Of a stretch of 59,979 bases of DNA, positions 1-59,979 are shown one piece after another. Source of the DNA: an uncultured virus (IMG/VR IMGVR_UViG_3300032298_000389). Lineage: Duplodnaviria > Heunggongvirae > Uroviricota > Caudoviricetes. A model generated the notes under the pieces. That model was not told where the DNA came from. It saw nothing but the letters and a program-made list of their open reading frames with translations, and made no database searches. Location of the stretch: the IMG/VR virus record IMGVR_UViG_3300032298_000389; one strand, 5' to 3'. The translations under genes were made by a program, and so were the position numbers. How positions within the stretch are numbered: the first letter of the stretch is position 1; each line of letters begins with the position of its first letter.

Positions 1-2028
1 GAAAAATCTATAGAAGTAAATAATATAACCGTACCAAAAATAAATACATACAGTCCTGCAAAAGATCTTGTTGTTCAGACTATAAAAAATAATCTAAAAG
101 ATTATAATACAAGAAGACAAGTTGCGCAATCATTAAAAGATCTAGGTTATGTAGGTAAAGACTTTACTGGTATGGATGCATTAAAAGCTGCAAAGAGTGA
201 ATCAAGTATGAATAAACTTATGCAACTTGCTATTGATAATGATAGAACTGGTTATAGACAAGTTACTGGTGATATTATACCTATTGGTACAAATCTAGGA
301 GGTTATGGAAATAGAAAATATGATATGACCAAACAACACTTTGGTAGACCAATGTCTCAAATAGACCATATGAGATTAAGTGGTGTTGATTTTTCAGATC
401 CTTTATCTATTGCTGCTTATCAAGCTTCAACAGTACCTTTTGAACAATATGGTTATAGAGCTGGTATTGACAATGTACATCAAGGAGATGCTGTTTATTT
501 ATCATCTCTTCCTGGTCCAAATAAATATGGAAAATATCAATTTAAAATAACAATGCCTACTGATTTTAGTAAAGGAAATTGGTTAGATTGGTATGTACGA
601 GACATTATGGGTAAAAAACCATATATATTAAAAGAACCTTATATCATGGAAAATGGAATTCCTATGACAAGATCCACACCTAAACCAGGTGAAGTATTGT
701 TTGATTTAGGTGCATCCCAAGGAAAAAGTAAAAACTTGTTTGGTTCTAATAATATTCTTACAGGCAGTGGGTTACAAACAAGACGGTGGATTGGGAGTTA
801 TGGTACTAAATTAGGAGAGGTTGATCCTAATTTCCAATTTACAGATTTATTTAATATGAATACTGAACAATATAAACAAATGGAAGATTTTAAAGAATCA
901 TTAATAAAAGGATATAATACAGGATGGAGAGGTCAGTATAAAAGAGGTGGAGAACTTCCTAAAGCAAGGTATGGTTTTCCTGTTAAGTTAAATCAACCTA
1001 GACCAAAACCAAAACCACGTGAGCTTAATTTTAAAGACATGGTTGCTAATGCTAATTGGTTTCCAGATATATCAGGTAAAAAACTTCCTGCATTTAAGCC
1101 AAGTTCTGAATTTAGTGATGCTTATTGGAAAACATGGAATAGTTTACCACAAGAAGGTCAGCATAAAAAAATAAGACCAAACTTAGATCAAGCTACTAAA
1201 GATCTGGCAAAAAATATACCATTTGATAGTTTCTCACCGATAAGATTTGGCAATGAGTATTTACCAAAAGGTGAAGAATGGTATTATGTAAATCCTGAAG
1301 ATTATTATCCATTAATAAATTGGAAAGAGTTAGGACTTAAAGATGCAAATGAATCATTGAATAAATCATTTGAAAAACTTCCTGCATATGGTTCTGATAC
1401 TTTTAAAGATGTAGGAGACTTTGACTTTAAACCTTGGTCAGATGGTTGGGAGGTAAGAAATCAAATGATGAATGCATTTGATGGACCACAGTGGGCTGCA
1501 TCAGGAAAAGACTTCTTTAGTAGACTTGAATTTAATGATATGCTAATGAAGCAGTTAGAGTATGATATGGCAAGGATGAAGTTTGATGATATACTATGGA
1601 ATACTGGTAAATTAGATGATTATGTACAAAGTGTTAAGAATACAGAACAAGGATTACCTCCTTTTGATCCTGAACTTTTTTCACATTTATTTCCGGATGT
1701 AGGTATGCCTAATTGGAGATCTAAATTTACTAAACCTGAACAAGAAGAGTATTTAAAAAACTATGTAGGTGGTTATAACTCAAGTGTAGCTAACAAAGGT
1801 TTATTAAGTGAGAGTGCTTTAAAAAATATAAACTTTGGAACAGAAAAATTACCAATATTAAATAATTTTAAATCCTCTACATTAAAGCCATTTAAAGGAC
1901 GTGATGCATGGAATCAAATAACCTCTGAACCAGGATATAAAAATAAAAAGGGTGGAATAAGTATGAAACTATCTAAGTCTGAAATAGACAAGTATGTTAA
2001 AGGTGGTTACATAGTTGAAGAAGAATAA
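1..2028 (+). CDS. Putative virion cargo/internal protein, 5' partial
   Basis: The frame of the 172..2028 ORF is open from base 1, so the start lies upstream of the window. It carries YKRGG, LPKARYG, NKKGG and a C-terminal EIDKYVKGGYIVEEE motif shared with neighbouring genes. Confidence 0.7.
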   Translation, partial: EKSIEVNNITVPKINTYSPAKDLVVQTIKNNLKDYNTRRQVAQSLKDLGYVGKDFTGMDALKAAKSESSMNKLMQLAIDNDRTGYRQVTGDIIPIGTNLGGYGNRKYDMTKQHFGRPMSQIDHMRLSGVDFSDPLSIAAYQASTVPFEQYGYRAGIDNVHQGDAVYLSSLPGPNKYGKYQFKITMPTDFSKGNWLDWYVRDIMGKKPYILKEPYIMENGIPMTRSTPKPGEVLFDLGASQGKSKNLFGSNNILTGSGLQTRRWIGSYGTKLGEVDPNFQFTDLFNMNTEQYKQMEDFKESLIKGYNTGWRGQYKRGGELPKARYGFPVKLNQPRPKPKPRELNFKDMVANANWFPDISGKKLPAFKPSSEFSDAYWKTWNSLPQEGQHKKIRPNLDQATKDLAKNIPFDSFSPIRFGNEYLPKGEEWYYVNPEDYYPLINWKELGLKDANESLNKSFEKLPAYGSDTFKDVGDFDFKPWSDGWEVRNQMMNAFDGPQWAASGKDFFSRLEFNDMLMKQLEYDMARMKFDDILWNTGKLDDYVQSVKNTEQGLPPFDPELFSHLFPDVGMPNWRSKFTKPEQEEYLKNYVGGYNSSVANKGLLSESALKNINFGTEKLPILNNFKSSTLKPFKGRDAWNQITSEPGYKNKKGGISMKLSKSEIDKYVKGGYIVEEE

Positions 2029-2070
2029 ACTTTAAAAGTTTATTGATTAAATTAATTTTTAGTATATTTA
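2026..2070 (+). promoter_or_regulatory. Putative phage (late) promoter: palindrome TAAACTTTAAAAGTTTA plus TATATTTA core
   Basis: Palindrome at 2026-2042 and a TAnnTTTA core starting 37 nt later (2063-2070). The same architecture and spacing recur at 10203-10247. The core resembles the Bacteroidota -7 element TAnnTTTG. Confidence 0.6.
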
Positions 2071-2085
2071 TATATAACACATTGT

Positions 2086-5000
2086 ATGAAAAAGTCTGTA
2101 AGAATAAGAAAAGCTGGTCCAGGTGAAACTCCAGGATACTATAACAAGACTGCAAAATTCTTAGATAAAGCACTTCCAAAAGCAAAAGTAGGAATGCAAG
2201 TGGGTAATGGTCTTCAAGATAAATTGCAGGTTATTATGCTTGATACATATTCTTCTGTTAGAGATGGTAATGATCCTCAAGAAGTTTTTAGAAAATTATT
2301 AATGGAGTATGGTATGCCACAAGAAATGGCATATAAAATCATGCAAACTGTTATGCAAAAACTTGCACAAGATGGTTATGCAGATCCAGCTAGTCTACAA
2401 GAAGATGAAGAAGATCAAGTAGCTCAAGCACCTCAAGAACAATCTGAACCTTCAGCACCTATGATGCAAAATCAAAATCCAGGAACTCCAGATGAAGATG
2501 AACAACTTGCTTTATCAGAAGCAGAAGGAGATACAGGTTATGATGCAATGGATTATTATAATGATAGAAGTATGGAGGAACAAGAGCAACAAGAACTAAG
2601 TAAGTATGGTGGTCCACTTAGAAGAAAACTTAAACGAGCTCAACAAGGAATGCAGCAACCATCTCAAGAAGAGATGATGATGATGCAGCAAGGTCAAGGA
2701 CAACCTGAACAACAACAAGGTGGTGGAGATCAAATGCAACAAATAATGCAACAAGTTGGTCAAGCACTTGAACAAGGAGCTAAACCTGAAGATATCATTG
2801 CACAACTATTACAGGGTCAAATTCCACCAGAAGCAATCATGCAAATATTTGTTCAGTTTGGAATGGGTGAAGAACAAGTAGGACAAGTGATACAATCTGT
2901 TATGCAACAACTACAAGGTGGTCAAGAACAAATGATGATGTATGGTGGTTCTTATAATGATGGTGGTGAGTATGATAATTACTTTGATGAAGAACAAACA
3001 CCTGAAGATACTGTAATAAACCAATATTCAAATCCAGGACAATTAAGTATGGAACAAAAAGCTCCTATGTCTGTAGAAGCTATGTTACAAAGTTTTAATC
3101 TTCCTAGTAGTGATATGCAGACTCCTGACCTAAATGCATATTTACAAAGTGTATATAATTATAGAAATGTTGGTAGTGATGATATACCAAATGATTTACT
3201 ACCAATGTCACAAGCAATGTATGGTGGTTCATATGCAAGAGGAGGAGTTACTGGTCCTGGTAAAAAAGGAAGACGTAAAAAAAATAAAGAAACAACTACA
3301 CCTGTAGAAACTACAGTAGAAGCACCAAGAGTAGAACCTACAATAAGAATAGAACCACAAGAAGCTGCAGCAACAAAAGCTAATATTTTACAAAATTTAC
3401 AGAATGCATACTATACTAAAAATGCATTAGCACCAAAAAGAGGTGTTATGGGTACTGCTGCACAAGTACTAGGTACAGGTATTAATTATATTAGACCTGA
3501 AAATTGGGCAGAATCAAGTAAAGCATTTGGTCTTATAGGAGGTAGAGAAGGTGTAGAACCTGCTACTACAGCAACTAAAACTTATGAAGATATCTATAAG
3601 ATATTAAGAAATAAGGAATATAAACCAGAAACTCTTCAAAAGAATGAAGATGGTACATACAGTAGTGGTCTTGCATTTAACATGGGTCCACAACTATATG
3701 AAATGTTGAGCAAAGATGTTTTATTAAATCATAGTGTTCAAACAGGATTAAAAAATCATGGTTCTGTTCAATTAGAGTTTCCAACATCTAAAGTTCCTGA
3801 ATTAAACTTTTTAAGTTTACATAATGAAAAAAGTAATACTAAAATAAAATTAGTAAAAGATTCAGATGGTGCTCTTAAAATTCAATTGATTACTGATGTT
3901 AAAACTCCATTAAAAGGAGTTGATAAAAATACATTAACAATTAAAGATGAGTTTTTCTTTGATCCTGCTACAGAATCATTAATTGATACCAAAACAGGAA
4001 TGCCTTTAGAGATGATACAAAAGAGTTACTATAAGGGTAATGAATTAAATTGGTATAATCAATCAGGCACTTTTCCATTTACTAAAAAATATAAAAGTGG
4101 TTTAGATATAAGTAAGTATCCTGAAGTTGTATCTTCAGAACCTTTAAAACAAACTCCAGGGTCACGTTGGAATGCAGCATGGAATATGATAGGTAAACCT
4201 GCATTATTTACACCATATGTTTTACCATTTACTTATCCTGGATTTGCTGCAAGAAATAAATTCTATCCTGAATCAAATAAAGTTACAGTAGATTATTTTG
4301 GAAGACAAAGAGAACTTGGACCACAAGCACCTGGAGGAATGACATTTGGTGATCAACCATTTGGTACTCAATATGCAGATTATAATCTACAAGCCAATAG
4401 AAACTATCTTACAGGTAGAAACTTTATGATTGGTGCTGGATTATTAGGTGCTGGACTAGGTGCTGGTTATCTTTACTACAATAGAAATACAGGTGATATG
4501 GAAGTGGGTACTGAAGGTGCTCAAAGAAGACCATTTCAACCATATATTAAAGATAATTTTTCTGGTGCAGGTAGATCATTTGATACAACTGGTTTTGGAA
4601 TTAATATACCTATAACTAGAAAAGATTCAATGTATGTTTCACCTAGTGGTGATACTATTCATGATAAAGGATGGGGTGCACCAAAAGATGCTGACTTTAA
4701 ACATGGTGGAGCACATAAGAAGAAGTTTCTTAAAAGAATGCAACAAATGTTTGAACCTGGTGGAGAAGCACAGGATACTTCATTAGGAAAAGGTAGTAGA
4801 CTAGATAATCTTGATAGAGACGTTGCTAAAAAGAAGGAATGGGTTCCTTTTCTTAAACGACAATCTGACAAAGCTGCAAATGAAGAACTTTATAAACTTG
4901 TACAAAAATCAGGAGATCCTCAACTTATGAATATTTTTATGGGTGATGATCAATCAAATCAAGGAATGCAACAACCTATGTCAAATAATCAAATGGCAGA

Positions 5001-5958
5001 AGGTGAAGAAGGTGGTTTTGTAAATATGGATATGAATAATCCACTTACTAGATTTGTATATGGTGGTTATGATGAAGCTCCTGATTATTATGAATCTAAT
5101 ATGTTACCAGAAGCAAGTGATGGTATAGAAATAACTAACAGAGCTGGTCAAAATAGAATGGTGGCAGATGTTATGCCATTTGAAGAATGGGCCGAAGGTG
5201 AAAAAGATGATTTTGCAACAACTCATCCAGGTATAGATTTTGAAACTTGGAAAGCTGGAGATGAAGCTGGAGATGATTATCAAGACTATGCATCTTTTCA
5301 TCATAAATCACTTAATGAATATCAAGATTTTGGAGCTCCTGTATCTGCACCTTCATTAAATTTTAATCCAACAACCACTAATACAAATAACTGTGGTCCA
5401 GGAACTGTATGGATTGAAGCATATGGACAATGTGTTCCTATAATGAAAACAAAATATAATGCTAGAATGGTATCTGGAGAACCTGGTTTACAAAATATAA
5501 TTTTACCATGGAATCCTATATTTAAAACTAGAGGTTATAAAACAAAATATGGTGATAGGTTAACACTTAAAGATTTGCAAAAATATGCAGGTAAAGAGTT
5601 AGGTAATCCATACGCAACTTTAACTTATAGAAAAAACATGCTTTCTCCAAAAAGACAATTAGATATCTGGAATCCAGATGGAAAACTTTCTGAAGCTGAC
5701 ATGAAAGCATTAATGGATTATGGTGTAGGAAAAGGTTGGAATAAAAAAGGTTCTAAAAACAAAAGTAATAGTAGTGCTAACAAAGAAGAAAAAACTAAAC
5801 GTGAAAACAAAAAAGAAGGTCCACGTGAAGTAAAATTTAGTTCAGCTGCTGCAAAGTATAGACTTCAACAAGGATTTGATAAAGCTTTTGGAGCACCTAT
5901 AGATTATTATAAAAACTTAGGTAAAAAAATAATTAAACCGTTTACAAAAAAGAAATAG
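2086..5958 (+). CDS. Putative virion cargo protein (1290 aa), Q/M/E-rich, one GxxxG hydrophobic segment
   Basis: Long ORF with genome-typical codons, many [FYMA]xxGG motifs, a helical module shared with 6798..10205, and hydrophobic FMIGAGLLGAGLGAGYLYY near 4423-4479. Confidence 0.7.
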   Translation: MKKSVRIRKAGPGETPGYYNKTAKFLDKALPKAKVGMQVGNGLQDKLQVIMLDTYSSVRDGNDPQEVFRKLLMEYGMPQEMAYKIMQTVMQKLAQDGYADPASLQEDEEDQVAQAPQEQSEPSAPMMQNQNPGTPDEDEQLALSEAEGDTGYDAMDYYNDRSMEEQEQQELSKYGGPLRRKLKRAQQGMQQPSQEEMMMMQQGQGQPEQQQGGGDQMQQIMQQVGQALEQGAKPEDIIAQLLQGQIPPEAIMQIFVQFGMGEEQVGQVIQSVMQQLQGGQEQMMMYGGSYNDGGEYDNYFDEEQTPEDTVINQYSNPGQLSMEQKAPMSVEAMLQSFNLPSSDMQTPDLNAYLQSVYNYRNVGSDDIPNDLLPMSQAMYGGSYARGGVTGPGKKGRRKKNKETTTPVETTVEAPRVEPTIRIEPQEAAATKANILQNLQNAYYTKNALAPKRGVMGTAAQVLGTGINYIRPENWAESSKAFGLIGGREGVEPATTATKTYEDIYKILRNKEYKPETLQKNEDGTYSSGLAFNMGPQLYEMLSKDVLLNHSVQTGLKNHGSVQLEFPTSKVPELNFLSLHNEKSNTKIKLVKDSDGALKIQLITDVKTPLKGVDKNTLTIKDEFFFDPATESLIDTKTGMPLEMIQKSYYKGNELNWYNQSGTFPFTKKYKSGLDISKYPEVVSSEPLKQTPGSRWNAAWNMIGKPALFTPYVLPFTYPGFAARNKFYPESNKVTVDYFGRQRELGPQAPGGMTFGDQPFGTQYADYNLQANRNYLTGRNFMIGAGLLGAGLGAGYLYYNRNTGDMEVGTEGAQRRPFQPYIKDNFSGAGRSFDTTGFGINIPITRKDSMYVSPSGDTIHDKGWGAPKDADFKHGGAHKKKFLKRMQQMFEPGGEAQDTSLGKGSRLDNLDRDVAKKKEWVPFLKRQSDKAANEELYKLVQKSGDPQLMNIFMGDDQSNQGMQQPMSNNQMAEGEEGGFVNMDMNNPLTRFVYGGYDEAPDYYESNMLPEASDGIEITNRAGQNRMVADVMPFEEWAEGEKDDFATTHPGIDFETWKAGDEAGDDYQDYASFHHKSLNEYQDFGAPVSAPSLNFNPTTTNTNNCGPGTVWIEAYGQCVPIMKTKYNARMVSGEPGLQNIILPWNPIFKTRGYKTKYGDRLTLKDLQKYAGKELGNPYATLTYRKNMLSPKRQLDIWNPDGKLSEADMKALMDYGVGKGWNKKGSKNKSNSSANKEEKTKRENKKEGPREVKFSSAAAKYRLQQGFDKAFGAPIDYYKNLGKKIIKPFTKKK

Positions 5959-5959
5959 T

Positions 5960-6787
5960 ATGTATAACAAAAAAGCTTTAAGAAGATTTTTACCAGGTGG
6001 TATTAATGACGGTGGTGGATGGGATTTTCCTAGTGGAACATTCCGTCCATTTGATTTAGGTACTGGTTTAGGAAATAATCTTGGTTCTAATACAAATGGT
6101 TATCCAAATACAAGACAAGGTAAACAAGATGAAATTTTTGCTGCAGGTTTAGGATTAGGAGATGCACCATCTGCAATACCTCAACCTAATAGAAACATAC
6201 CTACTAATCCTTTTGCAAATATAACTGCAACAGGAACTGCATCATATGCTGATCTTGATCCTGAAACTGGAAAGACTGTAGATGCACATGGTGAACCTTT
6301 TAAAAACTGGACTCCTGTTACAGGAGAAGATAAAAAAGAAGAAGAATCAGACTTAATTATACAAGAAAAAAGAGCTAAAAGATTAGGTGCCTTTGGTGGA
6401 GAAGAGTTTGTAAATGTTTTTAATAATGTTGGTATAAGATATCCATTAGGTATTGCTAACAGAAGGCAGATGAATAAACAAAACTATCAACTAGAACTTG
6501 ATAATCAAGATCCTACAAAAACAGTAGGTTCTACTAATCAAATAGATGAGGGTGATTATGTTGCTTATGGACAAAGAGTAGGTATGTATAGAGACCCTTA
6601 TGCTGGTCAAGATAGAAATAGTAGATCTACTTTTGGTAACTTTGCTGGAGATACTGTAGTATCTAAGTATGGTGGATTTATGCAAGATGGTGGATCTAGT
6701 GGTTATAAAGTTGGTCAAACAGTAGAAATGGAACCATGGGAGCTAGAACAATTTTTAGCTGCAGGTGGTGAAGTAGATTATATTTAA
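5960..6787 (+). CDS. Putative virion cargo protein (275 aa)
   Basis: Starts 1 nt after the previous stop. It has SKYGG and MQDGG motifs, and its C-terminus ELEQFLAAGGEVDYI parallels that of the first ORF. Confidence 0.7.
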   Translation: MYNKKALRRFLPGGINDGGGWDFPSGTFRPFDLGTGLGNNLGSNTNGYPNTRQGKQDEIFAAGLGLGDAPSAIPQPNRNIPTNPFANITATGTASYADLDPETGKTVDAHGEPFKNWTPVTGEDKKEEESDLIIQEKRAKRLGAFGGEEFVNVFNNVGIRYPLGIANRRQMNKQNYQLELDNQDPTKTVGSTNQIDEGDYVAYGQRVGMYRDPYAGQDRNSRSTFGNFAGDTVVSKYGGFMQDGGSSGYKVGQTVEMEPWELEQFLAAGGEVDYI

Positions 6788-6797
6788 TATATCTCAA

Positions 6798-9700
6798 ATG
6801 ATAAAGGTTAGAATAAAAAAATTACCAATAGCAAGAACTGGATATCAAGTTCAAGGTGCTTTAGCAAATGATGTTCCTGCAATGGGAGGAGCAGATTATA
6901 ATGCATATATTGGTAAACCAAAACTTCGTGAAAGTAAATATATCACTGCTGTCCCTAGAGAAGAAGCAAATCTTGAAGCAGAAGGAGGTGAAACAGTATA
7001 TGGTGATATAAATGGTGATGGGTTTCCAGAACATCAAATCATCAAAGGACCAAGACATCATAGTGGTGGAGTTCCATTAAATCTTCCTGATGATACTTTT
7101 ATCTTTAGTGATACTAGAGGTATGAAGATAAAAGATCCTGAAATTCTTGAAATGTTTGGTAAAGTTGGAACAAAGAAAGCATATACTCCAGCTTCTCTTG
7201 CTAAACAATATGATATACAGAAGTACAGAAAAATTCTTGAAGATCCTGAGTCAGATCATTTAGATAGAAAAACAGCTGAGTTAATGATTAAAAAGTTTGT
7301 CATTAAACTTGGATGTCTTGCACTTGCACAAGAAGCAAAGAAAGGTTTTCCTCAAGGTATTCCTGCAGTTGCAAAACCTTGTATGGAGGCTAAAGGTATT
7401 ACTGAAGAAGATGTAACTCCAAATAAAGAAATTGCAGCACTTTCTAATCAAATAAAAAGTAAGTATAAAATTGATGCAAATGCTGAAGAAACAATGGAGT
7501 CAGAAGAACAATCTGATGATATTGCTGCAGCAGAACAAATGAATCAAGGTCAACCTGTTGCTCAACCTACAGAACAACAAATGCAACAACCTTCACCAGA
7601 AGAAATGATGATGTACGGTGGTGGTTATAGAAGATTAAGAAGAGCACAAGAAGGTATAGAACAAGTTCCTGAAGAAGAAATGATAGAAGAACCACAGCAA
7701 GAAGGTGGTAATCAAATGATGGAAATTGTTCAAGAAGTTAGTGCTGCATTAGAACAAGGTGCCGATCCTCAAGAAGTTATTGCAAGTCTTTTACAAAATG
7801 AACTTCCTCCTGAAGCTATAGTAGAAATATTTATGCAATTGGGTGCTTCAGAAGAAGAGGCTGTTGGTCTTATTCAAGAAGTACTTCAAGAATTACAAGG
7901 TGGTGGACCAGAACAAATGATGTCTGAGGAAGGACAACAAGCACCCCCTATGGCAATGTATGGAATGTCTATGGGTGGTTATGATATGCCATTCTATGAT
8001 GAACCAGAGTATAATGAAGAAGATATTCCTGAAGCAGAGTATGGTATGGCTATGGGATCTGGTATGTCTCAAAACTATCAAGGTAGACCAAAACCTATTC
8101 CCGGATCCGGACCAATGTTCCCACTCCCTAAAGCAGATGATGGTAAAATAATAAAAAGATCTGATTATCCTGATGAAGCATCTTTTGAAAAAGCATTGTT
8201 TGATGCTGATTTACAAAGACAAAGTGGTGCACTTAAAGGAAAAATTCAAGTTATAGATTCTTCAGGTAAAACAAGAACTTTTAAAGGATTTAAAAAAGAA
8301 AGAGCTGAGGGTTATGGTAGTATAGATATTAATACATTTGGTGGAGATACAGATGCTGCAAAACGTGCAGCAGCACAATATTACATTGTTAGTGAATCTA
8401 TAAAAGATGATAAAGTAAAACAGCAAATAATAAATAACACAAAAGCTGCTCTTGCAAATGAAAAACATTTTAGAGGTAAAGGATCAACTGGTCCATCAAG
8501 CAATTGGACTGATAGAGGTTATGCAATGCCTACAGATCAACAAATTATAGATAACTTTTTACAACATCAAGAACGAAATCTTAAAATACAAGGATATGGT
8601 GTTGATCCTGAAATGTTTAATGATATTGGTAATGGTTTTAGAAGTTGGAATAGTTTTAAAACTAATGTAATTAATGGAACTGGTAAAAAAGTAATAAACC
8701 CAGCAACAGGAACACCAATAACAAATGAAGCTGAATTTAATGCATACAAAAAATATTTAGCAACAAATTTTGGAGGAAGTATTAATGGTTCTGGTGTGCC
8801 TTCATTATCATTGATGCAGGTATCCAATAAAATTGGTGAACCATTTGAGAGTGATACTAAAACTAGAGCATTACAACAAGCAACATTTCATGGTTATGCA
8901 TTAACTATGGAAAATTATGATAGTTATGATGCCGATACAAAATATGCATTAAGAAATTTAAGAGGTGATTTACAAAGAGGTGTAGATGATGAAACATCTA
9001 TGTCACCTTTATTTCCAAAACAAAAAGGAATTAGAATTTCTCCTATTGATGATTTCTTTGATCCTTCTTCTTCTGTATATGGTAATACAACATCAGGTCA
9101 CTTAACAGGTGCTATAAGAAATACAGTAGAGTATGAAACAGATCCAAATAATCCACCATGTCAATGTGATGATGAAACAAAACCTGATTATGGTAAATGG
9201 GATGAGACACAAAAGAAATGTAATCCAGAATTATGTAGTACATCATCAGTAGTTAAAAAGAAATGTCCTTGTGTAATCATTGATGAAAAAACAGGAGAAA
9301 AAACTACTATAGAACAAGAACCTGTAAATGGTGAATGTCCTCCATGTGAAAAAGATGAAGATATTGATATTGAAGGACCTCCTGCAGAATGGTGGTTACA
9401 AGATACAATTAAAACTACTGGTGCATTTGGAGATCTAATGGGTGTTAAAAAATACATGCCGTGGGCACCTGCAGTAGAGTTACAAAAACCAAGACCTACT
9501 TTCTTAGATCCTACTAGAGAACTTGCTGCTAATGCAGAACAAGCAAACATCCAAACCCAAGGTATGGCACAGTTTGCAGGACCTCAAGCACTGTCTGCAA
9601 GATCATCTGGTATACAAGGTCAAGCTGCTAAGAATGCTGCAGATATACTTTCTAAGTATAACAATGCTAATGTTAACATAGCAAATCAATTTGAGTTAAA

Positions 9701-10205
9701 AGGTACTGATATTGCTAACCAAGAATCAATGTTGAAACAAGCAACTGCTCAAAGACTATATGATCAGAATACAGTTGCAAATCAACAGTTTGATAACTCT
9801 AAGTTGGCAATGAGAAACAACTTAAGAAACTACTATACAAATGCTATTACTAATAAGTGGCAAACAGATGCATTAAACCAAATGTATCCTAATTATGCAG
9901 TAAGACCTGGTGTAGGTGGTAGAATGGAATTTAAACCAGGTGATAGACAAGTAACTGGAAAAGGTGCTGGAAGTACAATGACTAGACAAGAAGCTTACAG
10001 ACAATGTAGACAAATGAATCCAAATGCAACAGACCAAACAAGATGTGTTGATTCTATGATGAATGCATCACAAGGATCTGCAAATTCAGGAGGAGCAAAT
10101 TCTCAAATAGGAATGAGTATGTATGGTACACAAAGAAAACAAAAGAAAGGTGGACAGTCTAATGGATATCTTTATTTAGATTCATGGCTTCCATTTTTAA
10201 TGTAA
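6798..10205 (+). CDS. Putative virion cargo/ejection protein (1135 aa)
   Basis: N-terminal EAEGGE...GPRHHSGG...IFSD segment of the kind recalled from Bacteroidota-phage virion proteins, a Cys-rich patch (9159-9347) and an N/Q/A-rich helical C-terminal region. Confidence 0.7.
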   Translation: MIKVRIKKLPIARTGYQVQGALANDVPAMGGADYNAYIGKPKLRESKYITAVPREEANLEAEGGETVYGDINGDGFPEHQIIKGPRHHSGGVPLNLPDDTFIFSDTRGMKIKDPEILEMFGKVGTKKAYTPASLAKQYDIQKYRKILEDPESDHLDRKTAELMIKKFVIKLGCLALAQEAKKGFPQGIPAVAKPCMEAKGITEEDVTPNKEIAALSNQIKSKYKIDANAEETMESEEQSDDIAAAEQMNQGQPVAQPTEQQMQQPSPEEMMMYGGGYRRLRRAQEGIEQVPEEEMIEEPQQEGGNQMMEIVQEVSAALEQGADPQEVIASLLQNELPPEAIVEIFMQLGASEEEAVGLIQEVLQELQGGGPEQMMSEEGQQAPPMAMYGMSMGGYDMPFYDEPEYNEEDIPEAEYGMAMGSGMSQNYQGRPKPIPGSGPMFPLPKADDGKIIKRSDYPDEASFEKALFDADLQRQSGALKGKIQVIDSSGKTRTFKGFKKERAEGYGSIDINTFGGDTDAAKRAAAQYYIVSESIKDDKVKQQIINNTKAALANEKHFRGKGSTGPSSNWTDRGYAMPTDQQIIDNFLQHQERNLKIQGYGVDPEMFNDIGNGFRSWNSFKTNVINGTGKKVINPATGTPITNEAEFNAYKKYLATNFGGSINGSGVPSLSLMQVSNKIGEPFESDTKTRALQQATFHGYALTMENYDSYDADTKYALRNLRGDLQRGVDDETSMSPLFPKQKGIRISPIDDFFDPSSSVYGNTTSGHLTGAIRNTVEYETDPNNPPCQCDDETKPDYGKWDETQKKCNPELCSTSSVVKKKCPCVIIDEKTGEKTTIEQEPVNGECPPCEKDEDIDIEGPPAEWWLQDTIKTTGAFGDLMGVKKYMPWAPAVELQKPRPTFLDPTRELAANAEQANIQTQGMAQFAGPQALSARSSGIQGQAAKNAADILSKYNNANVNIANQFELKGTDIANQESMLKQATAQRLYDQNTVANQQFDNSKLAMRNNLRNYYTNAITNKWQTDALNQMYPNYAVRPGVGGRMEFKPGDRQVTGKGAGSTMTRQEAYRQCRQMNPNATDQTRCVDSMMNASQGSANSGGANSQIGMSMYGTQRKQKKGGQSNGYLYLDSWLPFLM

Positions 10206-10247
10206 ACTTTACAGGTTTAATAAACTTAAAAAATTTTAATAGTTTTA
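10203..10247 (+). promoter_or_regulatory. Putative phage (late) promoter, second copy: TAAACTTTACAGGTTTA plus TAGTTTTA
   Basis: 15/17 match to the 2026-2042 palindrome, with the TAnnTTTA core at 10240-10247, again at a 37-nt offset. It ends 14 nt before the ATG at 10262. Confidence 0.6.
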
Positions 10248-10261
10248 CACAAAGATAGATT

Positions 10262-13200
10262 ATGGCAACGTATTTACAAGGAGTCACAGATTATATACCA
10301 GATTATCAGCCGTTTCAACCGGACTTGAATTTTTATGCAAATCTGTTACAAACAAAACAGACCCAGTACGATACGAACTGGAATCAGTTAAATAATTTAT
10401 ATGGTCAATTGTATGGTGCAGACCTTACACATGATCAAAATATTAAAAAGAAAGATGAACTATTAAAACAGATTGATTTTAATTTAAAAAGAGTTTCAGG
10501 ACTTGATCTTTCCCTAGAGCAGAATGTAAATCAAGCACTACAGGTATTCAGACCATTCTATGAAGATAAGTATCTTATTAAAGATATGGCATGGACTAAG
10601 AATTGGAAAAATACATATGCTGATGCTGACTCATTAAAAAACTCTAGTGATCCTAAACAAAGTTCTAAATGGTATGCTGAAGGTATTAGAGGTTTAGAAT
10701 ATAGAAGACAAATGTTTAAAGATGCTACTTTAGATGAAACCTTAATGATGGGAGATGCTAAATTTACTCCTAAAGTTGATGTTCTTAAAGAGTATATGGA
10801 TTTTGCTAAAAAGTATGACATCGGAATGGTAACACAAACTCCTGATGGTATGTACATGGTTAGAAAGAAAAATGGTGAACAATTACTTCCTGGTCTTCAA
10901 CAAATATTTTGGGCTCAGTATGGTAATAACCAAGCTATGCAAGATTACTATAGAGAACTTGCATTTGTAGAAAGAATGGATCATGCAACTCAAAATGCAG
11001 AAAAATTTGGAGGTAATAAACTTGAAGCAGAGAAACAATATTTAAAAGAAAAGTATAACTGGCTTAAAAATGTAGTTGCATCTAATCAAGTAAAAGCTAA
11101 AGATGAAAGTAATACTGCACAAAACTTAGTAGCAGGAGTTCAGAATGATGTAAATCAAGGAAATGTTAATCCTCAACAAGGAACATATGAAGAAGAGTTA
11201 AATAAATTATTGGGTGTTACTACTGAAGTAGAGAAAGTAACCTCTGATGTTAATGCAAAACTTAATACTAATCTTACTACATCACCTTCATCAGCTGCTG
11301 ATGACTTATTAAATAATATTGAACTTGCCAGATTAAAAGTTGATGCAGGATTTGCATCATATAAAGCAGGTGTTGATATACAAAATGCTGCAGGTACTTA
11401 TGCATATAGTAACTATGAAATTGAGTATAAACCAAATGCTGTTGCTATAACACAATTTAAAGAAGCACAGGCAAATTCAAGGTTACAAACTGCACATAAA
11501 ATGAAACTTGCAGAAGCAGAATATGCTGACAAACTTAAAAGAATTGGTAAGTATGAAGATGCTATGGTTGAAAGTGGTAGAGCATACCGTAAAGCAGATG
11601 GTACTATTGAACTTGATCCAACACACAATGGTTATGAACAAATTATAACTGGTAATTTAGACTCTGGACAATCTGCTGGAGATCAAACACAATTTGATGT
11701 GCTTAACCAAAAAATTATTGATGAAGTTATTACAGGTAAAGTTGGTCCTGGAGTGGAATCAATGATGCAATATGTAAATAATCTTGTAAATAATAGTACT
11801 GGTTCTAAATTAACATCAGCTCAACTAGGACAAATTCTTAATCACTTTAGAGCAAATGATCCTACTATAGATAGACTTATCAATGAAGGTAAAAAATATC
11901 CAGATCAAACTAAAGCAAAACAAATTTGGAATCAAATTTATAATGAGTATGCAAATGGTGATAAAACTAAATTTGCTAAAGATGTAACTAAGTATGGTGA
12001 TATTTATCATTTAAATTGGTATTTGAAAGAATGGAATAAAAGAAATCCGGGTAGTGATCTTGTACAAAACTATAATAAGAAACAAGAAATTTTTGATTTA
12101 GAAGTTTATGGTAGAAGACAAGAGGCAATGGATATAACTCGTGCTGAAAATGCTAGAAAAATTCAATCTAAATTAAAAGAAAATATTGATTTCCAAGCTA
12201 AAAAATTAAATGAACAAGGTTATAAAATATCTAATGATCAAGTAAATAAGGCTGTTCAAGTTGTAATGAATGAGTATGTAGCAAGTGGATATAACTGGGC
12301 TGCAATGAGAGAAAATGCAGGTGAGATAGATAAATTAATTTCTAGTCAATTAGGAGCAAACTTTATTAAAAGTACAGAAACTAATAGAGATAGAAGTTTT
12401 TGGGAATATATACCAGGTATTTATTCTGCAGAGGGAACATATGATGTGTTAACAGGAAATAGAAAAAATGTTGCATCTTCTTGGATTAATGACATATTAG
12501 ATAAATCTTATGTGGAACTTGCATCAGAAGAAAATCCTGATAAAGGTTTAAAACTATTTGTACAAGATGTTTCAAGAAGTGGTGATATGATTTCATTAGC
12601 ATCTAAAACTCAAATGGTTAAAGTTGATTCAGACTATGCAGGAGACTTTGGATACCAAGCTGCAAAACAAGCTATACAAAATGCACTTGATTTACCTATG
12701 GGAGATGATACTAAATTTAAATTTGCATTTGGAAATACAATACCTACTAATGCTGATGGTGAAGTAGATTATAGTCAAGATGGTTTAGATGATAAATTAG
12801 CAAAAAGTTTATTAAGTACACTATATTCAAAATTAGGTCAAAAAGGTACTCCTGACTTTATGTTAGGTACATCTAGAGTAGCAATGGAAAATAGCAAACT
12901 AGGATCTACTACATTTAATATCCCTAGATCAATAGTTGAAGAAGTTATGAAATCTGTTGAAGGTGAATATACTCCACAACAACTAGCTCAAATGACAGAT
13001 AAAATTGTACAAAATGGTATAACTGCTATTGCACCTCATGAGTATTGGACACATAAATTATGGAATAAATCTACTCCTACTGCTAGTGAAATTGTACTAA
13101 GTACTAGACCTATTGAATATGAAAGTCCACAAAAAGGAGGTCGTTATATAATTAATAAAGTCAATGGAGTACCTGGTAAAGATTATGATGTTTTATTTGA

Positions 13201-13441
13201 ATTAAAAGCTATAGGTTCTGATGGTAATCCAATAATAAAATCTTTACCTATGGATCCAAAAATAAGTGGTCAGACTATTGAACAGATAGAACAAACTATG
13301 TGGAATGCAATTGTTGAAATGGATAAGAAAAATCTTGAAACATTTAGAATGTTTCACAGAACCAATAATACAGAAGCAATTCAAAATGCAATGAAACCTT
13401 CAAACTTTGGTGGTACTAATCCAAATGCATACTGGAAATAA
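10262..13441 (+). CDS. Putative virion ejection/cargo protein (1059 aa)
   Basis: Long, Cys-free, largely helical ORF directly upstream of the three giant genes. The function is inferred from context only. Confidence 0.65.
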   Translation: MATYLQGVTDYIPDYQPFQPDLNFYANLLQTKQTQYDTNWNQLNNLYGQLYGADLTHDQNIKKKDELLKQIDFNLKRVSGLDLSLEQNVNQALQVFRPFYEDKYLIKDMAWTKNWKNTYADADSLKNSSDPKQSSKWYAEGIRGLEYRRQMFKDATLDETLMMGDAKFTPKVDVLKEYMDFAKKYDIGMVTQTPDGMYMVRKKNGEQLLPGLQQIFWAQYGNNQAMQDYYRELAFVERMDHATQNAEKFGGNKLEAEKQYLKEKYNWLKNVVASNQVKAKDESNTAQNLVAGVQNDVNQGNVNPQQGTYEEELNKLLGVTTEVEKVTSDVNAKLNTNLTTSPSSAADDLLNNIELARLKVDAGFASYKAGVDIQNAAGTYAYSNYEIEYKPNAVAITQFKEAQANSRLQTAHKMKLAEAEYADKLKRIGKYEDAMVESGRAYRKADGTIELDPTHNGYEQIITGNLDSGQSAGDQTQFDVLNQKIIDEVITGKVGPGVESMMQYVNNLVNNSTGSKLTSAQLGQILNHFRANDPTIDRLINEGKKYPDQTKAKQIWNQIYNEYANGDKTKFAKDVTKYGDIYHLNWYLKEWNKRNPGSDLVQNYNKKQEIFDLEVYGRRQEAMDITRAENARKIQSKLKENIDFQAKKLNEQGYKISNDQVNKAVQVVMNEYVASGYNWAAMRENAGEIDKLISSQLGANFIKSTETNRDRSFWEYIPGIYSAEGTYDVLTGNRKNVASSWINDILDKSYVELASEENPDKGLKLFVQDVSRSGDMISLASKTQMVKVDSDYAGDFGYQAAKQAIQNALDLPMGDDTKFKFAFGNTIPTNADGEVDYSQDGLDDKLAKSLLSTLYSKLGQKGTPDFMLGTSRVAMENSKLGSTTFNIPRSIVEEVMKSVEGEYTPQQLAQMTDKIVQNGITAIAPHEYWTHKLWNKSTPTASEIVLSTRPIEYESPQKGGRYIINKVNGVPGKDYDVLFELKAIGSDGNPIIKSLPMDPKISGQTIEQIEQTMWNAIVEMDKKNLETFRMFHRTNNTEAIQNAMKPSNFGGTNPNAYWK

Positions 13442-13449
13442 TAAATAAT

Positions 13450-16400
13450 ATGGCAGAGAACTCTCAAAATAGTAATCCTACACCAATGGATGATTTTTTA
13501 GCACAAAGTGATGCATTAAATCCTGCTAGAATTGAACAACCTGGACCTATTCCATTTAATTTTAATGAACCAAAACCAGTAATTAATCCTATATATCCTA
13601 CAAAAGATTATGGAACTGGTGCATCACCAAACTATTATCCATCACAGGTAAAAGATAATTCACCAAATAATCCTCAACAATCTATAGATACATTGTTTAA
13701 TGAAACAATGAACAAGATCAACGGTGCTCAAGATACTAATAATTATGGATATGCCTTTGGTTATGATAGTTCTCCTAAAGGAACATTTAGAGATAGGATT
13801 AAAGGTTATGGTCAAGAGACGTTTAATAAAATTGGGTTTAGTCCATTAATAGATAATGAAGCTTGGTTCAATTCAAAAACAACATTTAGTGATGATTTAT
13901 CTAGATGGTGGAATCATTCTGCATGGCCTATGATGTCTAAAGGGTTTATGGACCCTATTAAATCATATGCAAGTGTAATAAGTGGTGATGGTCTTTTTAA
14001 TGCAGATGAACAAAGTGCAAGAGACTATGAATACTATAATGCAATAGGTCAGTCAAGTAAAGGTGGTCTTGGAGGGTTTACTGTAAACCTCTTTAATTCA
14101 GCATCCTATTCTATGGGTATACTTACAGAAGGTGTTGTAGAATCTGTTCTTATTGAAGGTCTTACAGGAGCTGCTGGTCCAGCCGGTGGACTTGTTGGTG
14201 CAGGATTTGGTCTTGGTAAATTTATGAATAAGCTTTCTCAAGTACCTAAAGGATTATATAATACTGCTAAAGGTACTATTAAGCTTGCTGAGACTATGAA
14301 AGATTATAGTCAATTGTCAAAGGCAAAAGGTCTTTTTAAAACTGCATCTGCAAACTTTGGTAACTTTTTAAATCCAGCAAGTAATACTACAAGAGCTTTA
14401 TTTGGTCAAAATATTAATAACATAAATGACCTTGCAAGAGCATCTAAAACAGCAGGTGCATTCTGGCATGACATGATGGTAATGAACTTAGCATTATCAG
14501 AAGGTAAACTTGAAGGAGGTTTTACAAAATATCAAACATATGATAGATTGTATAATGAATATGTTGCTGATCCAAAAAACAAGGGTCAAGCTCCTTCATT
14601 AGAAGAACAAGAGAACATGATGAAAGAAGCTACTAAAGCTTCATTTTGGAATACTCTTAATAATACTGCACTTATTTTTTATTCAAATAAACTTGTTTTT
14701 CCTTCACTGACTAATGCTAGTTTTCTAAAGGGAGCACCTAAATTTGGATTTGGTACAGTACTAGGTGATATTAATAAAGAGTATCAGTTAGTATTTAACC
14801 CAGGAAAAAATATTGCAAAATCAACATTCTCAAAAGAAAAGATTGGATTAGTTAATGCAATTAAATCTTTAGGAAGACCTGCAACATATGGTAAAGTAGG
14901 TCTTAATTACTTTAAAGCAAATGTAGTTGAAGGTGTTCAAGAATCATTACAAGATGTTCTTCAAGAAGCTACTCAAAACTATTATGTAAATACATATAAG
15001 AATAATGCAGCAAAGAATTTTTTCTATGGTGCTGGACTAGTTGGAGATGCAATCAATAAACAATTCTCTGCACAAGGTGCTGAAACATTCTTATCAGGAT
15101 TTTTAATGGGTAGTCTACTTCAGGCTCCTAGTAAAATAAAAAGTTATATGACCATGGGTTATAATGACTATTTTAAAAAGGATGCAAAGTATAAAACTTA
15201 CATGGAAGAAAGAGAAGCTGCAGCTAATGAAGTTGTAGAACATATGAATACCATGTGGGAAAATAGTCATTACTTGTTTGATCCAAGAATGACTAATTAT
15301 GCTACACAAGCTTTATTATATGATACAGTTGCTAATCCTGAAGAAACTACTACTAAACAAATTCATGATGATAAGTTTGCAGCATTTCAAACTGCAGTAA
15401 TAAGTTCATTGCAGAGAGGTACTTTTGATATGTTTATTAAACATTATGAAAATTACAAACAAGCTACTCCTCAAGATATTGAAGAAGCATGGCATCTTAA
15501 ACCAGGTCAAGGTGCAAAAGCACTACAAAATTTTGGTGAGTCTTTAGAAAATGCAAAGAAGATTGCATATAGATGGGGTGAAGCAAAAGATAATTTTACA
15601 AAATATCAAGCTGACTTAAACAACTATGAAAAAGATAGTTATCAGTATAAGATGGCTGAAATATATAATCAAGCATTTTCTCAGTCTTTGTTTAACTATG
15701 TATTTTTACAAGGTGCTTTTGATGATACATCAGCAAGGATAGGTAAGTTATATAATAAACTTGCTCAGTTATCTACTATTAAAAATTCAAACTTTGCAGA
15801 CTTTGCAGGCTTTACAGATCCTGGTAGATTACAAAGAGAAATTGAGATGATGAAAACTGACATAGAAACATTAGAGCAATCAGGTGTTCCTATGGCAGCA
15901 GAAGATCTTGAAAGAAAAAGAAAAGTATTAAGTTTATATACTGACTTCCAAGAAAAACAACACACTATATTAAACACTTATATTGCTAAACAAAAGTTAA
16001 CAGCTCTTACAGAAAAATTATTAGAAGATAATCCTGATCTTACAAGAGAACAGCTTAACTTAAAAGTAATAGATAATCTATTAAAAAAGTATGAGAACGG
16101 TGAAGTGACTGAGTTTGATGAATATAAAACTTCATTTAAAAATCTCTTATTTGGACTAGCAAAAACTGAAGAAGAAAAACTTCAATTACAACAAGAGATA
16201 AATTCAATCAAGGGTGGGATAGATACTTTATTTGATGATCTACTTGATACACACATCTTAAAGAATGAAAAGAATGAACTAGCTCCATTGATTAATATTC
16301 TTTCTAATCCTAATGATTTTTATGATCATCTATTGAGAAACTTTCAATGGATGAAAAATCTATATCATAATAAAAGAAATCTTATTAAAGATATAGTAAA

Positions 16401-19400
16401 CTCAGAGATATCTAATATAGAGAGAAATACATTATTGAATGAATTAGCTGATCAAAAAATATTTGTAGATCTTGATGAGTTTGCAAAATGGATTGAGAAT
16501 CCAATGTATAGACCAGAAGGTTTTATTGATGTAGCAAATAATGCATATATACCTAAAGGTAGTTTACTTTATGATAAGTATTATAAGATCTTTGAGAGAG
16601 CTGCTCAATTAGAATCTACAAAACCTGCAGGTGAACCTGTACCAGATGCTGAAGTATTGCAAGATATTATTGATGATCTTACTAAAGATAGAGATAAAAG
16701 ATTAGACTTAGCAAAACAAAAGTTTGATCAAGCTTTAAAAGACAAGTATGATGCAACAGAACTAGAATTAAGAAAACTTGCAGAGGAAGCATTGAACAGT
16801 GTTGGAGAAGATTTAGAATCAGAACAGGCAAAACTTGATATATATAAAGAATGGCTTTCTGATTTAGAATCATTAACTGGTATTGAAAAAGCTGCTGCAG
16901 GATTAGTAAATGCTGATATTATAGATAATCAAGAATTACTTGATGCAACAGATGCTCTATTTGATAATCCAGATTTAACAGATACAATTATTGAGTTACG
17001 TAATAAAATTATGAAAGCAAATCCAGAAATGGATGCTGATAATGCTATTAGAAATGCAGGTTTTTATTTATCTACTAAACCATTAATTGAAGACTTAATT
17101 AAAGAACAAGAAGATTTAGTTAAAAATATCAAAACTCCAGATTTCATCAATGTTGAAGAAACTCCAGAATGGGAACAATATCAAAAAGAATTAACAGATA
17201 TCAATGATGAATACGAAGCACAAGTAAAAGAAGCTAAGTTAGATTTTGTAGAATCTGGTGGTAATCCTACTGATGTTAGAGAGTATTCAATAGAAGATCA
17301 GTTTGAAGACTATCCTGAAGATCTACAGGAAGAACTTAATGGTGTATTTGATGACTTCTTAACTACAAGAACTAATGAACCAAATACTCTTAAACAAGAT
17401 GATCCTGGAAGATATAACACTCTTCGTGAAAGATGGATGGAAAATGATCCAGTAGCACAAGATATTCTTGATAAGTATAATGAAAAGAGTAAACAAGAAG
17501 CAATTAAAAATGCTACAGTTGGGTTAACTCCACCTAAATTATTATTTGGTGATGCTGTAATAGAACCAGGTACTCCTTTAACAAACATTACTGATCTCTA
17601 TGATGCATATGAAAAAGCAATCCAAACTAAAGAACTGGAAACAGAAACTGGTAAAATAAAATTATCTGCAGATGATATTAAAGCTATCAAAGAAGATATG
17701 AAAGCAATTGCTGCATATATTGATAGTAAAGAAAAAGCATTTAGATTAAAACCAATTGCTCAAGAAGTAATTGAAAGAATTGAAAATACTATATTCAATA
17801 GACAAAATGAGTTAGTTTTATCTGTAGATGAAGAAGGTTTTGAAAGTAGAAGATTTAGAGATTCTAAACCAGAAGATCCTAGACCAGAGAGAGCAACAGA
17901 AGTTGCTTCCTTAATGGAACAAGAAATAGAAGACAAAGCTCCATTTGTATTTAATAAACTTGAAGATAACAGTATTCAAAACTTATTTAGAGAAATAGTA
18001 CTTGATAATCCTATTGGATCTTTAGAAGAAAGAGTAGATGCATTTCTAGCAAGTCTTAGAAACTATGAACAGTTTAAATCTGATACAAAAATTGCAGGTA
18101 TAAAAGAAAGTTTAATGCTTGATCAAAGTATTGAAAATCTTGAAGATGTAATTTCTAAATATGCATTTAAAGAATCAAGTGATTCAGGAACCAACCTTGA
18201 TGCCATAATTAGACAGTTTTTAACTCTTGATCCTAGAGGAGGATTTGTACAAGTAAATTATGATTCTGTTATTAACGTAAGAGGAACTGAAAAGAAAGTT
18301 TCTGAAATGATGTCAAAAGAAGCATTTGATTTTATGTTTCATCCTGTTACAGGTAGTGCTACTAGATTTAGAAGAAACATGATTGATGGTGGTTATCAGT
18401 TATTTACAAATGATGTAAAAGTATTTGATAGAAATGCAAGAGATGGAAGAGGGGTAACTGGTGAATTAGACTTACTATTGATTGATACAGATGGTAATCT
18501 AGCCATAGTAGATATAAAAGCTGCTCAAGAAAAAACTTGGAATAATTTAGGTGTTCCTAATGTCATTAGTAAAAAGACAGGAAAAGAAATTTTAGATGAG
18601 AATGGTCAACCAATAAAAAACAGAGGTAACAAGAAAACATACTTTAGAGCTCAACAAAGTATTTATAGAAACAGTATCTATAACATGAGTGGATTAGATG
18701 CTGGTATTTTATTGTATCCAATTGAGATGGTAGTAACTAAAGATGGTTTTATTACTAAGTTAAGTAAACCTACTGCTGATTTAACAAAATTCAATACACT
18801 TAGTGAAAATGGTATGTTTATCGTATTGGAACCTATTGATGATGCAATCATGCAGAAATTTGGATTCAATAGAACTGGTCCTACAGATACTGTTGAATTA
18901 TCTCAAATGGGAGAAGAAGAAGCTCCTATTAAAGCTGGATCAATTCCTATTAGTGATCCTGAGAAAACTACTCTTAATGATTTTGTTAATCAAGATGTTA
19001 TCTATCAAGGTAAGCTAGGAAAATTAGTTGTTAATCTTGATGGTGGTTTTTCTGTTGAGGTTAGTGAAGATGGTAAGATAGTTCAGTATGATGTAAATGT
19101 TTCTGGTAAAAATACCAAAGACGGAACTATGAATATAGTTAAAGCCGGACTTTCTCCTATTACAGCAGCAGAACTTACAGGACAAGTAACACAAATAGCA
19201 GGACAAACTATTAATGCTAGATTCCTAGATAAGAGTGAAAGAACTGCAGAAATAAATGGTGTTACATATACCATCAATAGAGATGCTACAGGTGCTATAA
19301 TTTCATTAACTTATAATACTAATGATAAAGCTATTGCAGAAACTCAAAAAGAAATAGATGAGTTAAACAAAGAAATAAATGATCTTAAAAAAGAACCTAA

Positions 19401-20691
19401 AAATAAAATCAATACAAGAGAGATTACTGCAAGAACATTTGAAGTAAACAAACTTATCAGTAAAAAATCTGAATTGATTAATAAAAATAAAAGAAGAACT
19501 CGTAGAGGTGGTAATACAGATGATTTAATCTTTGCATTAAACAGACTACCAAATAGATTTCAAAAACAAGTTTCTTCAGGTGAGCCTACAGATAGAGAAG
19601 ATCAAGTTAAAATGATTGCTCAATTGTCTGAATCAGAGTCTGTTACAAGAGAGATTGACCGTATCTTGTTTGAGCATGGAATGCCAAAAGATGTAGAAAA
19701 TATTATTGATGGTAAAGTAGATGATCTTACCTCTGCTAAAAAAAGAAATTTAGATGATTGGGGTATTGAATTAATTATTAAACTTGAAGAATACCAGAGC
19801 AGACTGGCTAATGAACAAAGATCAACTGTTCCTGTAGATAATATTATAGAAGCAGTAAATGAACTACTGAATAATATAGCTACAATAAAATTTAATAAAA
19901 ATGGAAAAATCAGTAAAAAATCAATCAAAGAGTTTGCAAAAGCCCGAGCAAAAGTACAGCAGGGGACAAATGTATCTCCTATTCAGAAGTCTACCGGAGC
20001 AGCAACAGAGGGAGTTCCTGGACAAGCAGTATCAAGAGAAGATCTTACGAAACTCATCCAAGAGTCTAGACAAAGGATCCAAGGTATAGAGATTGGAGAA
20101 ACTCCAGTAGAGGATGAAGATATCCAAGAGATCAGATCTAAGATGGAGGTAGCATTTGAGGATGCAACTTTAGATACAATTGATACTATTTATGCAAATG
20201 CAATAATAGAATTTACATTTGGATCTGATAAGAATTTTAATATTGATATAGGTAATATACTTAATGAAATTTGGCAAGCAAAAAAAGATGCTCTTCAAGA
20301 AGATATGTCATTAGAAAATCTTGATGAAGGTGCCATACTAATTAACAGACAACCTTTCGGTACATTTAAAAAAACAAACGAAGTGTTTACTGTAAAAAAT
20401 GTTGATTCTGAAGCTCAAACTGTAGAATTATTTAATCCAAAAAGAAAGAAAAGTTATACCTTTACTGAGGAAGAAATTAAAAATAATTTTATGAAACCTA
20501 TAGATGAAACAAAACCTATAGAGGAAATAACTGTAACACCTCAGATAAAGGAAAACATTAGATCTACTGAATCTAATATAACAGATTTAGCCAAAAATCC
20601 TGATGCATTAGATCAAATTGAAGAAGAAAGTGAAAATCTTTCCCCTGAAGAAAGATTGGATAAAATAAAAAATATTTTTAATCAGTGTTAA
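13450..20691 (+). CDS. Giant virion ejection protein (2413 aa) with Gly-rich membrane-type segments and a PD-(D/E)xK (RecB-like) nuclease domain
   Basis: GLTGAAGPAGGLVGAGFGLG and FLSGFLMGSLL in the N-terminal part; SGTNLD...GVTGELDLLLIDTDGNLAIVDIK...YFRAQQSIY at about 18180-18670; long acidic coiled regions. It is adjacent to the virion RNAP, as in crAss-like phages. Confidence 0.75.
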   Translation: MAENSQNSNPTPMDDFLAQSDALNPARIEQPGPIPFNFNEPKPVINPIYPTKDYGTGASPNYYPSQVKDNSPNNPQQSIDTLFNETMNKINGAQDTNNYGYAFGYDSSPKGTFRDRIKGYGQETFNKIGFSPLIDNEAWFNSKTTFSDDLSRWWNHSAWPMMSKGFMDPIKSYASVISGDGLFNADEQSARDYEYYNAIGQSSKGGLGGFTVNLFNSASYSMGILTEGVVESVLIEGLTGAAGPAGGLVGAGFGLGKFMNKLSQVPKGLYNTAKGTIKLAETMKDYSQLSKAKGLFKTASANFGNFLNPASNTTRALFGQNINNINDLARASKTAGAFWHDMMVMNLALSEGKLEGGFTKYQTYDRLYNEYVADPKNKGQAPSLEEQENMMKEATKASFWNTLNNTALIFYSNKLVFPSLTNASFLKGAPKFGFGTVLGDINKEYQLVFNPGKNIAKSTFSKEKIGLVNAIKSLGRPATYGKVGLNYFKANVVEGVQESLQDVLQEATQNYYVNTYKNNAAKNFFYGAGLVGDAINKQFSAQGAETFLSGFLMGSLLQAPSKIKSYMTMGYNDYFKKDAKYKTYMEEREAAANEVVEHMNTMWENSHYLFDPRMTNYATQALLYDTVANPEETTTKQIHDDKFAAFQTAVISSLQRGTFDMFIKHYENYKQATPQDIEEAWHLKPGQGAKALQNFGESLENAKKIAYRWGEAKDNFTKYQADLNNYEKDSYQYKMAEIYNQAFSQSLFNYVFLQGAFDDTSARIGKLYNKLAQLSTIKNSNFADFAGFTDPGRLQREIEMMKTDIETLEQSGVPMAAEDLERKRKVLSLYTDFQEKQHTILNTYIAKQKLTALTEKLLEDNPDLTREQLNLKVIDNLLKKYENGEVTEFDEYKTSFKNLLFGLAKTEEEKLQLQQEINSIKGGIDTLFDDLLDTHILKNEKNELAPLINILSNPNDFYDHLLRNFQWMKNLYHNKRNLIKDIVNSEISNIERNTLLNELADQKIFVDLDEFAKWIENPMYRPEGFIDVANNAYIPKGSLLYDKYYKIFERAAQLESTKPAGEPVPDAEVLQDIIDDLTKDRDKRLDLAKQKFDQALKDKYDATELELRKLAEEALNSVGEDLESEQAKLDIYKEWLSDLESLTGIEKAAAGLVNADIIDNQELLDATDALFDNPDLTDTIIELRNKIMKANPEMDADNAIRNAGFYLSTKPLIEDLIKEQEDLVKNIKTPDFINVEETPEWEQYQKELTDINDEYEAQVKEAKLDFVESGGNPTDVREYSIEDQFEDYPEDLQEELNGVFDDFLTTRTNEPNTLKQDDPGRYNTLRERWMENDPVAQDILDKYNEKSKQEAIKNATVGLTPPKLLFGDAVIEPGTPLTNITDLYDAYEKAIQTKELETETGKIKLSADDIKAIKEDMKAIAAYIDSKEKAFRLKPIAQEVIERIENTIFNRQNELVLSVDEEGFESRRFRDSKPEDPRPERATEVASLMEQEIEDKAPFVFNKLEDNSIQNLFREIVLDNPIGSLEERVDAFLASLRNYEQFKSDTKIAGIKESLMLDQSIENLEDVISKYAFKESSDSGTNLDAIIRQFLTLDPRGGFVQVNYDSVINVRGTEKKVSEMMSKEAFDFMFHPVTGSATRFRRNMIDGGYQLFTNDVKVFDRNARDGRGVTGELDLLLIDTDGNLAIVDIKAAQEKTWNNLGVPNVISKKTGKEILDENGQPIKNRGNKKTYFRAQQSIYRNSIYNMSGLDAGILLYPIEMVVTKDGFITKLSKPTADLTKFNTLSENGMFIVLEPIDDAIMQKFGFNRTGPTDTVELSQMGEEEAPIKAGSIPISDPEKTTLNDFVNQDVIYQGKLGKLVVNLDGGFSVEVSEDGKIVQYDVNVSGKNTKDGTMNIVKAGLSPITAAELTGQVTQIAGQTINARFLDKSERTAEINGVTYTINRDATGAIISLTYNTNDKAIAETQKEIDELNKEINDLKKEPKNKINTREITARTFEVNKLISKKSELINKNKRRTRRGGNTDDLIFALNRLPNRFQKQVSSGEPTDREDQVKMIAQLSESESVTREIDRILFEHGMPKDVENIIDGKVDDLTSAKKRNLDDWGIELIIKLEEYQSRLANEQRSTVPVDNIIEAVNELLNNIATIKFNKNGKISKKSIKEFAKARAKVQQGTNVSPIQKSTGAATEGVPGQAVSREDLTKLIQESRQRIQGIEIGETPVEDEDIQEIRSKMEVAFEDATLDTIDTIYANAIIEFTFGSDKNFNIDIGNILNEIWQAKKDALQEDMSLENLDEGAILINRQPFGTFKKTNEVFTVKNVDSEAQTVELFNPKRKKSYTFTEEEIKNNFMKPIDETKPIEEITVTPQIKENIRSTESNITDLAKNPDALDQIEEESENLSPEERLDKIKNIFNQC
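19901..20089 (+). CDS. Candidate overprinted small gene (62 aa, +1 frame inside the 2413-aa gene)
   Basis: A-rich start context (ACAATAAAATTTAATAAAA-ATG), and the host frame shifts to atypical codons over this interval. Confidence 0.45.
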   Translation: MEKSVKNQSKSLQKPEQKYSRGQMYLLFRSLPEQQQREFLDKQYQEKILRNSSKSLDKGSKV

Positions 20692-20692
20692 A

Positions 20693-23600
20693 ATGGCTTG
20701 TGAATTAAATGTAGATGCTGTAAAGTACGTATATGGTTATGTATATGGAGAAATATCAGATAGAGAATCTGGTAAAAATAAAAATCCTCTTGACATAAAA
20801 GTCATGATGAAAGACTTCTATAATTATCTTAATAGTTTACCTAATGATGGATTTGAGTCAGAAGAGGATAAAAAAGAAAAAGCATTATATTTTGCTCAAT
20901 CAATACCACAAATTCTAGGACTGGTAGCAGCAAGACCAAAAGCAAGAGATTACATTCTTAAAACAAATACACAACTTTTTATAGACATCCCAACACTTGC
21001 TAGTGAATACTCTGATATAAAAAAGGTTGAAGTATTAGTTAAGCCTACTATTAAAACCAGAAAGACTGCTAAGAAAGAAGTTATTGAAGCCTTAGAAGAA
21101 AAATCTGTACCAAAGGAAGATGAAACTAAAAAATACTCATATGCTGAGTATGCCTCAAAAGTAATATATCCTAACGGAACTAGTGGTCAAGAAGCAGTTC
21201 CTATTGATCCTGAGACAGGTTTACCAAAAAATGAAAAAGATCCAGAAAAAGGATTATTTTATGAAGTCATAAAAGACATTGTATACATTGTAAAAAGTAC
21301 TACCAATGATGAGGTCTTATATGGAGAAGATGAATCTGTATCATTAGCACTAACATTAATGCCAGTATCAAAAGCTGATCCTGCTATGTTTACATCTAAA
21401 GACAAAATAGATCAAAAAACATATGGTGTTAGAGGTATAGTTGCAATTATTACTGATACTGCAGGAAATGAAGTATACTTTAATGATGATGGTAGTATTA
21501 ACAGAGATGGTAATGGTCGTAGAATTTATCAGTTTGTAAGAAAACCATATGTTGAAAATGGTAAATTATTTTTTCTTAATAAATACAATAAAAAAACATC
21601 ATTAGTTCCAGCAGAAGAAGTAGCAGAAAACTGGGCTAAACAAAAAAGAGCACAAAAGATTTACCCTAAAAAAGAAGAAATAGCTGCTAAAGTAGTAGAG
21701 ATTAGAAACAAACAAACTAAACTGTTTAATGACTTACTTAGACTTAGAGAATATATTGAAAGTACTGAGGAAGCTGTAACTGTAAAAATTACTGATGGTA
21801 GTTTTGGAATGTCTAATGATACTAAAAAGTTTTACCCTATTCAAGAAACTGGACTTGGTGTAGAAGATTTAGATTTTAAACCATTAGGTGATGATTATCC
21901 AGGTAGATGGGGTGTTGTAATTAATAAAACCAGACCAGGTGTAACAGTAGATCAACTGCTTTTATTACAAAGAAGTAATATATCTGATGACCTAGCTGGT
22001 CATATTGCAGATATACTAACTACAAAAGCTAAACTTAAAGGTAGAGAACTTACACCTCAACAAAGAAGAGAGTTTTTTGAAAACTTTATAAATAATGATT
22101 TTGAAGAAGGTGAAATTACTAGTCCAGATAAGATACAAGTAAAAGAAAGTGTAGATGAAAATGGTCAAGCTATTTTAAATGTTAGTATTAATGGTGAAGA
22201 ACCTATTCCTCAAAATGTTTTATATACTGAAAAGGGTAGAAAATTAATATTTGATCATTTAAAAACTGCTAAAACTGACTGGGAGTTATATGAAAAACAA
22301 ACAGCTAAAGAAAAAACAACTTATAGTGCTGCATTAAATTATGTCAATACTTTGATGGGTCGTAGTTTTACTGATTATATACTTGATAAGTCTACAAATA
22401 AACTTGCTGAAGTAGAAGAAGATTACTTTGAGTTTATTAAAGATAAAATGCTTATACAGTATCCTGCAGATACTGCTGCATACTTCTCTGGTATGAATGC
22501 CTATTTGAATTTTGGAATACCTCAAAATATTATACCTGCTAATGAACAAGTTTATGAGTTAGGTGAACCTGCTTCAAATAAAGAAGATAATGCACCTGTA
22601 AAAAAAGCTCAGAATTCTGAACCTAATGCCAAAGTAAGAAATGTTACTAAATATCAAAAGGCAAAAGATTTATATAATGAAGGTAAGGGTACTTGGGGAA
22701 TGAGACCAGCAACAGGATTAGAACCTCTTGTTCCATTTGCTGAACATGTAGGAAATCCTTGGTCAACACAAAAAGATGCATTGAATAAAAATGTTCTTAT
22801 TGTTAAAGATGTGGCAACTGCTGTAAAGAATTATGAAGATTGGTTAACTGGAAAGAAGTTTAAAACAGTAGAACAAAAAAGAAGAAAGTTTATATTAGAT
22901 GCAATTGAAAAAGGTTGGTTTAATAATACAACTTTTATCTATTATAAACCTGTTGGAAAAAGCTACAGATCACATGTTGATGTACTTGTTGATATGATCA
23001 ACAAAAGAAACAGAGTTGAAAGTGCTGATATTATTATTAATGAACCTATAGAGCAACCAAAACCAGCTCCTAAAAAACAAGCTGTAGCTGTTAAAGCTAC
23101 AGTAAGTAGTATTCTAAATAATAAAAATAGAAAGCAGTATTTAAAAAGAGATGTAAAACTTAATAGTTTTTTTGAAAAAATATTTACTACTAAAAAAGCA
23201 AGAGATAAAGCTTTTGATTGGTGGGAACAGTCTTTTATATCTCAGACTAAAATAAATGGTGAAGCACCAATATCATTACAAAGACTTACAGAAATTGCTA
23301 ACTCTGATGCTGTTGCTACATTTGATAAGTCAGGTATTACTTTATATAAGGGTAGTACTAATATTGATATCTATCATGAAGCATGGCATGCATTCTCTCA
23401 ATTATTCTTAACTCCTGAAGAACAAGAATCATTATATGAAGATGTATTAAAAACTCCAAAATATACAAATAAAAATTATGCTACAAAAGAAGAAGCATAC
23501 TCTGATATAGAAGAAGACATAGCAGAAGATTTCAGATCATTTATGAAGTCTGAAAAATTCAAAGAATCTCTACCTAAATTTTTGAGAACTATATTTGAAA

Positions 23601-26600
23601 GAATCGGAGCATTCTTAAGATGGGCCTATGGTAAAGTTACTAGACAAGATATGACTCGTCCTAGGGATATTCCTAGAGTAAGAGAAATGTTTGAAGTACT
23701 TAGAACTAACAAACCAGAGGAAGCAATTAAAAAAGGTCTATTCCAAAGTTTAAATGCTACTACTCAAAACATGAGTTTTACAAAATTAAACAGAGGTAAG
23801 AGAACAATACAGCCTATTAAAGCTAACAAAAATATTAATGAGTTTACTCCTGAAGAGACTATGCAGATTATGAATACCATGGATGGCATGGCTGCATTAG
23901 CATTTCAGGATTATAACTTAGATCATAATAGTACTGTAGGGTATATCAGAATCAGTGAAGTTCCTCAGAATAGAATTCAAATGTATGAGGATATGAAAGA
24001 TAATTTTTATGGTGCTCTTACATATTATGTAGAACAGTTAGAAGAAATAACTCTTAAAAATGTAAATGCTGATGAAATTACTCCAGAAGATGCAGCTGAA
24101 GAAAAAAAATTAACTGATATGGTTGATTTTATTAAAAGAGTAGTTGACAATTTTGGAGACATAAAACTATCCCTAGATAAAAAACAACAAACTGGTGTTA
24201 TAGCACACCACATGAAAAAGTCTAGGTTTACAATGTTAAAAGAAAGTTATAATGAAATAGAAGATACTACATCTATTGAGGCAATGCAAATGCTAAAAGA
24301 TGCAAGTGGAAATATACTTTCTTCAAAACAAGTAGCTAGTGAAGAAACACTTATGCTTTTATCAGGTTTATTCAAACCAGAAAGAGGTTCTGATGGAAGA
24401 GTGGTAAGAGATGAAGATGGTGCAATTGTATATAAAAGAGATATGTTTGGTATTCCAGAACTTGAAAAAGTTGATGATGTATGGAATAAACTTGCTAAAA
24501 TTCTAGAAGGATCTTATGATGTTGTTGAAATGCATCAAAGAATTTTAGACAGCATGGGGAACTATCCAGAACTTGAACAACTACTAAATCTCCTACCTCA
24601 GTTAGCACATACTGATATAGAAAGTAATGGGTACAGAATGCCTACAGAATTTAGAGCAGAAACTAACTTCTGGCAAGATCTTAAGAAACCTAGAATCAGA
24701 TATATACAATTAAATATTGATAAAGAAGCAGATGATAAATTTACTGCTAAATTATCTAAAGCTAGTATGGATGTATATGCTGTTACTAGTGAATGGGAAT
24801 ATAATTTTGCAGTAGCTAATCCAAGTGTTAATGATTTTATAGAACAAGAGGGAGGTAATAACTTACTGAATCTTGATAAAATAATAAATAGATTTGGTAA
24901 AAAATCTGCTATGAGTGCTAAAGATTCTATTGAATTTTTAAAAGCACTTGGTATAGAATTAGACTTATCTAGTTCTACAATCAGAAATATGGTATTTGAT
25001 CCAAAAGTAAACTTTGCACTTGATAATGGATTAAATAAAATGTTAGATGCAATGAAGGTAGTTCAATCTTCAACTAATGAACCTTTGAAAGATGAGTTTA
25101 GAAGAAACCCATTAAAAATGTTACGTGAAGGTCTACCTGTAGATTTACGAAAAGATAAAGAAAAAAGTTTAGATGTACAAGCTAGAATAAGATTATTGGC
25201 AGAAATTCAAAATGAATTCTCAGATAGATTCTCTAACTTTAGTGTACTTAATGCAGAAAGAAATAGAGTATGGGAACACTTTGTAGATAATACAATTACT
25301 CGTGTTATTACTTCTATAAACAAAGCTGAGACATATCAAGAGCTGACTCAATCAGAAGATTTTAAACACATGCATTGGTTAGCTAAAAAGAATAATACAT
25401 TAGCACCTTTTTCTCAACTTCTAAATAGTGTATTCTATATGAAGTTTGATCCTAGAAAACCAGAACAATATGGTACTAAAAGAAAAGATGCTAAACTACT
25501 TCTTCAGAATATTACAGGTACTCAGTTTATAACTAAAAACATTAATGAAACTACAGGAAGCAACACATCTTCTATGGATGCTGTAGGGAAGTTTCTTCAA
25601 GAGTACCATACTATGCTAATGAATGGTGTTGAAGAGTTCATGAGACATGCTTCTAAGAATATGGCAATGGGTCTTACTGTAGATAGAGATACTGAAATAA
25701 AGAGTTATTCTGGTAAAAAAAATAAAAAACTTTATATTGATATTGATGCATTTGAACCTGGTAGAGATGGAGAACTAAGAGGTGCTCAAATCATGTTAGG
25801 TTACTTATCAGGTGAAGCAAATAGAATCTTTAGATTTAAAAATAATATAAATAAGTTTAAAAATTATGCTGGTTATAACAGAGAGGTAAAAGATAAACTT
25901 GGTAGAACTGTTATGGCCGGTGAGGCATTTACATTATTTGATGATATTCTTACAAAACCAAATCAAGAAGTATTATATGATATTATTCAGTCTGCTATTG
26001 ATAATAATCAACCAGCTTTTAATATGGCAGATATTTTAGATGATAATCCTGATTTAAGAGATGGTATTGAAATGGATATCATAAAATATTTTAACTTACT
26101 TACTAAAGAAAATTTAGATAGACTTAATGAAAATAAATATGTTGATTCTAAATTATCATCTGAATACATTAAAAAAGGTGTAGTTGATACTAAAGAAGAT
26201 GCAATTAACATGCTTACTAAAGCATACAGTTATAATTCTTTTATTCATAAGTATGAGACAGTAATTCTTGCATATGGTGACTTAGCACAATATAATCATG
26301 CTAAAGAAGAGTTCCATAAAAGAAATGCTGGTTTAGGTTCTGGTGGTAAAGGATTTAGAGCTGATCAATGGGCACAACAATTTATAAATACTGAATTATC
26401 TAAAGATTATATTGACAATTTAAATCAAACAAGATCTGATAAAAATAAATTAGTTGCAAGAAAGTATGATGGTACATTCAATACGGCCATCATGAAAGAA
26501 CTTAAAATGAACTCAGAATACTATAATGAGTATCTTGCTGAGTTAACTAAAGTTTATACTGAAAGATATGGTGATTCTGTTAAAGCTAAACAACTTGCAG

Positions 26601-29600
26601 AGAAAGTATTAAAAGAATACAAAAACATGAAGGTGGCTGATGGTCAAGGTTATTTGACTATTGAAGCATATAGAAATCTTAAATGGTTAGAAGGAAATTG
26701 GAGTGATGAACAAGAGGCTCTGTATAAAAAAATCTCTAATGGAGAAAATATAAGTATAGAAGATGCAATACAGTTTTTCCCTCCATATAAACTTCAGTAT
26801 TTTGGTAATATAAAATCTGAAGGTCTTCCTGTAAACTCATTCCATAAGTTTTCACTAGCTCCATTAATTCCTGGAGTAGCAAAAGAAGGTACACAGTTAT
26901 ATGATCTACATCTTAAAATGATGGAACAACAAATAGATTATGTAACATTTGAGACCGGATCTAAAGTTGCTCATATAGGAAGTGGAGATGAAGTATTTAA
27001 TGAAGATGGTACATTTAATAACAATGTTACATTTACTCCAAATGTTATTTATGCTGAATACTTAAAGAATCAGACAGAAATTAATTCATCCTACAAAGGT
27101 GTCTCAATATTTTCTACTCAGTTAAGAAAGATGATTCTAGAAGGTCTCTATGAAAATGGAGAGATTAAATCTAAAGATAAAGAGTTTGTTAAAGGTAGAG
27201 CTGAAGACTACATTAGAAAAGTAGAATTTTTAACTAACATACACAAACTTCAATTACTAGATGAAATAGGGTATGAGGAAGTTGATGGTGAATTTATTCC
27301 TACAAGTAATGCTAGTACAGAAAAAATAGCAAACATGATAAGAACTAACTTAGAAAAAGATGACCTTCTAAGTGATGATCTTATTGATTTTATTGATGTA
27401 TACGAAAAAGATAATACTCTTGTTAATGATTTATCATTTCATCCAGAGTCTGCTAAAATTGAAAAACTTCTTTTATCAATAATCAATAAAAAGGTTATTA
27501 AACAAAAAGTAAAAGGAGAAGCTTTAGTACAAATGTCTTCTGCATTTTTTAATAATTATTCATCCATTCCCGCAGAACTTACAACAGGGAATAAAAAACA
27601 AAGAGACGAAATAATTAAAAAATATGTAGGTACTAATTTTTTACCTACATATCATAAAAAAGCAAATGGATTTACTGCAGCAATGAAAGTAATGATTTCT
27701 ATGCAAGGAGATTATTTGAAATTATTTAATCTAGAATATTCAAATGATGAAACTATAGGAGTTTATTTTGATAATGGTGATCTTGATATGAATGCATCAT
27801 TAGAAAGATTAAATGAAAAAATTAAAGATGATGAATGGTTAGATGCAAATAATGAAGCTAACAGAAAAGCAATAACAATGATGGGTGTTAGGATTCCTGT
27901 TCAGGGTCTAAACTCTATGGAATTTATGGAAGTTTATCATTTCTTACCTCCACAAGCAGGTAACATTGTTATACCTCCAGCAGAAATTGTTGCTAAATCA
28001 GGAGCTGACTACGATATTGATAAACTTACAATTTTCATGACTAACTTAAATGAAAGTGGTAATGTTAAAAAACCTGAGTATAATACTTATAAAGATTTTA
28101 AAAATCAATATGACTTTATGAAATCTACAGGTTTATCTACTGGTCAAATTGAAATGTTCTTTGAACAACAAAAAGCTGGTGTTGAAAATGAACTTATACA
28201 AAGCATGAAGAACATTCTTGAACTTCCTGATAACTATGCTTCATTAATTACTCCAAACAGTAACTATATATTAGAACCAATTGCTGAAGAATTATCTAAG
28301 TATGTAATGGAGTATGATCCATTTGCAAATAAAATGACTGAAGAAAATGTTAATACTGATGGTAAAAAAATTATTAGTCCTACAAGAATACTAGAATCTT
28401 TATACAATGTATATAAGCATGAATCAAATATTGTAGGTAAAAGAACTTTAGGTTTAGGTGCAATTGAAAATACATTTAATGTAATCTTTAATTCACTTGG
28501 TGCTTATATGCCAAATGAATACACTCATACTGTAGGTAAAGATAATCAAGAGAGAACAGCACACTTATGGTTAAAACATCATAAACTTAATGTAGATGGT
28601 AAAGAACATATTTCTATATCAAACATGTTTGATGTCAATAATGAATATAAAGTAGCTGATGTACTTGCTCAAATGATTAATGGATGGGTAGACGTTGAAA
28701 AAGATCCTTGGATTTTCTTTATCCAGGGTAATTATGAGACGGCTCCAATATTACTTTATCTACTGAAGACAGGAGTACCTGTTAATGAAGCAGTCTATTT
28801 TGTATCTAATCCATTGACAATAGAGTATATAAAAGAAAAAAATCTAGGTCAATCTACATTTGCTGAATTATTGGGTAAAAAACCTGAATACAAAGCTAAA
28901 CTTGCTCAAGAAGCAGCTGGTAGAGTAATTAGAAAATATTTCAATCGTAATGAATTGAAAATGGATAGTAGTCAATTTGATAGATACACTAAAGGTGTTG
29001 AGATGGCTGAAGACTATTTAGAAGATAGACAAGAAAAAACATTTACCAAAGATGAGATGCTTGGTCTAATTAAAAACTTTAAACAGAATAATGGTAAATT
29101 AACTGAAAAAGAAACTGACTTAGCAAAAACAATGTTTTTACATTTCTTAGAAATTGAACAACAAATTACTGGTCTTACAGCATTAAAACTTTCTTCTAAT
29201 CCTGATACAGCAACAAGATCAACTGCATCTGAAATAGAGTTAAGTGAAGCTAGTATAGATCAACTATCAAGTGAAACTAAGATACCAAAAGAATTACTTA
29301 CTAAAATGCTTAATGACTCAGTTATTAGTTCATTCTTTAATGGGCCATTATCCTTAGCAGTTATTAGACCTTTATTTAAATTAAAGTATAACAAGCATAT
29401 TAGTAATTATATTGTAGAAAATGCTAAACTATTTAGAAGTACTTCAAGTAAATTATTAGGAGAACGTAAAGTAGATACATTTATTACAATGTTCCGTAAT
29501 GACTTAATTAATATGATCTTCCAGAATGCTATTAGAAAATACAAAATGGATGATTCTTATATGTCTTATACTATTAAAAAAGAAATACCAACAGCATTAG

Positions 29601-31141
29601 CATCTGAATTAACTAGTAGAGGTGCTTTTGTTAAAGCTAACAAAGATGGTACTAAGTTCATGTATATTGATGAGAAAACTTTACGTGAAGAGTTTAAATC
29701 TGGAGCATGGGAAATAGGTTCTGAAGAAAATAATAGCTATGAGAATAGAAACATGTATGCTTTAGATCCAAGAACATTTAAACAAAATGGTAAGTTGAAC
29801 TTTGAACTGTATATGAAGTTTGTAGCTGAAAGAGAGTTTTTAAGATCAGAGTATCCTATTAATGAAATGGTTAACAAGTCTTGGTTTAGAAGAGAAGGTT
29901 TGGATCTTTATGAAGCTAACCCTACAGTAGATGGTGGTACTTTAGGTAGATTTGTTTATGAGAGATATATTACTAATAAAGCATTAGATAATGTATATAA
30001 TTTTTATCATCTATTCATTGATAAAAATAATGCTCTTGCATCAAGATATTCTAAATTTATAACACAACATAAAAATTCATTACTACAACAGTATGACGTA
30101 CTTGATGCATTAAAATATGAATCAAATAAAAGTCGTTCAATATTCAATATATATCTTGCTGATAAAGACATGAATAGTGATAAGTCAAATGTTTATACTA
30201 TGAATCTTAAAAATCTTTCAGATAGATCTGTTATGAAAATAGCAGACAAAGATGAAAATGATAGGATCAGTGACATGTTTGCTTTGATGTCTAATTTTGC
30301 TTTCTTACAAACAGGTCTCAACAAAACTAAATTAAACTTTACAAACATTGTAGACTTTACTAATTTCTTAGATGTAATGAAGGAAGAATCAGAAAAATTT
30401 ACGAGAGCATTAGATGCTAATGCAGGACCTATATTAGATGATTTCTTTGCACAATTTAAAGAACAAAATAGCCGTAAAAATATTGATAGTGGTAGGTTTA
30501 AAGATTATCTAAACAACATAGACTTATCTAAACCAAATGATGTTGAAGTAAGGGATACTGAGATAGAAGAATCCCCGTATGAACTTAAAGAAACTAGTAT
30601 GACTAATGTATTTGCTTACAGAGATCAGCTAGGTAACAAAGATTTCTACAAAGGTCTTGCACTTAATAATCCTGATGTAGTATTTATTAGAAATAATGTC
30701 AATACTACTTACAAGGATCCAAAGAAAAATTTTGGAGGTCAGCAAGAATTAGATAGTTTTGCCGGAAACATGACAATGAATATTACTACCTCATTAACCA
30801 AAACAAATGATAACTTTGCAAATCTTCCTAAAACAGCATATAAAGATGTTATAAGATTGTGGGAAGAAGAGATTGCACATATTCAAGGTGTTAATGATGG
30901 TAAAGCAAAACTTACAAAAATTGCATTTCCAACAACAGGTTTTGGTGATCCTGCATTGATGCCTCAAGAATTATTTGTATATTTAAGTAGAAGATTGTTT
31001 GATGAATTTGGATATGTTAACCCAGGATCTGTAATGTATAATGAAATGCAGGGAAATAATACACTTGCTGAAGGTATAACAAATGAAGAAATACTAGAAC
31101 AATTAGGTTTAGAAGAAGATCCATTTAAAAACTGTGAATAA
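20693..31141 (+). CDS. Virion-packaged single-chain RNA polymerase, crAss-like (phi14:2 gp66-type), with zincin and accessory domains (3482 aa)
   Basis: RIPVQGLNSM followed by the catalytic DxDxD motif GADYDIDKL (28001-28027), ADGQGY upstream, and HEAWH...EEDIAEDF zincin motif (from 23375). Size and position match crAss-like vRNAPs. Confidence 0.9.
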   Translation: MACELNVDAVKYVYGYVYGEISDRESGKNKNPLDIKVMMKDFYNYLNSLPNDGFESEEDKKEKALYFAQSIPQILGLVAARPKARDYILKTNTQLFIDIPTLASEYSDIKKVEVLVKPTIKTRKTAKKEVIEALEEKSVPKEDETKKYSYAEYASKVIYPNGTSGQEAVPIDPETGLPKNEKDPEKGLFYEVIKDIVYIVKSTTNDEVLYGEDESVSLALTLMPVSKADPAMFTSKDKIDQKTYGVRGIVAIITDTAGNEVYFNDDGSINRDGNGRRIYQFVRKPYVENGKLFFLNKYNKKTSLVPAEEVAENWAKQKRAQKIYPKKEEIAAKVVEIRNKQTKLFNDLLRLREYIESTEEAVTVKITDGSFGMSNDTKKFYPIQETGLGVEDLDFKPLGDDYPGRWGVVINKTRPGVTVDQLLLLQRSNISDDLAGHIADILTTKAKLKGRELTPQQRREFFENFINNDFEEGEITSPDKIQVKESVDENGQAILNVSINGEEPIPQNVLYTEKGRKLIFDHLKTAKTDWELYEKQTAKEKTTYSAALNYVNTLMGRSFTDYILDKSTNKLAEVEEDYFEFIKDKMLIQYPADTAAYFSGMNAYLNFGIPQNIIPANEQVYELGEPASNKEDNAPVKKAQNSEPNAKVRNVTKYQKAKDLYNEGKGTWGMRPATGLEPLVPFAEHVGNPWSTQKDALNKNVLIVKDVATAVKNYEDWLTGKKFKTVEQKRRKFILDAIEKGWFNNTTFIYYKPVGKSYRSHVDVLVDMINKRNRVESADIIINEPIEQPKPAPKKQAVAVKATVSSILNNKNRKQYLKRDVKLNSFFEKIFTTKKARDKAFDWWEQSFISQTKINGEAPISLQRLTEIANSDAVATFDKSGITLYKGSTNIDIYHEAWHAFSQLFLTPEEQESLYEDVLKTPKYTNKNYATKEEAYSDIEEDIAEDFRSFMKSEKFKESLPKFLRTIFERIGAFLRWAYGKVTRQDMTRPRDIPRVREMFEVLRTNKPEEAIKKGLFQSLNATTQNMSFTKLNRGKRTIQPIKANKNINEFTPEETMQIMNTMDGMAALAFQDYNLDHNSTVGYIRISEVPQNRIQMYEDMKDNFYGALTYYVEQLEEITLKNVNADEITPEDAAEEKKLTDMVDFIKRVVDNFGDIKLSLDKKQQTGVIAHHMKKSRFTMLKESYNEIEDTTSIEAMQMLKDASGNILSSKQVASEETLMLLSGLFKPERGSDGRVVRDEDGAIVYKRDMFGIPELEKVDDVWNKLAKILEGSYDVVEMHQRILDSMGNYPELEQLLNLLPQLAHTDIESNGYRMPTEFRAETNFWQDLKKPRIRYIQLNIDKEADDKFTAKLSKASMDVYAVTSEWEYNFAVANPSVNDFIEQEGGNNLLNLDKIINRFGKKSAMSAKDSIEFLKALGIELDLSSSTIRNMVFDPKVNFALDNGLNKMLDAMKVVQSSTNEPLKDEFRRNPLKMLREGLPVDLRKDKEKSLDVQARIRLLAEIQNEFSDRFSNFSVLNAERNRVWEHFVDNTITRVITSINKAETYQELTQSEDFKHMHWLAKKNNTLAPFSQLLNSVFYMKFDPRKPEQYGTKRKDAKLLLQNITGTQFITKNINETTGSNTSSMDAVGKFLQEYHTMLMNGVEEFMRHASKNMAMGLTVDRDTEIKSYSGKKNKKLYIDIDAFEPGRDGELRGAQIMLGYLSGEANRIFRFKNNINKFKNYAGYNREVKDKLGRTVMAGEAFTLFDDILTKPNQEVLYDIIQSAIDNNQPAFNMADILDDNPDLRDGIEMDIIKYFNLLTKENLDRLNENKYVDSKLSSEYIKKGVVDTKEDAINMLTKAYSYNSFIHKYETVILAYGDLAQYNHAKEEFHKRNAGLGSGGKGFRADQWAQQFINTELSKDYIDNLNQTRSDKNKLVARKYDGTFNTAIMKELKMNSEYYNEYLAELTKVYTERYGDSVKAKQLAEKVLKEYKNMKVADGQGYLTIEAYRNLKWLEGNWSDEQEALYKKISNGENISIEDAIQFFPPYKLQYFGNIKSEGLPVNSFHKFSLAPLIPGVAKEGTQLYDLHLKMMEQQIDYVTFETGSKVAHIGSGDEVFNEDGTFNNNVTFTPNVIYAEYLKNQTEINSSYKGVSIFSTQLRKMILEGLYENGEIKSKDKEFVKGRAEDYIRKVEFLTNIHKLQLLDEIGYEEVDGEFIPTSNASTEKIANMIRTNLEKDDLLSDDLIDFIDVYEKDNTLVNDLSFHPESAKIEKLLLSIINKKVIKQKVKGEALVQMSSAFFNNYSSIPAELTTGNKKQRDEIIKKYVGTNFLPTYHKKANGFTAAMKVMISMQGDYLKLFNLEYSNDETIGVYFDNGDLDMNASLERLNEKIKDDEWLDANNEANRKAITMMGVRIPVQGLNSMEFMEVYHFLPPQAGNIVIPPAEIVAKSGADYDIDKLTIFMTNLNESGNVKKPEYNTYKDFKNQYDFMKSTGLSTGQIEMFFEQQKAGVENELIQSMKNILELPDNYASLITPNSNYILEPIAEELSKYVMEYDPFANKMTEENVNTDGKKIISPTRILESLYNVYKHESNIVGKRTLGLGAIENTFNVIFNSLGAYMPNEYTHTVGKDNQERTAHLWLKHHKLNVDGKEHISISNMFDVNNEYKVADVLAQMINGWVDVEKDPWIFFIQGNYETAPILLYLLKTGVPVNEAVYFVSNPLTIEYIKEKNLGQSTFAELLGKKPEYKAKLAQEAAGRVIRKYFNRNELKMDSSQFDRYTKGVEMAEDYLEDRQEKTFTKDEMLGLIKNFKQNNGKLTEKETDLAKTMFLHFLEIEQQITGLTALKLSSNPDTATRSTASEIELSEASIDQLSSETKIPKELLTKMLNDSVISSFFNGPLSLAVIRPLFKLKYNKHISNYIVENAKLFRSTSSKLLGERKVDTFITMFRNDLINMIFQNAIRKYKMDDSYMSYTIKKEIPTALASELTSRGAFVKANKDGTKFMYIDEKTLREEFKSGAWEIGSEENNSYENRNMYALDPRTFKQNGKLNFELYMKFVAEREFLRSEYPINEMVNKSWFRREGLDLYEANPTVDGGTLGRFVYERYITNKALDNVYNFYHLFIDKNNALASRYSKFITQHKNSLLQQYDVLDALKYESNKSRSIFNIYLADKDMNSDKSNVYTMNLKNLSDRSVMKIADKDENDRISDMFALMSNFAFLQTGLNKTKLNFTNIVDFTNFLDVMKEESEKFTRALDANAGPILDDFFAQFKEQNSRKNIDSGRFKDYLNNIDLSKPNDVEVRDTEIEESPYELKETSMTNVFAYRDQLGNKDFYKGLALNNPDVVFIRNNVNTTYKDPKKNFGGQQELDSFAGNMTMNITTSLTKTNDNFANLPKTAYKDVIRLWEEEIAHIQGVNDGKAKLTKIAFPTTGFGDPALMPQELFVYLSRRLFDEFGYVNPGSVMYNEMQGNNTLAEGITNEEILEQLGLEEDPFKNCE

Positions 31142-34100
31142 TGTCTTGTCAAGTACAAATTAATACTATTAACTTATTACAAAAGAATAATGTAATTGAT
31201 GATTTTTCAAAAGGTGGTAGAAACAGAATATTAAATATAACTGAGTTTGATAGACTTAATGATAAGTATACTCAACTTGCTAAAATAAAATATCCTAATC
31301 TATCTCAAATAGATGGTCAATTACTATTTACTATAGATGAAATAGAAACAACTGATTCATCAAGATCAACTTACTGGAGAGATGCCAAGTATAAAACACT
31401 ATGGGCCGTCCCTAATAAAGAATTCTTTGATAAGATACAAGTAGAATTTGACAAAGCACAAATGCCAGAATCTGAACCACAACCTAAAGTAGGTCCTGAT
31501 GGTCAGTATAAATTATTTGGATTAAGTTTTGATGATCCTGAAAAACTTGAGTTTGAAACAACTACATTAGGTGTTATTAATCAGTTTCTTGAAAACATTG
31601 GTGTAGAACAAAGACTAGTGTCTAACTTCTATACTAATGAAGGAACTCCTGTAGAGGGTGCACTTGCTGCTGCAAACTTTATTAAAGGTACAGTAGATAT
31701 TATAGATGACTTTGAGAAAAGACCTTCTGCATGGAATAAACTTCCTGAAGAGGCTGCACACTGGTGGTATAGATTATTAAAAGAAGATTCTGGTCTGAAA
31801 AAACTATTGTGGGAGTCCCACAAAACAACTACAAAAAGAAATCAACTTTATAATACTGCTTACGGTAAAACAGTAAATAAACCTGAAGATCTTACTGAAG
31901 AAGCAATAGGACAACTTATTGCTGAAGCAATTAAGAAAATTGAAAATCAAGAAGGTGCACCAGAAGACTATGGTTTCTTAAGAGCATTTATTAAATGGGT
32001 TGATAGTTTAATAAAATCTTTTGTATCACTTGTAGAAGATCCATTTGAAGTAGCTGCAATGAAGATACTTTCATCTGACATGACTGATCTTATGAGCTTT
32101 GATGAGTATAGAAAACTAAATGATATAGTTTACTTTGATACAATTCTTGATGATCAATCTGTGGCTCCTATGGACTATACTATTATAGAAGATATAGGTA
32201 TTCCAGTTCGTCCTGGAAAAAACATATTTGATGAAGTAAATAGTAAATATTATTTTGTATTTAGTTCAGGAGAAGATATACTAAAAGGTAGACAATCTCC
32301 TAAGTTTGATACACAAGAAGAACTTGATGCTTGGGTCTATACAAATATAAAAGAGTATGCACCTAGACAAAAATCAAAACTTCAAGAAATTAAAGACACA
32401 GAAGTATTCTTTGATAGGCTTTTAAATAAAAAGTATAATAAAAAAACAAGATTTTTAAAGAAAACACTTTCAAAATATTATCAAATTGTTGGTGGTAGTA
32501 TGCAGTCAATGAGATTTGATAATTGGCAACCTTATGAAAATGACTTACAGATTACTAAACCACTTGATAAAAATGAGAAAAAGATATTAAAAAATACAAA
32601 CAATTATACAAATCTTACTCCAACCTTAAAAGTACTACCTTTAATACTTCAGAAATACAAAAAAAATCCAATTATACTATCTGAAAAATTAAAAGTAGAT
32701 GGTATAAAAAAACAGGAATCTGAAGTAATTGAGGCTGTTAAAGATTTAATTATAAAAGAAAATCCTAAATTAAAAACAATTTCAGCTGAAGATCTTGTTA
32801 ATGAAGTATATAATTATTTAAAAGCAAATTACACATTAGGTTTTGCAAATGAGTTAGACCATTTAAGTTATCGTATTAATTCTACTTTTTATAATACAGA
32901 TGGTGGTGAAGGTGTTGTAGAACATAATAAAATATCAATAAGATTTAATGATACATATCATTTAAAACGTGGACATTTTAAATATGCACCATCTGCTTGG
33001 GCAAATCTTACTAAATTTTATTCAAAAAGTTTAAGTGAAAAAGATGCTGTTTTATTACATGAAATTCAAAATGATAATATTGAACATCTTAGAGATTTTT
33101 TACGTAAAGATAATCCATTAGAAAGCTCATATGAATATTTTTTAAATGATGTTGCTAATCAATTACAATCAAACATTGATAGTATTTTAAACAATAGTTT
33201 TAAAATAAATAAAAACAGTGATTTTACTAGTTATTATAATCAAAGTTGGATTTCTTATTACATTATTGCAAATTCAAACAATTCTGTTGCTGATGCTTAT
33301 AGACAAATAAAACAAATGACTCAAGAAAAAATTGACTTGTATGACAGTTCAAATTCTAAGGAAGATGTTGATTTTTATTTAAAAGAAGTTGATAAAGCTT
33401 ATGGTAAAAGAATGATAATACAAAGTATAATAAGAAATGGTGGTCTTAAGGCTTTACTTACAAAACAACAAATAGATGAGATTCAACAGCTTATTAATGA
33501 TGCAAATAGTGGTGATTTAATAACACTTAATTGGAAAAAAAACACTTTTGCAAAAAGTATGAAACCATACATTGATATTATAAATGAAAATTATAAATCA
33601 AAATATGGTGTAGGACAAAATTTAATAGATGATGTATATCAGTTAACAATTAAAGCTCAACCTAGAAGTGGTTATTTAGATATAGATAGAAGTGTAAATA
33701 GATTTCTTTCTGCTAATACTACAAAGTTGTTAACTAACAGTAATGAAGTAATAGATGATACTAAAAAGAGATTAGTATCAGCATATAAAGCAGCAAGTGC
33801 TTATAATTTTAGCAAACAATTTATTAAAATAACAAAAGAACAATTTACTGAATTACGTGAAAATATATTGTTTAATCAAAATTTATTTGAAGAATCTATA
33901 GATATACAATCTAAAAAAGATTTACAACTTGCTGCATCAAATGTTTCTAATTTAACAGATTCTGAAATTATTTCTGATTTACAAGAAGATCCTTTTACTG
34001 GTTTTACTTATAAAGGTTGGTCATTAGATGCTTATACAGAAAAAGAAGCTATAAAAGAAGTTAGAGAATTAACTTCTGAAAGAAAAATAGAAATTCAAAA

Positions 34101-37100
34101 AGAAAAAGTTGAAAAGGTTAAAGCTAAAGCAGCTGTTAAAAAACAAGAACTTGATGAAAAGTATAAATCATCTAAACTACAAGCTGCAGATATTTTACCA
34201 ATGGAAATGAGTTATTTTACTCCATTAATACACTATACTATTCAAAAACATATAAAAGAAAATGGTAAAAACACACCATTATACTTTAGTGGTTTTAATA
34301 TTACTAAGTTAACTCAAGGAAATGATAGAACAGCACTTATATATGCTGGTAAAGATGAAGTAAAATTTACTAAAGAAGAAGCTGATAAAATTAAATATCA
34401 AGCTGCATTAAAATTAGGTCTTCTTCAAAGTGCTGATCAAATTGATGACTTAAAAGGAGAGTTAGAATATTACGAAGATTTATTACAAGCTGATGATGAT
34501 TATTTTATATCTGAATATTTTAATCAAGATGCTTTTGATAGGATATCAGTTGAAGAAAGAAAAAAAACTTTGATAGATGCAAAAGAAGTAGTTAAAAAAA
34601 GAGTAGATAATTTAAGAGATAAACTATCAAAATCAAAATCTTCTGAAAATGTAGAAGAAGCTTTAAAATTACTTGCTGATTATAAAAGACAATCTGAAAA
34701 CAATATGAATGATGTTGTCAATATGATTATGAATATAAGTAATTATCAACCAATTGAAACAGGTGCTATTTATAATGCAATGTCTCAAATTCCTGGAGTA
34801 AAACTAATTTGGGTACCTTCAATAGAAGGTATTAATGGAGAACCAGGAGGATATAAAGTAGATCTTACTAATTACAATTTTGAACAACCTGTACTATATG
34901 GTTTAGATACTACAGCAACTAAGTCTGCTGATACTGTTACTGAACCTACAGAGATGTATGGTATTCCATTAGTAGATATTAATGTAGATACTTTACAAGA
35001 TGCCAGATCTAAAAGAGTTGCTGAAGTTCTTGCTCAAAAATTAAGTCTTGGATTAAATATAAGATTTGAAAATATTACTCCAGAACAAGCAGCAAAACTT
35101 ACAAGAGTAAGTCCAACTCCTTATAATGGAGAAGCTGCTTTTTATTATGCAGGAACAGTATATGTAGTAGGTGATAATATAAATATTAATACTATACTTC
35201 ATGAATTTTCACATCCTGTAATCAATGGTATCAGAATAAAGAATAAAAAACTATTTGATAATCTTTATGAGTCTATGATGATGACTGTAGAAGGTCAGCA
35301 AATCCGTGACAATGTTCTACAGAAGTATCCAGAACTGGGATCTAATCCAGACTTACTTAAATCTGAAATACTTACATATGGTCTTCAGTTAGCTGCAGTT
35401 AATAAACTAACAGGTAAAATACAAAGTGAAGGATTTGAATCTGTTATTAATAAATTACTTGCTTCTATAAAACAACTCATAAGAAGTATATTTGGTAACA
35501 AACAAGGTATAAGTGACATTAATGTAGACACAACTATTGATGAGTTGGGTAGAATGTTACTTGAAGATGAGATTGATTTATCAGAGTATGATGTTACTAA
35601 TGATGACTTAATTCAGTATGGTAAGTTTGTAACAGAACGAGCAAATGAATTAACTAAATCAATGGGTTCCTTAGATTTAGAAAAAGTAATTAATGAATGG
35701 TATGCAAGTAACAAAGCAATTCTTGATAGAGCTAGAAATTTTAAAACTGATAAGGCAATAAAAGAAATGCTTACCAAAAGTATTTTTGGTGAAAAAGAAG
35801 GTTCTACTAATTTACTACCTGAAGCAGTATCATCATTAAGACGTTTTCAAACTATAACAGACTTTGGTAAATATAGTAAGGACCAATTGATGAATAAAGT
35901 TTTAGATGCTGAAGAAGATAGATTAAAAGAACTTGATAGACAAGCACGGGCTCTTATCAATAGTATTGATAAAATAGATGTCATTGCTCAAAACATGTTA
36001 AATGACTTAGGTAAAATATATAGAGAAAAAAATGTAAGTGCTAGAAATACAATTGCTCTTGTAAACTTCTATAAACAAAACAGTTATGCATGGAAAGAAA
36101 CCATTGATCAGTTTAATGAAATCATTAGAGAAGGTGGTCTTAGTATGGATAAAGATAACCTATTCTATAAAGTAATTAATAAAATCAACGCTAATCTAGA
36201 TGAAATCAACGTAGTTATTTCTCAAATATATAAGAAAAATAATATTCAGTTCTATGTTGAATTAACTGGACCTATGAATGAGTTTGTTCAAGATGAATTT
36301 AAAAAGAACTTGAATACAGCATTTAAAAATGCATATAAATCTGAGGCAGATAGAGATGCTGCTGTTGATAGTTTTTATAATAAAGTAATTTCTCAAGAAG
36401 ACGTTACTGATGATTTAGAAGCATTATATAAAAATGGTGTACCAAAAGATGTGCTTGTTAGATTCTTGAACTTATATCAACAAATGGTAGCTACTCCTGA
36501 AAAGATTCAGAATGCATTGACGGGACATGCAAAAGATGTAAGTTGGTTTAATAGATTCTTAGAAAGTTATACTTCTAGTAATGATCCTATTGTAGGTTCT
36601 TTAGCCTTATTTATCCAAAATCAAAGAACTGAAATTACAAATGACTTTATGGATGAGTCTGGTTCTTTCTTAAAATCACTGGAAAAACTATTACCTCAAG
36701 TAAACTTTACTAAACTTAATGTTACTCAGATACAAGATATGGTCACATATGAAGACACTATTTTGTATTGGGATAAAGATACCGGAAAACCAATTGAGAG
36801 AAAGATAAGAACTTTCTTACATGAGTTTGGTAATGGTTATAGATATGCTGAAGATATACTTGAGTACAACCTTGCAGAGGCACGGGCATCTAAAAATCAA
36901 GAAAATATTATTAAAGCTAGAGAAGAACTAAAAGAGTTTAAAAAAGATTACATGTGGCAGGAGTTTGTTCCTGAGTACTATGAATCTGATAAAGTTTATG
37001 ATGAAATTATACCTGGTTATGATGCAGTTACTAGTAAGAGAATTGCAATGGAAGCATATTCTGATAGACAAAATGCATTAGATGATTACAATAACTTAAT

Positions 37101-40100
37101 TAATGAACATGATGATGAATTGTCTAGATTTAAAAACTATTCAAGTCTACAAGCTGCATTTAGAAAGTTTAAACAATTAAGTGCACTTACTTATGAAGAT
37201 GGTACACCAAAAATGGATGACCCTAAGAAAGGTATATATGATTTGTCAAAAGCAAAACTACTTCAAAGAGTAAGTCAAGCAAAATCTAAGTTCTATGAAT
37301 TTGTACCTCTACAGAAGTCACTAGAGTCTGCTTATAATGAATTTATAAATAACCTAGGAACAGACGGTATTACTAGAGATAATCCTGACTTTGATAAAAA
37401 AGTAAAAGAGTGGAGAAAACAGAATCTTACAATGAAGTATGATTCAAGATATGCACAAAGGAGAAGAGAAATACTTGATAGAGTTGGTGAGTTACAGTCT
37501 AAGATGAACTTGTCATTTGACATGGCTGGTGCATATAGAGAAATCAATGATCTAATCTTTACTTATAGAGATGAACTTGGACAACCTATTACTCCTGAAC
37601 TAGGGGAAGATAAGATACAAAGAATCCAAGAACTTGAGCAATCAATAATTAACTTTAGAGAATCTTTAGATAGAAATTCAGGTTTGTCTCAAGAAGAAAG
37701 ATCATATCTCAATACTCTTACTGCAATGGTTAAGAAAGGTACTGAGTTATCTGATGAGCAAAAAAGACAAATGGTTAATTTGTTACAAAGACAAGCTCAG
37801 ACTGGATTAAGTATTACAGAAGCAGCAGAATTACAGAATCTTTTTGCAGAATTAGGGGACTTATCTGAAAAAATTCCTACTGATTATTACATGGATGCAT
37901 TAAACTTTCATTTGTCAAGATTGGAGGCTGGTGAAGTTACTGTAGATGAAGTAGAAGATTATATTAATGATGAAGAGTTTCAGGATTTACTAGAAAAAGA
38001 TGAAAAGCTTAGAGACTGGTTTGAAATGAACCATGTAACTAAAAAGAGAAAAGTAGATGGTAAAACAGTTATTAGTTATGAGCCTACTATTGCAAATAGA
38101 ATTACAGTTCCTGTAAATAAAGATTATATTTTGACAACAAAAATAGTTGATCAAGATACAGGTGATACTATTACATTAGAAGGTGTACCTAATGCACGTC
38201 ACTCAAGATATCAAGTTAAAAATGAATTCCGTACTATTCCTATAGGAGAGTCATGGGATAAATATGTAGGTATCTATGTAGATAATAAAGGTAACTATCT
38301 ACCACGTCTTCATGAACCGGGTAATAAGAATAGTGCAAAAGATGCAAGATTTATGAATCAAAGATTTTTTGATTTAAAAAGATCTAACAATGCAGAATAT
38401 AAGTTGCTTGAAGAAATGAAGAAGTTCCATCTTGGAATTCAGAAAGGACAAAGTAACTATTCTAAACTTTACTTAGACATGCCAAGATTTGCAGTTAAAG
38501 CTGGAGATTTATATCAGGCAATGCAAAGAGGTAAGATTGGTGAAAGATTTAAAAACTTTAGAGAGTGGAAAGATCAATTAGTTGGTAAGTCTGTTAATGA
38601 CTTTGAAAGAGGTTATAATTATGATGCTAAAAATAACTTAGTCAATACAGATTTAAAAGGAAATCAAATTACATATGTACCTGTTGAAGGAATCTTTAAT
38701 ATTGAATTAGATAAAACTGATGCTGATATTATAACAAGTTTATTTAGATATGGTATGTCAGTTAAAACTCAAGGTAAGTTACTTGAAAGTCTTCCTATTG
38801 TAGAAAGTATTGTAAGTACACTTGAGGACCCTGCAAATCAACCAAAGAATATGGATGCATATTCTAAAGGTATATTTAATGTAAGAAATTTATATCAAAA
38901 TCCTACAAAGGCTGGTGCTGAAAATAACAGACTTGGACAAGTTAGATCACTAATAGAAAGAGAATATTTGGGACAACAAACTGCTTCTTTTGAAGAGTCT
39001 AATCCAAGATTATCTAAATGGTTGGATATGATTCAAGGTTTATCCACTAGAGCATCTCTTGCTGTAAACATTCCTTCAGATTTAAAGAACCAGTTTTCAG
39101 GATACATGCAAAGTATGATTGAAGCTATAGGAGGTGAATTTATTACTTCTAAAGATTATGCTATGGCAGTTCCATGGTCAACTCAAGCACTATTAACTTG
39201 GGCATCCAAAGATGCATATGCTGTGGGACCTGGTTCACTTTCTGGACAAATGTTACAAAGATTTGATCCTACTTTTACTTCTGAAGATAAATTTGGAAAT
39301 TCAGTTTCTAAAAGTTTGATAAAAGATTTAGCAAATGGTTCTTGGATGTATGCTCACAGAAAATTTGGGGAAATGGATGTGGCTGTAAAATTATTTGGTG
39401 CATTTCTACATGGTCAAAAAGTTAATCAATTAGTTGGTGGTAAACAAGTTTCTATGAGATATGTAGATGCATTTGAATTAGACAATGAAGGATTAATGAG
39501 ACTTAAAGCAGGTGTTGATGCTGCATGGGATACTAAATCTGTATTTCATAATTATACTAAGGGTGAGTCTTTAAAACAAATTGCTGATAGATACAATGTA
39601 ACTGTTGAAGAACTGAAAAAAAGAAACAATATTGAATCTGAAATTCAGTTAGAAGATGGTCAAGAAATGGTAATTGCTAAGTCTGAAAAATTTAAAGCAT
39701 TTAAAAATAAATTACAGGGAACATCTCGTAGACTATTTGGTGCTTATGATAGATTTGGTCAACCAGAAGGTAATAAATTTATTGCCTATAGAATGTTCTT
39801 CTTCATGAGAAAGTGGTTTACTCCTATGTTAACCAACAGATGGGGATTTGATTCTAAAACTGGTGGTTTGTCAAGTGGTGGTGAAAGATATGACTGGGCA
39901 TTAGGTAGATATACTAAAGGTTACTATGTAAGTGCATTTCAAACATTAGTAAGATTAATTAAATCTAAAGGAGCTGAGATGTCATATATGACAGATCAAG
40001 AAAAAGCAGATCTTAGAAGAACTATGGCTGAAGGTTTAATTATTATTACAGCCTCTTTATTAGCAGCTATGTTATTTGGATTTGATCCTGATGATGATGA

Positions 40101-40536
40101 CAAATGGAAAAAAATTAAAGCAAGATCAGGTGCTATAAATGAAGAAAGTTACAATACATATGGATTCTTAACAAACCACATGTTGTTGTTACTACTTGGT
40201 GTACAGGCTGAAACTTCTGCTTTTGTACCACTACCAAAAATCTTTGGAGTAAATCTAGGAGCAGATGATTACACTAAAATGCTTACCTCTACTTCAGCAT
40301 CATGGTACAATACAGTAGTTCTTTATGTACAGATCATGGGAGATGTATTAAATTTTGTTACATTTGATGAAGCTGCTAGATATGAGAAAGATCAAGGACC
40401 ATACTGGTGGCAACAAGAAGGAGCACTTAAATTTTGGAAAAGAATGTTTAGTGTATTTGGATTTACTGGAGGTACAGGGGATCCAACAACAGTACTTAAG
40501 AACTTCCAAAACAGTTCAACTAGATATGGTGGTTAA
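31141..40536 (+). CDS. Giant virion ejection protein (3131 aa) with zincin-like motifs, a LysM domain and C-terminal hydrophobic segments
   Basis: EEAAH (about 31747) and HEFSH (about 35200) motifs; LysM-pattern HNYTKGESLKQIADRYNVTVEELKKRNNI...LEDGQEMVI (39547-39675); hydrophobic GLIIITASLLAAMLFGF and MLLLLLGV. The start overlaps the RNAP stop (TAATG). Confidence 0.75.
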   Translation: MSCQVQINTINLLQKNNVIDDFSKGGRNRILNITEFDRLNDKYTQLAKIKYPNLSQIDGQLLFTIDEIETTDSSRSTYWRDAKYKTLWAVPNKEFFDKIQVEFDKAQMPESEPQPKVGPDGQYKLFGLSFDDPEKLEFETTTLGVINQFLENIGVEQRLVSNFYTNEGTPVEGALAAANFIKGTVDIIDDFEKRPSAWNKLPEEAAHWWYRLLKEDSGLKKLLWESHKTTTKRNQLYNTAYGKTVNKPEDLTEEAIGQLIAEAIKKIENQEGAPEDYGFLRAFIKWVDSLIKSFVSLVEDPFEVAAMKILSSDMTDLMSFDEYRKLNDIVYFDTILDDQSVAPMDYTIIEDIGIPVRPGKNIFDEVNSKYYFVFSSGEDILKGRQSPKFDTQEELDAWVYTNIKEYAPRQKSKLQEIKDTEVFFDRLLNKKYNKKTRFLKKTLSKYYQIVGGSMQSMRFDNWQPYENDLQITKPLDKNEKKILKNTNNYTNLTPTLKVLPLILQKYKKNPIILSEKLKVDGIKKQESEVIEAVKDLIIKENPKLKTISAEDLVNEVYNYLKANYTLGFANELDHLSYRINSTFYNTDGGEGVVEHNKISIRFNDTYHLKRGHFKYAPSAWANLTKFYSKSLSEKDAVLLHEIQNDNIEHLRDFLRKDNPLESSYEYFLNDVANQLQSNIDSILNNSFKINKNSDFTSYYNQSWISYYIIANSNNSVADAYRQIKQMTQEKIDLYDSSNSKEDVDFYLKEVDKAYGKRMIIQSIIRNGGLKALLTKQQIDEIQQLINDANSGDLITLNWKKNTFAKSMKPYIDIINENYKSKYGVGQNLIDDVYQLTIKAQPRSGYLDIDRSVNRFLSANTTKLLTNSNEVIDDTKKRLVSAYKAASAYNFSKQFIKITKEQFTELRENILFNQNLFEESIDIQSKKDLQLAASNVSNLTDSEIISDLQEDPFTGFTYKGWSLDAYTEKEAIKEVRELTSERKIEIQKEKVEKVKAKAAVKKQELDEKYKSSKLQAADILPMEMSYFTPLIHYTIQKHIKENGKNTPLYFSGFNITKLTQGNDRTALIYAGKDEVKFTKEEADKIKYQAALKLGLLQSADQIDDLKGELEYYEDLLQADDDYFISEYFNQDAFDRISVEERKKTLIDAKEVVKKRVDNLRDKLSKSKSSENVEEALKLLADYKRQSENNMNDVVNMIMNISNYQPIETGAIYNAMSQIPGVKLIWVPSIEGINGEPGGYKVDLTNYNFEQPVLYGLDTTATKSADTVTEPTEMYGIPLVDINVDTLQDARSKRVAEVLAQKLSLGLNIRFENITPEQAAKLTRVSPTPYNGEAAFYYAGTVYVVGDNININTILHEFSHPVINGIRIKNKKLFDNLYESMMMTVEGQQIRDNVLQKYPELGSNPDLLKSEILTYGLQLAAVNKLTGKIQSEGFESVINKLLASIKQLIRSIFGNKQGISDINVDTTIDELGRMLLEDEIDLSEYDVTNDDLIQYGKFVTERANELTKSMGSLDLEKVINEWYASNKAILDRARNFKTDKAIKEMLTKSIFGEKEGSTNLLPEAVSSLRRFQTITDFGKYSKDQLMNKVLDAEEDRLKELDRQARALINSIDKIDVIAQNMLNDLGKIYREKNVSARNTIALVNFYKQNSYAWKETIDQFNEIIREGGLSMDKDNLFYKVINKINANLDEINVVISQIYKKNNIQFYVELTGPMNEFVQDEFKKNLNTAFKNAYKSEADRDAAVDSFYNKVISQEDVTDDLEALYKNGVPKDVLVRFLNLYQQMVATPEKIQNALTGHAKDVSWFNRFLESYTSSNDPIVGSLALFIQNQRTEITNDFMDESGSFLKSLEKLLPQVNFTKLNVTQIQDMVTYEDTILYWDKDTGKPIERKIRTFLHEFGNGYRYAEDILEYNLAEARASKNQENIIKAREELKEFKKDYMWQEFVPEYYESDKVYDEIIPGYDAVTSKRIAMEAYSDRQNALDDYNNLINEHDDELSRFKNYSSLQAAFRKFKQLSALTYEDGTPKMDDPKKGIYDLSKAKLLQRVSQAKSKFYEFVPLQKSLESAYNEFINNLGTDGITRDNPDFDKKVKEWRKQNLTMKYDSRYAQRRREILDRVGELQSKMNLSFDMAGAYREINDLIFTYRDELGQPITPELGEDKIQRIQELEQSIINFRESLDRNSGLSQEERSYLNTLTAMVKKGTELSDEQKRQMVNLLQRQAQTGLSITEAAELQNLFAELGDLSEKIPTDYYMDALNFHLSRLEAGEVTVDEVEDYINDEEFQDLLEKDEKLRDWFEMNHVTKKRKVDGKTVISYEPTIANRITVPVNKDYILTTKIVDQDTGDTITLEGVPNARHSRYQVKNEFRTIPIGESWDKYVGIYVDNKGNYLPRLHEPGNKNSAKDARFMNQRFFDLKRSNNAEYKLLEEMKKFHLGIQKGQSNYSKLYLDMPRFAVKAGDLYQAMQRGKIGERFKNFREWKDQLVGKSVNDFERGYNYDAKNNLVNTDLKGNQITYVPVEGIFNIELDKTDADIITSLFRYGMSVKTQGKLLESLPIVESIVSTLEDPANQPKNMDAYSKGIFNVRNLYQNPTKAGAENNRLGQVRSLIEREYLGQQTASFEESNPRLSKWLDMIQGLSTRASLAVNIPSDLKNQFSGYMQSMIEAIGGEFITSKDYAMAVPWSTQALLTWASKDAYAVGPGSLSGQMLQRFDPTFTSEDKFGNSVSKSLIKDLANGSWMYAHRKFGEMDVAVKLFGAFLHGQKVNQLVGGKQVSMRYVDAFELDNEGLMRLKAGVDAAWDTKSVFHNYTKGESLKQIADRYNVTVEELKKRNNIESEIQLEDGQEMVIAKSEKFKAFKNKLQGTSRRLFGAYDRFGQPEGNKFIAYRMFFFMRKWFTPMLTNRWGFDSKTGGLSSGGERYDWALGRYTKGYYVSAFQTLVRLIKSKGAEMSYMTDQEKADLRRTMAEGLIIITASLLAAMLFGFDPDDDDKWKKIKARSGAINEESYNTYGFLTNHMLLLLLGVQAETSAFVPLPKIFGVNLGADDYTKMLTSTSASWYNTVVLYVQIMGDVLNFVTFDEAARYEKDQGPYWWQQEGALKFWKRMFSVFGFTGGTGDPTTVLKNFQNSSTRYGG

Positions 40537-40550
40537 TTAATATATAGAAA

Positions 40551-40691
40551 ATGGCAAAGACAACAACAGGATCAGTAAAGACCTACATGAAAACTAAAAA
40601 ATCCCGTCCGGGGATACATGCTAAAACTAAAAGTTCTAAGATGAAAAAGTCTAGGAACTATAAAAAAGCATACAGAGCACAAGGTAGGTAA
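40551..40691 (+). CDS. Small very basic protein (46 aa), absent from the ORF track
   Basis: Hand translation gives MAKTTTGSVKTYMKTKKSRPGIHAKTKSSKMKKSRNYKKAYRAQGR*. It has an A-rich start context and fills the gap between the giant gene and the terminator. Confidence 0.75.
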   Translation: MAKTTTGSVKTYMKTKKSRPGIHAKTKSSKMKKSRNYKKAYRAQGR

Positions 40692-40719
40692 AAAAAAGGG
40701 AGAACCCGAAGGCTCTCCC
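40690..40719 (-). terminator. Intrinsic terminator at the convergence of the two gene blocks
   Basis: The - strand reads GGGAGAGCC-TTCG-GGTTCTCCC-TTTTTTTT: a 9-bp stem with one G-U pair, a C(UUCG)G tetraloop and a U-tract. Confidence 0.9.
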
Positions 40720-40721
40720 AT

Positions 40722-40910
40722 TTAATCATCTTCATCTTCACAACAGTCACATTTTTCTGTCTGTTGTGTTCCATATTCATTGTCAAACCAATCTCTTGCT
40801 TCTTTTTTAGAAGGATACTCATTAGAACCTGACTCAATTATAGATTCAGCACCTGCAAGGTATGCTTCAATCATTGCTTTTCTAAATGTTATTGGATGCA
40901 TCTGTGTCAA
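40722..40910 (-). CDS. Hypothetical protein (62 aa)
   Basis: Overlaps the end of the upstream gene, stops just before the terminator, and ends in CDCC plus an acidic tail. Confidence 0.6.
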   Translation of the reverse strand: MTQMHPITFRKAMIEAYLAGAESIIESGSNEYPSKKEARDWFDNEYGTQQTEKCDCCEDEDD

Positions 40911-41289
40911 CTTTAATAAACTTACTCAAATCTGGTCTGAAATATCCAGGTCCTTTAAGAATTTTCCCATCATGTCTAAGGATTGGTTTACCATCCTCAC
41001 CAAGTTTACTCATATTACTTGCTTGTATTTCATTGAATACATCAAGAATAATATGTTGCATACCATGTTTAAGAATTGTACCACATAAGATATACAACTG
41101 ATCCCCTAGAGCATCAGCAATTTCTACTAAAGACTTACTATAACATGCTTCTAAATATTCATCATTTTCTTCTTTCATAAGAGTGTGTCTAAGATCAAAC
41201 TCTGATGTAGGTAATAATATTGGCCACTGTCCATCTACTTGACCAAATGCTTTGTGGAACTCTGCCACTGCTTGTAATTGTTTTTCCAT
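40882..41289 (-). CDS. MazG-like/PRA-PH all-alpha nucleoside triphosphate pyrophosphohydrolase (DR2231-type, possible dUTPase)
   Basis: EENDEY...EIADALGD acidic metal-binding motif and SNMSKLGEDGKPILRHDGKILKGPGYF C-terminal signature. Confidence 0.85.
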   Translation of the reverse strand: MEKQLQAVAEFHKAFGQVDGQWPILLPTSEFDLRHTLMKEENDEYLEACYSKSLVEIADALGDQLYILCGTILKHGMQHIILDVFNEIQASNMSKLGEDGKPILRHDGKILKGPGYFRPDLSKFIKVDTDASNNI

Positions 41290-41300
41290 AATGTAAAGGT

Positions 41301-41332
41301 AAAAAAAAAGGGGATAGCCTAAGCTACCCCCT
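41301..41332 (-). terminator. Intrinsic terminator-like hairpin
   Basis: The - strand reads AGGGGGTAGC-TTAG-GCTATCCCC-TTTTTTTTT, downstream of the 41358..42695 gene. Confidence 0.8.
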
Positions 41333-41357
41333 ATTTGAAAAAAAAATAATTATTAAA

Positions 41358-42695
41358 CTAAAAGAAATCAGCAATTAAATCCTGATCATCTTCAGCATTG
41401 TCACCAAAGTCAAGATCAAAATTATCTTCTTCGGCAAACTCATTAGAAAGATTTTCTTCTTTCTCAGTTTCTGCATCATGTGCTGCACAAGGACTAGTTG
41501 GTTCTTCAACAACTGTTACAGCCATTTTTGTAGTTTCATTAAGATTAACTGTATCAACTGTAATATTTACTTGTGGAAAAATGTCCTCTGTTTTTTCAGG
41601 ACTAATTTCCTCTTCATTTTTACTAGCTAAATAATCTTCTATAGTTGCAACAGGCTCCGGTTTTTCTATTGGAACTAGTAATGAACCTAACACAGCATCA
41701 TCATGAGCATCTATATCAAATGGAACTTCTATGTCTTCAACAACATCTTCAACTTCTTCTTCATACTGGTACAAAATCTCTTCATTTTTTACCTCATTTG
41801 TTCCACTTTCTTCTTCTACTTTAGCATATCTAATGTCTTCATCCATTTGATCTGCTTCTAAGTCTGCTTCAGCTTCTGCAATTGCATCTAGTAAACTTAT
41901 CTGATTAGGATCTACTTCAGTTTCTATGACTTCACTAACAGTGTTAATAGGTTGAACTACCTGTGCAGGTGTACTGCACTGCTGAAAGTTTCCAATAGTA
42001 GAAATAAAATAATGAAGAATTCTTTGGTCTTCCATCCATGTCTTTGGATGTGATGACTGTAATGCATTAGTTACAAAATTATAGAATGCCCATAAACTAT
42101 CAGTATTAGCAAATACTTGTTGTGGTCTCTTCATTTGATCCCGGATCATACTAGCTTGTTCAGTAGTAAGAATCTCATACTCTGCAAACAATACTCCTAA
42201 CAACTGAGCTTGTTTTCTCTTGTTAAGAGTTACAGTTTCCATGGTAGCTTTGTCAGAACACAATTGAGTATAATACATATGAGCATTTGCAATGTAAGAA
42301 TCAATTGTATCTTGTGTTTCTTTATCTGCAGTTCCAGTATGCTTTCTAACCCATGAACCAACTTCTCCAGAAATCATTACTGATCCTGTTTGATTTATGT
42401 AAGCACCAACTACACATTTAAACTTTACTTGTTTATTATAACTGTTTGTCCAAGCAAACATCATAGACAACTCTGGGTCATTATTAAAGTTTAGTTTATA
42501 AATTCCCTGAGCAATTTGTCCATCAGCAGTACATCTGTACTCCTCATCTACAATACCAAACCCTGCATTAGCAAGGGCTTGATAAGCATAATCAATTACA
42601 AACTGGTGACTAATTACAGTATAAGTAGTCCCATGATTTGGTAAAGGCACACTAATTAAATGGGCCTTTGTTGTGTTCTGTATTTTCTTTGGCAT
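41358..42695 (-). CDS. DUF932-like protein with long acidic C-terminal tail
   Basis: YTVISHQ...MFAWTNSYN...GAYI...G.V..RKHTG pattern recalled for DUF932-family proteins. About the last 190 aa are strongly D/E-rich. Confidence 0.6.
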   Translation of the reverse strand: MPKKIQNTTKAHLISVPLPNHGTTYTVISHQFVIDYAYQALANAGFGIVDEEYRCTADGQIAQGIYKLNFNNDPELSMMFAWTNSYNKQVKFKCVVGAYINQTGSVMISGEVGSWVRKHTGTADKETQDTIDSYIANAHMYYTQLCSDKATMETVTLNKRKQAQLLGVLFAEYEILTTEQASMIRDQMKRPQQVFANTDSLWAFYNFVTNALQSSHPKTWMEDQRILHYFISTIGNFQQCSTPAQVVQPINTVSEVIETEVDPNQISLLDAIAEAEADLEADQMDEDIRYAKVEEESGTNEVKNEEILYQYEEEVEDVVEDIEVPFDIDAHDDAVLGSLLVPIEKPEPVATIEDYLASKNEEEISPEKTEDIFPQVNITVDTVNLNETTKMAVTVVEEPTSPCAAHDAETEKEENLSNEFAEEDNFDLDFGDNAEDDQDLIADFF

Positions 42696-42696
42696 A

Positions 42697-44601
42697 TTAA
42701 AATAAACTTAATTGATTTGTACTTGGATCTAGAGATTCTATTTCTTTTCTAATCTTCTCTAGATAATAATCATAATTAATATCATATTCTTCAAATGGTT
42801 TTTCTACATAGTCTATCATTGTAGTTTGTAACCATCTTCCGGCTTCTATTTGTATATCTCTCCCGTCATTATTATGTTTCTTAATGATTTTAGATCCTGT
42901 TTTAGAGATGTAATACCTAATAGTATCTTGAAGTTTTGTTTCACTATAATCTCCAAGTTCTATTTTACGTTCAATAAATTTCCAATCTCCTTTAATCTTA
43001 ACACCACCACAAAAATCAAAAATGTTTAGATTTTCTTTGATAAACTTTTCAGGTTTAATTCCATCTACAAAGTATGCATGTAGTGCTTGTGGTATGATTA
43101 AGAAACTTTTGTTTTTATGAAGAGCAAGATCTTTGTATTCAAATCTACCTTTACATTTAGACTTTCCATTTTCAGTAACGGCAATGTAATTATTTACATC
43201 ACCTAGTACTAATTTATTATACTTGTCATGTTCTAATTGTAGATTAGTAATACCTTCCCATATCTTACAGATTTCCATGTACTTGTCCACATATTCTCTA
43301 GGAATCATAGTCTCCAGACCATCTGTATTCTGCATCAACGGTATTGCTCCGGGAATACCTTCACAAATCATCTCATACAACATAGTTAAAGACAACTGAC
43401 CATTAATAGTTATACTCATAGTAAACTGTGGATCATACAGGAAACTATTTTCATCATTACTGAGACCATAAGTAGAGTTTAGAATAATTTTATATACATA
43501 ATTACGTGGATCTGATTTTGGAATCTTTTTTCTTTCTTCAAAGAACCACTCATACTGTTCACAGAATTCTTCTTTAGGTAAATGTGCCGGAGCCCATCCA
43601 TTTCTAATAGCAAGATTAGGATAGAAACTTACAACATCTGATGTCATGATAATCATATCTTCAGTAGAGTTATAAACTTTACTAGTTCTGGCACCGTGAA
43701 TACCACCAAGACCATAATCTGTTTTAACACCTTTATACTGCACAGAATATTTAAATCCTCCTTTAGTTTGACCAGGATACAGTACTACATCTTGAAACTT
43801 CTTTAGAAGATTTTGAAATGTAGCTGTCTCAAAACTAATATAAGGTAGAATAATATCCTTAAATATAATCTGTTCTCTACTAGTTCTCATCTTTCTTAAT
43901 TCAGACTTTCTAATTCTAGTAGATCTACTTAAGAAATGCAAGAATAATTCTTTAGATATTCTGGGCTCAGAGGCTGAGAACAAATCTATGTTATAATCAT
44001 CTGTTAGTGTTTTTCTCAGATTAATTTGTTCTTTACTTAGATGCATAATCTGTTTAGTAGACTTAACATCATTGATACAGTACTTGATAATCATCTCTAT
44101 TTGAGATTCTATTACATTAAAACTATGATGAATTGGCATATCCATTATATTTTTCCAATCCATAGTATACTGTATCCATTTGAGACTAGATCTTTTTGCA
44201 GGATTATCCCAGTGATTGAGTTTAAATACATCAATCTGTCTAATACTTAAGTCTCTAGAACCAAATTCAGGGAATTCTCCATTACGAGATCTATTAATAA
44301 CTTCTTGTGCTTTATCATATAAAAATGTTGCAACTTCTTCACCATCTGCAGCACCATGAATTAATTGATCTTTATTCCGGAGAATATGTTCAGTAATCTG
44401 ACTGTCAAATGATAAACCATTAAAACTTACATGCCATTCATCAAGAGTTGCATTCCTCTCTAGAAAAGTAACTAGTTCTAATATATCATTTTTAGATTCG
44501 TGACAGACAAATACTTCTGTGTGTTCAGACTTTATGTCTTCAAAGACTGCTACAAAACAATTACTAAGAGTTTCGTAGTCCATTACCCAATGTGTTCTCA
44601 T
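42697..44601 (-). CDS. polB: Family B DNA polymerase with 3'-5' exonuclease
   Basis: Exo I DYET, Exo II FNGLSFD, Exo III YCINDV; polymerase motif A SDVVSFYPN, motif B KIILNSTYG, motif C NTDG. Confidence 0.93.
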   Translation of the reverse strand: MRTHWVMDYETLSNCFVAVFEDIKSEHTEVFVCHESKNDILELVTFLERNATLDEWHVSFNGLSFDSQITEHILRNKDQLIHGAADGEEVATFLYDKAQEVINRSRNGEFPEFGSRDLSIRQIDVFKLNHWDNPAKRSSLKWIQYTMDWKNIMDMPIHHSFNVIESQIEMIIKYCINDVKSTKQIMHLSKEQINLRKTLTDDYNIDLFSASEPRISKELFLHFLSRSTRIRKSELRKMRTSREQIIFKDIILPYISFETATFQNLLKKFQDVVLYPGQTKGGFKYSVQYKGVKTDYGLGGIHGARTSKVYNSTEDMIIMTSDVVSFYPNLAIRNGWAPAHLPKEEFCEQYEWFFEERKKIPKSDPRNYVYKIILNSTYGLSNDENSFLYDPQFTMSITINGQLSLTMLYEMICEGIPGAIPLMQNTDGLETMIPREYVDKYMEICKIWEGITNLQLEHDKYNKLVLGDVNNYIAVTENGKSKCKGRFEYKDLALHKNKSFLIIPQALHAYFVDGIKPEKFIKENLNIFDFCGGVKIKGDWKFIERKIELGDYSETKLQDTIRYYISKTGSKIIKKHNNDGRDIQIEAGRWLQTTMIDYVEKPFEEYDINYDYYLEKIRKEIESLDPSTNQLSLF

Positions 44602-44641
44602 ATGCTCAGTTCAGTTAAGCTGTTCCCCCATTTAAATTAAT

Positions 44642-44677
44642 AAAAAAAGGGAGGTTACTATACTTCATCTCCCTTTT
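44642..44677 (-). terminator. Terminator-like hairpin upstream of polB
   Basis: AAAAGGGAG/CTCCCTTTT inverted repeat followed by a T run on the - strand. Confidence 0.6.
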
Positions 44678-44740
44678 CCTCGCAATGTTTAAAAATCTAA
44701 AAATGAAAAACCAAACTGGCAGTGCACATAGATTTTTGGC

Positions 44741-45097
44741 CTATACTGGATCAGAATCCAACATAAACTTCTTATAATCAAACTTCTTTGCATTAACTGC
44801 AAAAGTTTTGATTAATTCTTCAATAGCAGAAGCATCTTCTACATAAAACTCTTGAAACACTTCAATCTTGTGTCTCTCTTGTTTCATACCTTTTGTTCCT
44901 GAAACAGCTTGACCATAGTCATCTAGTTTAGGAAGCATGTGAAGAGATGTCTTCTTAATTTTAGAGATAATTACAAATACTTTTGTCCCGGGATCAAAGA
45001 TACATTCTACATAAGGACATTCATCTTTAATAGGGATCATTCTAAAGGTTTGTTGTTCTTGCCATGTGGCCTGAACTAACATCATTGATTCATTCAT
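44741..45097 (-). CDS. Hypothetical protein (118 aa)
   Basis: Operon-like overlap with the upstream gene and natural composition. A TAAATTTG (TAnnTTTG) element lies at 45121-45114. Confidence 0.7.
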   Translation of the reverse strand: MNESMMLVQATWQEQQTFRMIPIKDECPYVECIFDPGTKVFVIISKIKKTSLHMLPKLDDYGQAVSGTKGMKQERHKIEVFQEFYVEDASAIEELIKTFAVNAKKFDYKKFMLDSDPV

Positions 45098-45686
45098 TTT
45101 CTGTTGGTTTTGACAAATTTAATAATTTATTTTCACTAAGATCTCCTAAGTCTGCAGGTTCTAGAAATAAAGTTTCTTTTTCCATATCAGGCTTAGTACA
45201 TAACTCCCCCACTTGAATTAACATTTCTGGTTCTACACCTAAAAGTTCTGCATAGTTACTAAAATACTTTTCAGGTATTAAATAACTATGCATATAGGCA
45301 TAATTACCACTGTATTTGTCAAAAAAGTTAAGGATTTTTTGCTTTAAATTCATACTTATTTTACTGTATTTCCCATTAATAAAATGGAACCAGTCATCTC
45401 CTAAATCAGATAAATCAAATGTAAGAACTAATTGATTATCTACTTTTACGTAGTCATTTAGTCTGTTGTGGTTAAGTAAAACATTCTTTTCAAAATGTTT
45501 ATACTCATCATCTGTTCTTACATCATAAACGCATATTAATTTCATATCCTCAGAGTTGTAGTATCCTTTCCAACTTATATAAGTTTCAATTGGAATAACA
45601 CTTACCCCTCTTTTAATGCCCAAGATTGGATATAAAAACACCTTGGACTTTTGAAAGTACTTCTTATAAACAGAATTTAAAGCCAT
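45090..45686 (-). CDS. Hypothetical protein (198 aa)
   Basis: Tightly packed ORF in the replication block with no recognised motif. Confidence 0.7.
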   Translation of the reverse strand: MALNSVYKKYFQKSKVFLYPILGIKRGVSVIPIETYISWKGYYNSEDMKLICVYDVRTDDEYKHFEKNVLLNHNRLNDYVKVDNQLVLTFDLSDLGDDWFHFINGKYSKISMNLKQKILNFFDKYSGNYAYMHSYLIPEKYFSNYAELLGVEPEMLIQVGELCTKPDMEKETLFLEPADLGDLSENKLLNLSKPTENE

Positions 45687-45691
45687 AAAAT

Positions 45692-46711
45692 CTACAATTT
45701 AATATTACCTACTGCTAAGTCATATGGTAGGTCATATCTTTTGTTTTCATAATGCCATTTGGCAATTTTCAAAACATCACCGAAATCACTTTTCCATTGA
45801 CCCATTGATTCTTTAGAGACTTGGAAAGGATAAACTAAATTGTATTTGTCAATTACAATGAAAGTTACTTGGACTTCCCAGTCTTGTTTGTCTGGTTTGT
45901 CTTTCAAAAATTTATCTGAAGCTAGAATAGTATAGATCACTCCTTGTATCCAATACTTGTAATAATCTACTGCATCAGGGAAATCTTGGATAGACTTACC
46001 AGTTGTTTTGAGGTCATTGATAAAAATTATCTTTGCCTCATTATCAACTACGACATTGTCAAGAACTCCATGTAAACCAAAAGGGATTTTGTCATGGTCA
46101 ACCTTAATGTGCAACTCATTGTAGGTCTCAATGTGGGTGTCTTCCTTAGTAACATCTAGTGCTAATAGTGTTCTCACATCACTATTACTTTTTAGTATTT
46201 CAACCTGTGCTTTGCAGCCATTCAAAGTAGGTTCATCTACTACTGTTTTGTCTAGACTTTGTTTAAGGAATTCAAAATACTCTTTGTGATCATCAGTAAG
46301 TATCTTATCAAGTCTTTGTTGATCAGTTTTAAGATTTTGGTAAAGATTTGCTGTAAGTAGCTGTGTAAGTATATCTTGTGAGTAGTCTTCCAAAAGTAAT
46401 GAATTATTTTGATATCCAAGATGGATTCTAAAAATATTATCAATAATTTTTTTTGGATTATCACTAGGTAGTTTTCCCGGTAGTGATATAAATTTATCAT
46501 CATATGCATCAGGTTCAAACAAAAGACAGTGTAGGACACTCCCTCCTACGAGGTGAGCATCCTTACTATCTTCTCTTTGGTTGAGCACATAATGATTGTA
46601 AAATAATGCAGGAGAATAAAGTAACTTATTCAACCCACTATAACTGAAGTAAAACTTCTCTTTGTAAAATCTCTCTAGTTCATCAGAACCATTCAAAGTC
46701 ATTTGTGTCAT
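45692..46711 (-). CDS. PD-(D/E)xK exonuclease (RecE/exonuclease VIII-like)
   Basis: FSYSGLNKLL, GSVLHCLLFEP, HGVLD...INDLKTT and YWIQGVIY motifs. Confidence 0.8.
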   Translation of the reverse strand: MTQMTLNGSDELERFYKEKFYFSYSGLNKLLYSPALFYNHYVLNQREDSKDAHLVGGSVLHCLLFEPDAYDDKFISLPGKLPSDNPKKIIDNIFRIHLGYQNNSLLLEDYSQDILTQLLTANLYQNLKTDQQRLDKILTDDHKEYFEFLKQSLDKTVVDEPTLNGCKAQVEILKSNSDVRTLLALDVTKEDTHIETYNELHIKVDHDKIPFGLHGVLDNVVVDNEAKIIFINDLKTTGKSIQDFPDAVDYYKYWIQGVIYTILASDKFLKDKPDKQDWEVQVTFIVIDKYNLVYPFQVSKESMGQWKSDFGDVLKIAKWHYENKRYDLPYDLAVGNIKL

Positions 46712-48059
46712 TTTTTTCTTCTGTTGGATTAGTATTTAATTCTTCAGCCGGGGTCCCTGGAATTTCATTTAATTCAGATTCGGAAACATTTTCTAACTGT
46801 TCTAACTCTATTAACTCTGACTTAAGTTCATTTCTCTCAATTCTTAGTAATGCAGTTTCTATGTCATCATCAGAGATTTCAATGTCATTTTCAACCCCGT
46901 CAACCCCTGTAGCAACCCCCGCAACCCCTGGGATTGAATTTAGGTCCTCTAAATTAGCATGTAGTTCAACAACCTCTTCTTCAACTTGACCCTCTGGTAC
47001 AAAGTCTTCTATATTTTTATAGACATAGTTTTTATTTAACAAAGCAAGAGTTGCTTCATCAACAGTAATAGTTTTTACTTTAAAGTAATCAGTACCACCT
47101 CTTGATTCAATCTCATGGGCATATTTGTCCATAATGATATTTATTTTTTCTGTGTCAAGAACACCCTTGTCAATCAAAGACTTCATTATATCATCTATGT
47201 CTGTATTCATATAACCATCTTTATTTAGATATCCTAGTAAAGACTTGAAGTTAACATGCTTTTTAGTATGACAGTTGAACATTTGATTATGATACTGTTT
47301 AAACAATAACTCTAAATAGAGTAAGCTATCTATATAGTTAGAATTAGCCATGATTTCCATTGCCAAGATATGATTATCATTATCTGAGCTTTTAAACATG
47401 TCAGATAACTGCTCAAACATTACTGAATCTATGATAACTGCATCAGGACCATTAATATACTTTAATAATTCAGCCTCATCATAAATTGTAAGAGTAGTAA
47501 CTGCAGGAAAATAATCCCTATAAGAATCATCAACTGCATAGAATGTTCTAGAGTTACCGATAGATGCTACAAGTCCTTCAATCTTTCTTGCTTCAACAAA
47601 TGGATATTCATTTCTAATTTCACTAGAAGAACTATAATCCATATACACACACTCTTCTTGATAAAATTCTAGTGCTGTCTCCACATTTTGAATATAATAA
47701 TCATCCATAAACTGTTTTACAGTCTCAAACATCTGTTTAAAATGATCAGTTGACATTCTGTAATACCAATAATTACTTGTTATTTTGTGTGTAGTACTTC
47801 TACCAGCAAAGATATGTGTTGCTTCATCTATATTTCTTACAGATTTAATACCATGTTCCATGGTTAGGTCTTTTAGTTTTACCCGAGGAATATTTACACC
47901 AGGTAGAAAATACAATTTGTCTCCTTTAGTAGGGACGTAGTTATCATTTGAAATTACAAAACCAGATTGATTATTATCTTCATTACCAAAAGTTGTATCA
48001 ACTTTCATAATAACTTCTGAGGCATTAGCTTCAATTTCAAAAAACAAATAATTTTTCAT
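46683..48059 (-). CDS. Hypothetical protein with BRCT-like N-terminal segment and acidic tail (458 aa)
   Basis: KGDKLYFLPG..IPRVKLKDL...HGIKSVRNIDEATHIF resembles the BRCT core. Contains the LxxMxxSSDxDN motif and lies immediately downstream of the AAA+/VWA pair. Confidence 0.55.
   Translation of the reverse strand: MKNYLFFEIEANASEVIMKVDTTFGNEDNNQSGFVISNDNYVPTKGDKLYFLPGVNIPRVKLKDLTMEHGIKSVRNIDEATHIFAGRSTTHKITSNYWYYRMSTDHFKQMFETVKQFMDDYYIQNVETALEFYQEECVYMDYSSSSEIRNEYPFVEARKIEGLVASIGNSRTFYAVDDSYRDYFPAVTTLTIYDEAELLKYINGPDAVIIDSVMFEQLSDMFKSSDNDNHILAMEIMANSNYIDSLLYLELLFKQYHNQMFNCHTKKHVNFKSLLGYLNKDGYMNTDIDDIMKSLIDKGVLDTEKINIIMDKYAHEIESRGGTDYFKVKTITVDEATLALLNKNYVYKNIEDFVPEGQVEEEVVELHANLEDLNSIPGVAGVATGVDGVENDIEISDDDIETALLRIERNELKSELIELEQLENVSESELNEIPGTPAEELNTNPTEEKNDTNDFEWF
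46892..46928 (-). repeat. Four copies of GGGGTTG (G-quadruplex-type pattern)
   Basis: CAACCCC on the + strand at 46892, 46901, 46913 and 46922. Confidence 0.85.
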
Positions 48060-48075
48060 TGTCTTAAGTTTAATA

Positions 48076-48097
48076 AAGGGGAGTATTACCTCCCCTT
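48076..48097 (-). terminator. Intergenic hairpin, terminator- or processing-site-like
   Basis: AAGGGGAG-GTAATA-CTCCCCTT followed by TATT on the - strand, 16 nt before the ATG at 48059. Confidence 0.6.
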
Positions 48098-48153
48098 ATG
48101 TTTGTTTTAGTTTAAAATAATGGGTTTTTAAAGGGGAAACCTTCTACGTTGAC

Positions 48154-49323
48154 TTATTTTACAGCCATCTTCACCACGTCCTGATTCATCATCAATGGAC
48201 TAAACTTAACTTTATTACCGTTAACAATCTCTTTGACCATGTAATATCTAAGGTCATTAGTAAATGCTTCACAGTCTGTAGTAAGTTTAGCTATCCTGTC
48301 AATGATTGGTTTACCTATGCTTCCTTTCTCAGCCAAAGTCAATGAATAGTTAATTACCCTAGTTGCAATCACACTAGATATATCAGCACGGAAGTCATCA
48401 TCTTTTCCTACTGCATTAGTAAGAGAGTTCATAACATACTGTTCATCCTTAGTTAGGATATCTACAGGACTAATGATTCTGTCAAGTTTATTATTAATGA
48501 ACATAGTAAACATTGAACTAAAATCTACACCAACAGAACCCTCACCAATCATTTGGATCAACGGAAGATCATCTTCAAACTTAGGTACAGAACTAATAGC
48601 ATTAAAGAAAGTAGTAATAGATCTTGGATTAATTCTTTGAGTTACCAATTCTGGGTGCATCAACATAAAGTTAATACATCTACCATCTATGTTTGCTTTC
48701 TCTGCCCACTTAGCCCACACATCAGCATCATATTTCAACTCAACAGAAATAAATCTAGTCTTCTGAGCTACGTCAAGACTAGTTACATTATAGTCACCAT
48801 TGTCCGGATTAGTAGTCAAGATTACATGCCAGTTCTTTGGTAGTTTCCAAGAAACATATTCTTGTCTATCTAGAATCTCCATAGTGGCTTGCATAAATCT
48901 TGCATCAGCACGAGTATAGTCATCTAATACTAAGAAACCACCTTCACCTTTACCCTGAATCCATTCAGGAGCAGCATGTGACATTCTTTTTCCAATAACT
49001 TTGTATCCTTTTGCACTAGCTGCAGATATCTGAGACTCATTAATCCATGTAGTCTTACCTTCTGCATTTTGTATCTGAAATTCTTTTACAGGAAACCCAA
49101 CCAAGTCACCTAATTCTTCTAGCTGAGATAAATTCAGCTTTACAACATCCATTTGTAATTCTTTACCCAACTGCATGATAGCAGAAGTTTTACCCAAACC
49201 AGCATCACCTTCAATATTAATAGCCACAGGAACTTTTCCTTCAGACTGAATGTGTTGGTTATTCTTAACCATGTGTTTAATAAAACTTTTTAACTCTTCA
49301 ACATTTAATTGTACTTGGCTCAT
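48154..49323 (-). CDS. MoxR-like AAA+ ATPase
   Basis: Walker A GDAGLGKT, Walker B LVLDD, sensor TTNP and LDVAQKTRF; adjacent to a VWA gene. Confidence 0.85.
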   Translation of the reverse strand: MSQVQLNVEELKSFIKHMVKNNQHIQSEGKVPVAINIEGDAGLGKTSAIMQLGKELQMDVVKLNLSQLEELGDLVGFPVKEFQIQNAEGKTTWINESQISAASAKGYKVIGKRMSHAAPEWIQGKGEGGFLVLDDYTRADARFMQATMEILDRQEYVSWKLPKNWHVILTTNPDNGDYNVTSLDVAQKTRFISVELKYDADVWAKWAEKANIDGRCINFMLMHPELVTQRINPRSITTFFNAISSVPKFEDDLPLIQMIGEGSVGVDFSSMFTMFINNKLDRIISPVDILTKDEQYVMNSLTNAVGKDDDFRADISSVIATRVINYSLTLAEKGSIGKPIIDRIAKLTTDCEAFTNDLRYYMVKEIVNGNKVKFSPLMMNQDVVKMAVK

Positions 49324-49333
49324 ACTCTTTTTT

Positions 49334-50515
49334 TTATAGTTCTAATTTAATTACTTTTCCTGGTAGACTGTCATTCATACTTGATTGTTCTGACAAGACC
49401 CATAGAACATTTCCTTTAGGTCTTACACTTGTCCAACATTCACCGTCAGTAAAATACACCAGGCTTGTATATTTCTTCAGGTTTTCATTAAAATACTCTA
49501 GGACAGGATCAAATTCAGTCCCACCTCTCCCAAATGCACTCATCTCAAATTTACCTTTGTAAGGTTCAATTGATCTGATACGTGTATCACATTGTACAAC
49601 AGTAACATCAACACCACATTTATAAATATGGTAGATTTCACTCATAAATTCTTTAAGTTCTGAATCACTTACAGAACCTGAAGTATCTATGGCCAACAAC
49701 ATATGTTGTCTCATTTTTACTTTAAGACCAGGATTGTCACTAAATCTACGGTTTTCTTTCCTTCTGATCTTCTTAGTAAATACCTTGGTACTTACACCAG
49801 TAAATCTCCTAATGAATCCTCTCCAGTCAAATTTAGGTTTAACAATCTCTTCAATTATGATCAACCCTTCTATCTCTCCGGGGACAGTACCTCTCTTCTT
49901 TTCTGTCTGCTCTTTAGCATCAGTAAGAACTTTCTGTAACTGTTTCTCTATAAGTTTCTGTTCTGCCTCTGTAAGATCTTCAAAGTCTTCCCAAGTACTA
50001 TGATCAGGTATGTCACCATTCTCTATATCCTCAAGAAGTTTATCCATATTAGAGTCTCCAGTACTACCATTCTTATCTTTTTCATCCTGAAGTTGATTCA
50101 GTTTGTCATAATAATACCTAGCACCGGCCTTTCTATCTAGTTCTATATCAGTATAGTTATCTATATCAATACCACCTTCAGGTAGATACTGTTTACTTAT
50201 ATACTGATTTATCTCCATATCCATTGCTACATTAGCTAGTTTCTTGTTAGTAAACTTAAAGAATGTAGTAAGATGTCCAAAAGCAATATGTAATAACTCA
50301 TGCTTCAATAATCCATATCTGTGGTCTTCACTAAGACTTTCCCAGAACTCTGTGTTAATAGTAAGCTGATAATTAATTCCATTCTTGCTCACACCAGCTG
50401 TAGGAACTCTTTTACTGTCCCATAGCTTATTCAACATAATGAGAAAAAACCCGTAATAGGGCTCTTTCAACATTAGTTCTTTACCTGTTTTACTTAAACT
50501 CTGTTGTTTGTCCAT
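49334..50515 (-). CDS. Metallopeptidase plus VWA domain protein (DUF2201-like)
   Basis: HELLH zinc motif and NVAMDMEIN; MIDAS DTSGS, GRGGTEF and YFTDGE. Confidence 0.85.
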   Translation of the reverse strand: MDKQQSLSKTGKELMLKEPYYGFFLIMLNKLWDSKRVPTAGVSKNGINYQLTINTEFWESLSEDHRYGLLKHELLHIAFGHLTTFFKFTNKKLANVAMDMEINQYISKQYLPEGGIDIDNYTDIELDRKAGARYYYDKLNQLQDEKDKNGSTGDSNMDKLLEDIENGDIPDHSTWEDFEDLTEAEQKLIEKQLQKVLTDAKEQTEKKRGTVPGEIEGLIIIEEIVKPKFDWRGFIRRFTGVSTKVFTKKIRRKENRRFSDNPGLKVKMRQHMLLAIDTSGSVSDSELKEFMSEIYHIYKCGVDVTVVQCDTRIRSIEPYKGKFEMSAFGRGGTEFDPVLEYFNENLKKYTSLVYFTDGECWTSVRPKGNVLWVLSEQSSMNDSLPGKVIKLEL

Positions 50516-50909
50516 TGTCTTTTAGTTTAATATTTATTTCAAAACTATCTGTTGGATACCCAATTTGTTCCAACATACTTGTCATATCTCTGACAAAATA
50601 TTCCATAAACAACTCTACTGAAGTCTTAGAACCCTTCTGAGCTGTAATAAGACTAAGAGTTCTTGGACTACTAAGATTACTTTCTCCAACTATACTCACT
50701 AGTTTGCTGTGTATTTTCTTCCCAGCCTCAGACCAATCAGATTTTGTTACACCAGAGAACTTATACATTACAAGTAACTCTCCTATGTATTTATCTACAT
50801 CAACATTCTTCAATGCCTGAAATGCTACAATATGATTCTCTTTATCAGAGGATTGTAACATGTTTAATAAATTTCTTGTTTCTTCCTTGTCAAAAATCAT
50901 TTTTGCCAT
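50490..50909 (-). CDS. Hypothetical protein (139 aa)
   Basis: Coupled to neighbouring genes; N-terminal LLNMLQSSDKENHIVA motif. Confidence 0.7.
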   Translation of the reverse strand: MAKMIFDKEETRNLLNMLQSSDKENHIVAFQALKNVDVDKYIGELLVMYKFSGVTKSDWSEAGKKIHSKLVSIVGESNLSSPRTLSLITAQKGSKTSVELFMEYFVRDMTSMLEQIGYPTDSFEINIKLKDNGQTTEFK

Positions 50910-51259
50910 CAGTCTTCAATTTTTAAAGTTTTTATTGCCCATTTCTCAGGTTTACCACTTGCAATCATATCTACCCATTCCTTTGCAGTAGGGATATAGT
51001 TGTTGCAATCCTCTTTGACATGTTGTTCTCCTACATATCTTACATATACATCTTTACCATCAGAGTTGGTAATAGTCATACCAAATCTTTGTTCACATTC
51101 AAATATACCCTCACTGTGGTGTCTGAATACTCTATGCATACTGTGTCCAATCCATCCTTTAGTTTCATCAAACCATTTATGGATTTCTAAATAATCTACA
51201 GGAGATCCTCCAAACTTTTTAGCTGAAGATTTTGCATGTTGCCAAGGATGTGCCATCAC
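50909..51259 (-). CDS. DUF6915-like His-rich protein
   Basis: HPWQHAKSSAKKFGG, IHKWFDETK, HRVFRHHSEGIF and VGEQHVKED match the family pattern from memory. Confidence 0.7.
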   Translation of the reverse strand: MMAHPWQHAKSSAKKFGGSPVDYLEIHKWFDETKGWIGHSMHRVFRHHSEGIFECEQRFGMTITNSDGKDVYVRYVGEQHVKEDCNNYIPTAKEWVDMIASGKPEKWAIKTLKIED

Positions 51260-51441
51260 TTCTTTTTTAAATATTCAATAACTTTTTCCCAGTAAGTTCT
51301 ATTTTTCATCTTACCATCATTGTAAGGTGCTAAAGAATAAATTGCTTTAGCAGACTTTAATGATTCTTCCTTAGCTTTTTCAGGACCATGTAACTTTAAT
51401 GCATAATCATACATTTCACTAGCTTTTTCTCTTTCTTTCAT
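51256..51441 (-). CDS. Hypothetical protein (61 aa)
   Basis: 4-nt start/stop overlaps with both neighbours. Confidence 0.65.
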   Translation of the reverse strand: MKEREKASEMYDYALKLHGPEKAKEESLKSAKAIYSLAPYNDGKMKNRTYWEKVIEYLKKK

Positions 51442-51845
51442 TCTTCTTCTGTTTTACTAAATAAATCTCCATCATGAAAGAAATCTTCTGTCTCAGTAAC
51501 TCTTACATGATTATTTATAATATATTTTCCTGAAGGAACACATATACATAAATTTCCAAAGCCACCTTCATTATTCCACCAGTCTTCTATATCATTAAGA
51601 AGTTTTTCATCAGCAAATGATTCAATTTGATAATAAAGATCTCCACCTAGATTTGTTAAAGCAGATTCAGTTTCCCAATCATCTATATTATCATTTACAT
51701 CTTCTGGAGTATCACACTTTTCTTTTGTAAAACCAATCCATTCTATGGCACCGGAGTCTCCTCCACCATCATATTTTACTTTAATACCAGTAACACCAAG
51801 ATCAGCCAACTTAAATAGGAGGCTTGTCAATTCTACTTCTGTCAT
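51438..51845 (-). CDS. DUF6878-like acidic protein
   Basis: LGVTGIKVKYDGGGDSGAIE and WWNNEGGFG motifs match the family pattern from memory. Confidence 0.65.
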   Translation of the reverse strand: MTEVELTSLLFKLADLGVTGIKVKYDGGGDSGAIEWIGFTKEKCDTPEDVNDNIDDWETESALTNLGGDLYYQIESFADEKLLNDIEDWWNNEGGFGNLCICVPSGKYIINNHVRVTETEDFFHDGDLFSKTEEE

Positions 51846-51847
51846 AA

Positions 51848-52273
51848 TTACTTTGTTTTATAAAATCTTCCTAAAATATTTCCATTTAGGAATTCATCTT
51901 TCTCAAGCACCTCATATAGAAACTGGTGCTTTACTTCTTGATATGTTAACTCCATCTGAGTAGAACAAATCATAAGAATTTCTCTTTTGATAGTTATTCC
52001 TGCTTTATGAGCATCTTTTAGAATCTTATTACTACTGTAATATCTCATAAAATCAGGTTTTAACTCTCTCTTGTACTTCTTAAGTCTCTTGTCTGTGGAC
52101 ATTGCTAGAGCTTTTTTACCAAGAGGTTTCTTTATATTAGCAAAGAAGTTCTTCTTACCAATGTATGCAACAGACTTACCATCTATGATAGCAGTCATAA
52201 TATAAATAAATCCTACACCTCCTACAGGTATATCACCTTCATTAAATTCTTTTCCTTGATAAATCCAGCTCAC
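51848..52273 (-). CDS. GIY-YIG family endonuclease
   Basis: GFIYIM...AYIGKK, YYSS, REIL, a conserved E (YQE) and a terminal N (LNGNI). Confidence 0.75.
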   Translation of the reverse strand: MSWIYQGKEFNEGDIPVGGVGFIYIMTAIIDGKSVAYIGKKNFFANIKKPLGKKALAMSTDKRLKKYKRELKPDFMRYYSSNKILKDAHKAGITIKREILMICSTQMELTYQEVKHQFLYEVLEKDEFLNGNILGRFYKTK

Positions 52274-52571
52274 GTTGCATGTGTATTAATTTACTTTTAA
52301 AAACTTCATTTTCACCTTTATGGTGTAAGTAATGGATTGTTATTTCAGCTAACTCAAGTTGAAACATAGCATTTTCTTTTTTAAGATCATCTAACTGTTC
52401 TTCAAGAAGTATATTTTGTGCTTCAAGTGTAGATATCTTATCTTTAAGTTCAGCTATTTCTTCATTGAGGTCCTTTAACTCTATCTCAATTTTATTTCTT
52501 AGATCTCCAAAAAAACTACTAGCATAGTCAATATGCTCCTCAAGGTCATTCATTGTTCTTTCTAAACTCAT
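52242..52571 (-). CDS. Coiled-coil hypothetical protein (109 aa)
   Basis: Heptad L/I periodicity; coupled to the primase stop. Confidence 0.65.
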   Translation of the reverse strand: MSLERTMNDLEEHIDYASSFFGDLRNKIEIELKDLNEEIAELKDKISTLEAQNILLEEQLDDLKKENAMFQLELAEITIHYLHHKGENEVFKSKLIHMQRELDLSRKRI

Positions 52572-53548
52572 AATGCTTGTTTTAATAATGGAAATAATAT
52601 TTCTCTAACTTCATCTACACCATGATCTCTTACTGAATCAGAAAGATCTTTAGACATATCTAGATTTACATACTCAAAACCATATTTGTCTTTATACTTT
52701 TGAGCAGACTTTAGTCCAGGCTCATCATTATCAAATAATACAATGATCTTTTGATACTTATCTAAAAGGGGTCTCATAAAATTTTCTGGTATTACACTGT
52801 TCTCACTGTCTGGAGAAATAGATTCAATACCTGTGATTCCTAATCTTTTAAAACACATTAAGTCCTTTAAAGAAGAAGTAATTATCAAATACTTAGATTT
52901 AAACTCAAGCTGATCAGAACCCTGTATATAATCATGCACTTTAATAAACTTGTTGTCTTTGTTTTTTGGAGTATAGATCTTATACAATGTACCATCTTCT
53001 CTAAAATAACCATAAATAAAATTAGCTTTGATATGTACAGTATCTAATATACGTCCTTCATCATCTTCTTTGATCATAGTATAAAAAGACAGTGGATAAA
53101 CATTATGACCTTCTAATATAGAGGATGATAATTTAAAACCTTTCCAATATGCTTGGTCTAATGTATTCCAGTGTCTCATTTCATAATCAGAAACAACATA
53201 TTTACTTTGAGGTTTATAATCAATAGGTACATAAGTATTGTTAGAAATATATACAGCATAGTCTTCCATTATTCTAAAAGAAGCTTTACCTCTACCATCT
53301 AAATTATACAAATGCATTACAAGATTAAGTCCATCACCACCATAGCCTGAAGAAAAATCTTTAAACTTGTAGTGACCCTTACTATCTGTATAAATACACA
53401 TAGAAGGAACTTTATCACTTGTATTAAATGCAGATTTGATTTTGAGACTTTGACCAGATAGTCTTTCAGTCAGTTTAAGATAGTGTTCAAATACCCATTC
53501 TCTAGGTACATCATTTAAATCAGAAATTATTGTTGCAGTTGAAATCAT
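52568..53548 (-). CDS. DNA primase (DnaG-like TOPRIM, crAss-type)
   Basis: Degenerate CHC2-like N-terminus SAFN..DKVPSM...FKDFSSGYGGD; TOPRIM LIITSSLKD and VLFDNDEPG; KDLSD. Confidence 0.8.
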   Translation of the reverse strand: MISTATIISDLNDVPREWVFEHYLKLTERLSGQSLKIKSAFNTSDKVPSMCIYTDSKGHYKFKDFSSGYGGDGLNLVMHLYNLDGRGKASFRIMEDYAVYISNNTYVPIDYKPQSKYVVSDYEMRHWNTLDQAYWKGFKLSSSILEGHNVYPLSFYTMIKEDDEGRILDTVHIKANFIYGYFREDGTLYKIYTPKNKDNKFIKVHDYIQGSDQLEFKSKYLIITSSLKDLMCFKRLGITGIESISPDSENSVIPENFMRPLLDKYQKIIVLFDNDEPGLKSAQKYKDKYGFEYVNLDMSKDLSDSVRDHGVDEVREILFPLLKQAL

Positions 53549-53561
53549 ATTCTAAAATTTA

Positions 53562-53592
53562 AAATAAGGGGGAACCCCTATTGATTCCCCCT
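53562..53592 (-). terminator. Intergenic hairpin, terminator-like
   Basis: GGGGGAATC...GGTTCCCCC stem followed by CTTATTT on the - strand, between the SSB-like gene and primase. Confidence 0.55.
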
Positions 53593-53601
53593 AACTATTT
53601 T

Positions 53602-54282
53602 TTAGTCTAGAGAGAAATCAGTAGAAGGTTTGATTGATTTAAAATCATCATCATCACCAAATTTAGAAACTTCAGTATTCTCAAGTTTCTTCAAATGAAG
53701 TTTTTCATCATATCTAATTACTTTACCTTCTTCTACTTCACCAAATGCATACTTACCTTTTTCTGCTTTTGGCAACCACATGTCATAATTAGTATATCCA
53801 GTTTTACCTACATATTCTTTACCTGCAATACAGAATTCCAAATAAATATCTTTAATAGGAGCAGATGCATTAAATGAGTCTACAAAGTCTTCAATAGTAT
53901 CATGTTTGTTATGTTGAGCTTGCATCCAATCATTAACACCCATAGTTTTACAAAGATTCTGTAAGAAGATCAAAATAGATCTATCTCTTTGAATTTTAAT
54001 ACCAGTCTTAGTCTCACCATCTGCAAATGCATACTGAGAAGCTTTAATTCTACCAATCTGACCTTTAAAATGTCCTTTCTCAGGATTGTCTTTATCAAGA
54101 GCAAATCCTTCAAAACCTTCAATAGGTTCAGTCTCTACGTGCAATATCAAATGATATGCATCTTTAATAAACTTAAACTCCTCCAGTTCTACGTTGTTAA
54201 TTTTTAATACTTTGTTACCTGGACTAATTGTTTTTGGTAAACCGGATCCACCGGTACCAAGATCTTCTGTACTTAAAGCCAT
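53602..54282 (-). CDS. Putative single-stranded DNA-binding protein
   Basis: Beta-rich body with acidic/aromatic tail (GDDDDF...DFSLD), located between the AAA_24 ATPase and primase. The call rests on context. Confidence 0.5.
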   Translation of the reverse strand: MALSTEDLGTGGSGLPKTISPGNKVLKINNVELEEFKFIKDAYHLILHVETEPIEGFEGFALDKDNPEKGHFKGQIGRIKASQYAFADGETKTGIKIQRDRSILIFLQNLCKTMGVNDWMQAQHNKHDTIEDFVDSFNASAPIKDIYLEFCIAGKEYVGKTGYTNYDMWLPKAEKGKYAFGEVEEGKVIRYDEKLHLKKLENTEVSKFGDDDDFKSIKPSTDFSLD

Positions 54283-54305
54283 TTTACTTTACTTTTTTTT
54301 AATTA

Positions 54306-55025
54306 TTAAACAAAAACTTTTTCCCATGATGTTTTAATAACACCATCAATCATCTCAGAAATTACTATTTCTTCATTACGTAAATGCTCTGGTCTTGCAC
54401 CACAAGTAACTTCTTCATTTGTCTTGAAAGACAAAATAGTTTTGTTACCTTTTCGGTACATATACCCAATAGCATCTGCATTTGCACAAATTAAAGATTT
54501 AATCTTACCTGTCAAGTCTATGTTAGCTGACATGACCATCTCACCCTTATCATCTACCACTTTGTCTTTAATATGACCTGATAGAATAATAGTAGGTGCG
54601 AATTTATCAATAAAATCTAAAATATGAAAGAATGCTTTTCTAATATACAAATAACCTGCACCATTAGGTAAACTTGCTACATTATCTCCAGTATAATTTT
54701 TACCCATTGCAGTTTCTCTATAGAAATCTACAGCTAGGGGCATAATCATATCTTCTAATGCAGTTACAGTATCAATAGTAACATACTTGTATGGAAAACC
54801 TGCAGCTTGAATTGCTTTACCAACTTGGGATAGTTCTTCAAGATTAGTTACTTTGACTTTAAGAGCTTCCACATAATCAGAACCATTCTCAAGATCTATA
54901 ATCAGATTGTCTTCTAAACCTGCATATGCAGTAGTTTTACCAGTTTTAGGTTTAGAATAAATTACAATTCTTTTAGGATTCACTCTTTCTGCTTTGACTT
55001 TTTTAGTTGGAAGTACTATACTCAT
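54306..55025 (-). CDS. AAA_24/Sak4-like recombination ATPase
   Basis: YSKPKTGKTT Walker A, IDLENG, VTIDTVT, and GAGY...ILSGH...ADAIGY. Confidence 0.8.
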   Translation of the reverse strand: MSIVLPTKKVKAERVNPKRIVIYSKPKTGKTTAYAGLEDNLIIDLENGSDYVEALKVKVTNLEELSQVGKAIQAAGFPYKYVTIDTVTALEDMIMPLAVDFYRETAMGKNYTGDNVASLPNGAGYLYIRKAFFHILDFIDKFAPTIILSGHIKDKVVDDKGEMVMSANIDLTGKIKSLICANADAIGYMYRKGNKTILSFKTNEEVTCGARPEHLRNEEIVISEMIDGVIKTSWEKVFV

Positions 55026-55687
55026 ATTTCACTTTTTGTTTGTTTAATCAGATCATTTAACCATGGTCTTGCACTTACAGGTTTCATCAACATGATTGCT
55101 GCAAAATCTAAAATTGTCATTTCAGTTAATGGAGCATCTGCAATTTCTGTATTTGCAAATTCAGGTTCTACTTCTTTCTTAGGAGTAAATTCTTGTTCAA
55201 AGTCTGGAAATAAACTTAATGACTTTTGTAACTGTGGTACTTCAAGTTTAGCTTCTTCTTTTCTCTTTTCATAAAGAGAATAACTAATCTCTTGTCCACT
55301 AGGTAGTACAGCAACCATCTCACCTAAAGAAACTAGATATTTTCTATCTACTTTACCATCGGCATCAATAGTTTCTGTAACATCATACTCTTCATTGTAA
55401 AAAGGATTAAACTTAAGTTTAAACAACTGTCTGTCTTCTATTCCAGGAACAATATCTGTGTTTTTTCCTGATCCATCATATACATTCTCATAGAACTCAA
55501 TATAGATGTCTTCTCCTTTTTTCAATTCCCATTCAAAGAACTGACATTGTTTTCCAAACTTACCTTTCTTAAAGAAAGCAGTTTTAATAGTAAAAAATGG
55601 ATCTGCTAATCCAATTGTTTTGAAAGTATCCATATGCTGCATATAGAATTCTCTTTCTTTTTCTTTTCTTAAATTGTTGTTATTCAT
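55022..55687 (-). CDS. Hypothetical protein (221 aa)
   Basis: Packed between helicase and ATPase genes with no recognised motif. Confidence 0.7.
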   Translation of the reverse strand: MNNNNLRKEKEREFYMQHMDTFKTIGLADPFFTIKTAFFKKGKFGKQCQFFEWELKKGEDIYIEFYENVYDGSGKNTDIVPGIEDRQLFKLKFNPFYNEEYDVTETIDADGKVDRKYLVSLGEMVAVLPSGQEISYSLYEKRKEEAKLEVPQLQKSLSLFPDFEQEFTPKKEVEPEFANTEIADAPLTEMTILDFAAIMLMKPVSARPWLNDLIKQTKSEI

Positions 55688-55692
55688 GTTAA

Positions 55693-56703
55693 TTAATTTA
55701 CTTGGATTTTTGCTGTGGTTTCCCTAGCAGGTGTTGGTATTTCTACTATTCTCATAGTAGTTCTATCTAATTTAAAGAAACTGATTCTGGTCATACCATT
55801 ACGTGACTTCAGGAAGTGGAACACTAAGGTATCCGGATCTTCAATTAGGAATTTCTCAGGACCATATTTCTTTATTTTTCTTATAGAAGGTTTATTAATA
55901 CCAATAACTACATCAGCATGTTGTAATAAAGCATCAGAACCATAAATGTCAGAATCTAATACATAATTACCGTAATTGGCTTCTACTTGTCTTTTAGTAT
56001 CATCTATGTTTCTATTCAACTGACTTAGGACAACAAATGCTACAGGGTAGTTTTTCTTCATATAGGTCAAGGCTTCACCTAATGCACCCAACATTTCAAA
56101 TTTGTCTTTCTGTCCTATATCATTTTTAAATAGAGCAGAGTGATCTATTGTAACAAGCATGTTTGGATAAGTACCATCTTCGTTCTTGTATCTTTCCAAC
56201 TCATAATGAATTGTAGCACACATTTCACTGACAGTACATGTATCGTAGATGACATTAATTAAATCATTATTTATAGTTGATTTGTAGTATTCTACACACT
56301 TCTCAAATAATTTTTTGTCAACTAACTTTCCATCCTTACTCATTAATGTATTGTAATCAGCACCTGTAATCAGACCAAACTTCCTAATTGCACTTGTTTC
56401 ATCAACCATTTCCATTTGAAATTTAAGTACTCTAAATTTCTGATCTGGATTCTTTTCAATAATATCAGAAACCACCTGCTCCATAAAAAGAGTCTTACCT
56501 GTACCAGGTCTAGCACCTACAACAGTTATAGTTCTCCACTCAAGTCCATCACAAAAGGCATCATTAAATTTTGGCCAAGCAGTTACTAATGCAGGTATTT
56601 TACCTTCTCTTTTTGCTTTCATTTTAACAAGACCTTTTTCAAGACTCTGTCTCTCACTTACAGGTAACAGGTGTCGTGCACCATTAAACAGTTTTTTTTC
56701 CAT
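55693..56703 (-). CDS. dnaB: DnaB-like (SF4) replicative helicase, C-terminal ATPase domain only
   Basis: GARPGTGKT, FQMEM, TIDH, LSQLNR, SDALLQHAD and KSRNG motifs. Confidence 0.9.
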   Translation of the reverse strand: MEKKLFNGARHLLPVSERQSLEKGLVKMKAKREGKIPALVTAWPKFNDAFCDGLEWRTITVVGARPGTGKTLFMEQVVSDIIEKNPDQKFRVLKFQMEMVDETSAIRKFGLITGADYNTLMSKDGKLVDKKLFEKCVEYYKSTINNDLINVIYDTCTVSEMCATIHYELERYKNEDGTYPNMLVTIDHSALFKNDIGQKDKFEMLGALGEALTYMKKNYPVAFVVLSQLNRNIDDTKRQVEANYGNYVLDSDIYGSDALLQHADVVIGINKPSIRKIKKYGPEKFLIEDPDTLVFHFLKSRNGMTRISFFKLDRTTMRIVEIPTPARETTAKIQVN

Positions 56704-56721
56704 AAACTTTTAAAATTTAAA

Positions 56722-57309
56722 TTATACAATTAACTCACTAAATACATTGTTATCTTCATCAGGATTATTATTTAGGTATTCACAATAAGTTGCTAAATCA
56801 GAATCCCAACTTTTATCTACATTTTGTTTTCTCAAAAAGTATTGAGAATTTCTCATGAATTGATAGTTTGAAGATTCATATTCTAGTACATACTTTTGTG
56901 TTGCTAAAAATATAGTTTCCCAATCATAATTGAAGTTATCAAAGAACCATCTAAATGCATTCTCAAGATTTTTAGCTGGAACTCTTGCATATTTTCCAGA
57001 GGATAGTTTCTTATTAGGAAATATGTGTACATATGCCTCTATATTTTGCATGAAATTCTGCCCCATTAAATCTTTAGAAGTTTTCTTTTTGGATTTCTTA
57101 AAATATCCATCAATTTCTGCCATAAAGATAATACTTTTATCTGTTAATTCCAAGGATTCTGATACCCATGCATCACGTTGCAGTCTTTTGCACTCAATTG
57201 CTTTATTAACTGAGTCGTGAGGTACTATTTTTTCTTTGATACAGTACAAAACATAGAATGAATTAGGTGTTAAACCTTGTTCAATTACTTTTAGAAAAAT
57301 TTCTTTCAT
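56722..57309 (-). CDS. Hypothetical protein, possible replication initiator or helicase loader
   Basis: Directly upstream of the helicase. The function is inferred from position only. Confidence 0.5.
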   Translation of the reverse strand: MKEIFLKVIEQGLTPNSFYVLYCIKEKIVPHDSVNKAIECKRLQRDAWVSESLELTDKSIIFMAEIDGYFKKSKKKTSKDLMGQNFMQNIEAYVHIFPNKKLSSGKYARVPAKNLENAFRWFFDNFNYDWETIFLATQKYVLEYESSNYQFMRNSQYFLRKQNVDKSWDSDLATYCEYLNNNPDEDNNVFSELIV

Positions 57310-57310
57310 A

Positions 57311-58009
57311 TTACCACGTTATTATATTACCACTTGTATTATTTACTATTGAAGATATTTTAGTAAATATATCATTACTATCCCATTTAGAGCCATTATA
57401 AGCAGCAGAAGCAGGATGTTTAACAGTAAACTTATACTCAGTGTTAGTAATAAGTTCAGACCATTCTTCAGCTTTTTTACCCATGTATACATAAATTAAT
57501 CCCGGATTATAATTATTTAACCAATCTAACAAGTATGCAGTAAAAGGTTTCCATATATCATAATGACTACCAATTTTACCTACTTCAGTTGTAAGGGCTG
57601 TGTTAAGCATAAGCACACCTTGATTAGCCCATCTAGTTAAATCTGGATCTATAGACCCAGGATGACCATTATATACTGTTCTGTTTACTTCATCTAGTAC
57701 ATATCTAAGACTAGGTTGTAATTTACCCGTATTACTACAACTAAATGATATACCATCTGCTACACCTAACTGTGGATAAGGATCCTGACCAATAAACACA
57801 ACTTGTAGTTTACCATATGGACATTCTTCAAAGGCCCTAAATACTTGTTTTAATGGTGGAGTAAATCTTTTATCATCTTGACTGAGTGTATACAACTTAG
57901 TAAGTATATCATCAAACTCAGAACTAAATATAAAAGATTTAAAAACTCTGTTCCAACCACTGGGTTCAAGTTTATCAAACATTTTTTGTTTAATTTCTTC
58001 TAAATCCAT
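57311..58009 (-). CDS. ung: Uracil-DNA glycosylase, family 1
   Basis: VFIGQDPYP, ADGISFS, PSLR, WANQGVLMLNTALT and HPAS motifs. Start moved to MDLEEIK (58009), which has an A-rich context and avoids overlap with the divergent gene. Confidence 0.92.
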   Translation of the reverse strand: MDLEEIKQKMFDKLEPSGWNRVFKSFIFSSEFDDILTKLYTLSQDDKRFTPPLKQVFRAFEECPYGKLQVVFIGQDPYPQLGVADGISFSCSNTGKLQPSLRYVLDEVNRTVYNGHPGSIDPDLTRWANQGVLMLNTALTTEVGKIGSHYDIWKPFTAYLLDWLNNYNPGLIYVYMGKKAEEWSELITNTEYKFTVKHPASAAYNGSKWDSNDIFTKISSIVNNTSGNIITW

Positions 58010-58017
58010 TTTTTGTT

Positions 58018-58025
58018 TATTTTTG
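58018..58025 (+). promoter_or_regulatory. Possible Bacteroidota sigma-A -7 element (TATTTTTG)
   Basis: Exact TAnnTTTG match ending 15 nt before the ATG at 58041. No well-spaced -33 TTTG was found. Confidence 0.35.
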
Positions 58026-58040
58026 TTTAAAATTAATACA

Positions 58041-58358
58041 ATGATAAAAGTTAAAGAACTAAATGACGATGTGATATTAGATATTAAAGTCAATAAAAGT
58101 TTCTATTTGATGGCTAAAGCTGCTTCTGTAACTCTTCTTCAACAAATAAATATTGAAGAAAAAGGTGAAGACTATATTACCAATCTTACAACTAAAAAAT
58201 ATGAAGATATGGATGATATGGAAAAAGCATTTTATACCATCATTCTTATGATTGCTGAAATAGAAAGACAGGCTACTGAATTGAAACTATATACAGAAAA
58301 GGAAATTTTAGTTCCTGGTGATGAAGGATATGTTTCACCTACCCCAGAGAAAGATTAA
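58041..58358 (+). CDS. Hypothetical protein (105 aa), lone + strand gene in the - block
   Basis: Fills the gap between ung and the NinB-like gene; natural composition; start context AAATTAATACA-ATG. Confidence 0.7.
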   Translation: MIKVKELNDDVILDIKVNKSFYLMAKAASVTLLQQINIEEKGEDYITNLTTKKYEDMDDMEKAFYTIILMIAEIERQATELKLYTEKEILVPGDEGYVSPTPEKD

Positions 58359-58692
58359 ACTGATCTCTACCTATCTGTATACAAGCTTCTATAGCTAACA
58401 TAAGATCATCTTTACTACAATCTGCAAAGGACTTGTCTTCAAGTCCTGATGCTTGTTTTACCACAAGTTTCATCTCATCAAAAGTATATCCAGACTCTTT
58501 TGCTAATTCTCTAATACAAGCATGTACTTTTGCAAGTTGTGCTTTACTATGATCTGCACTAGCAAGATCAATATACATATCTACTATTTGACCATCTGGT
58601 ATTTTATCTACAAAAATTTCATAAGCTAACTTATCTTTAGGATTAGCAAATGTCAATTTACCCTTGTTTTTTATAAACTTACCACTAAACAT
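58339..58692 (-). CDS. NinB-like recombination protein (tentative)
   Basis: SKAQLAKVHACIRELAKESGYTFDEMK...SFADCSKDDL resembles NinB/Orf-family proteins. Start placed at MFSGKF. Confidence 0.5.
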   Translation of the reverse strand: MFSGKFIKNKGKLTFANPKDKLAYEIFVDKIPDGQIVDMYIDLASADHSKAQLAKVHACIRELAKESGYTFDEMKLVVKQASGLEDKSFADCSKDDLMLAIEACIQIGRDQFNLSLG

Positions 58693-58694
58693 AA

Positions 58695-58946
58695 TTAACA
58701 AATTATATTATTCATTACTTCTAAAAACTGCATATAGTGATCTTTGGTTTTTATCTCTACAGCAGGTATCTCAAATGATTTTAACACCCAATAGTCATCT
58801 TTCATATCAATACTATCTGTACTATGTAGGACTAAACCACTACAAAGTTCTTTTTGATAATAATAATAATCATAACCATTGTTACTTTCACTATGAGTTA
58901 TAGTGACTTTATCAAAATCAAGATCAATTAATTCTTGTTCACTCAT
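58695..58946 (-). CDS. Hypothetical protein (83 aa)
   Basis: Tightly packed ORF. Confidence 0.65.
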   Translation of the reverse strand: MSEQELIDLDFDKVTITHSESNNGYDYYYYQKELCSGLVLHSTDSIDMKDDYWVLKSFEIPAVEIKTKDHYMQFLEVMNNIIC

Positions 58947-59166
58947 TTTTTGTTTCTGTTAAGTATTTAAAAATCTTATCATAAAATTTACCTGTAACTT
59001 CTTTCCCATACATAAACCTGTAAACTTGAAATTTGTCTATACCGGCATCTTCTGCTATGTGAACTATCTTGTATCTTCTAGATAGTTTACTTTTTAATGT
59101 TTCCCTAACCCAATCAGTAAGTGTTTGATCTTCTTTTAAGGTAACAGTTATAAATTTTTCTTCCAT
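58939..59166 (-). CDS. Small helix-turn-helix DNA-binding protein
   Basis: KIVHIAEDAGIDKFQVYRFMYG fits an XRE/Cro-type HTH. Confidence 0.7.
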   Translation of the reverse strand: MEEKFITVTLKEDQTLTDWVRETLKSKLSRRYKIVHIAEDAGIDKFQVYRFMYGKEVTGKFYDKIFKYLTETKNE

Positions 59167-59169
59167 GTT

Positions 59170-59571
59170 TTAAGGTTTATTCATAAATGTTTCAGGACTA
59201 ATTACATCTTTAGTGTAGTTAATATCCTTATAGTTTTCATTCTCAAGAGTCCATAGTCCCATATCTTTTATCCTCTGATTTCTTAAAGTAATTATAGAAT
59301 ATGCAGTAAGATGAGCATTGTCTTCATCATTACTATTTAACATATTGATGAGATTATTTTTCTCTTCTTCAGTAAGATATCCTGTCTTTACTAATAAGTT
59401 TACTTCGGATAAAAATATAAATGGTCTAAATTCTCCTTTTTTAGTACCATGGGTATACATATACCATAGATACCCCATATTACTATCTTCTACTTTACAT
59501 ACCATATGATGTTCATGGCATATATTTTCAATTAGGCTTGTAATCTTTTTGTCTCTAAATATTTTTATCAT
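59170..59571 (-). CDS. Hypothetical protein (133 aa)
   Basis: Start placed at MIKIFRD, 2 nt after the upstream stop. Contains the LINMLNSNDEDN motif. Confidence 0.65.
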   Translation of the reverse strand: MIKIFRDKKITSLIENICHEHHMVCKVEDSNMGYLWYMYTHGTKKGEFRPFIFLSEVNLLVKTGYLTEEEKNNLINMLNSNDEDNAHLTAYSIITLRNQRIKDMGLWTLENENYKDINYTKDVISPETFMNKP

Positions 59572-59573
59572 AA

Positions 59574-59978
59574 TTAAAATATATAACGGATTGTATTCCA
59601 AGGAATATGTTCATCATGTAATTTAGTCCATTTTTTAATATACTCAGCTTTTCTTTTGTGTTCATATCTAAGATTTGATCCACCATACTGTGATACTTTC
59701 CCTTCCTGTAATTTAGGTACCCATAATAGTTCTTCTCCTGGAAGTTTATTAGCTAGATTATATTTATGTTTATCTTCATTGTGAGTTAAGAAGATTACTT
59801 CAGCTTTTACATCATTAGTATTCCATTTATTAAAGGCAGAATGTCTGTTGATTATATGAAACAAAAACTCATACTCTATAAGCCAATTATCATGAACTAT
59901 TACTGGACTAAAATTTAAGTGAACTTCATATCCTGCTCTTAAAAACAAGTATATAGCATTTAACCTTTCATCAAGAGA
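59574..59978 (-). CDS. Spore photoproduct lyase-family radical SAM protein, C-terminal part (5' partial)
   Basis: AGYEVHLNFSPVI, AEVIFLTHN, LLWVPKLQEGKVSQYGG.NLRY and terminal IRYIF match the SPL-like family C-terminus from memory. The frame is open to the window end, and the CxxxCxxC motif would lie outside the window. Confidence 0.75.
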   Translation of the reverse strand, partial: SLDERLNAIYLFLRAGYEVHLNFSPVIVHDNWLIEYEFLFHIINRHSAFNKWNTNDVKAEVIFLTHNEDKHKYNLANKLPGEELLWVPKLQEGKVSQYGGSNLRYEHKRKAEYIKKWTKLHDEHIPWNTIRYIF

Positions 59979-59979
59979 A

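Follow-up and report, generated by a model that had tools for sequence, protein, structure and literature searches.

Three giant genes and their cysteines

The window, i.e., the whole stretch of DNA analyzed here, is 59,979 nt long and comes from an uncultured virus of the Caudoviricetes (IMG/VR record IMGVR_UViG_3300032298_000389). Three giant genes follow one another on its plus strand and code for protein A (13450..20691, 2413 aa), protein B (20693..31141, 3482 aa), a virion RNA polymerase (RNAP) homologue with an N-terminal zincin-like module, and protein C (31141..40536, 3131 aa). We found that these proteins together have 4 Cys in 9,026 aa (0.044%), all located at the ends with which neighboring proteins face each other. 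The sole Cys of A is its last residue, Cys2413 (codon TGT at 20686..20688, on the plus strand like the other three), with none at the N-terminus. Protein B has Cys only at residue 3 (MAC..., TGT at 20699..20701) and residue 3481 (...DPFKNCE, TGT at 31133..31135), and the sole Cys of C is residue 3 (MSC..., TGT at 31147..31149), with none at the C-terminus. The gene joints are TGT-TAA-A-ATG between A and B, and GAA-TAATG, in which stop and start overlap, between B and C. An earlier note on this DNA had described four Cys at adjoining termini, outer ends without Cys and coupled TAA-A-ATG and TAATG joints; the computed positions agreed exactly with the first two, and the joints were confirmed in the sequence. 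Its further view that the two Cys-bearing C-termini resemble each other did not hold up: 576 of 2000 shuffles reached the same local score, which is chance level.

Cys content was 0.4–1.5% in the minus-strand replication genes of the same window and 1.26% in a control set of 289 complete ATG-ORFs (100–1099 aa, taken from six frames of the window and 18 loci, spurious frames included). Within this control set, Cys was present in residues 2–6 of 11 ORFs (3.8%) and among the last 4 residues of 12 (4.2%). Under uniform placement, the chance that 4 Cys fall within the 12 facing-end positions (≤3 residues) is ~(12/9026)^4, or ~3e-12, by arithmetic for the window alone. The terminal Cys pattern in A, B and C is not due to chance.

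With regard to function, B residues 1954–2723 matched phi14:2 gp66 residues 929–1679 (E 7e-14 and 8e-10), whose structure is PDB 6VR4, and B 1948–2449 matched crAss001 gp50 1036–1493 (E 4e-22). Judged by sequence similarity, B is an RNAP homologue and a relative of these two proteins. It has the motif DYDID at residues 2439–2443 (28007..28021, plus strand), which corresponds to the catalytic DFDID in phi14:2 gp66. In the alignment of B with its relatives (A1, 41 sequences), D2439, D2441, I2442 and D2443 are invariant; the relatives read DFDID, with F at position 2440 in at least 90% of rows. H895, E896 and H899 of a zincin-type HExxH (B residues 895–899; 23375..23389, plus strand) are also invariant columns of A1. 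The surrounding region, B 844–951, matched crAss001 gp47 2105–2204 (E 2e-6), which has HExxH at 2157; the zincin module of crAss001 lies on the other side of the A/B break relative to the window. Protein C begins with a region designated module X (31141..35010, plus strand; residues 1 to ~1290) and has a LysM domain at residues 2807–2845 (39559..39675, plus strand; E 2.4e-6, above the Pfam cut-off). Besides LysM, no match was found for A, B or C in Pfam and PHROGs. Module X resembles LPD39-carrying clusters of the ESM Atlas (score 0.92, 166 shared features); this is a lead only and unconfirmed, and Pfam found no LPD domain in A, B or C.

The giant-gene block sits after the structural genes and faces an opposite-strand replication module (minus strand, 41–58 kb) that includes a family B DNA polymerase, a PD-(D/E)XK exonuclease, a DnaB-like helicase, a Toprim primase and UDG; thioredoxin, Dsb and sulfhydryl oxidase were not found among the minus-strand genes of the window. 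The cultured crassviruses phi14:2 and crAss001 have a homologous block at the same genome position, with RNAP core and zincin module aligned, although the window proteins are far longer and very divergent. The block proteins of these two phages are known from published studies as virion components that enter the host by ejection. By homology, A, B and C would be the cargo that a divergent crAss-like phage carries in its particle, ejected in the same way.

Cysteines and gene breaks in homologous phages

The end Cys were highly conserved. Cys3 and a Cys 0–2 residues from the end are present in each of the 115 B homologues that exceed 3,000 aa (43–91% identity), internal Cys amount to 7 in total over 120 proteins among the matches listed, C3 and C3481 are invariant columns of A1, and a conserved C-terminal end, ...EEDPFKC, is common to B homologues. 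Similarly, a C-terminal Cys was found in 42/42 homologues of A (as the last residue in 40/42) and an N-terminal Cys in 0/42, and C2413 is nearly invariant in alignment A5. For protein C, Cys lies at residue 3–6 in 97 of 100 homologues, and the C alignment (A2, mean identity 30%) retains only 11 invariant columns, M1 and C3 among them. The motifs around the end Cys differ by lineage (FNQC, DPFKC, TKCRED and KYTC; MAC, MSC, MICPN and MSKGC), and Cys alone is constant. Some lineages tolerate internal Cys: cr7_1 has 13 per protein and p-crAssphage gp44 has 8.

The same rule applies to the cultured phages. The block proteins of phi14:2 are 1797 aa (Cys 1797), 2180 aa (Cys 3 and 2179) and 1421 aa (Cys 3) long, and crAss001 gp47, gp50 and gp49 are 2341 aa (Cys 2339), 2412 aa (Cys 5, 1334 and 2404) and 1349 aa (Cys 5). 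We extended this comparison to a census of 22 phages that takes in crAss001, phi14:2, DAC15, crAss002, p-crAssphage and Fpv1. Cys occurred on both sides of 30 of 30 junctions, at residue 3–6 on the N-side and 0–24 residues from the end on the C-side (the farthest being 24 residues in locus L012 and 15 in L014); the 15 outer N-termini and 20 outer C-termini all lacked it. Because Cys are paired at every junction and absent from the outer ends, each C-terminal Cys appears to belong with the next N-terminal Cys. Two candidate exceptions were rejected. For crAss002 gp33, with Cys at 35, an internal ATG yields the start MSCTPSNP; in L011 masked bases interrupt the downstream ORF, and the sequence across the joint is ...NPNCE, stop, MSCINIY.

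The tight joints in the window, together with the ATG-NCT-TGT with which both the B and the C gene begin, might suggest a nucleotide-level constraint at coupled stop-start sites rather than a property of the proteins. This explanation is contradicted by crAss001 and DAC15, where gene A runs on the other strand than B and C but still encodes a C-terminal Cys; therefore, an artefact of translational coupling is excluded. Also, the intergenic gaps reach 57–425 nt in L008 and L012, and the Cys position varies on both sides of the junctions. Given these observations and the ~3e-12 obtained for the window, we consider such a constraint, or chance, to have a close to negligible probability.

Fpv1 gp33 is a 4401-aa fusion of A and B whose only Cys is at 4400. 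In L008 p4093 and L004 p4659, the RNAP part is fused to module X; there is no Cys at the position of the window's B/C joint, and a Cys pair is present at the proteins' own break. No significant match to the last 200 aa of B or the first 130 aa of C was found as a remnant in these two proteins. Module X is fused downstream in the window, fused upstream in L008 and L004, and alone in L012, where it is a separate protein of 1144 aa with Cys at 5 and 1143. Among the matches listed (50%-identity representatives, 42 of 102 matches tabulated), 33 of 34 proteins that start with module X have Cys at residue 2–8, and the 6 with an internal module X are all free of Cys between 400 aa upstream of the core start and 50 aa downstream of it. 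Cys pairs follow gene breaks, not homologous positions.

These data bear on two further explanations. The end Cys could be relics of protease sites in an ancestral polyprotein that the zincin domain cleaved, as might be expected from the HExxH in B and from the phi14:2 paper, which suggests that the fused proteins are “likely cleaved into individual components”. However, the junction is free of Cys precisely where it is fused (Fpv1 gp33, L008 p4093, L004 p4659 and 0/6 internal-module proteins), separate genes need no cleavage, and a leftover would not remain invariant amid an almost complete purge of Cys, which makes this origin very unlikely. Alternatively, the end Cys may be functional but bind elsewhere, e.g., to the portal or capsid, to a different cargo protein or to another molecule of the same protein. 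Some end Cys have no obvious neighbor: p-crAssphage gp47 (856/857) and crAss002 gp30 (550/557) lack an adjacent partner, and the “MSC” protein of L014 follows a protein without a C-terminal Cys; besides, T7 gp14 has a lone Cys2. On the other hand, binding elsewhere leaves unexplained why the outer ends (0/15 and 0/20) are free of Cys and why fusion removes both Cys together and the other junction keeps its pair; the number of end Cys is twice the number of breaks. We regard a partner outside the junction as unlikely.

Comparison with known systems

A comparable link has been described in the cyanopodophage A4 (Anabaena phage A-4L). According to the accessible part of the cryo-EM study (PNAS 2025, PMC12002296), Cys1715 of gp27 and Cys5 of gp26 form a disulfide in the pre-ejectosome; the C-terminal helix of gp27 is inserted into gp26 and “further stabilized” by this bond. 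In A-4L, these are the only Cys of gp27 (1717 aa) and gp26 (1114 aa), and the pair is kept (1494/1495 and 5) in Pf-WMP3, an A4 relative at 23% identity. As in the window, two large capsid-internal ejection proteins are coded by consecutive genes and have their sole Cys at facing ends. In contrast, A4 has a single link instead of two or more in series, and RNA polymerase plays no part in it; its bond was seen by cryo-EM, whereas the crassvirus pairs are read from sequences. The accessible part of the A4 paper treats the disulfide as a local stabilizer, not as a rule that follows gene breaks (PMC12002296). No homology between A4 gp26/gp27 and the window proteins was found by BLASTP (E > 0.08), and hhalign against the A4 proteins gave probabilities of 0.1 and 0.2. 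Profile searches of the PDB with A1 and A2 matched no A4 chain, although gp26 is present as 9k3a_A. The A4 precedent is, for the window, an analogy.

The earlier note had proposed that each C-terminal Cys pairs with the N-terminal Cys of the next protein, and it had named conservation of the end Cys and their loss on gene fusion as checks. Conservation was borne out in B, A and C homologues alike (115/115, 42/42 and 97/100), pairs were absent at fused junctions, and the 30/30 junctions, the tracking of fusions and splits and the A4 precedent all favor the proposed pairing. The note's further proposals, that a covalent bond forms in the virion, that the chain is threaded out in gene order and that reduction or the zincin domains release it, are hypothetical for crAss-like phages. 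Its remark that it knew of no description of the mechanism is too strong as a general statement; one such link is published, as the accessible part of the A4 paper makes clear (PMC12002296).

Because pairs are lost on fusion and gained on splitting, and because A4 offers a disulfide precedent, the facing Cys appear to belong together. The comparative data show that the thiols do so, not what joins them, and a shared metal ion or other thiol chemistry could serve instead of a disulfide, as the earlier note had also allowed. The acidic residues that precede Cys in the conserved ...EEDPFKC end of B might favor a metal site. However, such a site needs 3–4 ligands, and each side offers one Cys, with no conserved His seen close to the termini; the residues around the Cys differ greatly from lineage to lineage; and the same signature in A4 is a disulfide. 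A metal or other thiol linkage therefore seems improbable. A split intein with trans-splicing was also considered and rejected: a Pfam search with E as high as 1 turned up neither intein nor Hint domains, and the upstream Cys ends its protein, whereas a split intein would place it ~100 residues earlier.

Low Cys content itself has parallels. The accessible part of the N4-like phage study (PMC11445570) describes ejected proteins (N4 gp50, DEV gp71–gp73) as cysteine-free, and Cys suppression in such proteins is thus already known; T7 gp15 and gp16 also have no Cys. These phages resemble the window in strong Cys suppression in proteins that leave the capsid via the tail, but they retain no end Cys, whereas the window keeps four, which are conserved. 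The N4-type RNAP has no break to bridge because it is a single chain of ~3,500 aa. Polyvalent proteins of phages and conjugative elements are likewise giant, multidomain and DNA-delivered, and frequently contain a zincin-like peptidase (Iyer et al. 2017, PMC5512222). For these, the accessible text proposes proteolytic processing into units, and the words cysteine and disulfide do not occur in that part (PMC5512222).

A putative thread of cargo proteins

Taken together, we favor the view that inter-protein disulfides join the cargo proteins head to tail, with a probability of roughly 0.6; the Cys pattern, its conservation and its match to the gene breaks are observed, and the bond itself we infer. 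The cargo proteins have been purged of Cys like other ejected phage proteins, with one Cys kept per facing end. The C-terminal tail of one protein would dock on the N-terminus of the next, and in the oxidised assembled virion the facing thiols would form a disulfide, in the order A C-terminus to B N-terminus and B C-terminus to C N-terminus. Equal copy numbers of A, B and C are assumed. The cargo would then behave as a nearly linear thread of ~9,000 residues. Because the links are at the very ends, its topology would be linear and it could pass the narrow tail channel partly unfolded, and the parts would be freed by the reducing cytoplasm. In this way, a disulfide would replace the peptide bond wherever a giant gene was broken in evolution. 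We likewise infer the timing of the bond and any role in stoichiometric packing, ordered ejection or release.

Structure prediction offered weak support for the link between B and C. Co-folding of B 3283–3482 with C 1–200 scored 0.37, compared with 0.00 for the best of 3 controls, with no contacts reported; contact agreement between runs was at least 26% and partner pLDDT at least 54. Of 157 solved complexes, 116 reached the mark used, as did 2 of 215 mismatched pairs, and scores ≤0.60 that reach it comprise 18 of the 157 solved complexes and both passing mismatches. Two considerations count against a disulfide: virion assembly takes place in the reducing cytoplasm, and the surroundings of gut phages are anoxic. 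The virion of crAss001 does contain disulfides, which connect proteins of the tail hub and ring; the RNAP-block proteins were left unresolved in the cryo-EM study of this phage.

Literature searches found no paper that states the terminal-Cys rule for crassviruses. The bioRxiv version of the phi14:2 study has 0 matches for cysteine, disulfide or Cys, and the word “cysteine” is absent from the crAss001 cryo-EM paper.

In structural papers, how crassviruses, which are more abundant in the human gut than any other phages, store and eject a cargo of >5 MDa, RNA polymerase included, is an open question. A more general form of the favored reading, which we hold at about even odds, is that in all Crassvirales the RNAP and its partners are one disulfide thread of 6,000–9,000 residues, present at 1:1:1, in which each protein pulls the next and which is reduced apart in the host; A4-group cyanophages would have arrived at such a link independently. 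The sequence rule predicts that, on a non-reducing gel, the three RNAP-block proteins of crAss001 or of phi14:2 migrate together at their summed mass; for crAss001, with published masses of 262.5, 276.9 and 154.5 kDa, this would be about 694 kDa. A disulfide thread, if true, would provide a mechanism for equimolar packing and ordered ejection, and it would explain both the purge of Cys from the rest of the cargo proteins and the free tolerance of gene fusions and splits in the block. Besides, an MxC start together with a Cys end would be a marker for chain members in metagenomic phage genomes, and the same marker would correct start codons, as for crAss002 gp33.

Cysteines in the giant cargo proteins

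The three giant cargo proteins of the window, A, B and C in gene order, are encoded on the plus strand at 13450-20691 (A, 2413 aa), 20693-31141 (B, 3482 aa) and 31141-40536 (C, 3131 aa). A script count agreed with the earlier note in finding only four cysteines in their 9,026 residues, at the last residue of A (2413), residues 3 and 3481 of B and residue 3 of C; that note's reading of the Cys codons and of both gene joints (TGT-TAA-A-ATG, GAA-TAATG) held as well. Opposite-strand replication genes of the window contained 0.4-1.5% Cys. Among 289 ordinary ATG-ORFs of 100-1099 aa, taken in six frames from the window and 18 loci with spurious frames included, Cys occurred at residues 2-6 in 3.8% and in the last four residues in 4.2%. 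Upstream virion ORFs (172-13441), which gave no Pfam or PHROG match, were nearly Cys-free: those of 618, 275 and 1059 aa had none and that of 1290 aa had two (1103 and 1116), the exception being a 1135-aa ORF (6798-10205) with 12, eight of them grouped at residues 788-850.

Judged by its alignments, B is a crAss-type virion RNA polymerase (RNAP). Residues 929-1679 of phi14:2 gp66 (PDB 6VR4) aligned with B 1954-2723, and crAss001 gp50 with B 1948-2449. DYDID at B 2439-2443 is the counterpart of the catalytic DFDID of gp66; in a 41-sequence alignment of B, D2439, D2441, I2442 and D2443 were invariant and F2440 nearly so, and the window's DYDID (28007-28021) differs from the DFDID of gp66 and at least 90% of relatives. 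An invariant HExxH (B 895-899) lies in a region aligning to the zincin stretch near the C-terminus of crAss001 gp47, and C 1-107 aligned (E 3e-8) to residues 1-99 of the protein following the RNAP in phi14:2. Searches of A, B and C against Pfam and PHROGs gave a LysM domain (C 2807-2845) and no other match, and among deposited phage genomes there was only a weak hit to cr4_1 and cr115_1. The neighbourhood, with structural ORFs upstream of the cargo block and a minus-strand replication module (family B DNA polymerase, exonuclease, DnaB-like helicase, primase and UDG), fits a crAss-like genome. The replication module also holds genes for a GIY-YIG SegE-like endonuclease (51848-52273, minus) and a DUF6915 protein (50909-51259, minus), and a MazG-like PRA-PH gene is located at 40882-41289.

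Occurrence across crassviruses

The comparison covered cargo blocks from 13 deposited phages and from 8 non-redundant loci of IMG/VR. A census by script, taken over 22 phages with the window among them, found Cys on both sides of 30/30 junctions between consecutive cargo proteins, in the first 10 residues of 0/15 complete outer N-termini and in the last 30 residues of 0/20 complete outer C-termini, with 147 Cys among 132,678 residues in total. For example, the phi14:2 block consists of proteins of 1797 (Cys 1797), 2180 (Cys 3 and 2179) and 1421 aa (Cys 3), and that of crAss001 of gp47 (2341 aa, Cys 2339), gp50 (2412 aa, Cys 5, 1334 and 2404) and gp49 (1349 aa, Cys 5); the cr111_1 and DAC15 blocks resemble this pattern. 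In crAss001 and DAC15 the A gene is on the strand opposite B and C and its C-terminal Cys is still present, which rules out an effect of overlapping stops and starts. Constraint at the nucleotide level, or chance, is contradicted by these opposite-strand genes and by variable spacing, and is extremely improbable. By this comparison the Cys rule holds order-wide, independent of gene adjacency.

Two apparent exceptions were artefacts. The annotated start of crAss002 gp33 (L024, 17088-17186) is probably 32 codons early; an internal ATG gives MSCTPSNP, which matches MSCGNIKL of p-crAssphage and MSCTVFDI of ctbg_1. At locus L011 the downstream ORF is interrupted by masked bases, and the joint reads ...NPNCE, stop, MSCINIY. 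Internal Cys were tolerated in some lineages (cr7_1, with 13 per protein, and p-crAssphage gp44). Many in-frame stops under table 11 were present in the Suoliviridae cr4_1, cr109_1 and cr7_1 (L015, L025 and L026; 148 in cr7_1 gp32), a feature consistent with stop-codon recoding.

The end cysteines that the earlier note took to join the chain were kept in homologues of all three proteins. A search of 5.8 billion proteins gave 315 homologues of B; among the 120 listed (43-91% identity), all 115 above 3,000 aa began with MAC and had a conserved ...EEDPFKC motif whose Cys lies 0-2 residues before the C-terminus; the remaining five, of 2358-2781 aa, were without one end or the other, and the 120 together contained seven internal Cys. 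Homologues of A had a C-terminal Cys in 42/42 (last residue in 40), an N-terminal Cys in 0/42 and one internal Cys each in three. Cys was at residue 3-6 in 97/100 homologues of C, except for a fragment not starting with M (P0139), a protein whose start is probably wrong (P0129) and one with its first Cys only at residue 20 (P0183). C3 and C3481 were invariant in the B alignment, and M1 and C3 were among 11 invariant columns of a 25-sequence C alignment with a mean identity of 30%.

Cysteine pairs at fused and split genes

The earlier note had proposed to check for loss of the end cysteines where genes are fused; junction cysteines were gone in fused forms and present at the breaks that those forms have. 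In A+B fusions (Fpv1 and the Suoliviridae cr4_1, cr50_1, cr1_1, cr109_1 and cr7_1) the N-terminal Cys was absent, and the C-terminal Cys and the N-terminal Cys of the next protein were kept; the sole Cys of Fpv1 gp33 (4401 aa), whose RNAP part maps from about residue 1775 on, is at 4400. In B+C fusions (p-crAssphage, crAss002 and ctbg_1) the C-terminal Cys of A and the N-terminal Cys of the fusion were kept and none was present at the fusion C-terminus. Similarly, p4093 of locus L008 (Cys 3 and 4090) joins an RNAP part (window B 873-2731) to module X, the first 1290 or so residues of C (here 114-1288); in it the position of the window's B-C break is Cys-free and its own break has a pair, one Cys being 3 residues from the end of p4093 and the other residue 5 of the following protein. 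The architecture of L004 p4659 is the same, and in L012 module X is a standalone 1144-aa protein with Cys 5 and 1143. The zincin module lies before the A-B break in crAss001 and after it in the window.

Module X was used as the query in an unbiased search of 1.84 billion representatives, which yielded 102 hits. Of these, 42 were tabulated (at least 536 aa, best stretch beginning no later than query residue 147); the remaining 60 were short fragments or had a best stretch that begins later, so that the module start was not projectable. Where the module was at the protein start (M-start, at least 600 aa), Cys was found at residue 2-8 in 33/34, the exception being P0183; where it was at least 800 residues inside, 0/6 had Cys in the interval from 400 aa before the core start to 50 aa after it, the cysteines of these proteins being at their own ends. 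Short N-terminal fragments of the module had Cys at the start in 15/15. The one Cys of P0264 (6,067 aa) is at neither end, as would be expected of a fully fused form; in this protein and P0142 (4526 aa) module X is upstream of DFDID, a domain order permuted versus the window. In P0335 (121 aa) and P0339 (141 aa) the match is confined to the first ~105-112 residues of C; both have Cys at residue 3 and at the penultimate position, as though this domain were a putative separate mini-link of the chain.

End cysteines in this sample numbered twice the breaks, which is consistent with pairing across each break in chain order and is at odds with self-pairing or pairing of A with C. We regard the comparison of fused and split forms as the decisive comparative result, indicating that pairs track breaks. 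That the end cysteines are relics of protease sites is contradicted by the Cys-free fused junctions and is very unlikely. Binding to partners other than the neighbouring cargo protein is an unlikely reading too, leaving unexplained the empty outer ends and the joint loss of both cysteines upon fusion; in its favour, some end cysteines have no obvious neighbour. These include p-crAssphage gp47 (L018, Cys 856 of 857) and crAss002 gp30 (L024, Cys 550 of 557), smaller proteins upstream of the block with a single Cys near the C-terminus and a next gene without an N-terminal Cys. Another is a protein starting MSCVYKYN (L014, 16380-22081); the preceding 689-aa protein has Cys 41, 44, 251 and 256 and none C-terminal, and any partner would be encoded by a gene other than this neighbour.

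Precedents and proposed linkage of the cargo

Ejected proteins N4 gp50 and DEV gp71-73 are essentially Cys-free, which has been explained by passage through an oxidising compartment (PMC11445570). T7 gp15 and gp16 also have zero Cys; T7 gp14 (L029, 196 aa) has a lone Cys at residue 2. Unlike these, the window's proteins retain facing Cys pairs. A closer likeness is the cryo-EM structure of the gp27-gp26 ejection proteins of cyanophage A4, in which the C-terminal helix of gp27 is inserted into gp26 and a disulfide joins gp27 Cys1715 to gp26 Cys5 (PMC12002296). These are the sole cysteines of gp27 (1717 aa) and gp26 (1114 aa) as encoded by the A-4L genome, so that the same sequence signature has been directly seen as a disulfide. 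The pair is also present in Pf-WMP3, a distant relative at 23% identity (1495 aa, Cys 1494; 1153 aa, Cys 5). BLASTP, a PDB profile search and hhalign found no homology of A4 gp26/gp27 to the window proteins, and the likeness is therefore taken as an analogy, possibly convergence. In both cyanophages the peptidase-type ejection protein has two Cys and no more, arranged as CxxC some 20 residues before the C-terminus (A-4L gp28, L028, 1036 and 1039 of 1058; Pf-WMP3 ORF27, L030, 975 and 978 of 994). Disulfides between tail hub and ring proteins have been described in crAss001 virions (crAss001 cryo-EM paper).

No statement of the Cys-pair rule for crassviruses was found in the main texts of the searchable literature. 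The crAss001 paper does not contain the word "cysteine", and neither cysteine nor disulfide is mentioned in the bioRxiv version of the phi14:2 paper, the 2026 N4 paper or the polyvalent-protein paper (PMC5512222). One such link in A4 (PMC12002296) and Cys purging in N4-like phages (PMC11445570) are already in print; beyond these, the putative chain described here would have several links, with the RNA polymerase among its members, and would be order-wide and track gene breaks.

Co-folding of B 3283-3482 with C 1-200, both entered as alignments, weakly suggested docking of these ends. The score was 0.37 (best of 3 controls, 0.00). The mark applied was passed by 116/157 solved complexes and 2/215 mismatched pairs, and at 0.60 or under by just 18 of the 157 and both passing mismatches; contact agreement between runs was at least 26% and partner pLDDT at least 54. 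We propose that facing ends of consecutive cargo proteins dock and that a disulfide would lock them after particle oxidation. A weak point is that the particles are assembled in the cytoplasm, which is reducing, and that the environment of gut phages is anoxic. A metal ion or other thiol chemistry joining the same ends is improbable, with one Cys per side, no conserved His and flanks that vary greatly around a constant Cys. The disulfide might also influence cargo stoichiometry, the order of ejection or a release by reduction. Being at the extreme ends, such links would keep the joined cargo linear, which matters if the cargo is partly unfolded when it exits by the tail, a route proposed for crAss001 (crAss001 paper).

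Follow-up and report, generated by a model that had tools for sequence, protein, structure and literature searches.

In the two-component spanin of phage lambda, the gene for Rz1 is embedded in the gene for Rz in the +1 frame. Rz1 carries a signal peptide and a lipobox cysteine and is a lipoprotein of the outer membrane, and the small membrane protein Rz belongs to the lysis cassette. A second reading frame within a gene is also used by tailed phages for products of programmed frameshifting like G/GT of lambda and 10A/10B of T7, which depend on a slippery site and do not need a start codon. The Rz/Rz1 spanins are treated in PMC5295617 and PMC6139136. The review PMC8227390 describes that disorder in one product of an overlap relieves the constraints of overlapping genes. 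A search of the full-text literature yielded general studies of overlapping genes and of spanins, none of which deals with the nested gene described here; this is a weak check as the phage lineage has no name.

We analyzed a stretch of 59,979 nucleotides from an uncultured virus (IMG/VR record IMGVR_UViG_3300032298_000389, Caudoviricetes; called the window in the following). A first-pass annotation of this DNA had proposed an overprinted gene in the +1 frame of a giant gene of 2413 codons. The 62-codon ORF with the translation given there was indeed found in this frame. The interval given there begins at 19880 and includes A/T-rich leader sequence; the ATG is located at 19901, and the TAG stop codon occupies 20087-20089 (Table 1). 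For the peptide of the window we calculated a mass of about 7.4 kDa and a pI of 9.9. On the basis of the sequence comparisons described below, the ORF most probably represents a genuine overprinted protein-coding gene on the giant gene, and we estimate the probability of this reading at about 0.8.

Table 1. Position of the nested gene, its host gene and associated features in the window.
Feature	Coordinates	Strand	Remarks
Host gene	13450..20691	+	giant ORF, 2413 codons, frame 0
Nested gene	19901..20089	+	+1 frame, 62 codons + TAG; intact in relatives
Nested ATG start	19901..19903	+	bases 2-3 of host codon AAT and base 1 of GGA
A/T-rich leader before the nested start	19856..19900	+	contains +1-frame stops; unpaired in fold
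Conserved core of nested protein, residues 19-41 (YSRGQMYLLFRSLPEQQQREFLD)	19955..20023	+	defined by pN/pS and diversity by codon position
Predicted helix 1, nested protein residues 21-30	19961..19990	+	AlphaFold2
Predicted helix 2, nested protein residues 33-59	19997..20077	+	AlphaFold2; confidence drops past about residue 50
Host residues 2168-2200, predicted disordered linker beneath the nested core	19951..20049	+	pLDDT of the model
GC-rich patch	19900..20166		GC up to 0.467, window mean 0.31

The locus shares with Rz1 the arrangement of a small gene that has a start of its own, is contained entirely within a larger phage gene and is read from the same strand in the +1 frame. The encoded proteins differ. 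In contrast to Rz1, the nested protein contains no Cys in 49 of 49 versions and no membrane helix or hydrophobic segment in any of them (highest Kyte-Doolittle mean over 19 residues, 0.33), with a singleton relative, P0029, as the sole exception. The host is also different, a giant of more than 2400 residues without a family match. The 49 versions do not fit an embedded o-spanin of the Rz1 type, since they offer no Cys for a lipobox behind a signal peptide, nor a single-gene lysis peptide of the phiX174 E or MS2 L type, since none of their segments comes near the hydropathy of a membrane helix. Among the neighbours of the host gene, which are unannotated, no lysis genes were identified. The exceptional relative P0029 carries a lipoprotein-like head on a contig of 617 nt. 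This head is unconfirmed and was not found in IMG/VR, where all 18 matches begin at residues 25-46 of P0029.

The nested gene also resembles the overprinted genes of small viruses reviewed in PMC8227390 (B, K and E of phiX174, PB1-F2, PA-X): like these it would be a short de novo frame on an older gene, occurs in one lineage only and shows an unusual codon usage, and one of the two products is predicted to be disordered over the overlap. In the present case the host frame is predicted to be the disordered partner and the nested frame the ordered one, which is a difference. A further difference is that phiX174 and viruses with PB1-F2-type overprinting have tiny genomes under size pressure, whereas the nested gene belongs to an uncultured lineage of dsDNA phages with records of about 100-136 kb. 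Genome compression is no obvious driver of the overlap in such a large phage.

To find relatives we used IMG/VR, in which a scan with the single protein yielded none and alignment-based scans were successful. Of 92 fetched loci, 61 reach the nested region, and within the long host ORF all 61 contain a +1 ORF that starts with ATG and comprises 49-72 codons; a profile HMM confirmed the nested ORF in each of them. A second scan revealed the ORF in 18 of 18 further loci, four of them with new versions, which gives 49 + 4 = 53 distinct nucleotide versions. Loss of the ATG or a stop codon in homologues, named beforehand as the observation that would speak against the gene, was encountered in none of the 61 and none of the 18 loci. 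The frame stays open in versions with a peptide identity as low as 19%. Over the shared bases the +1 peptide shows a mean pairwise identity of 0.484, compared with 0.373 in the host frame. Conservation is weak over about the first 18 residues of the +1 peptide.

The nested gene is not universal among relatives of the giant. In nine relatives the giant is complete but shorter (1937-2283 aa), and neither the segment nor the nested ORF is present. We searched five of the records behind these shorter-giant loci (L080-L085, L090-L092), which are 33-77% complete, for a free-standing copy and found none; as a positive control, the same search detected exactly one nested copy in five of five records. 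The peptide of the window is absent from about 15 billion predicted proteins, and a profile of the nested family recovered only six representatives from 1.84 billion proteins. These were called on short contigs (543 nt to 3.7 kb); one of them is also present on a 12.8-kb contig with a cluster member. Gene callers overlook the nested gene. The host giant has 27 homologues at E<=0.001, and as a whole protein it matched no Pfam or PHROG family. A collection of phage records contained no DNA or protein match to its C-terminal part or to its first 1183 residues.

Analysis of the substitution pattern in the relatives indicated that the central 35 or so codons of the nested ORF evolve like coding sequence in the +1 frame. 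In the 23-codon core, pN/pS was 0.36 in the +1 frame versus 1.71 in the host frame, and the nucleotide diversity at +1 codon positions 1, 2 and 3 was 0.265, 0.215 and 0.49, with the peak at the +1 wobble position; these values are uncorrected pairwise and window statistics on related sequences. A scan of 1802 sliding 23-codon windows in 47 full-length genes gave a difference between the diversities at host positions 1 and 3 of +0.27 to +0.30 for the core, compared with +0.075 for the second-ranking, non-overlapping window and a median of -0.093. The core is extreme in both frames among 203 gap-free windows from 17 representatives. Constraint on host-frame synonymous sites had been suggested as a check, and nowhere else in the gene are these sites as constrained as over the nested region: in the nine closest sequences the third-position diversity reaches its minimum for the gene here with 0.143 (next lowest value, 0.255; mean, 0.354). 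This constraint is limited to the middle of the nested peptide, and from about host residue 2197 the third-position diversity is back at 0.4-0.6. The host frame itself tolerates replacements over the same bases, with an amino-acid diversity of 0.5-0.85 over residues 2168-2200. A point against the gene comes from contigs of two runs (X5 and X6), which are 90-95% alike and carry identical differences: of the five differences in the ORF, four alter the +1 protein while being silent in the host frame, and three of these four are located in the tail of the protein, according to codons read by eye. Taken together, the conservation of the frame and the frame-specific selection in relatives strongly support the reading as an overprinted gene.

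The composition of the segment is unusual as well. The rare host-frame codons listed in the first-pass annotation were all recovered over the nested interval, namely CGA (1.4% of Arg codons), ACG (1.0% of Thr), CTC (1.4% of Leu), GGG (3.9%), GCC (4.4%), ACC (4.1%), AGG (4.4%) and four times ATC (10.8%). The host-frame codon adaptation of 0.496 ranks within the bottom 0.66% of the 1663 in-frame windows of 62 codons. With 0.31, the codon adaptation of the nested ORF in its own frame is poor, at the 4th percentile even among +1-frame windows, which speaks against the gene. The window contains six patches with a GC content of at least 0.42, and the patch over the nested gene is joint highest; it is a by-product of coding in two frames. 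The codon usage (0.50 for the host, 0.31 for the +1 frame) suggests that the +1 frame is younger than the host frame, but the predictions of order and disorder point the opposite way. The phylogenetic criterion for age is inapplicable, because both frames of the nested segment have an identical distribution among the relatives.

The A-rich tract in front of the nested ATG had been compared with real starts of this genome. A score covering the 30 nt upstream and the 15 nt downstream of the ATG, using a weight matrix from the real starts, placed the nested ATG in the top 0.43% of 1630 internal ATGs in the 22 genes of the window; the matrix is largely a measure of A/T richness. The last +1-frame stop in the leader is a TAA at 19886-19888, four codons upstream of the ATG, and in the minimum-free-energy fold of 19860-20100 the leader forms no base pairs. 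The nested ATG is kept in relatives which have other host residues at this place (Tyr-Glu, Tyr-Ala), and in one clade the start falls on another host column. That Met1 is invariant results in part from the procedure, as the first ATG of each open frame was chosen. The nested protein would be produced by independent initiation of ribosomes at the internal ATG on the mRNA of the giant gene, with a leader that, like other gene starts of this phage, appears A/T-rich, unstructured and devoid of a Shine-Dalgarno motif.

The proposed pair of helices in the central segment was reproduced by AlphaFold2 with 47 homologues (Table 1), with a pLDDT of 93-95 over residues 21-40 of the nested protein. The product would be a strongly basic protein of 49-64 residues (pI 9.6-10.7), with a disordered head rich in Lys, Ser and Gln followed by a helix-turn-helix hairpin that is probably built on conserved Tyr and Leu positions around a Leu-Pro-Glu turn. 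The host frame had been described as a linker. This description holds for the centre, where residues 2168-2200 are predicted to be a disordered inter-domain segment (pLDDT 28-40, between helices), and fails for the flanks, which are conserved in the host frame. In the numbering of the host model, residues 179-211 have a pLDDT below 50 and residues 180-206 show no secondary structure. An ordered nested hairpin over a disordered host frame corresponds to the arrangement described in PMC8227390.

Searches for related sequences and folds gave no significant match for the nested protein. In Pfam the version of the window found none, and the 47 members only scattered matches at E>=0.002; the best matches were at E 0.005 in PHROGs, to families of unknown function, and at E 0.48 among PDB sequences. 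Foldseek found nothing in PDB, the best hit in BFVD had an E of 2.8 and the best VIA-align Z was 4.9, and the ESM Atlas provided nothing usable. In structure only, the protein is similar to NblA (1ojh_A), which also has about 60 residues and two helices (VIA-align Z 4.8, rmsd 4.5, 51 aligned residues). This match is within the noise for helical hairpins, with no chain at Z>=5, and there is no sequence relation, so it allows no inference on function. A likeness of the Leu-Pro-Glu...Phe-Leu stretch to the start of region 4 of sigma factors was dropped, since the Pfam search contained no Sigma70_r4. The prediction of a homodimer scored 0.02 against a mark of 0.42.

The length of the nested ORF by itself is unremarkable and at the level of chance. 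The window contains 19 nested ATG-ORFs of at least 62 codons, four of them in the sense +1 frame, and 500 synonymous-codon shuffles gave a mean of 3.08 such ORFs, with four or more in 36.6% of the shuffles (P=0.37). Another GC-rich patch (7960-8151) also harbours a +1 ORF of 63 codons. An accidental frame in a GC-rich stretch with fewer stops would explain these numbers, and yet we regard its probability as negligible: the nested ORF is far above chance because it is conserved in relatives, not because of its length. The density of stops in the +1 frame across the giant genes of the relatives is 8.5%, and only 807 of 104,429 other 50-codon +1 windows (0.77%) are free of stops, versus a frame kept in all 53 versions. 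Control ORFs decay. Five others nested in the same giant gene are disrupted or without an ATG in most relatives: one of them is completely preserved (ATG present, no stop) in one of eight relatives, another likewise in one of eight, and the remaining three in none. The ORF at 7960-8151 has its full length in one of three relatives; in another it acquires a stop at codon 3, and in the third it ends early after a deletion. It is very unlikely that the open frame is a by-product of an element at the nucleotide level, such as an RNA structure, an internal promoter or a packaging or other DNA site. The GC-rich patch and the strong conservation of host third positions would fit such an element, but the strict three-base period of variation with its maximum at the +1 wobble is not predicted by a structural or binding element, and the frame remains open in highly divergent versions. 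Furthermore, no Rfam family was found at E<=1, and the folding energy (z +0.46) was matched or exceeded in stability by 130 of 200 shuffles.

A conserved and selected +1 frame is also predicted by a programmed +1 (or -2) frameshift near 19901-19950. This would yield no free small protein; the giant would instead end early, after about 2150-2165 residues, and carry a basic helical tail of 45-60 residues. The locus has in common with G/GT of lambda and 10A/10B of T7 that the second frame over a part of the gene is conserved and under selection. A-runs at the beginning of the ORF (AAAAATGGAAAAATCAGTAAAAAATC in the window) could serve for slippage, and given the weak conservation of the first residues the shift could lie past the ATG. 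In contrast to these frameshift products, every version begins its open frame with an ATG, retained despite changed host residues, and most versions have a stop just upstream (1-2 codons before the ATG in 27 of 49), so that in these a shift could not precede the ATG. No slippery motif common to all clades was apparent when the 49 versions were compared by eye, and we consider a frameshift quite unlikely. Similarly small is the chance that the nested gene, while being a genuine overprinted gene, acts as the antidote or chaperone suggested in the first-pass annotation; in this role it would bind the giant's nuclease domain, or a virion RNA polymerase, and keep it silent up to assembly. Nesting would guarantee co-inheritance and co-expression with the giant, which contains a weak PD-(D/E)XK-like stretch (PDDEXK_1, E 0.11, 12.8 bits) and, read by eye, a D...ExD...DxK pattern among its invariant residues at 1660-1690. 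However, this nuclease assignment is below the cut-off of 22 bits and not significant, no RNA-polymerase family matched either of the neighbouring giants, and the small protein is basic and does not resemble a DNA mimic.

For an overprinted gene with its own start, the overlap would couple the inheritance and timing of the small protein to those of the giant gene. A role as a small basic adaptor, co-produced with the giant proteins and binding nucleic acid or a protein partner, for example the giant itself, is speculative. A more specific variant, which we think unlikely, is that the gene is an old dedicated partner whose basic hairpin binds the giant or the DNA accompanying it, and that the overlap with the linker was selected as a lock on inheritance and timing. 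The putative nuclease part and the C-terminal barrel of the giant are candidate targets in this variant. If it were true, giant phage proteins could have cis-encoded escorts or antidotes of a new kind, with this protein as an example.

As an overprinted gene, the ORF would be a clean and comparatively well-supported case of a nested overlap in a large dsDNA phage, in which the nested frame is predicted to be the ordered and more constrained partner above a disordered host linker. It also provides a concrete target for metaproteomics in an uncultured lineage with wholly uncharacterised giant proteins. The records of the relatives originate mainly from lake-water and freshwater metagenome runs.

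The window has a GC content of 0.31; it carries a series of very large genes on the plus strand and, after them, a replication module on the minus strand. The first-pass annotation had proposed an overprinted gene in the +1 frame of the giant gene, and a 62-codon ORF is located at the claimed place, with a translation identical to the one reported there. The leader of this nested ORF is A/T-rich like those of the real starts of the window, which carry no Shine-Dalgarno motif, and its start context ranks among the best 0.43% when 1630 internal ATGs are scored with a weight matrix that mainly gauges A/T richness. The rare codon usage ascribed to the host frame (frame 0 of the giant) was also recovered: very rare codons are used over the nested ORF, and the codon adaptation of 0.496 ranks within the bottom 0.66% when compared with 1663 in-frame windows. 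The codon adaptation of the nested ORF in its +1 frame is poor (0.31), which is a point against the gene.

Location of the nested ORF, its host gene and other features of the window
Feature	Position	Strand	Remarks
Giant (host gene)	13450-20691	+	encodes 2413 residues
Nested ORF	ATG 19901 to TAG 20087-20089	+	frame +1 of giant
GC-rich patch containing the nested ORF	19900-20166		GC up to 0.467, ties for window maximum
Asp/Glu/Lys pattern of the giant	18400-18540		host residues ~1650-1695
Hypervariable part of the giant	20118-20299		directly 3' of the nested gene
Predicted C-terminal beta barrel of the giant	20299-20499		host residues ~2284-2350
Neighbouring large gene	31141-40536	+	encodes 3131 residues
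Nested antisense ORF	9188-9550	-	120 codons
Nested antisense ORF	49689-50003	+	104 codons
Replication module		-	DNA polymerase, primase, DnaB-like helicase, Sak4-like protein, exonuclease

By length alone the nested ORF is no more than expected by chance. Nested ATG-ORFs of at least 62 codons number 19 across the 22 long genes of the window; four of these are sense ORFs in the +1 frame, and one of the four, with 69 codons, shares the giant with the ORF studied here. When synonymous codons were shuffled within genes (500 shuffles), a mean of 3.08 such +1 ORFs was obtained, with at least four in 36.6% of the shuffles. Stops are less frequent in GC-rich stretches. The two antisense ORFs in the table are the longest of the window, and the longer one overlaps a GC-rich patch (9413-9674).

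Alignment-based scans yielded 92 homologous loci, 52 from metagenomes and 40 from IMG/VR. The giant had no match in any record of the phage collection, and the DNA polymerase of the window shares only ~34% identity with its counterparts in assorted phages; a large protein collection contained 27 homologues of the C-terminal part of the giant (29-82% identical). The nested region is present in 61 loci. Another 22 end before it: their matches run to the end of the locus and reach no further than query residue 2043. The remaining nine (L080-L085 and L090-L092) encode a giant that is complete yet shorter (1937-2283 residues), with neither the C-terminal part nor the nested gene. A free-standing nested gene was not found in the five searched records behind these shorter-giant loci, which are 33-77% complete fragments; the positive control for this search recovered a single nested copy from each of five records.

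Conservation of the ORF, which had been suggested as a check, was found in every relative reaching the region. In all 61 loci an ORF of 49-72 codons that begins with ATG occupies the homologous position, without exception in frame +1 relative to the long ORF; the invariance of Met1 is partly due to the construction of the ORF definition. A profile HMM of the nested peptides recovered all 61, whereas the other 31 loci gave no convincing match. A further scan that started from a database relative of the peptide revealed 18 more loci, all 18 with the nested ORF, and added four versions to the 49 distinct nucleotide versions. The stop density of the +1 frame in these giant genes is 8.5%, and elsewhere in the same genes 807 of 104,429 windows of 50 codons are free of +1 stops. 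In the 49 versions the +1 frame is rich in stops upstream of the ATG (the last one 1-2 codons before it in 27) and open for 49-64 codons after it.

Among eight distinct close relatives, changes in the middle of the ORF are replacements in the host frame (Ser/Pro, Ile/Val, Thr/Ala, Gly/Arg) and silent in +1. Over the 49 versions the peptide identity is 0.484 in +1 versus 0.373 in the host frame for the same bases. In the gap-free core of 23 codons (small-protein residues 19-41 in window numbering) pN/pS is 0.36 in +1 and 1.71 in the host frame, these statistics being calculated from related sequences with no tree and with no overlap correction of pN/pS. Nucleotide diversity at +1 positions 1, 2 and 3 of the core is 0.265, 0.215 and 0.49, as is usual for a coding sequence read in the +1 frame and opposite to what a coding host frame normally shows. 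When a codon alignment of 47 genes was scanned in 1802 sliding windows, the host-frame first-minus-third-position diversity reached +0.27 to +0.30 at the core (next non-overlapping window +0.075, median -0.093). In 203 gap-free windows of 17 representatives, the core is lowest in +1 pN/pS (0.39; next 0.62, median 0.88) and highest in host pN/pS (1.52; next 0.97, median 0.52). The proposed synonymous-site constraint was likewise detected: among the nine closest sequences the gene-wide minimum of third-position diversity falls in the nested ORF (0.143; next 0.255, mean 0.354). According to the per-codon profile the constraint is limited to ~19936-20037; its restriction to the central part of the peptide also counts against the gene. 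The contigs of two sequencing runs (X5 and X6) share identical differences from the window; read by eye, four of the five in-ORF differences are host-silent and alter the small protein, three of these in the peptide tail, and none creates a stop.

Five other nested ORFs of the giant served as controls and decay in the eight close relatives. The ORFs 18809-19018 and 16682-16873 contain stops in all eight, and the remaining three are fully intact (ATG, no stop) in at most one. A 63-codon +1 ORF inside the gene 6798-10205 (7960-8151, plus strand) also sits in a GC-rich patch (7799-8150); among three relatives one has a stop at codon 3 and another an early end after a deletion, and the Gly/Met-rich host frame over it is well conserved. 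This ORF is a chance ORF. Taken together, these sequence comparisons, with an unusually clean signal, demonstrate that the +1 frame has a start codon, is conserved and evolves under selection as a coding frame.

The main rival explanation is a programmed frameshift, which would yield a truncated giant whose tail is read in the +1 frame. Arguments against it are that each version retains the ATG, that most have a stop immediately before it and that no slippery motif common to all clades was seen by eye; a shift after the ATG is a possible form of this explanation. At the RNA level, Rfam revealed no family at E<=1 in the nested region, and its fold was no more stable than shuffles (z +0.46). With independent initiation, which we favor, translation would start at the internal ATG on the mRNA of the giant, and a small basic helical protein would be made when the giant is made.

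The 49 versions of the predicted small protein comprise 49-64 residues with a pI of 9.6-10.7 and a net charge of +5 to +13, and none contains Cys or a hydrophobic segment. AlphaFold2 with 47 homologues predicted a disordered head (1-20), a helix (21-30), a Leu-Pro-Glu turn and a second helix (33-59), with a pLDDT of 93-95 across residues 21-40; of the suggested amphipathic helix pair, the two helices are thus present in the model. The interpretation of the host frame as a linker holds over the core, where host residues 2168-2200, located between helices and followed by a small beta barrel, are predicted to be disordered (pLDDT 28-40). The core would therefore coincide with a flexible linker region of the giant. 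According to a review, disorder in one partner relieves the mutual constraint of overlaps (PMC8227390).

Among 1.84 billion cluster representatives the small-protein family has six (51-84 residues), all gene calls on short contigs and none a fused form. Pfam, PHROG, PDB and fold searches revealed no relative. One database relative, the 84-aa singleton P0029 from a contig of 617 nt, carries an extra N-terminal hydrophobic stretch that ends in Cys and resembles a lipoprotein signal; this head was covered by none of 18 IMG/VR matches, and P0029 could represent either an assembly chimera or a variant that is secreted.

With low confidence, we suggest that the small protein is an adaptor binding nucleic acid or the giant. 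The first-pass idea of an antidote to a putative nuclease domain of the giant is possible and draws on a sub-threshold assignment (Pfam PDDEXK_1, E 0.11, 12.8 bits versus a cut-off of 22). Nested same-strand overlapping genes of phages are a known kind, and in architecture the present case is similar to Rz1, which lies inside Rz, and to overprinted genes known from small viruses. In contrast to spanins, which are defined by a lipobox, and to lysis peptides, which are defined by a membrane helix, the small protein has neither. Literature searches, a weak check, did not reveal a description of the small-protein family, the host gene or the lineage; the nested gene is invisible to standard annotation.

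The Asp/Glu/Lys pattern of the giant is invariant and resembles a PD-(D/E)XK nuclease motif. In the neighbouring giants no polymerase family was detected; the neighbour of 3131 residues contains a LysM peptidoglycan-binding domain (residues 2807-2845, E 2.4e-6), and no other family was recognized in the eight large plus-strand genes. The predicted C-terminal barrel of the giant resembles Tudor/SH3-like barrels, among them the TraI 2B-like translocation-signal domain (9f0z_H; Z 8.1, rmsd 2.0, 62 residues aligned; weak Pfam TraI_2B match, E 0.11), with scores of the predicted model within the range of common folds. The hypervariable part is the least conserved in protein alignments of the giant, and contigs from two runs, with 90-95% similarity elsewhere, have 177 unrelated nt in place of 180 nt of it.
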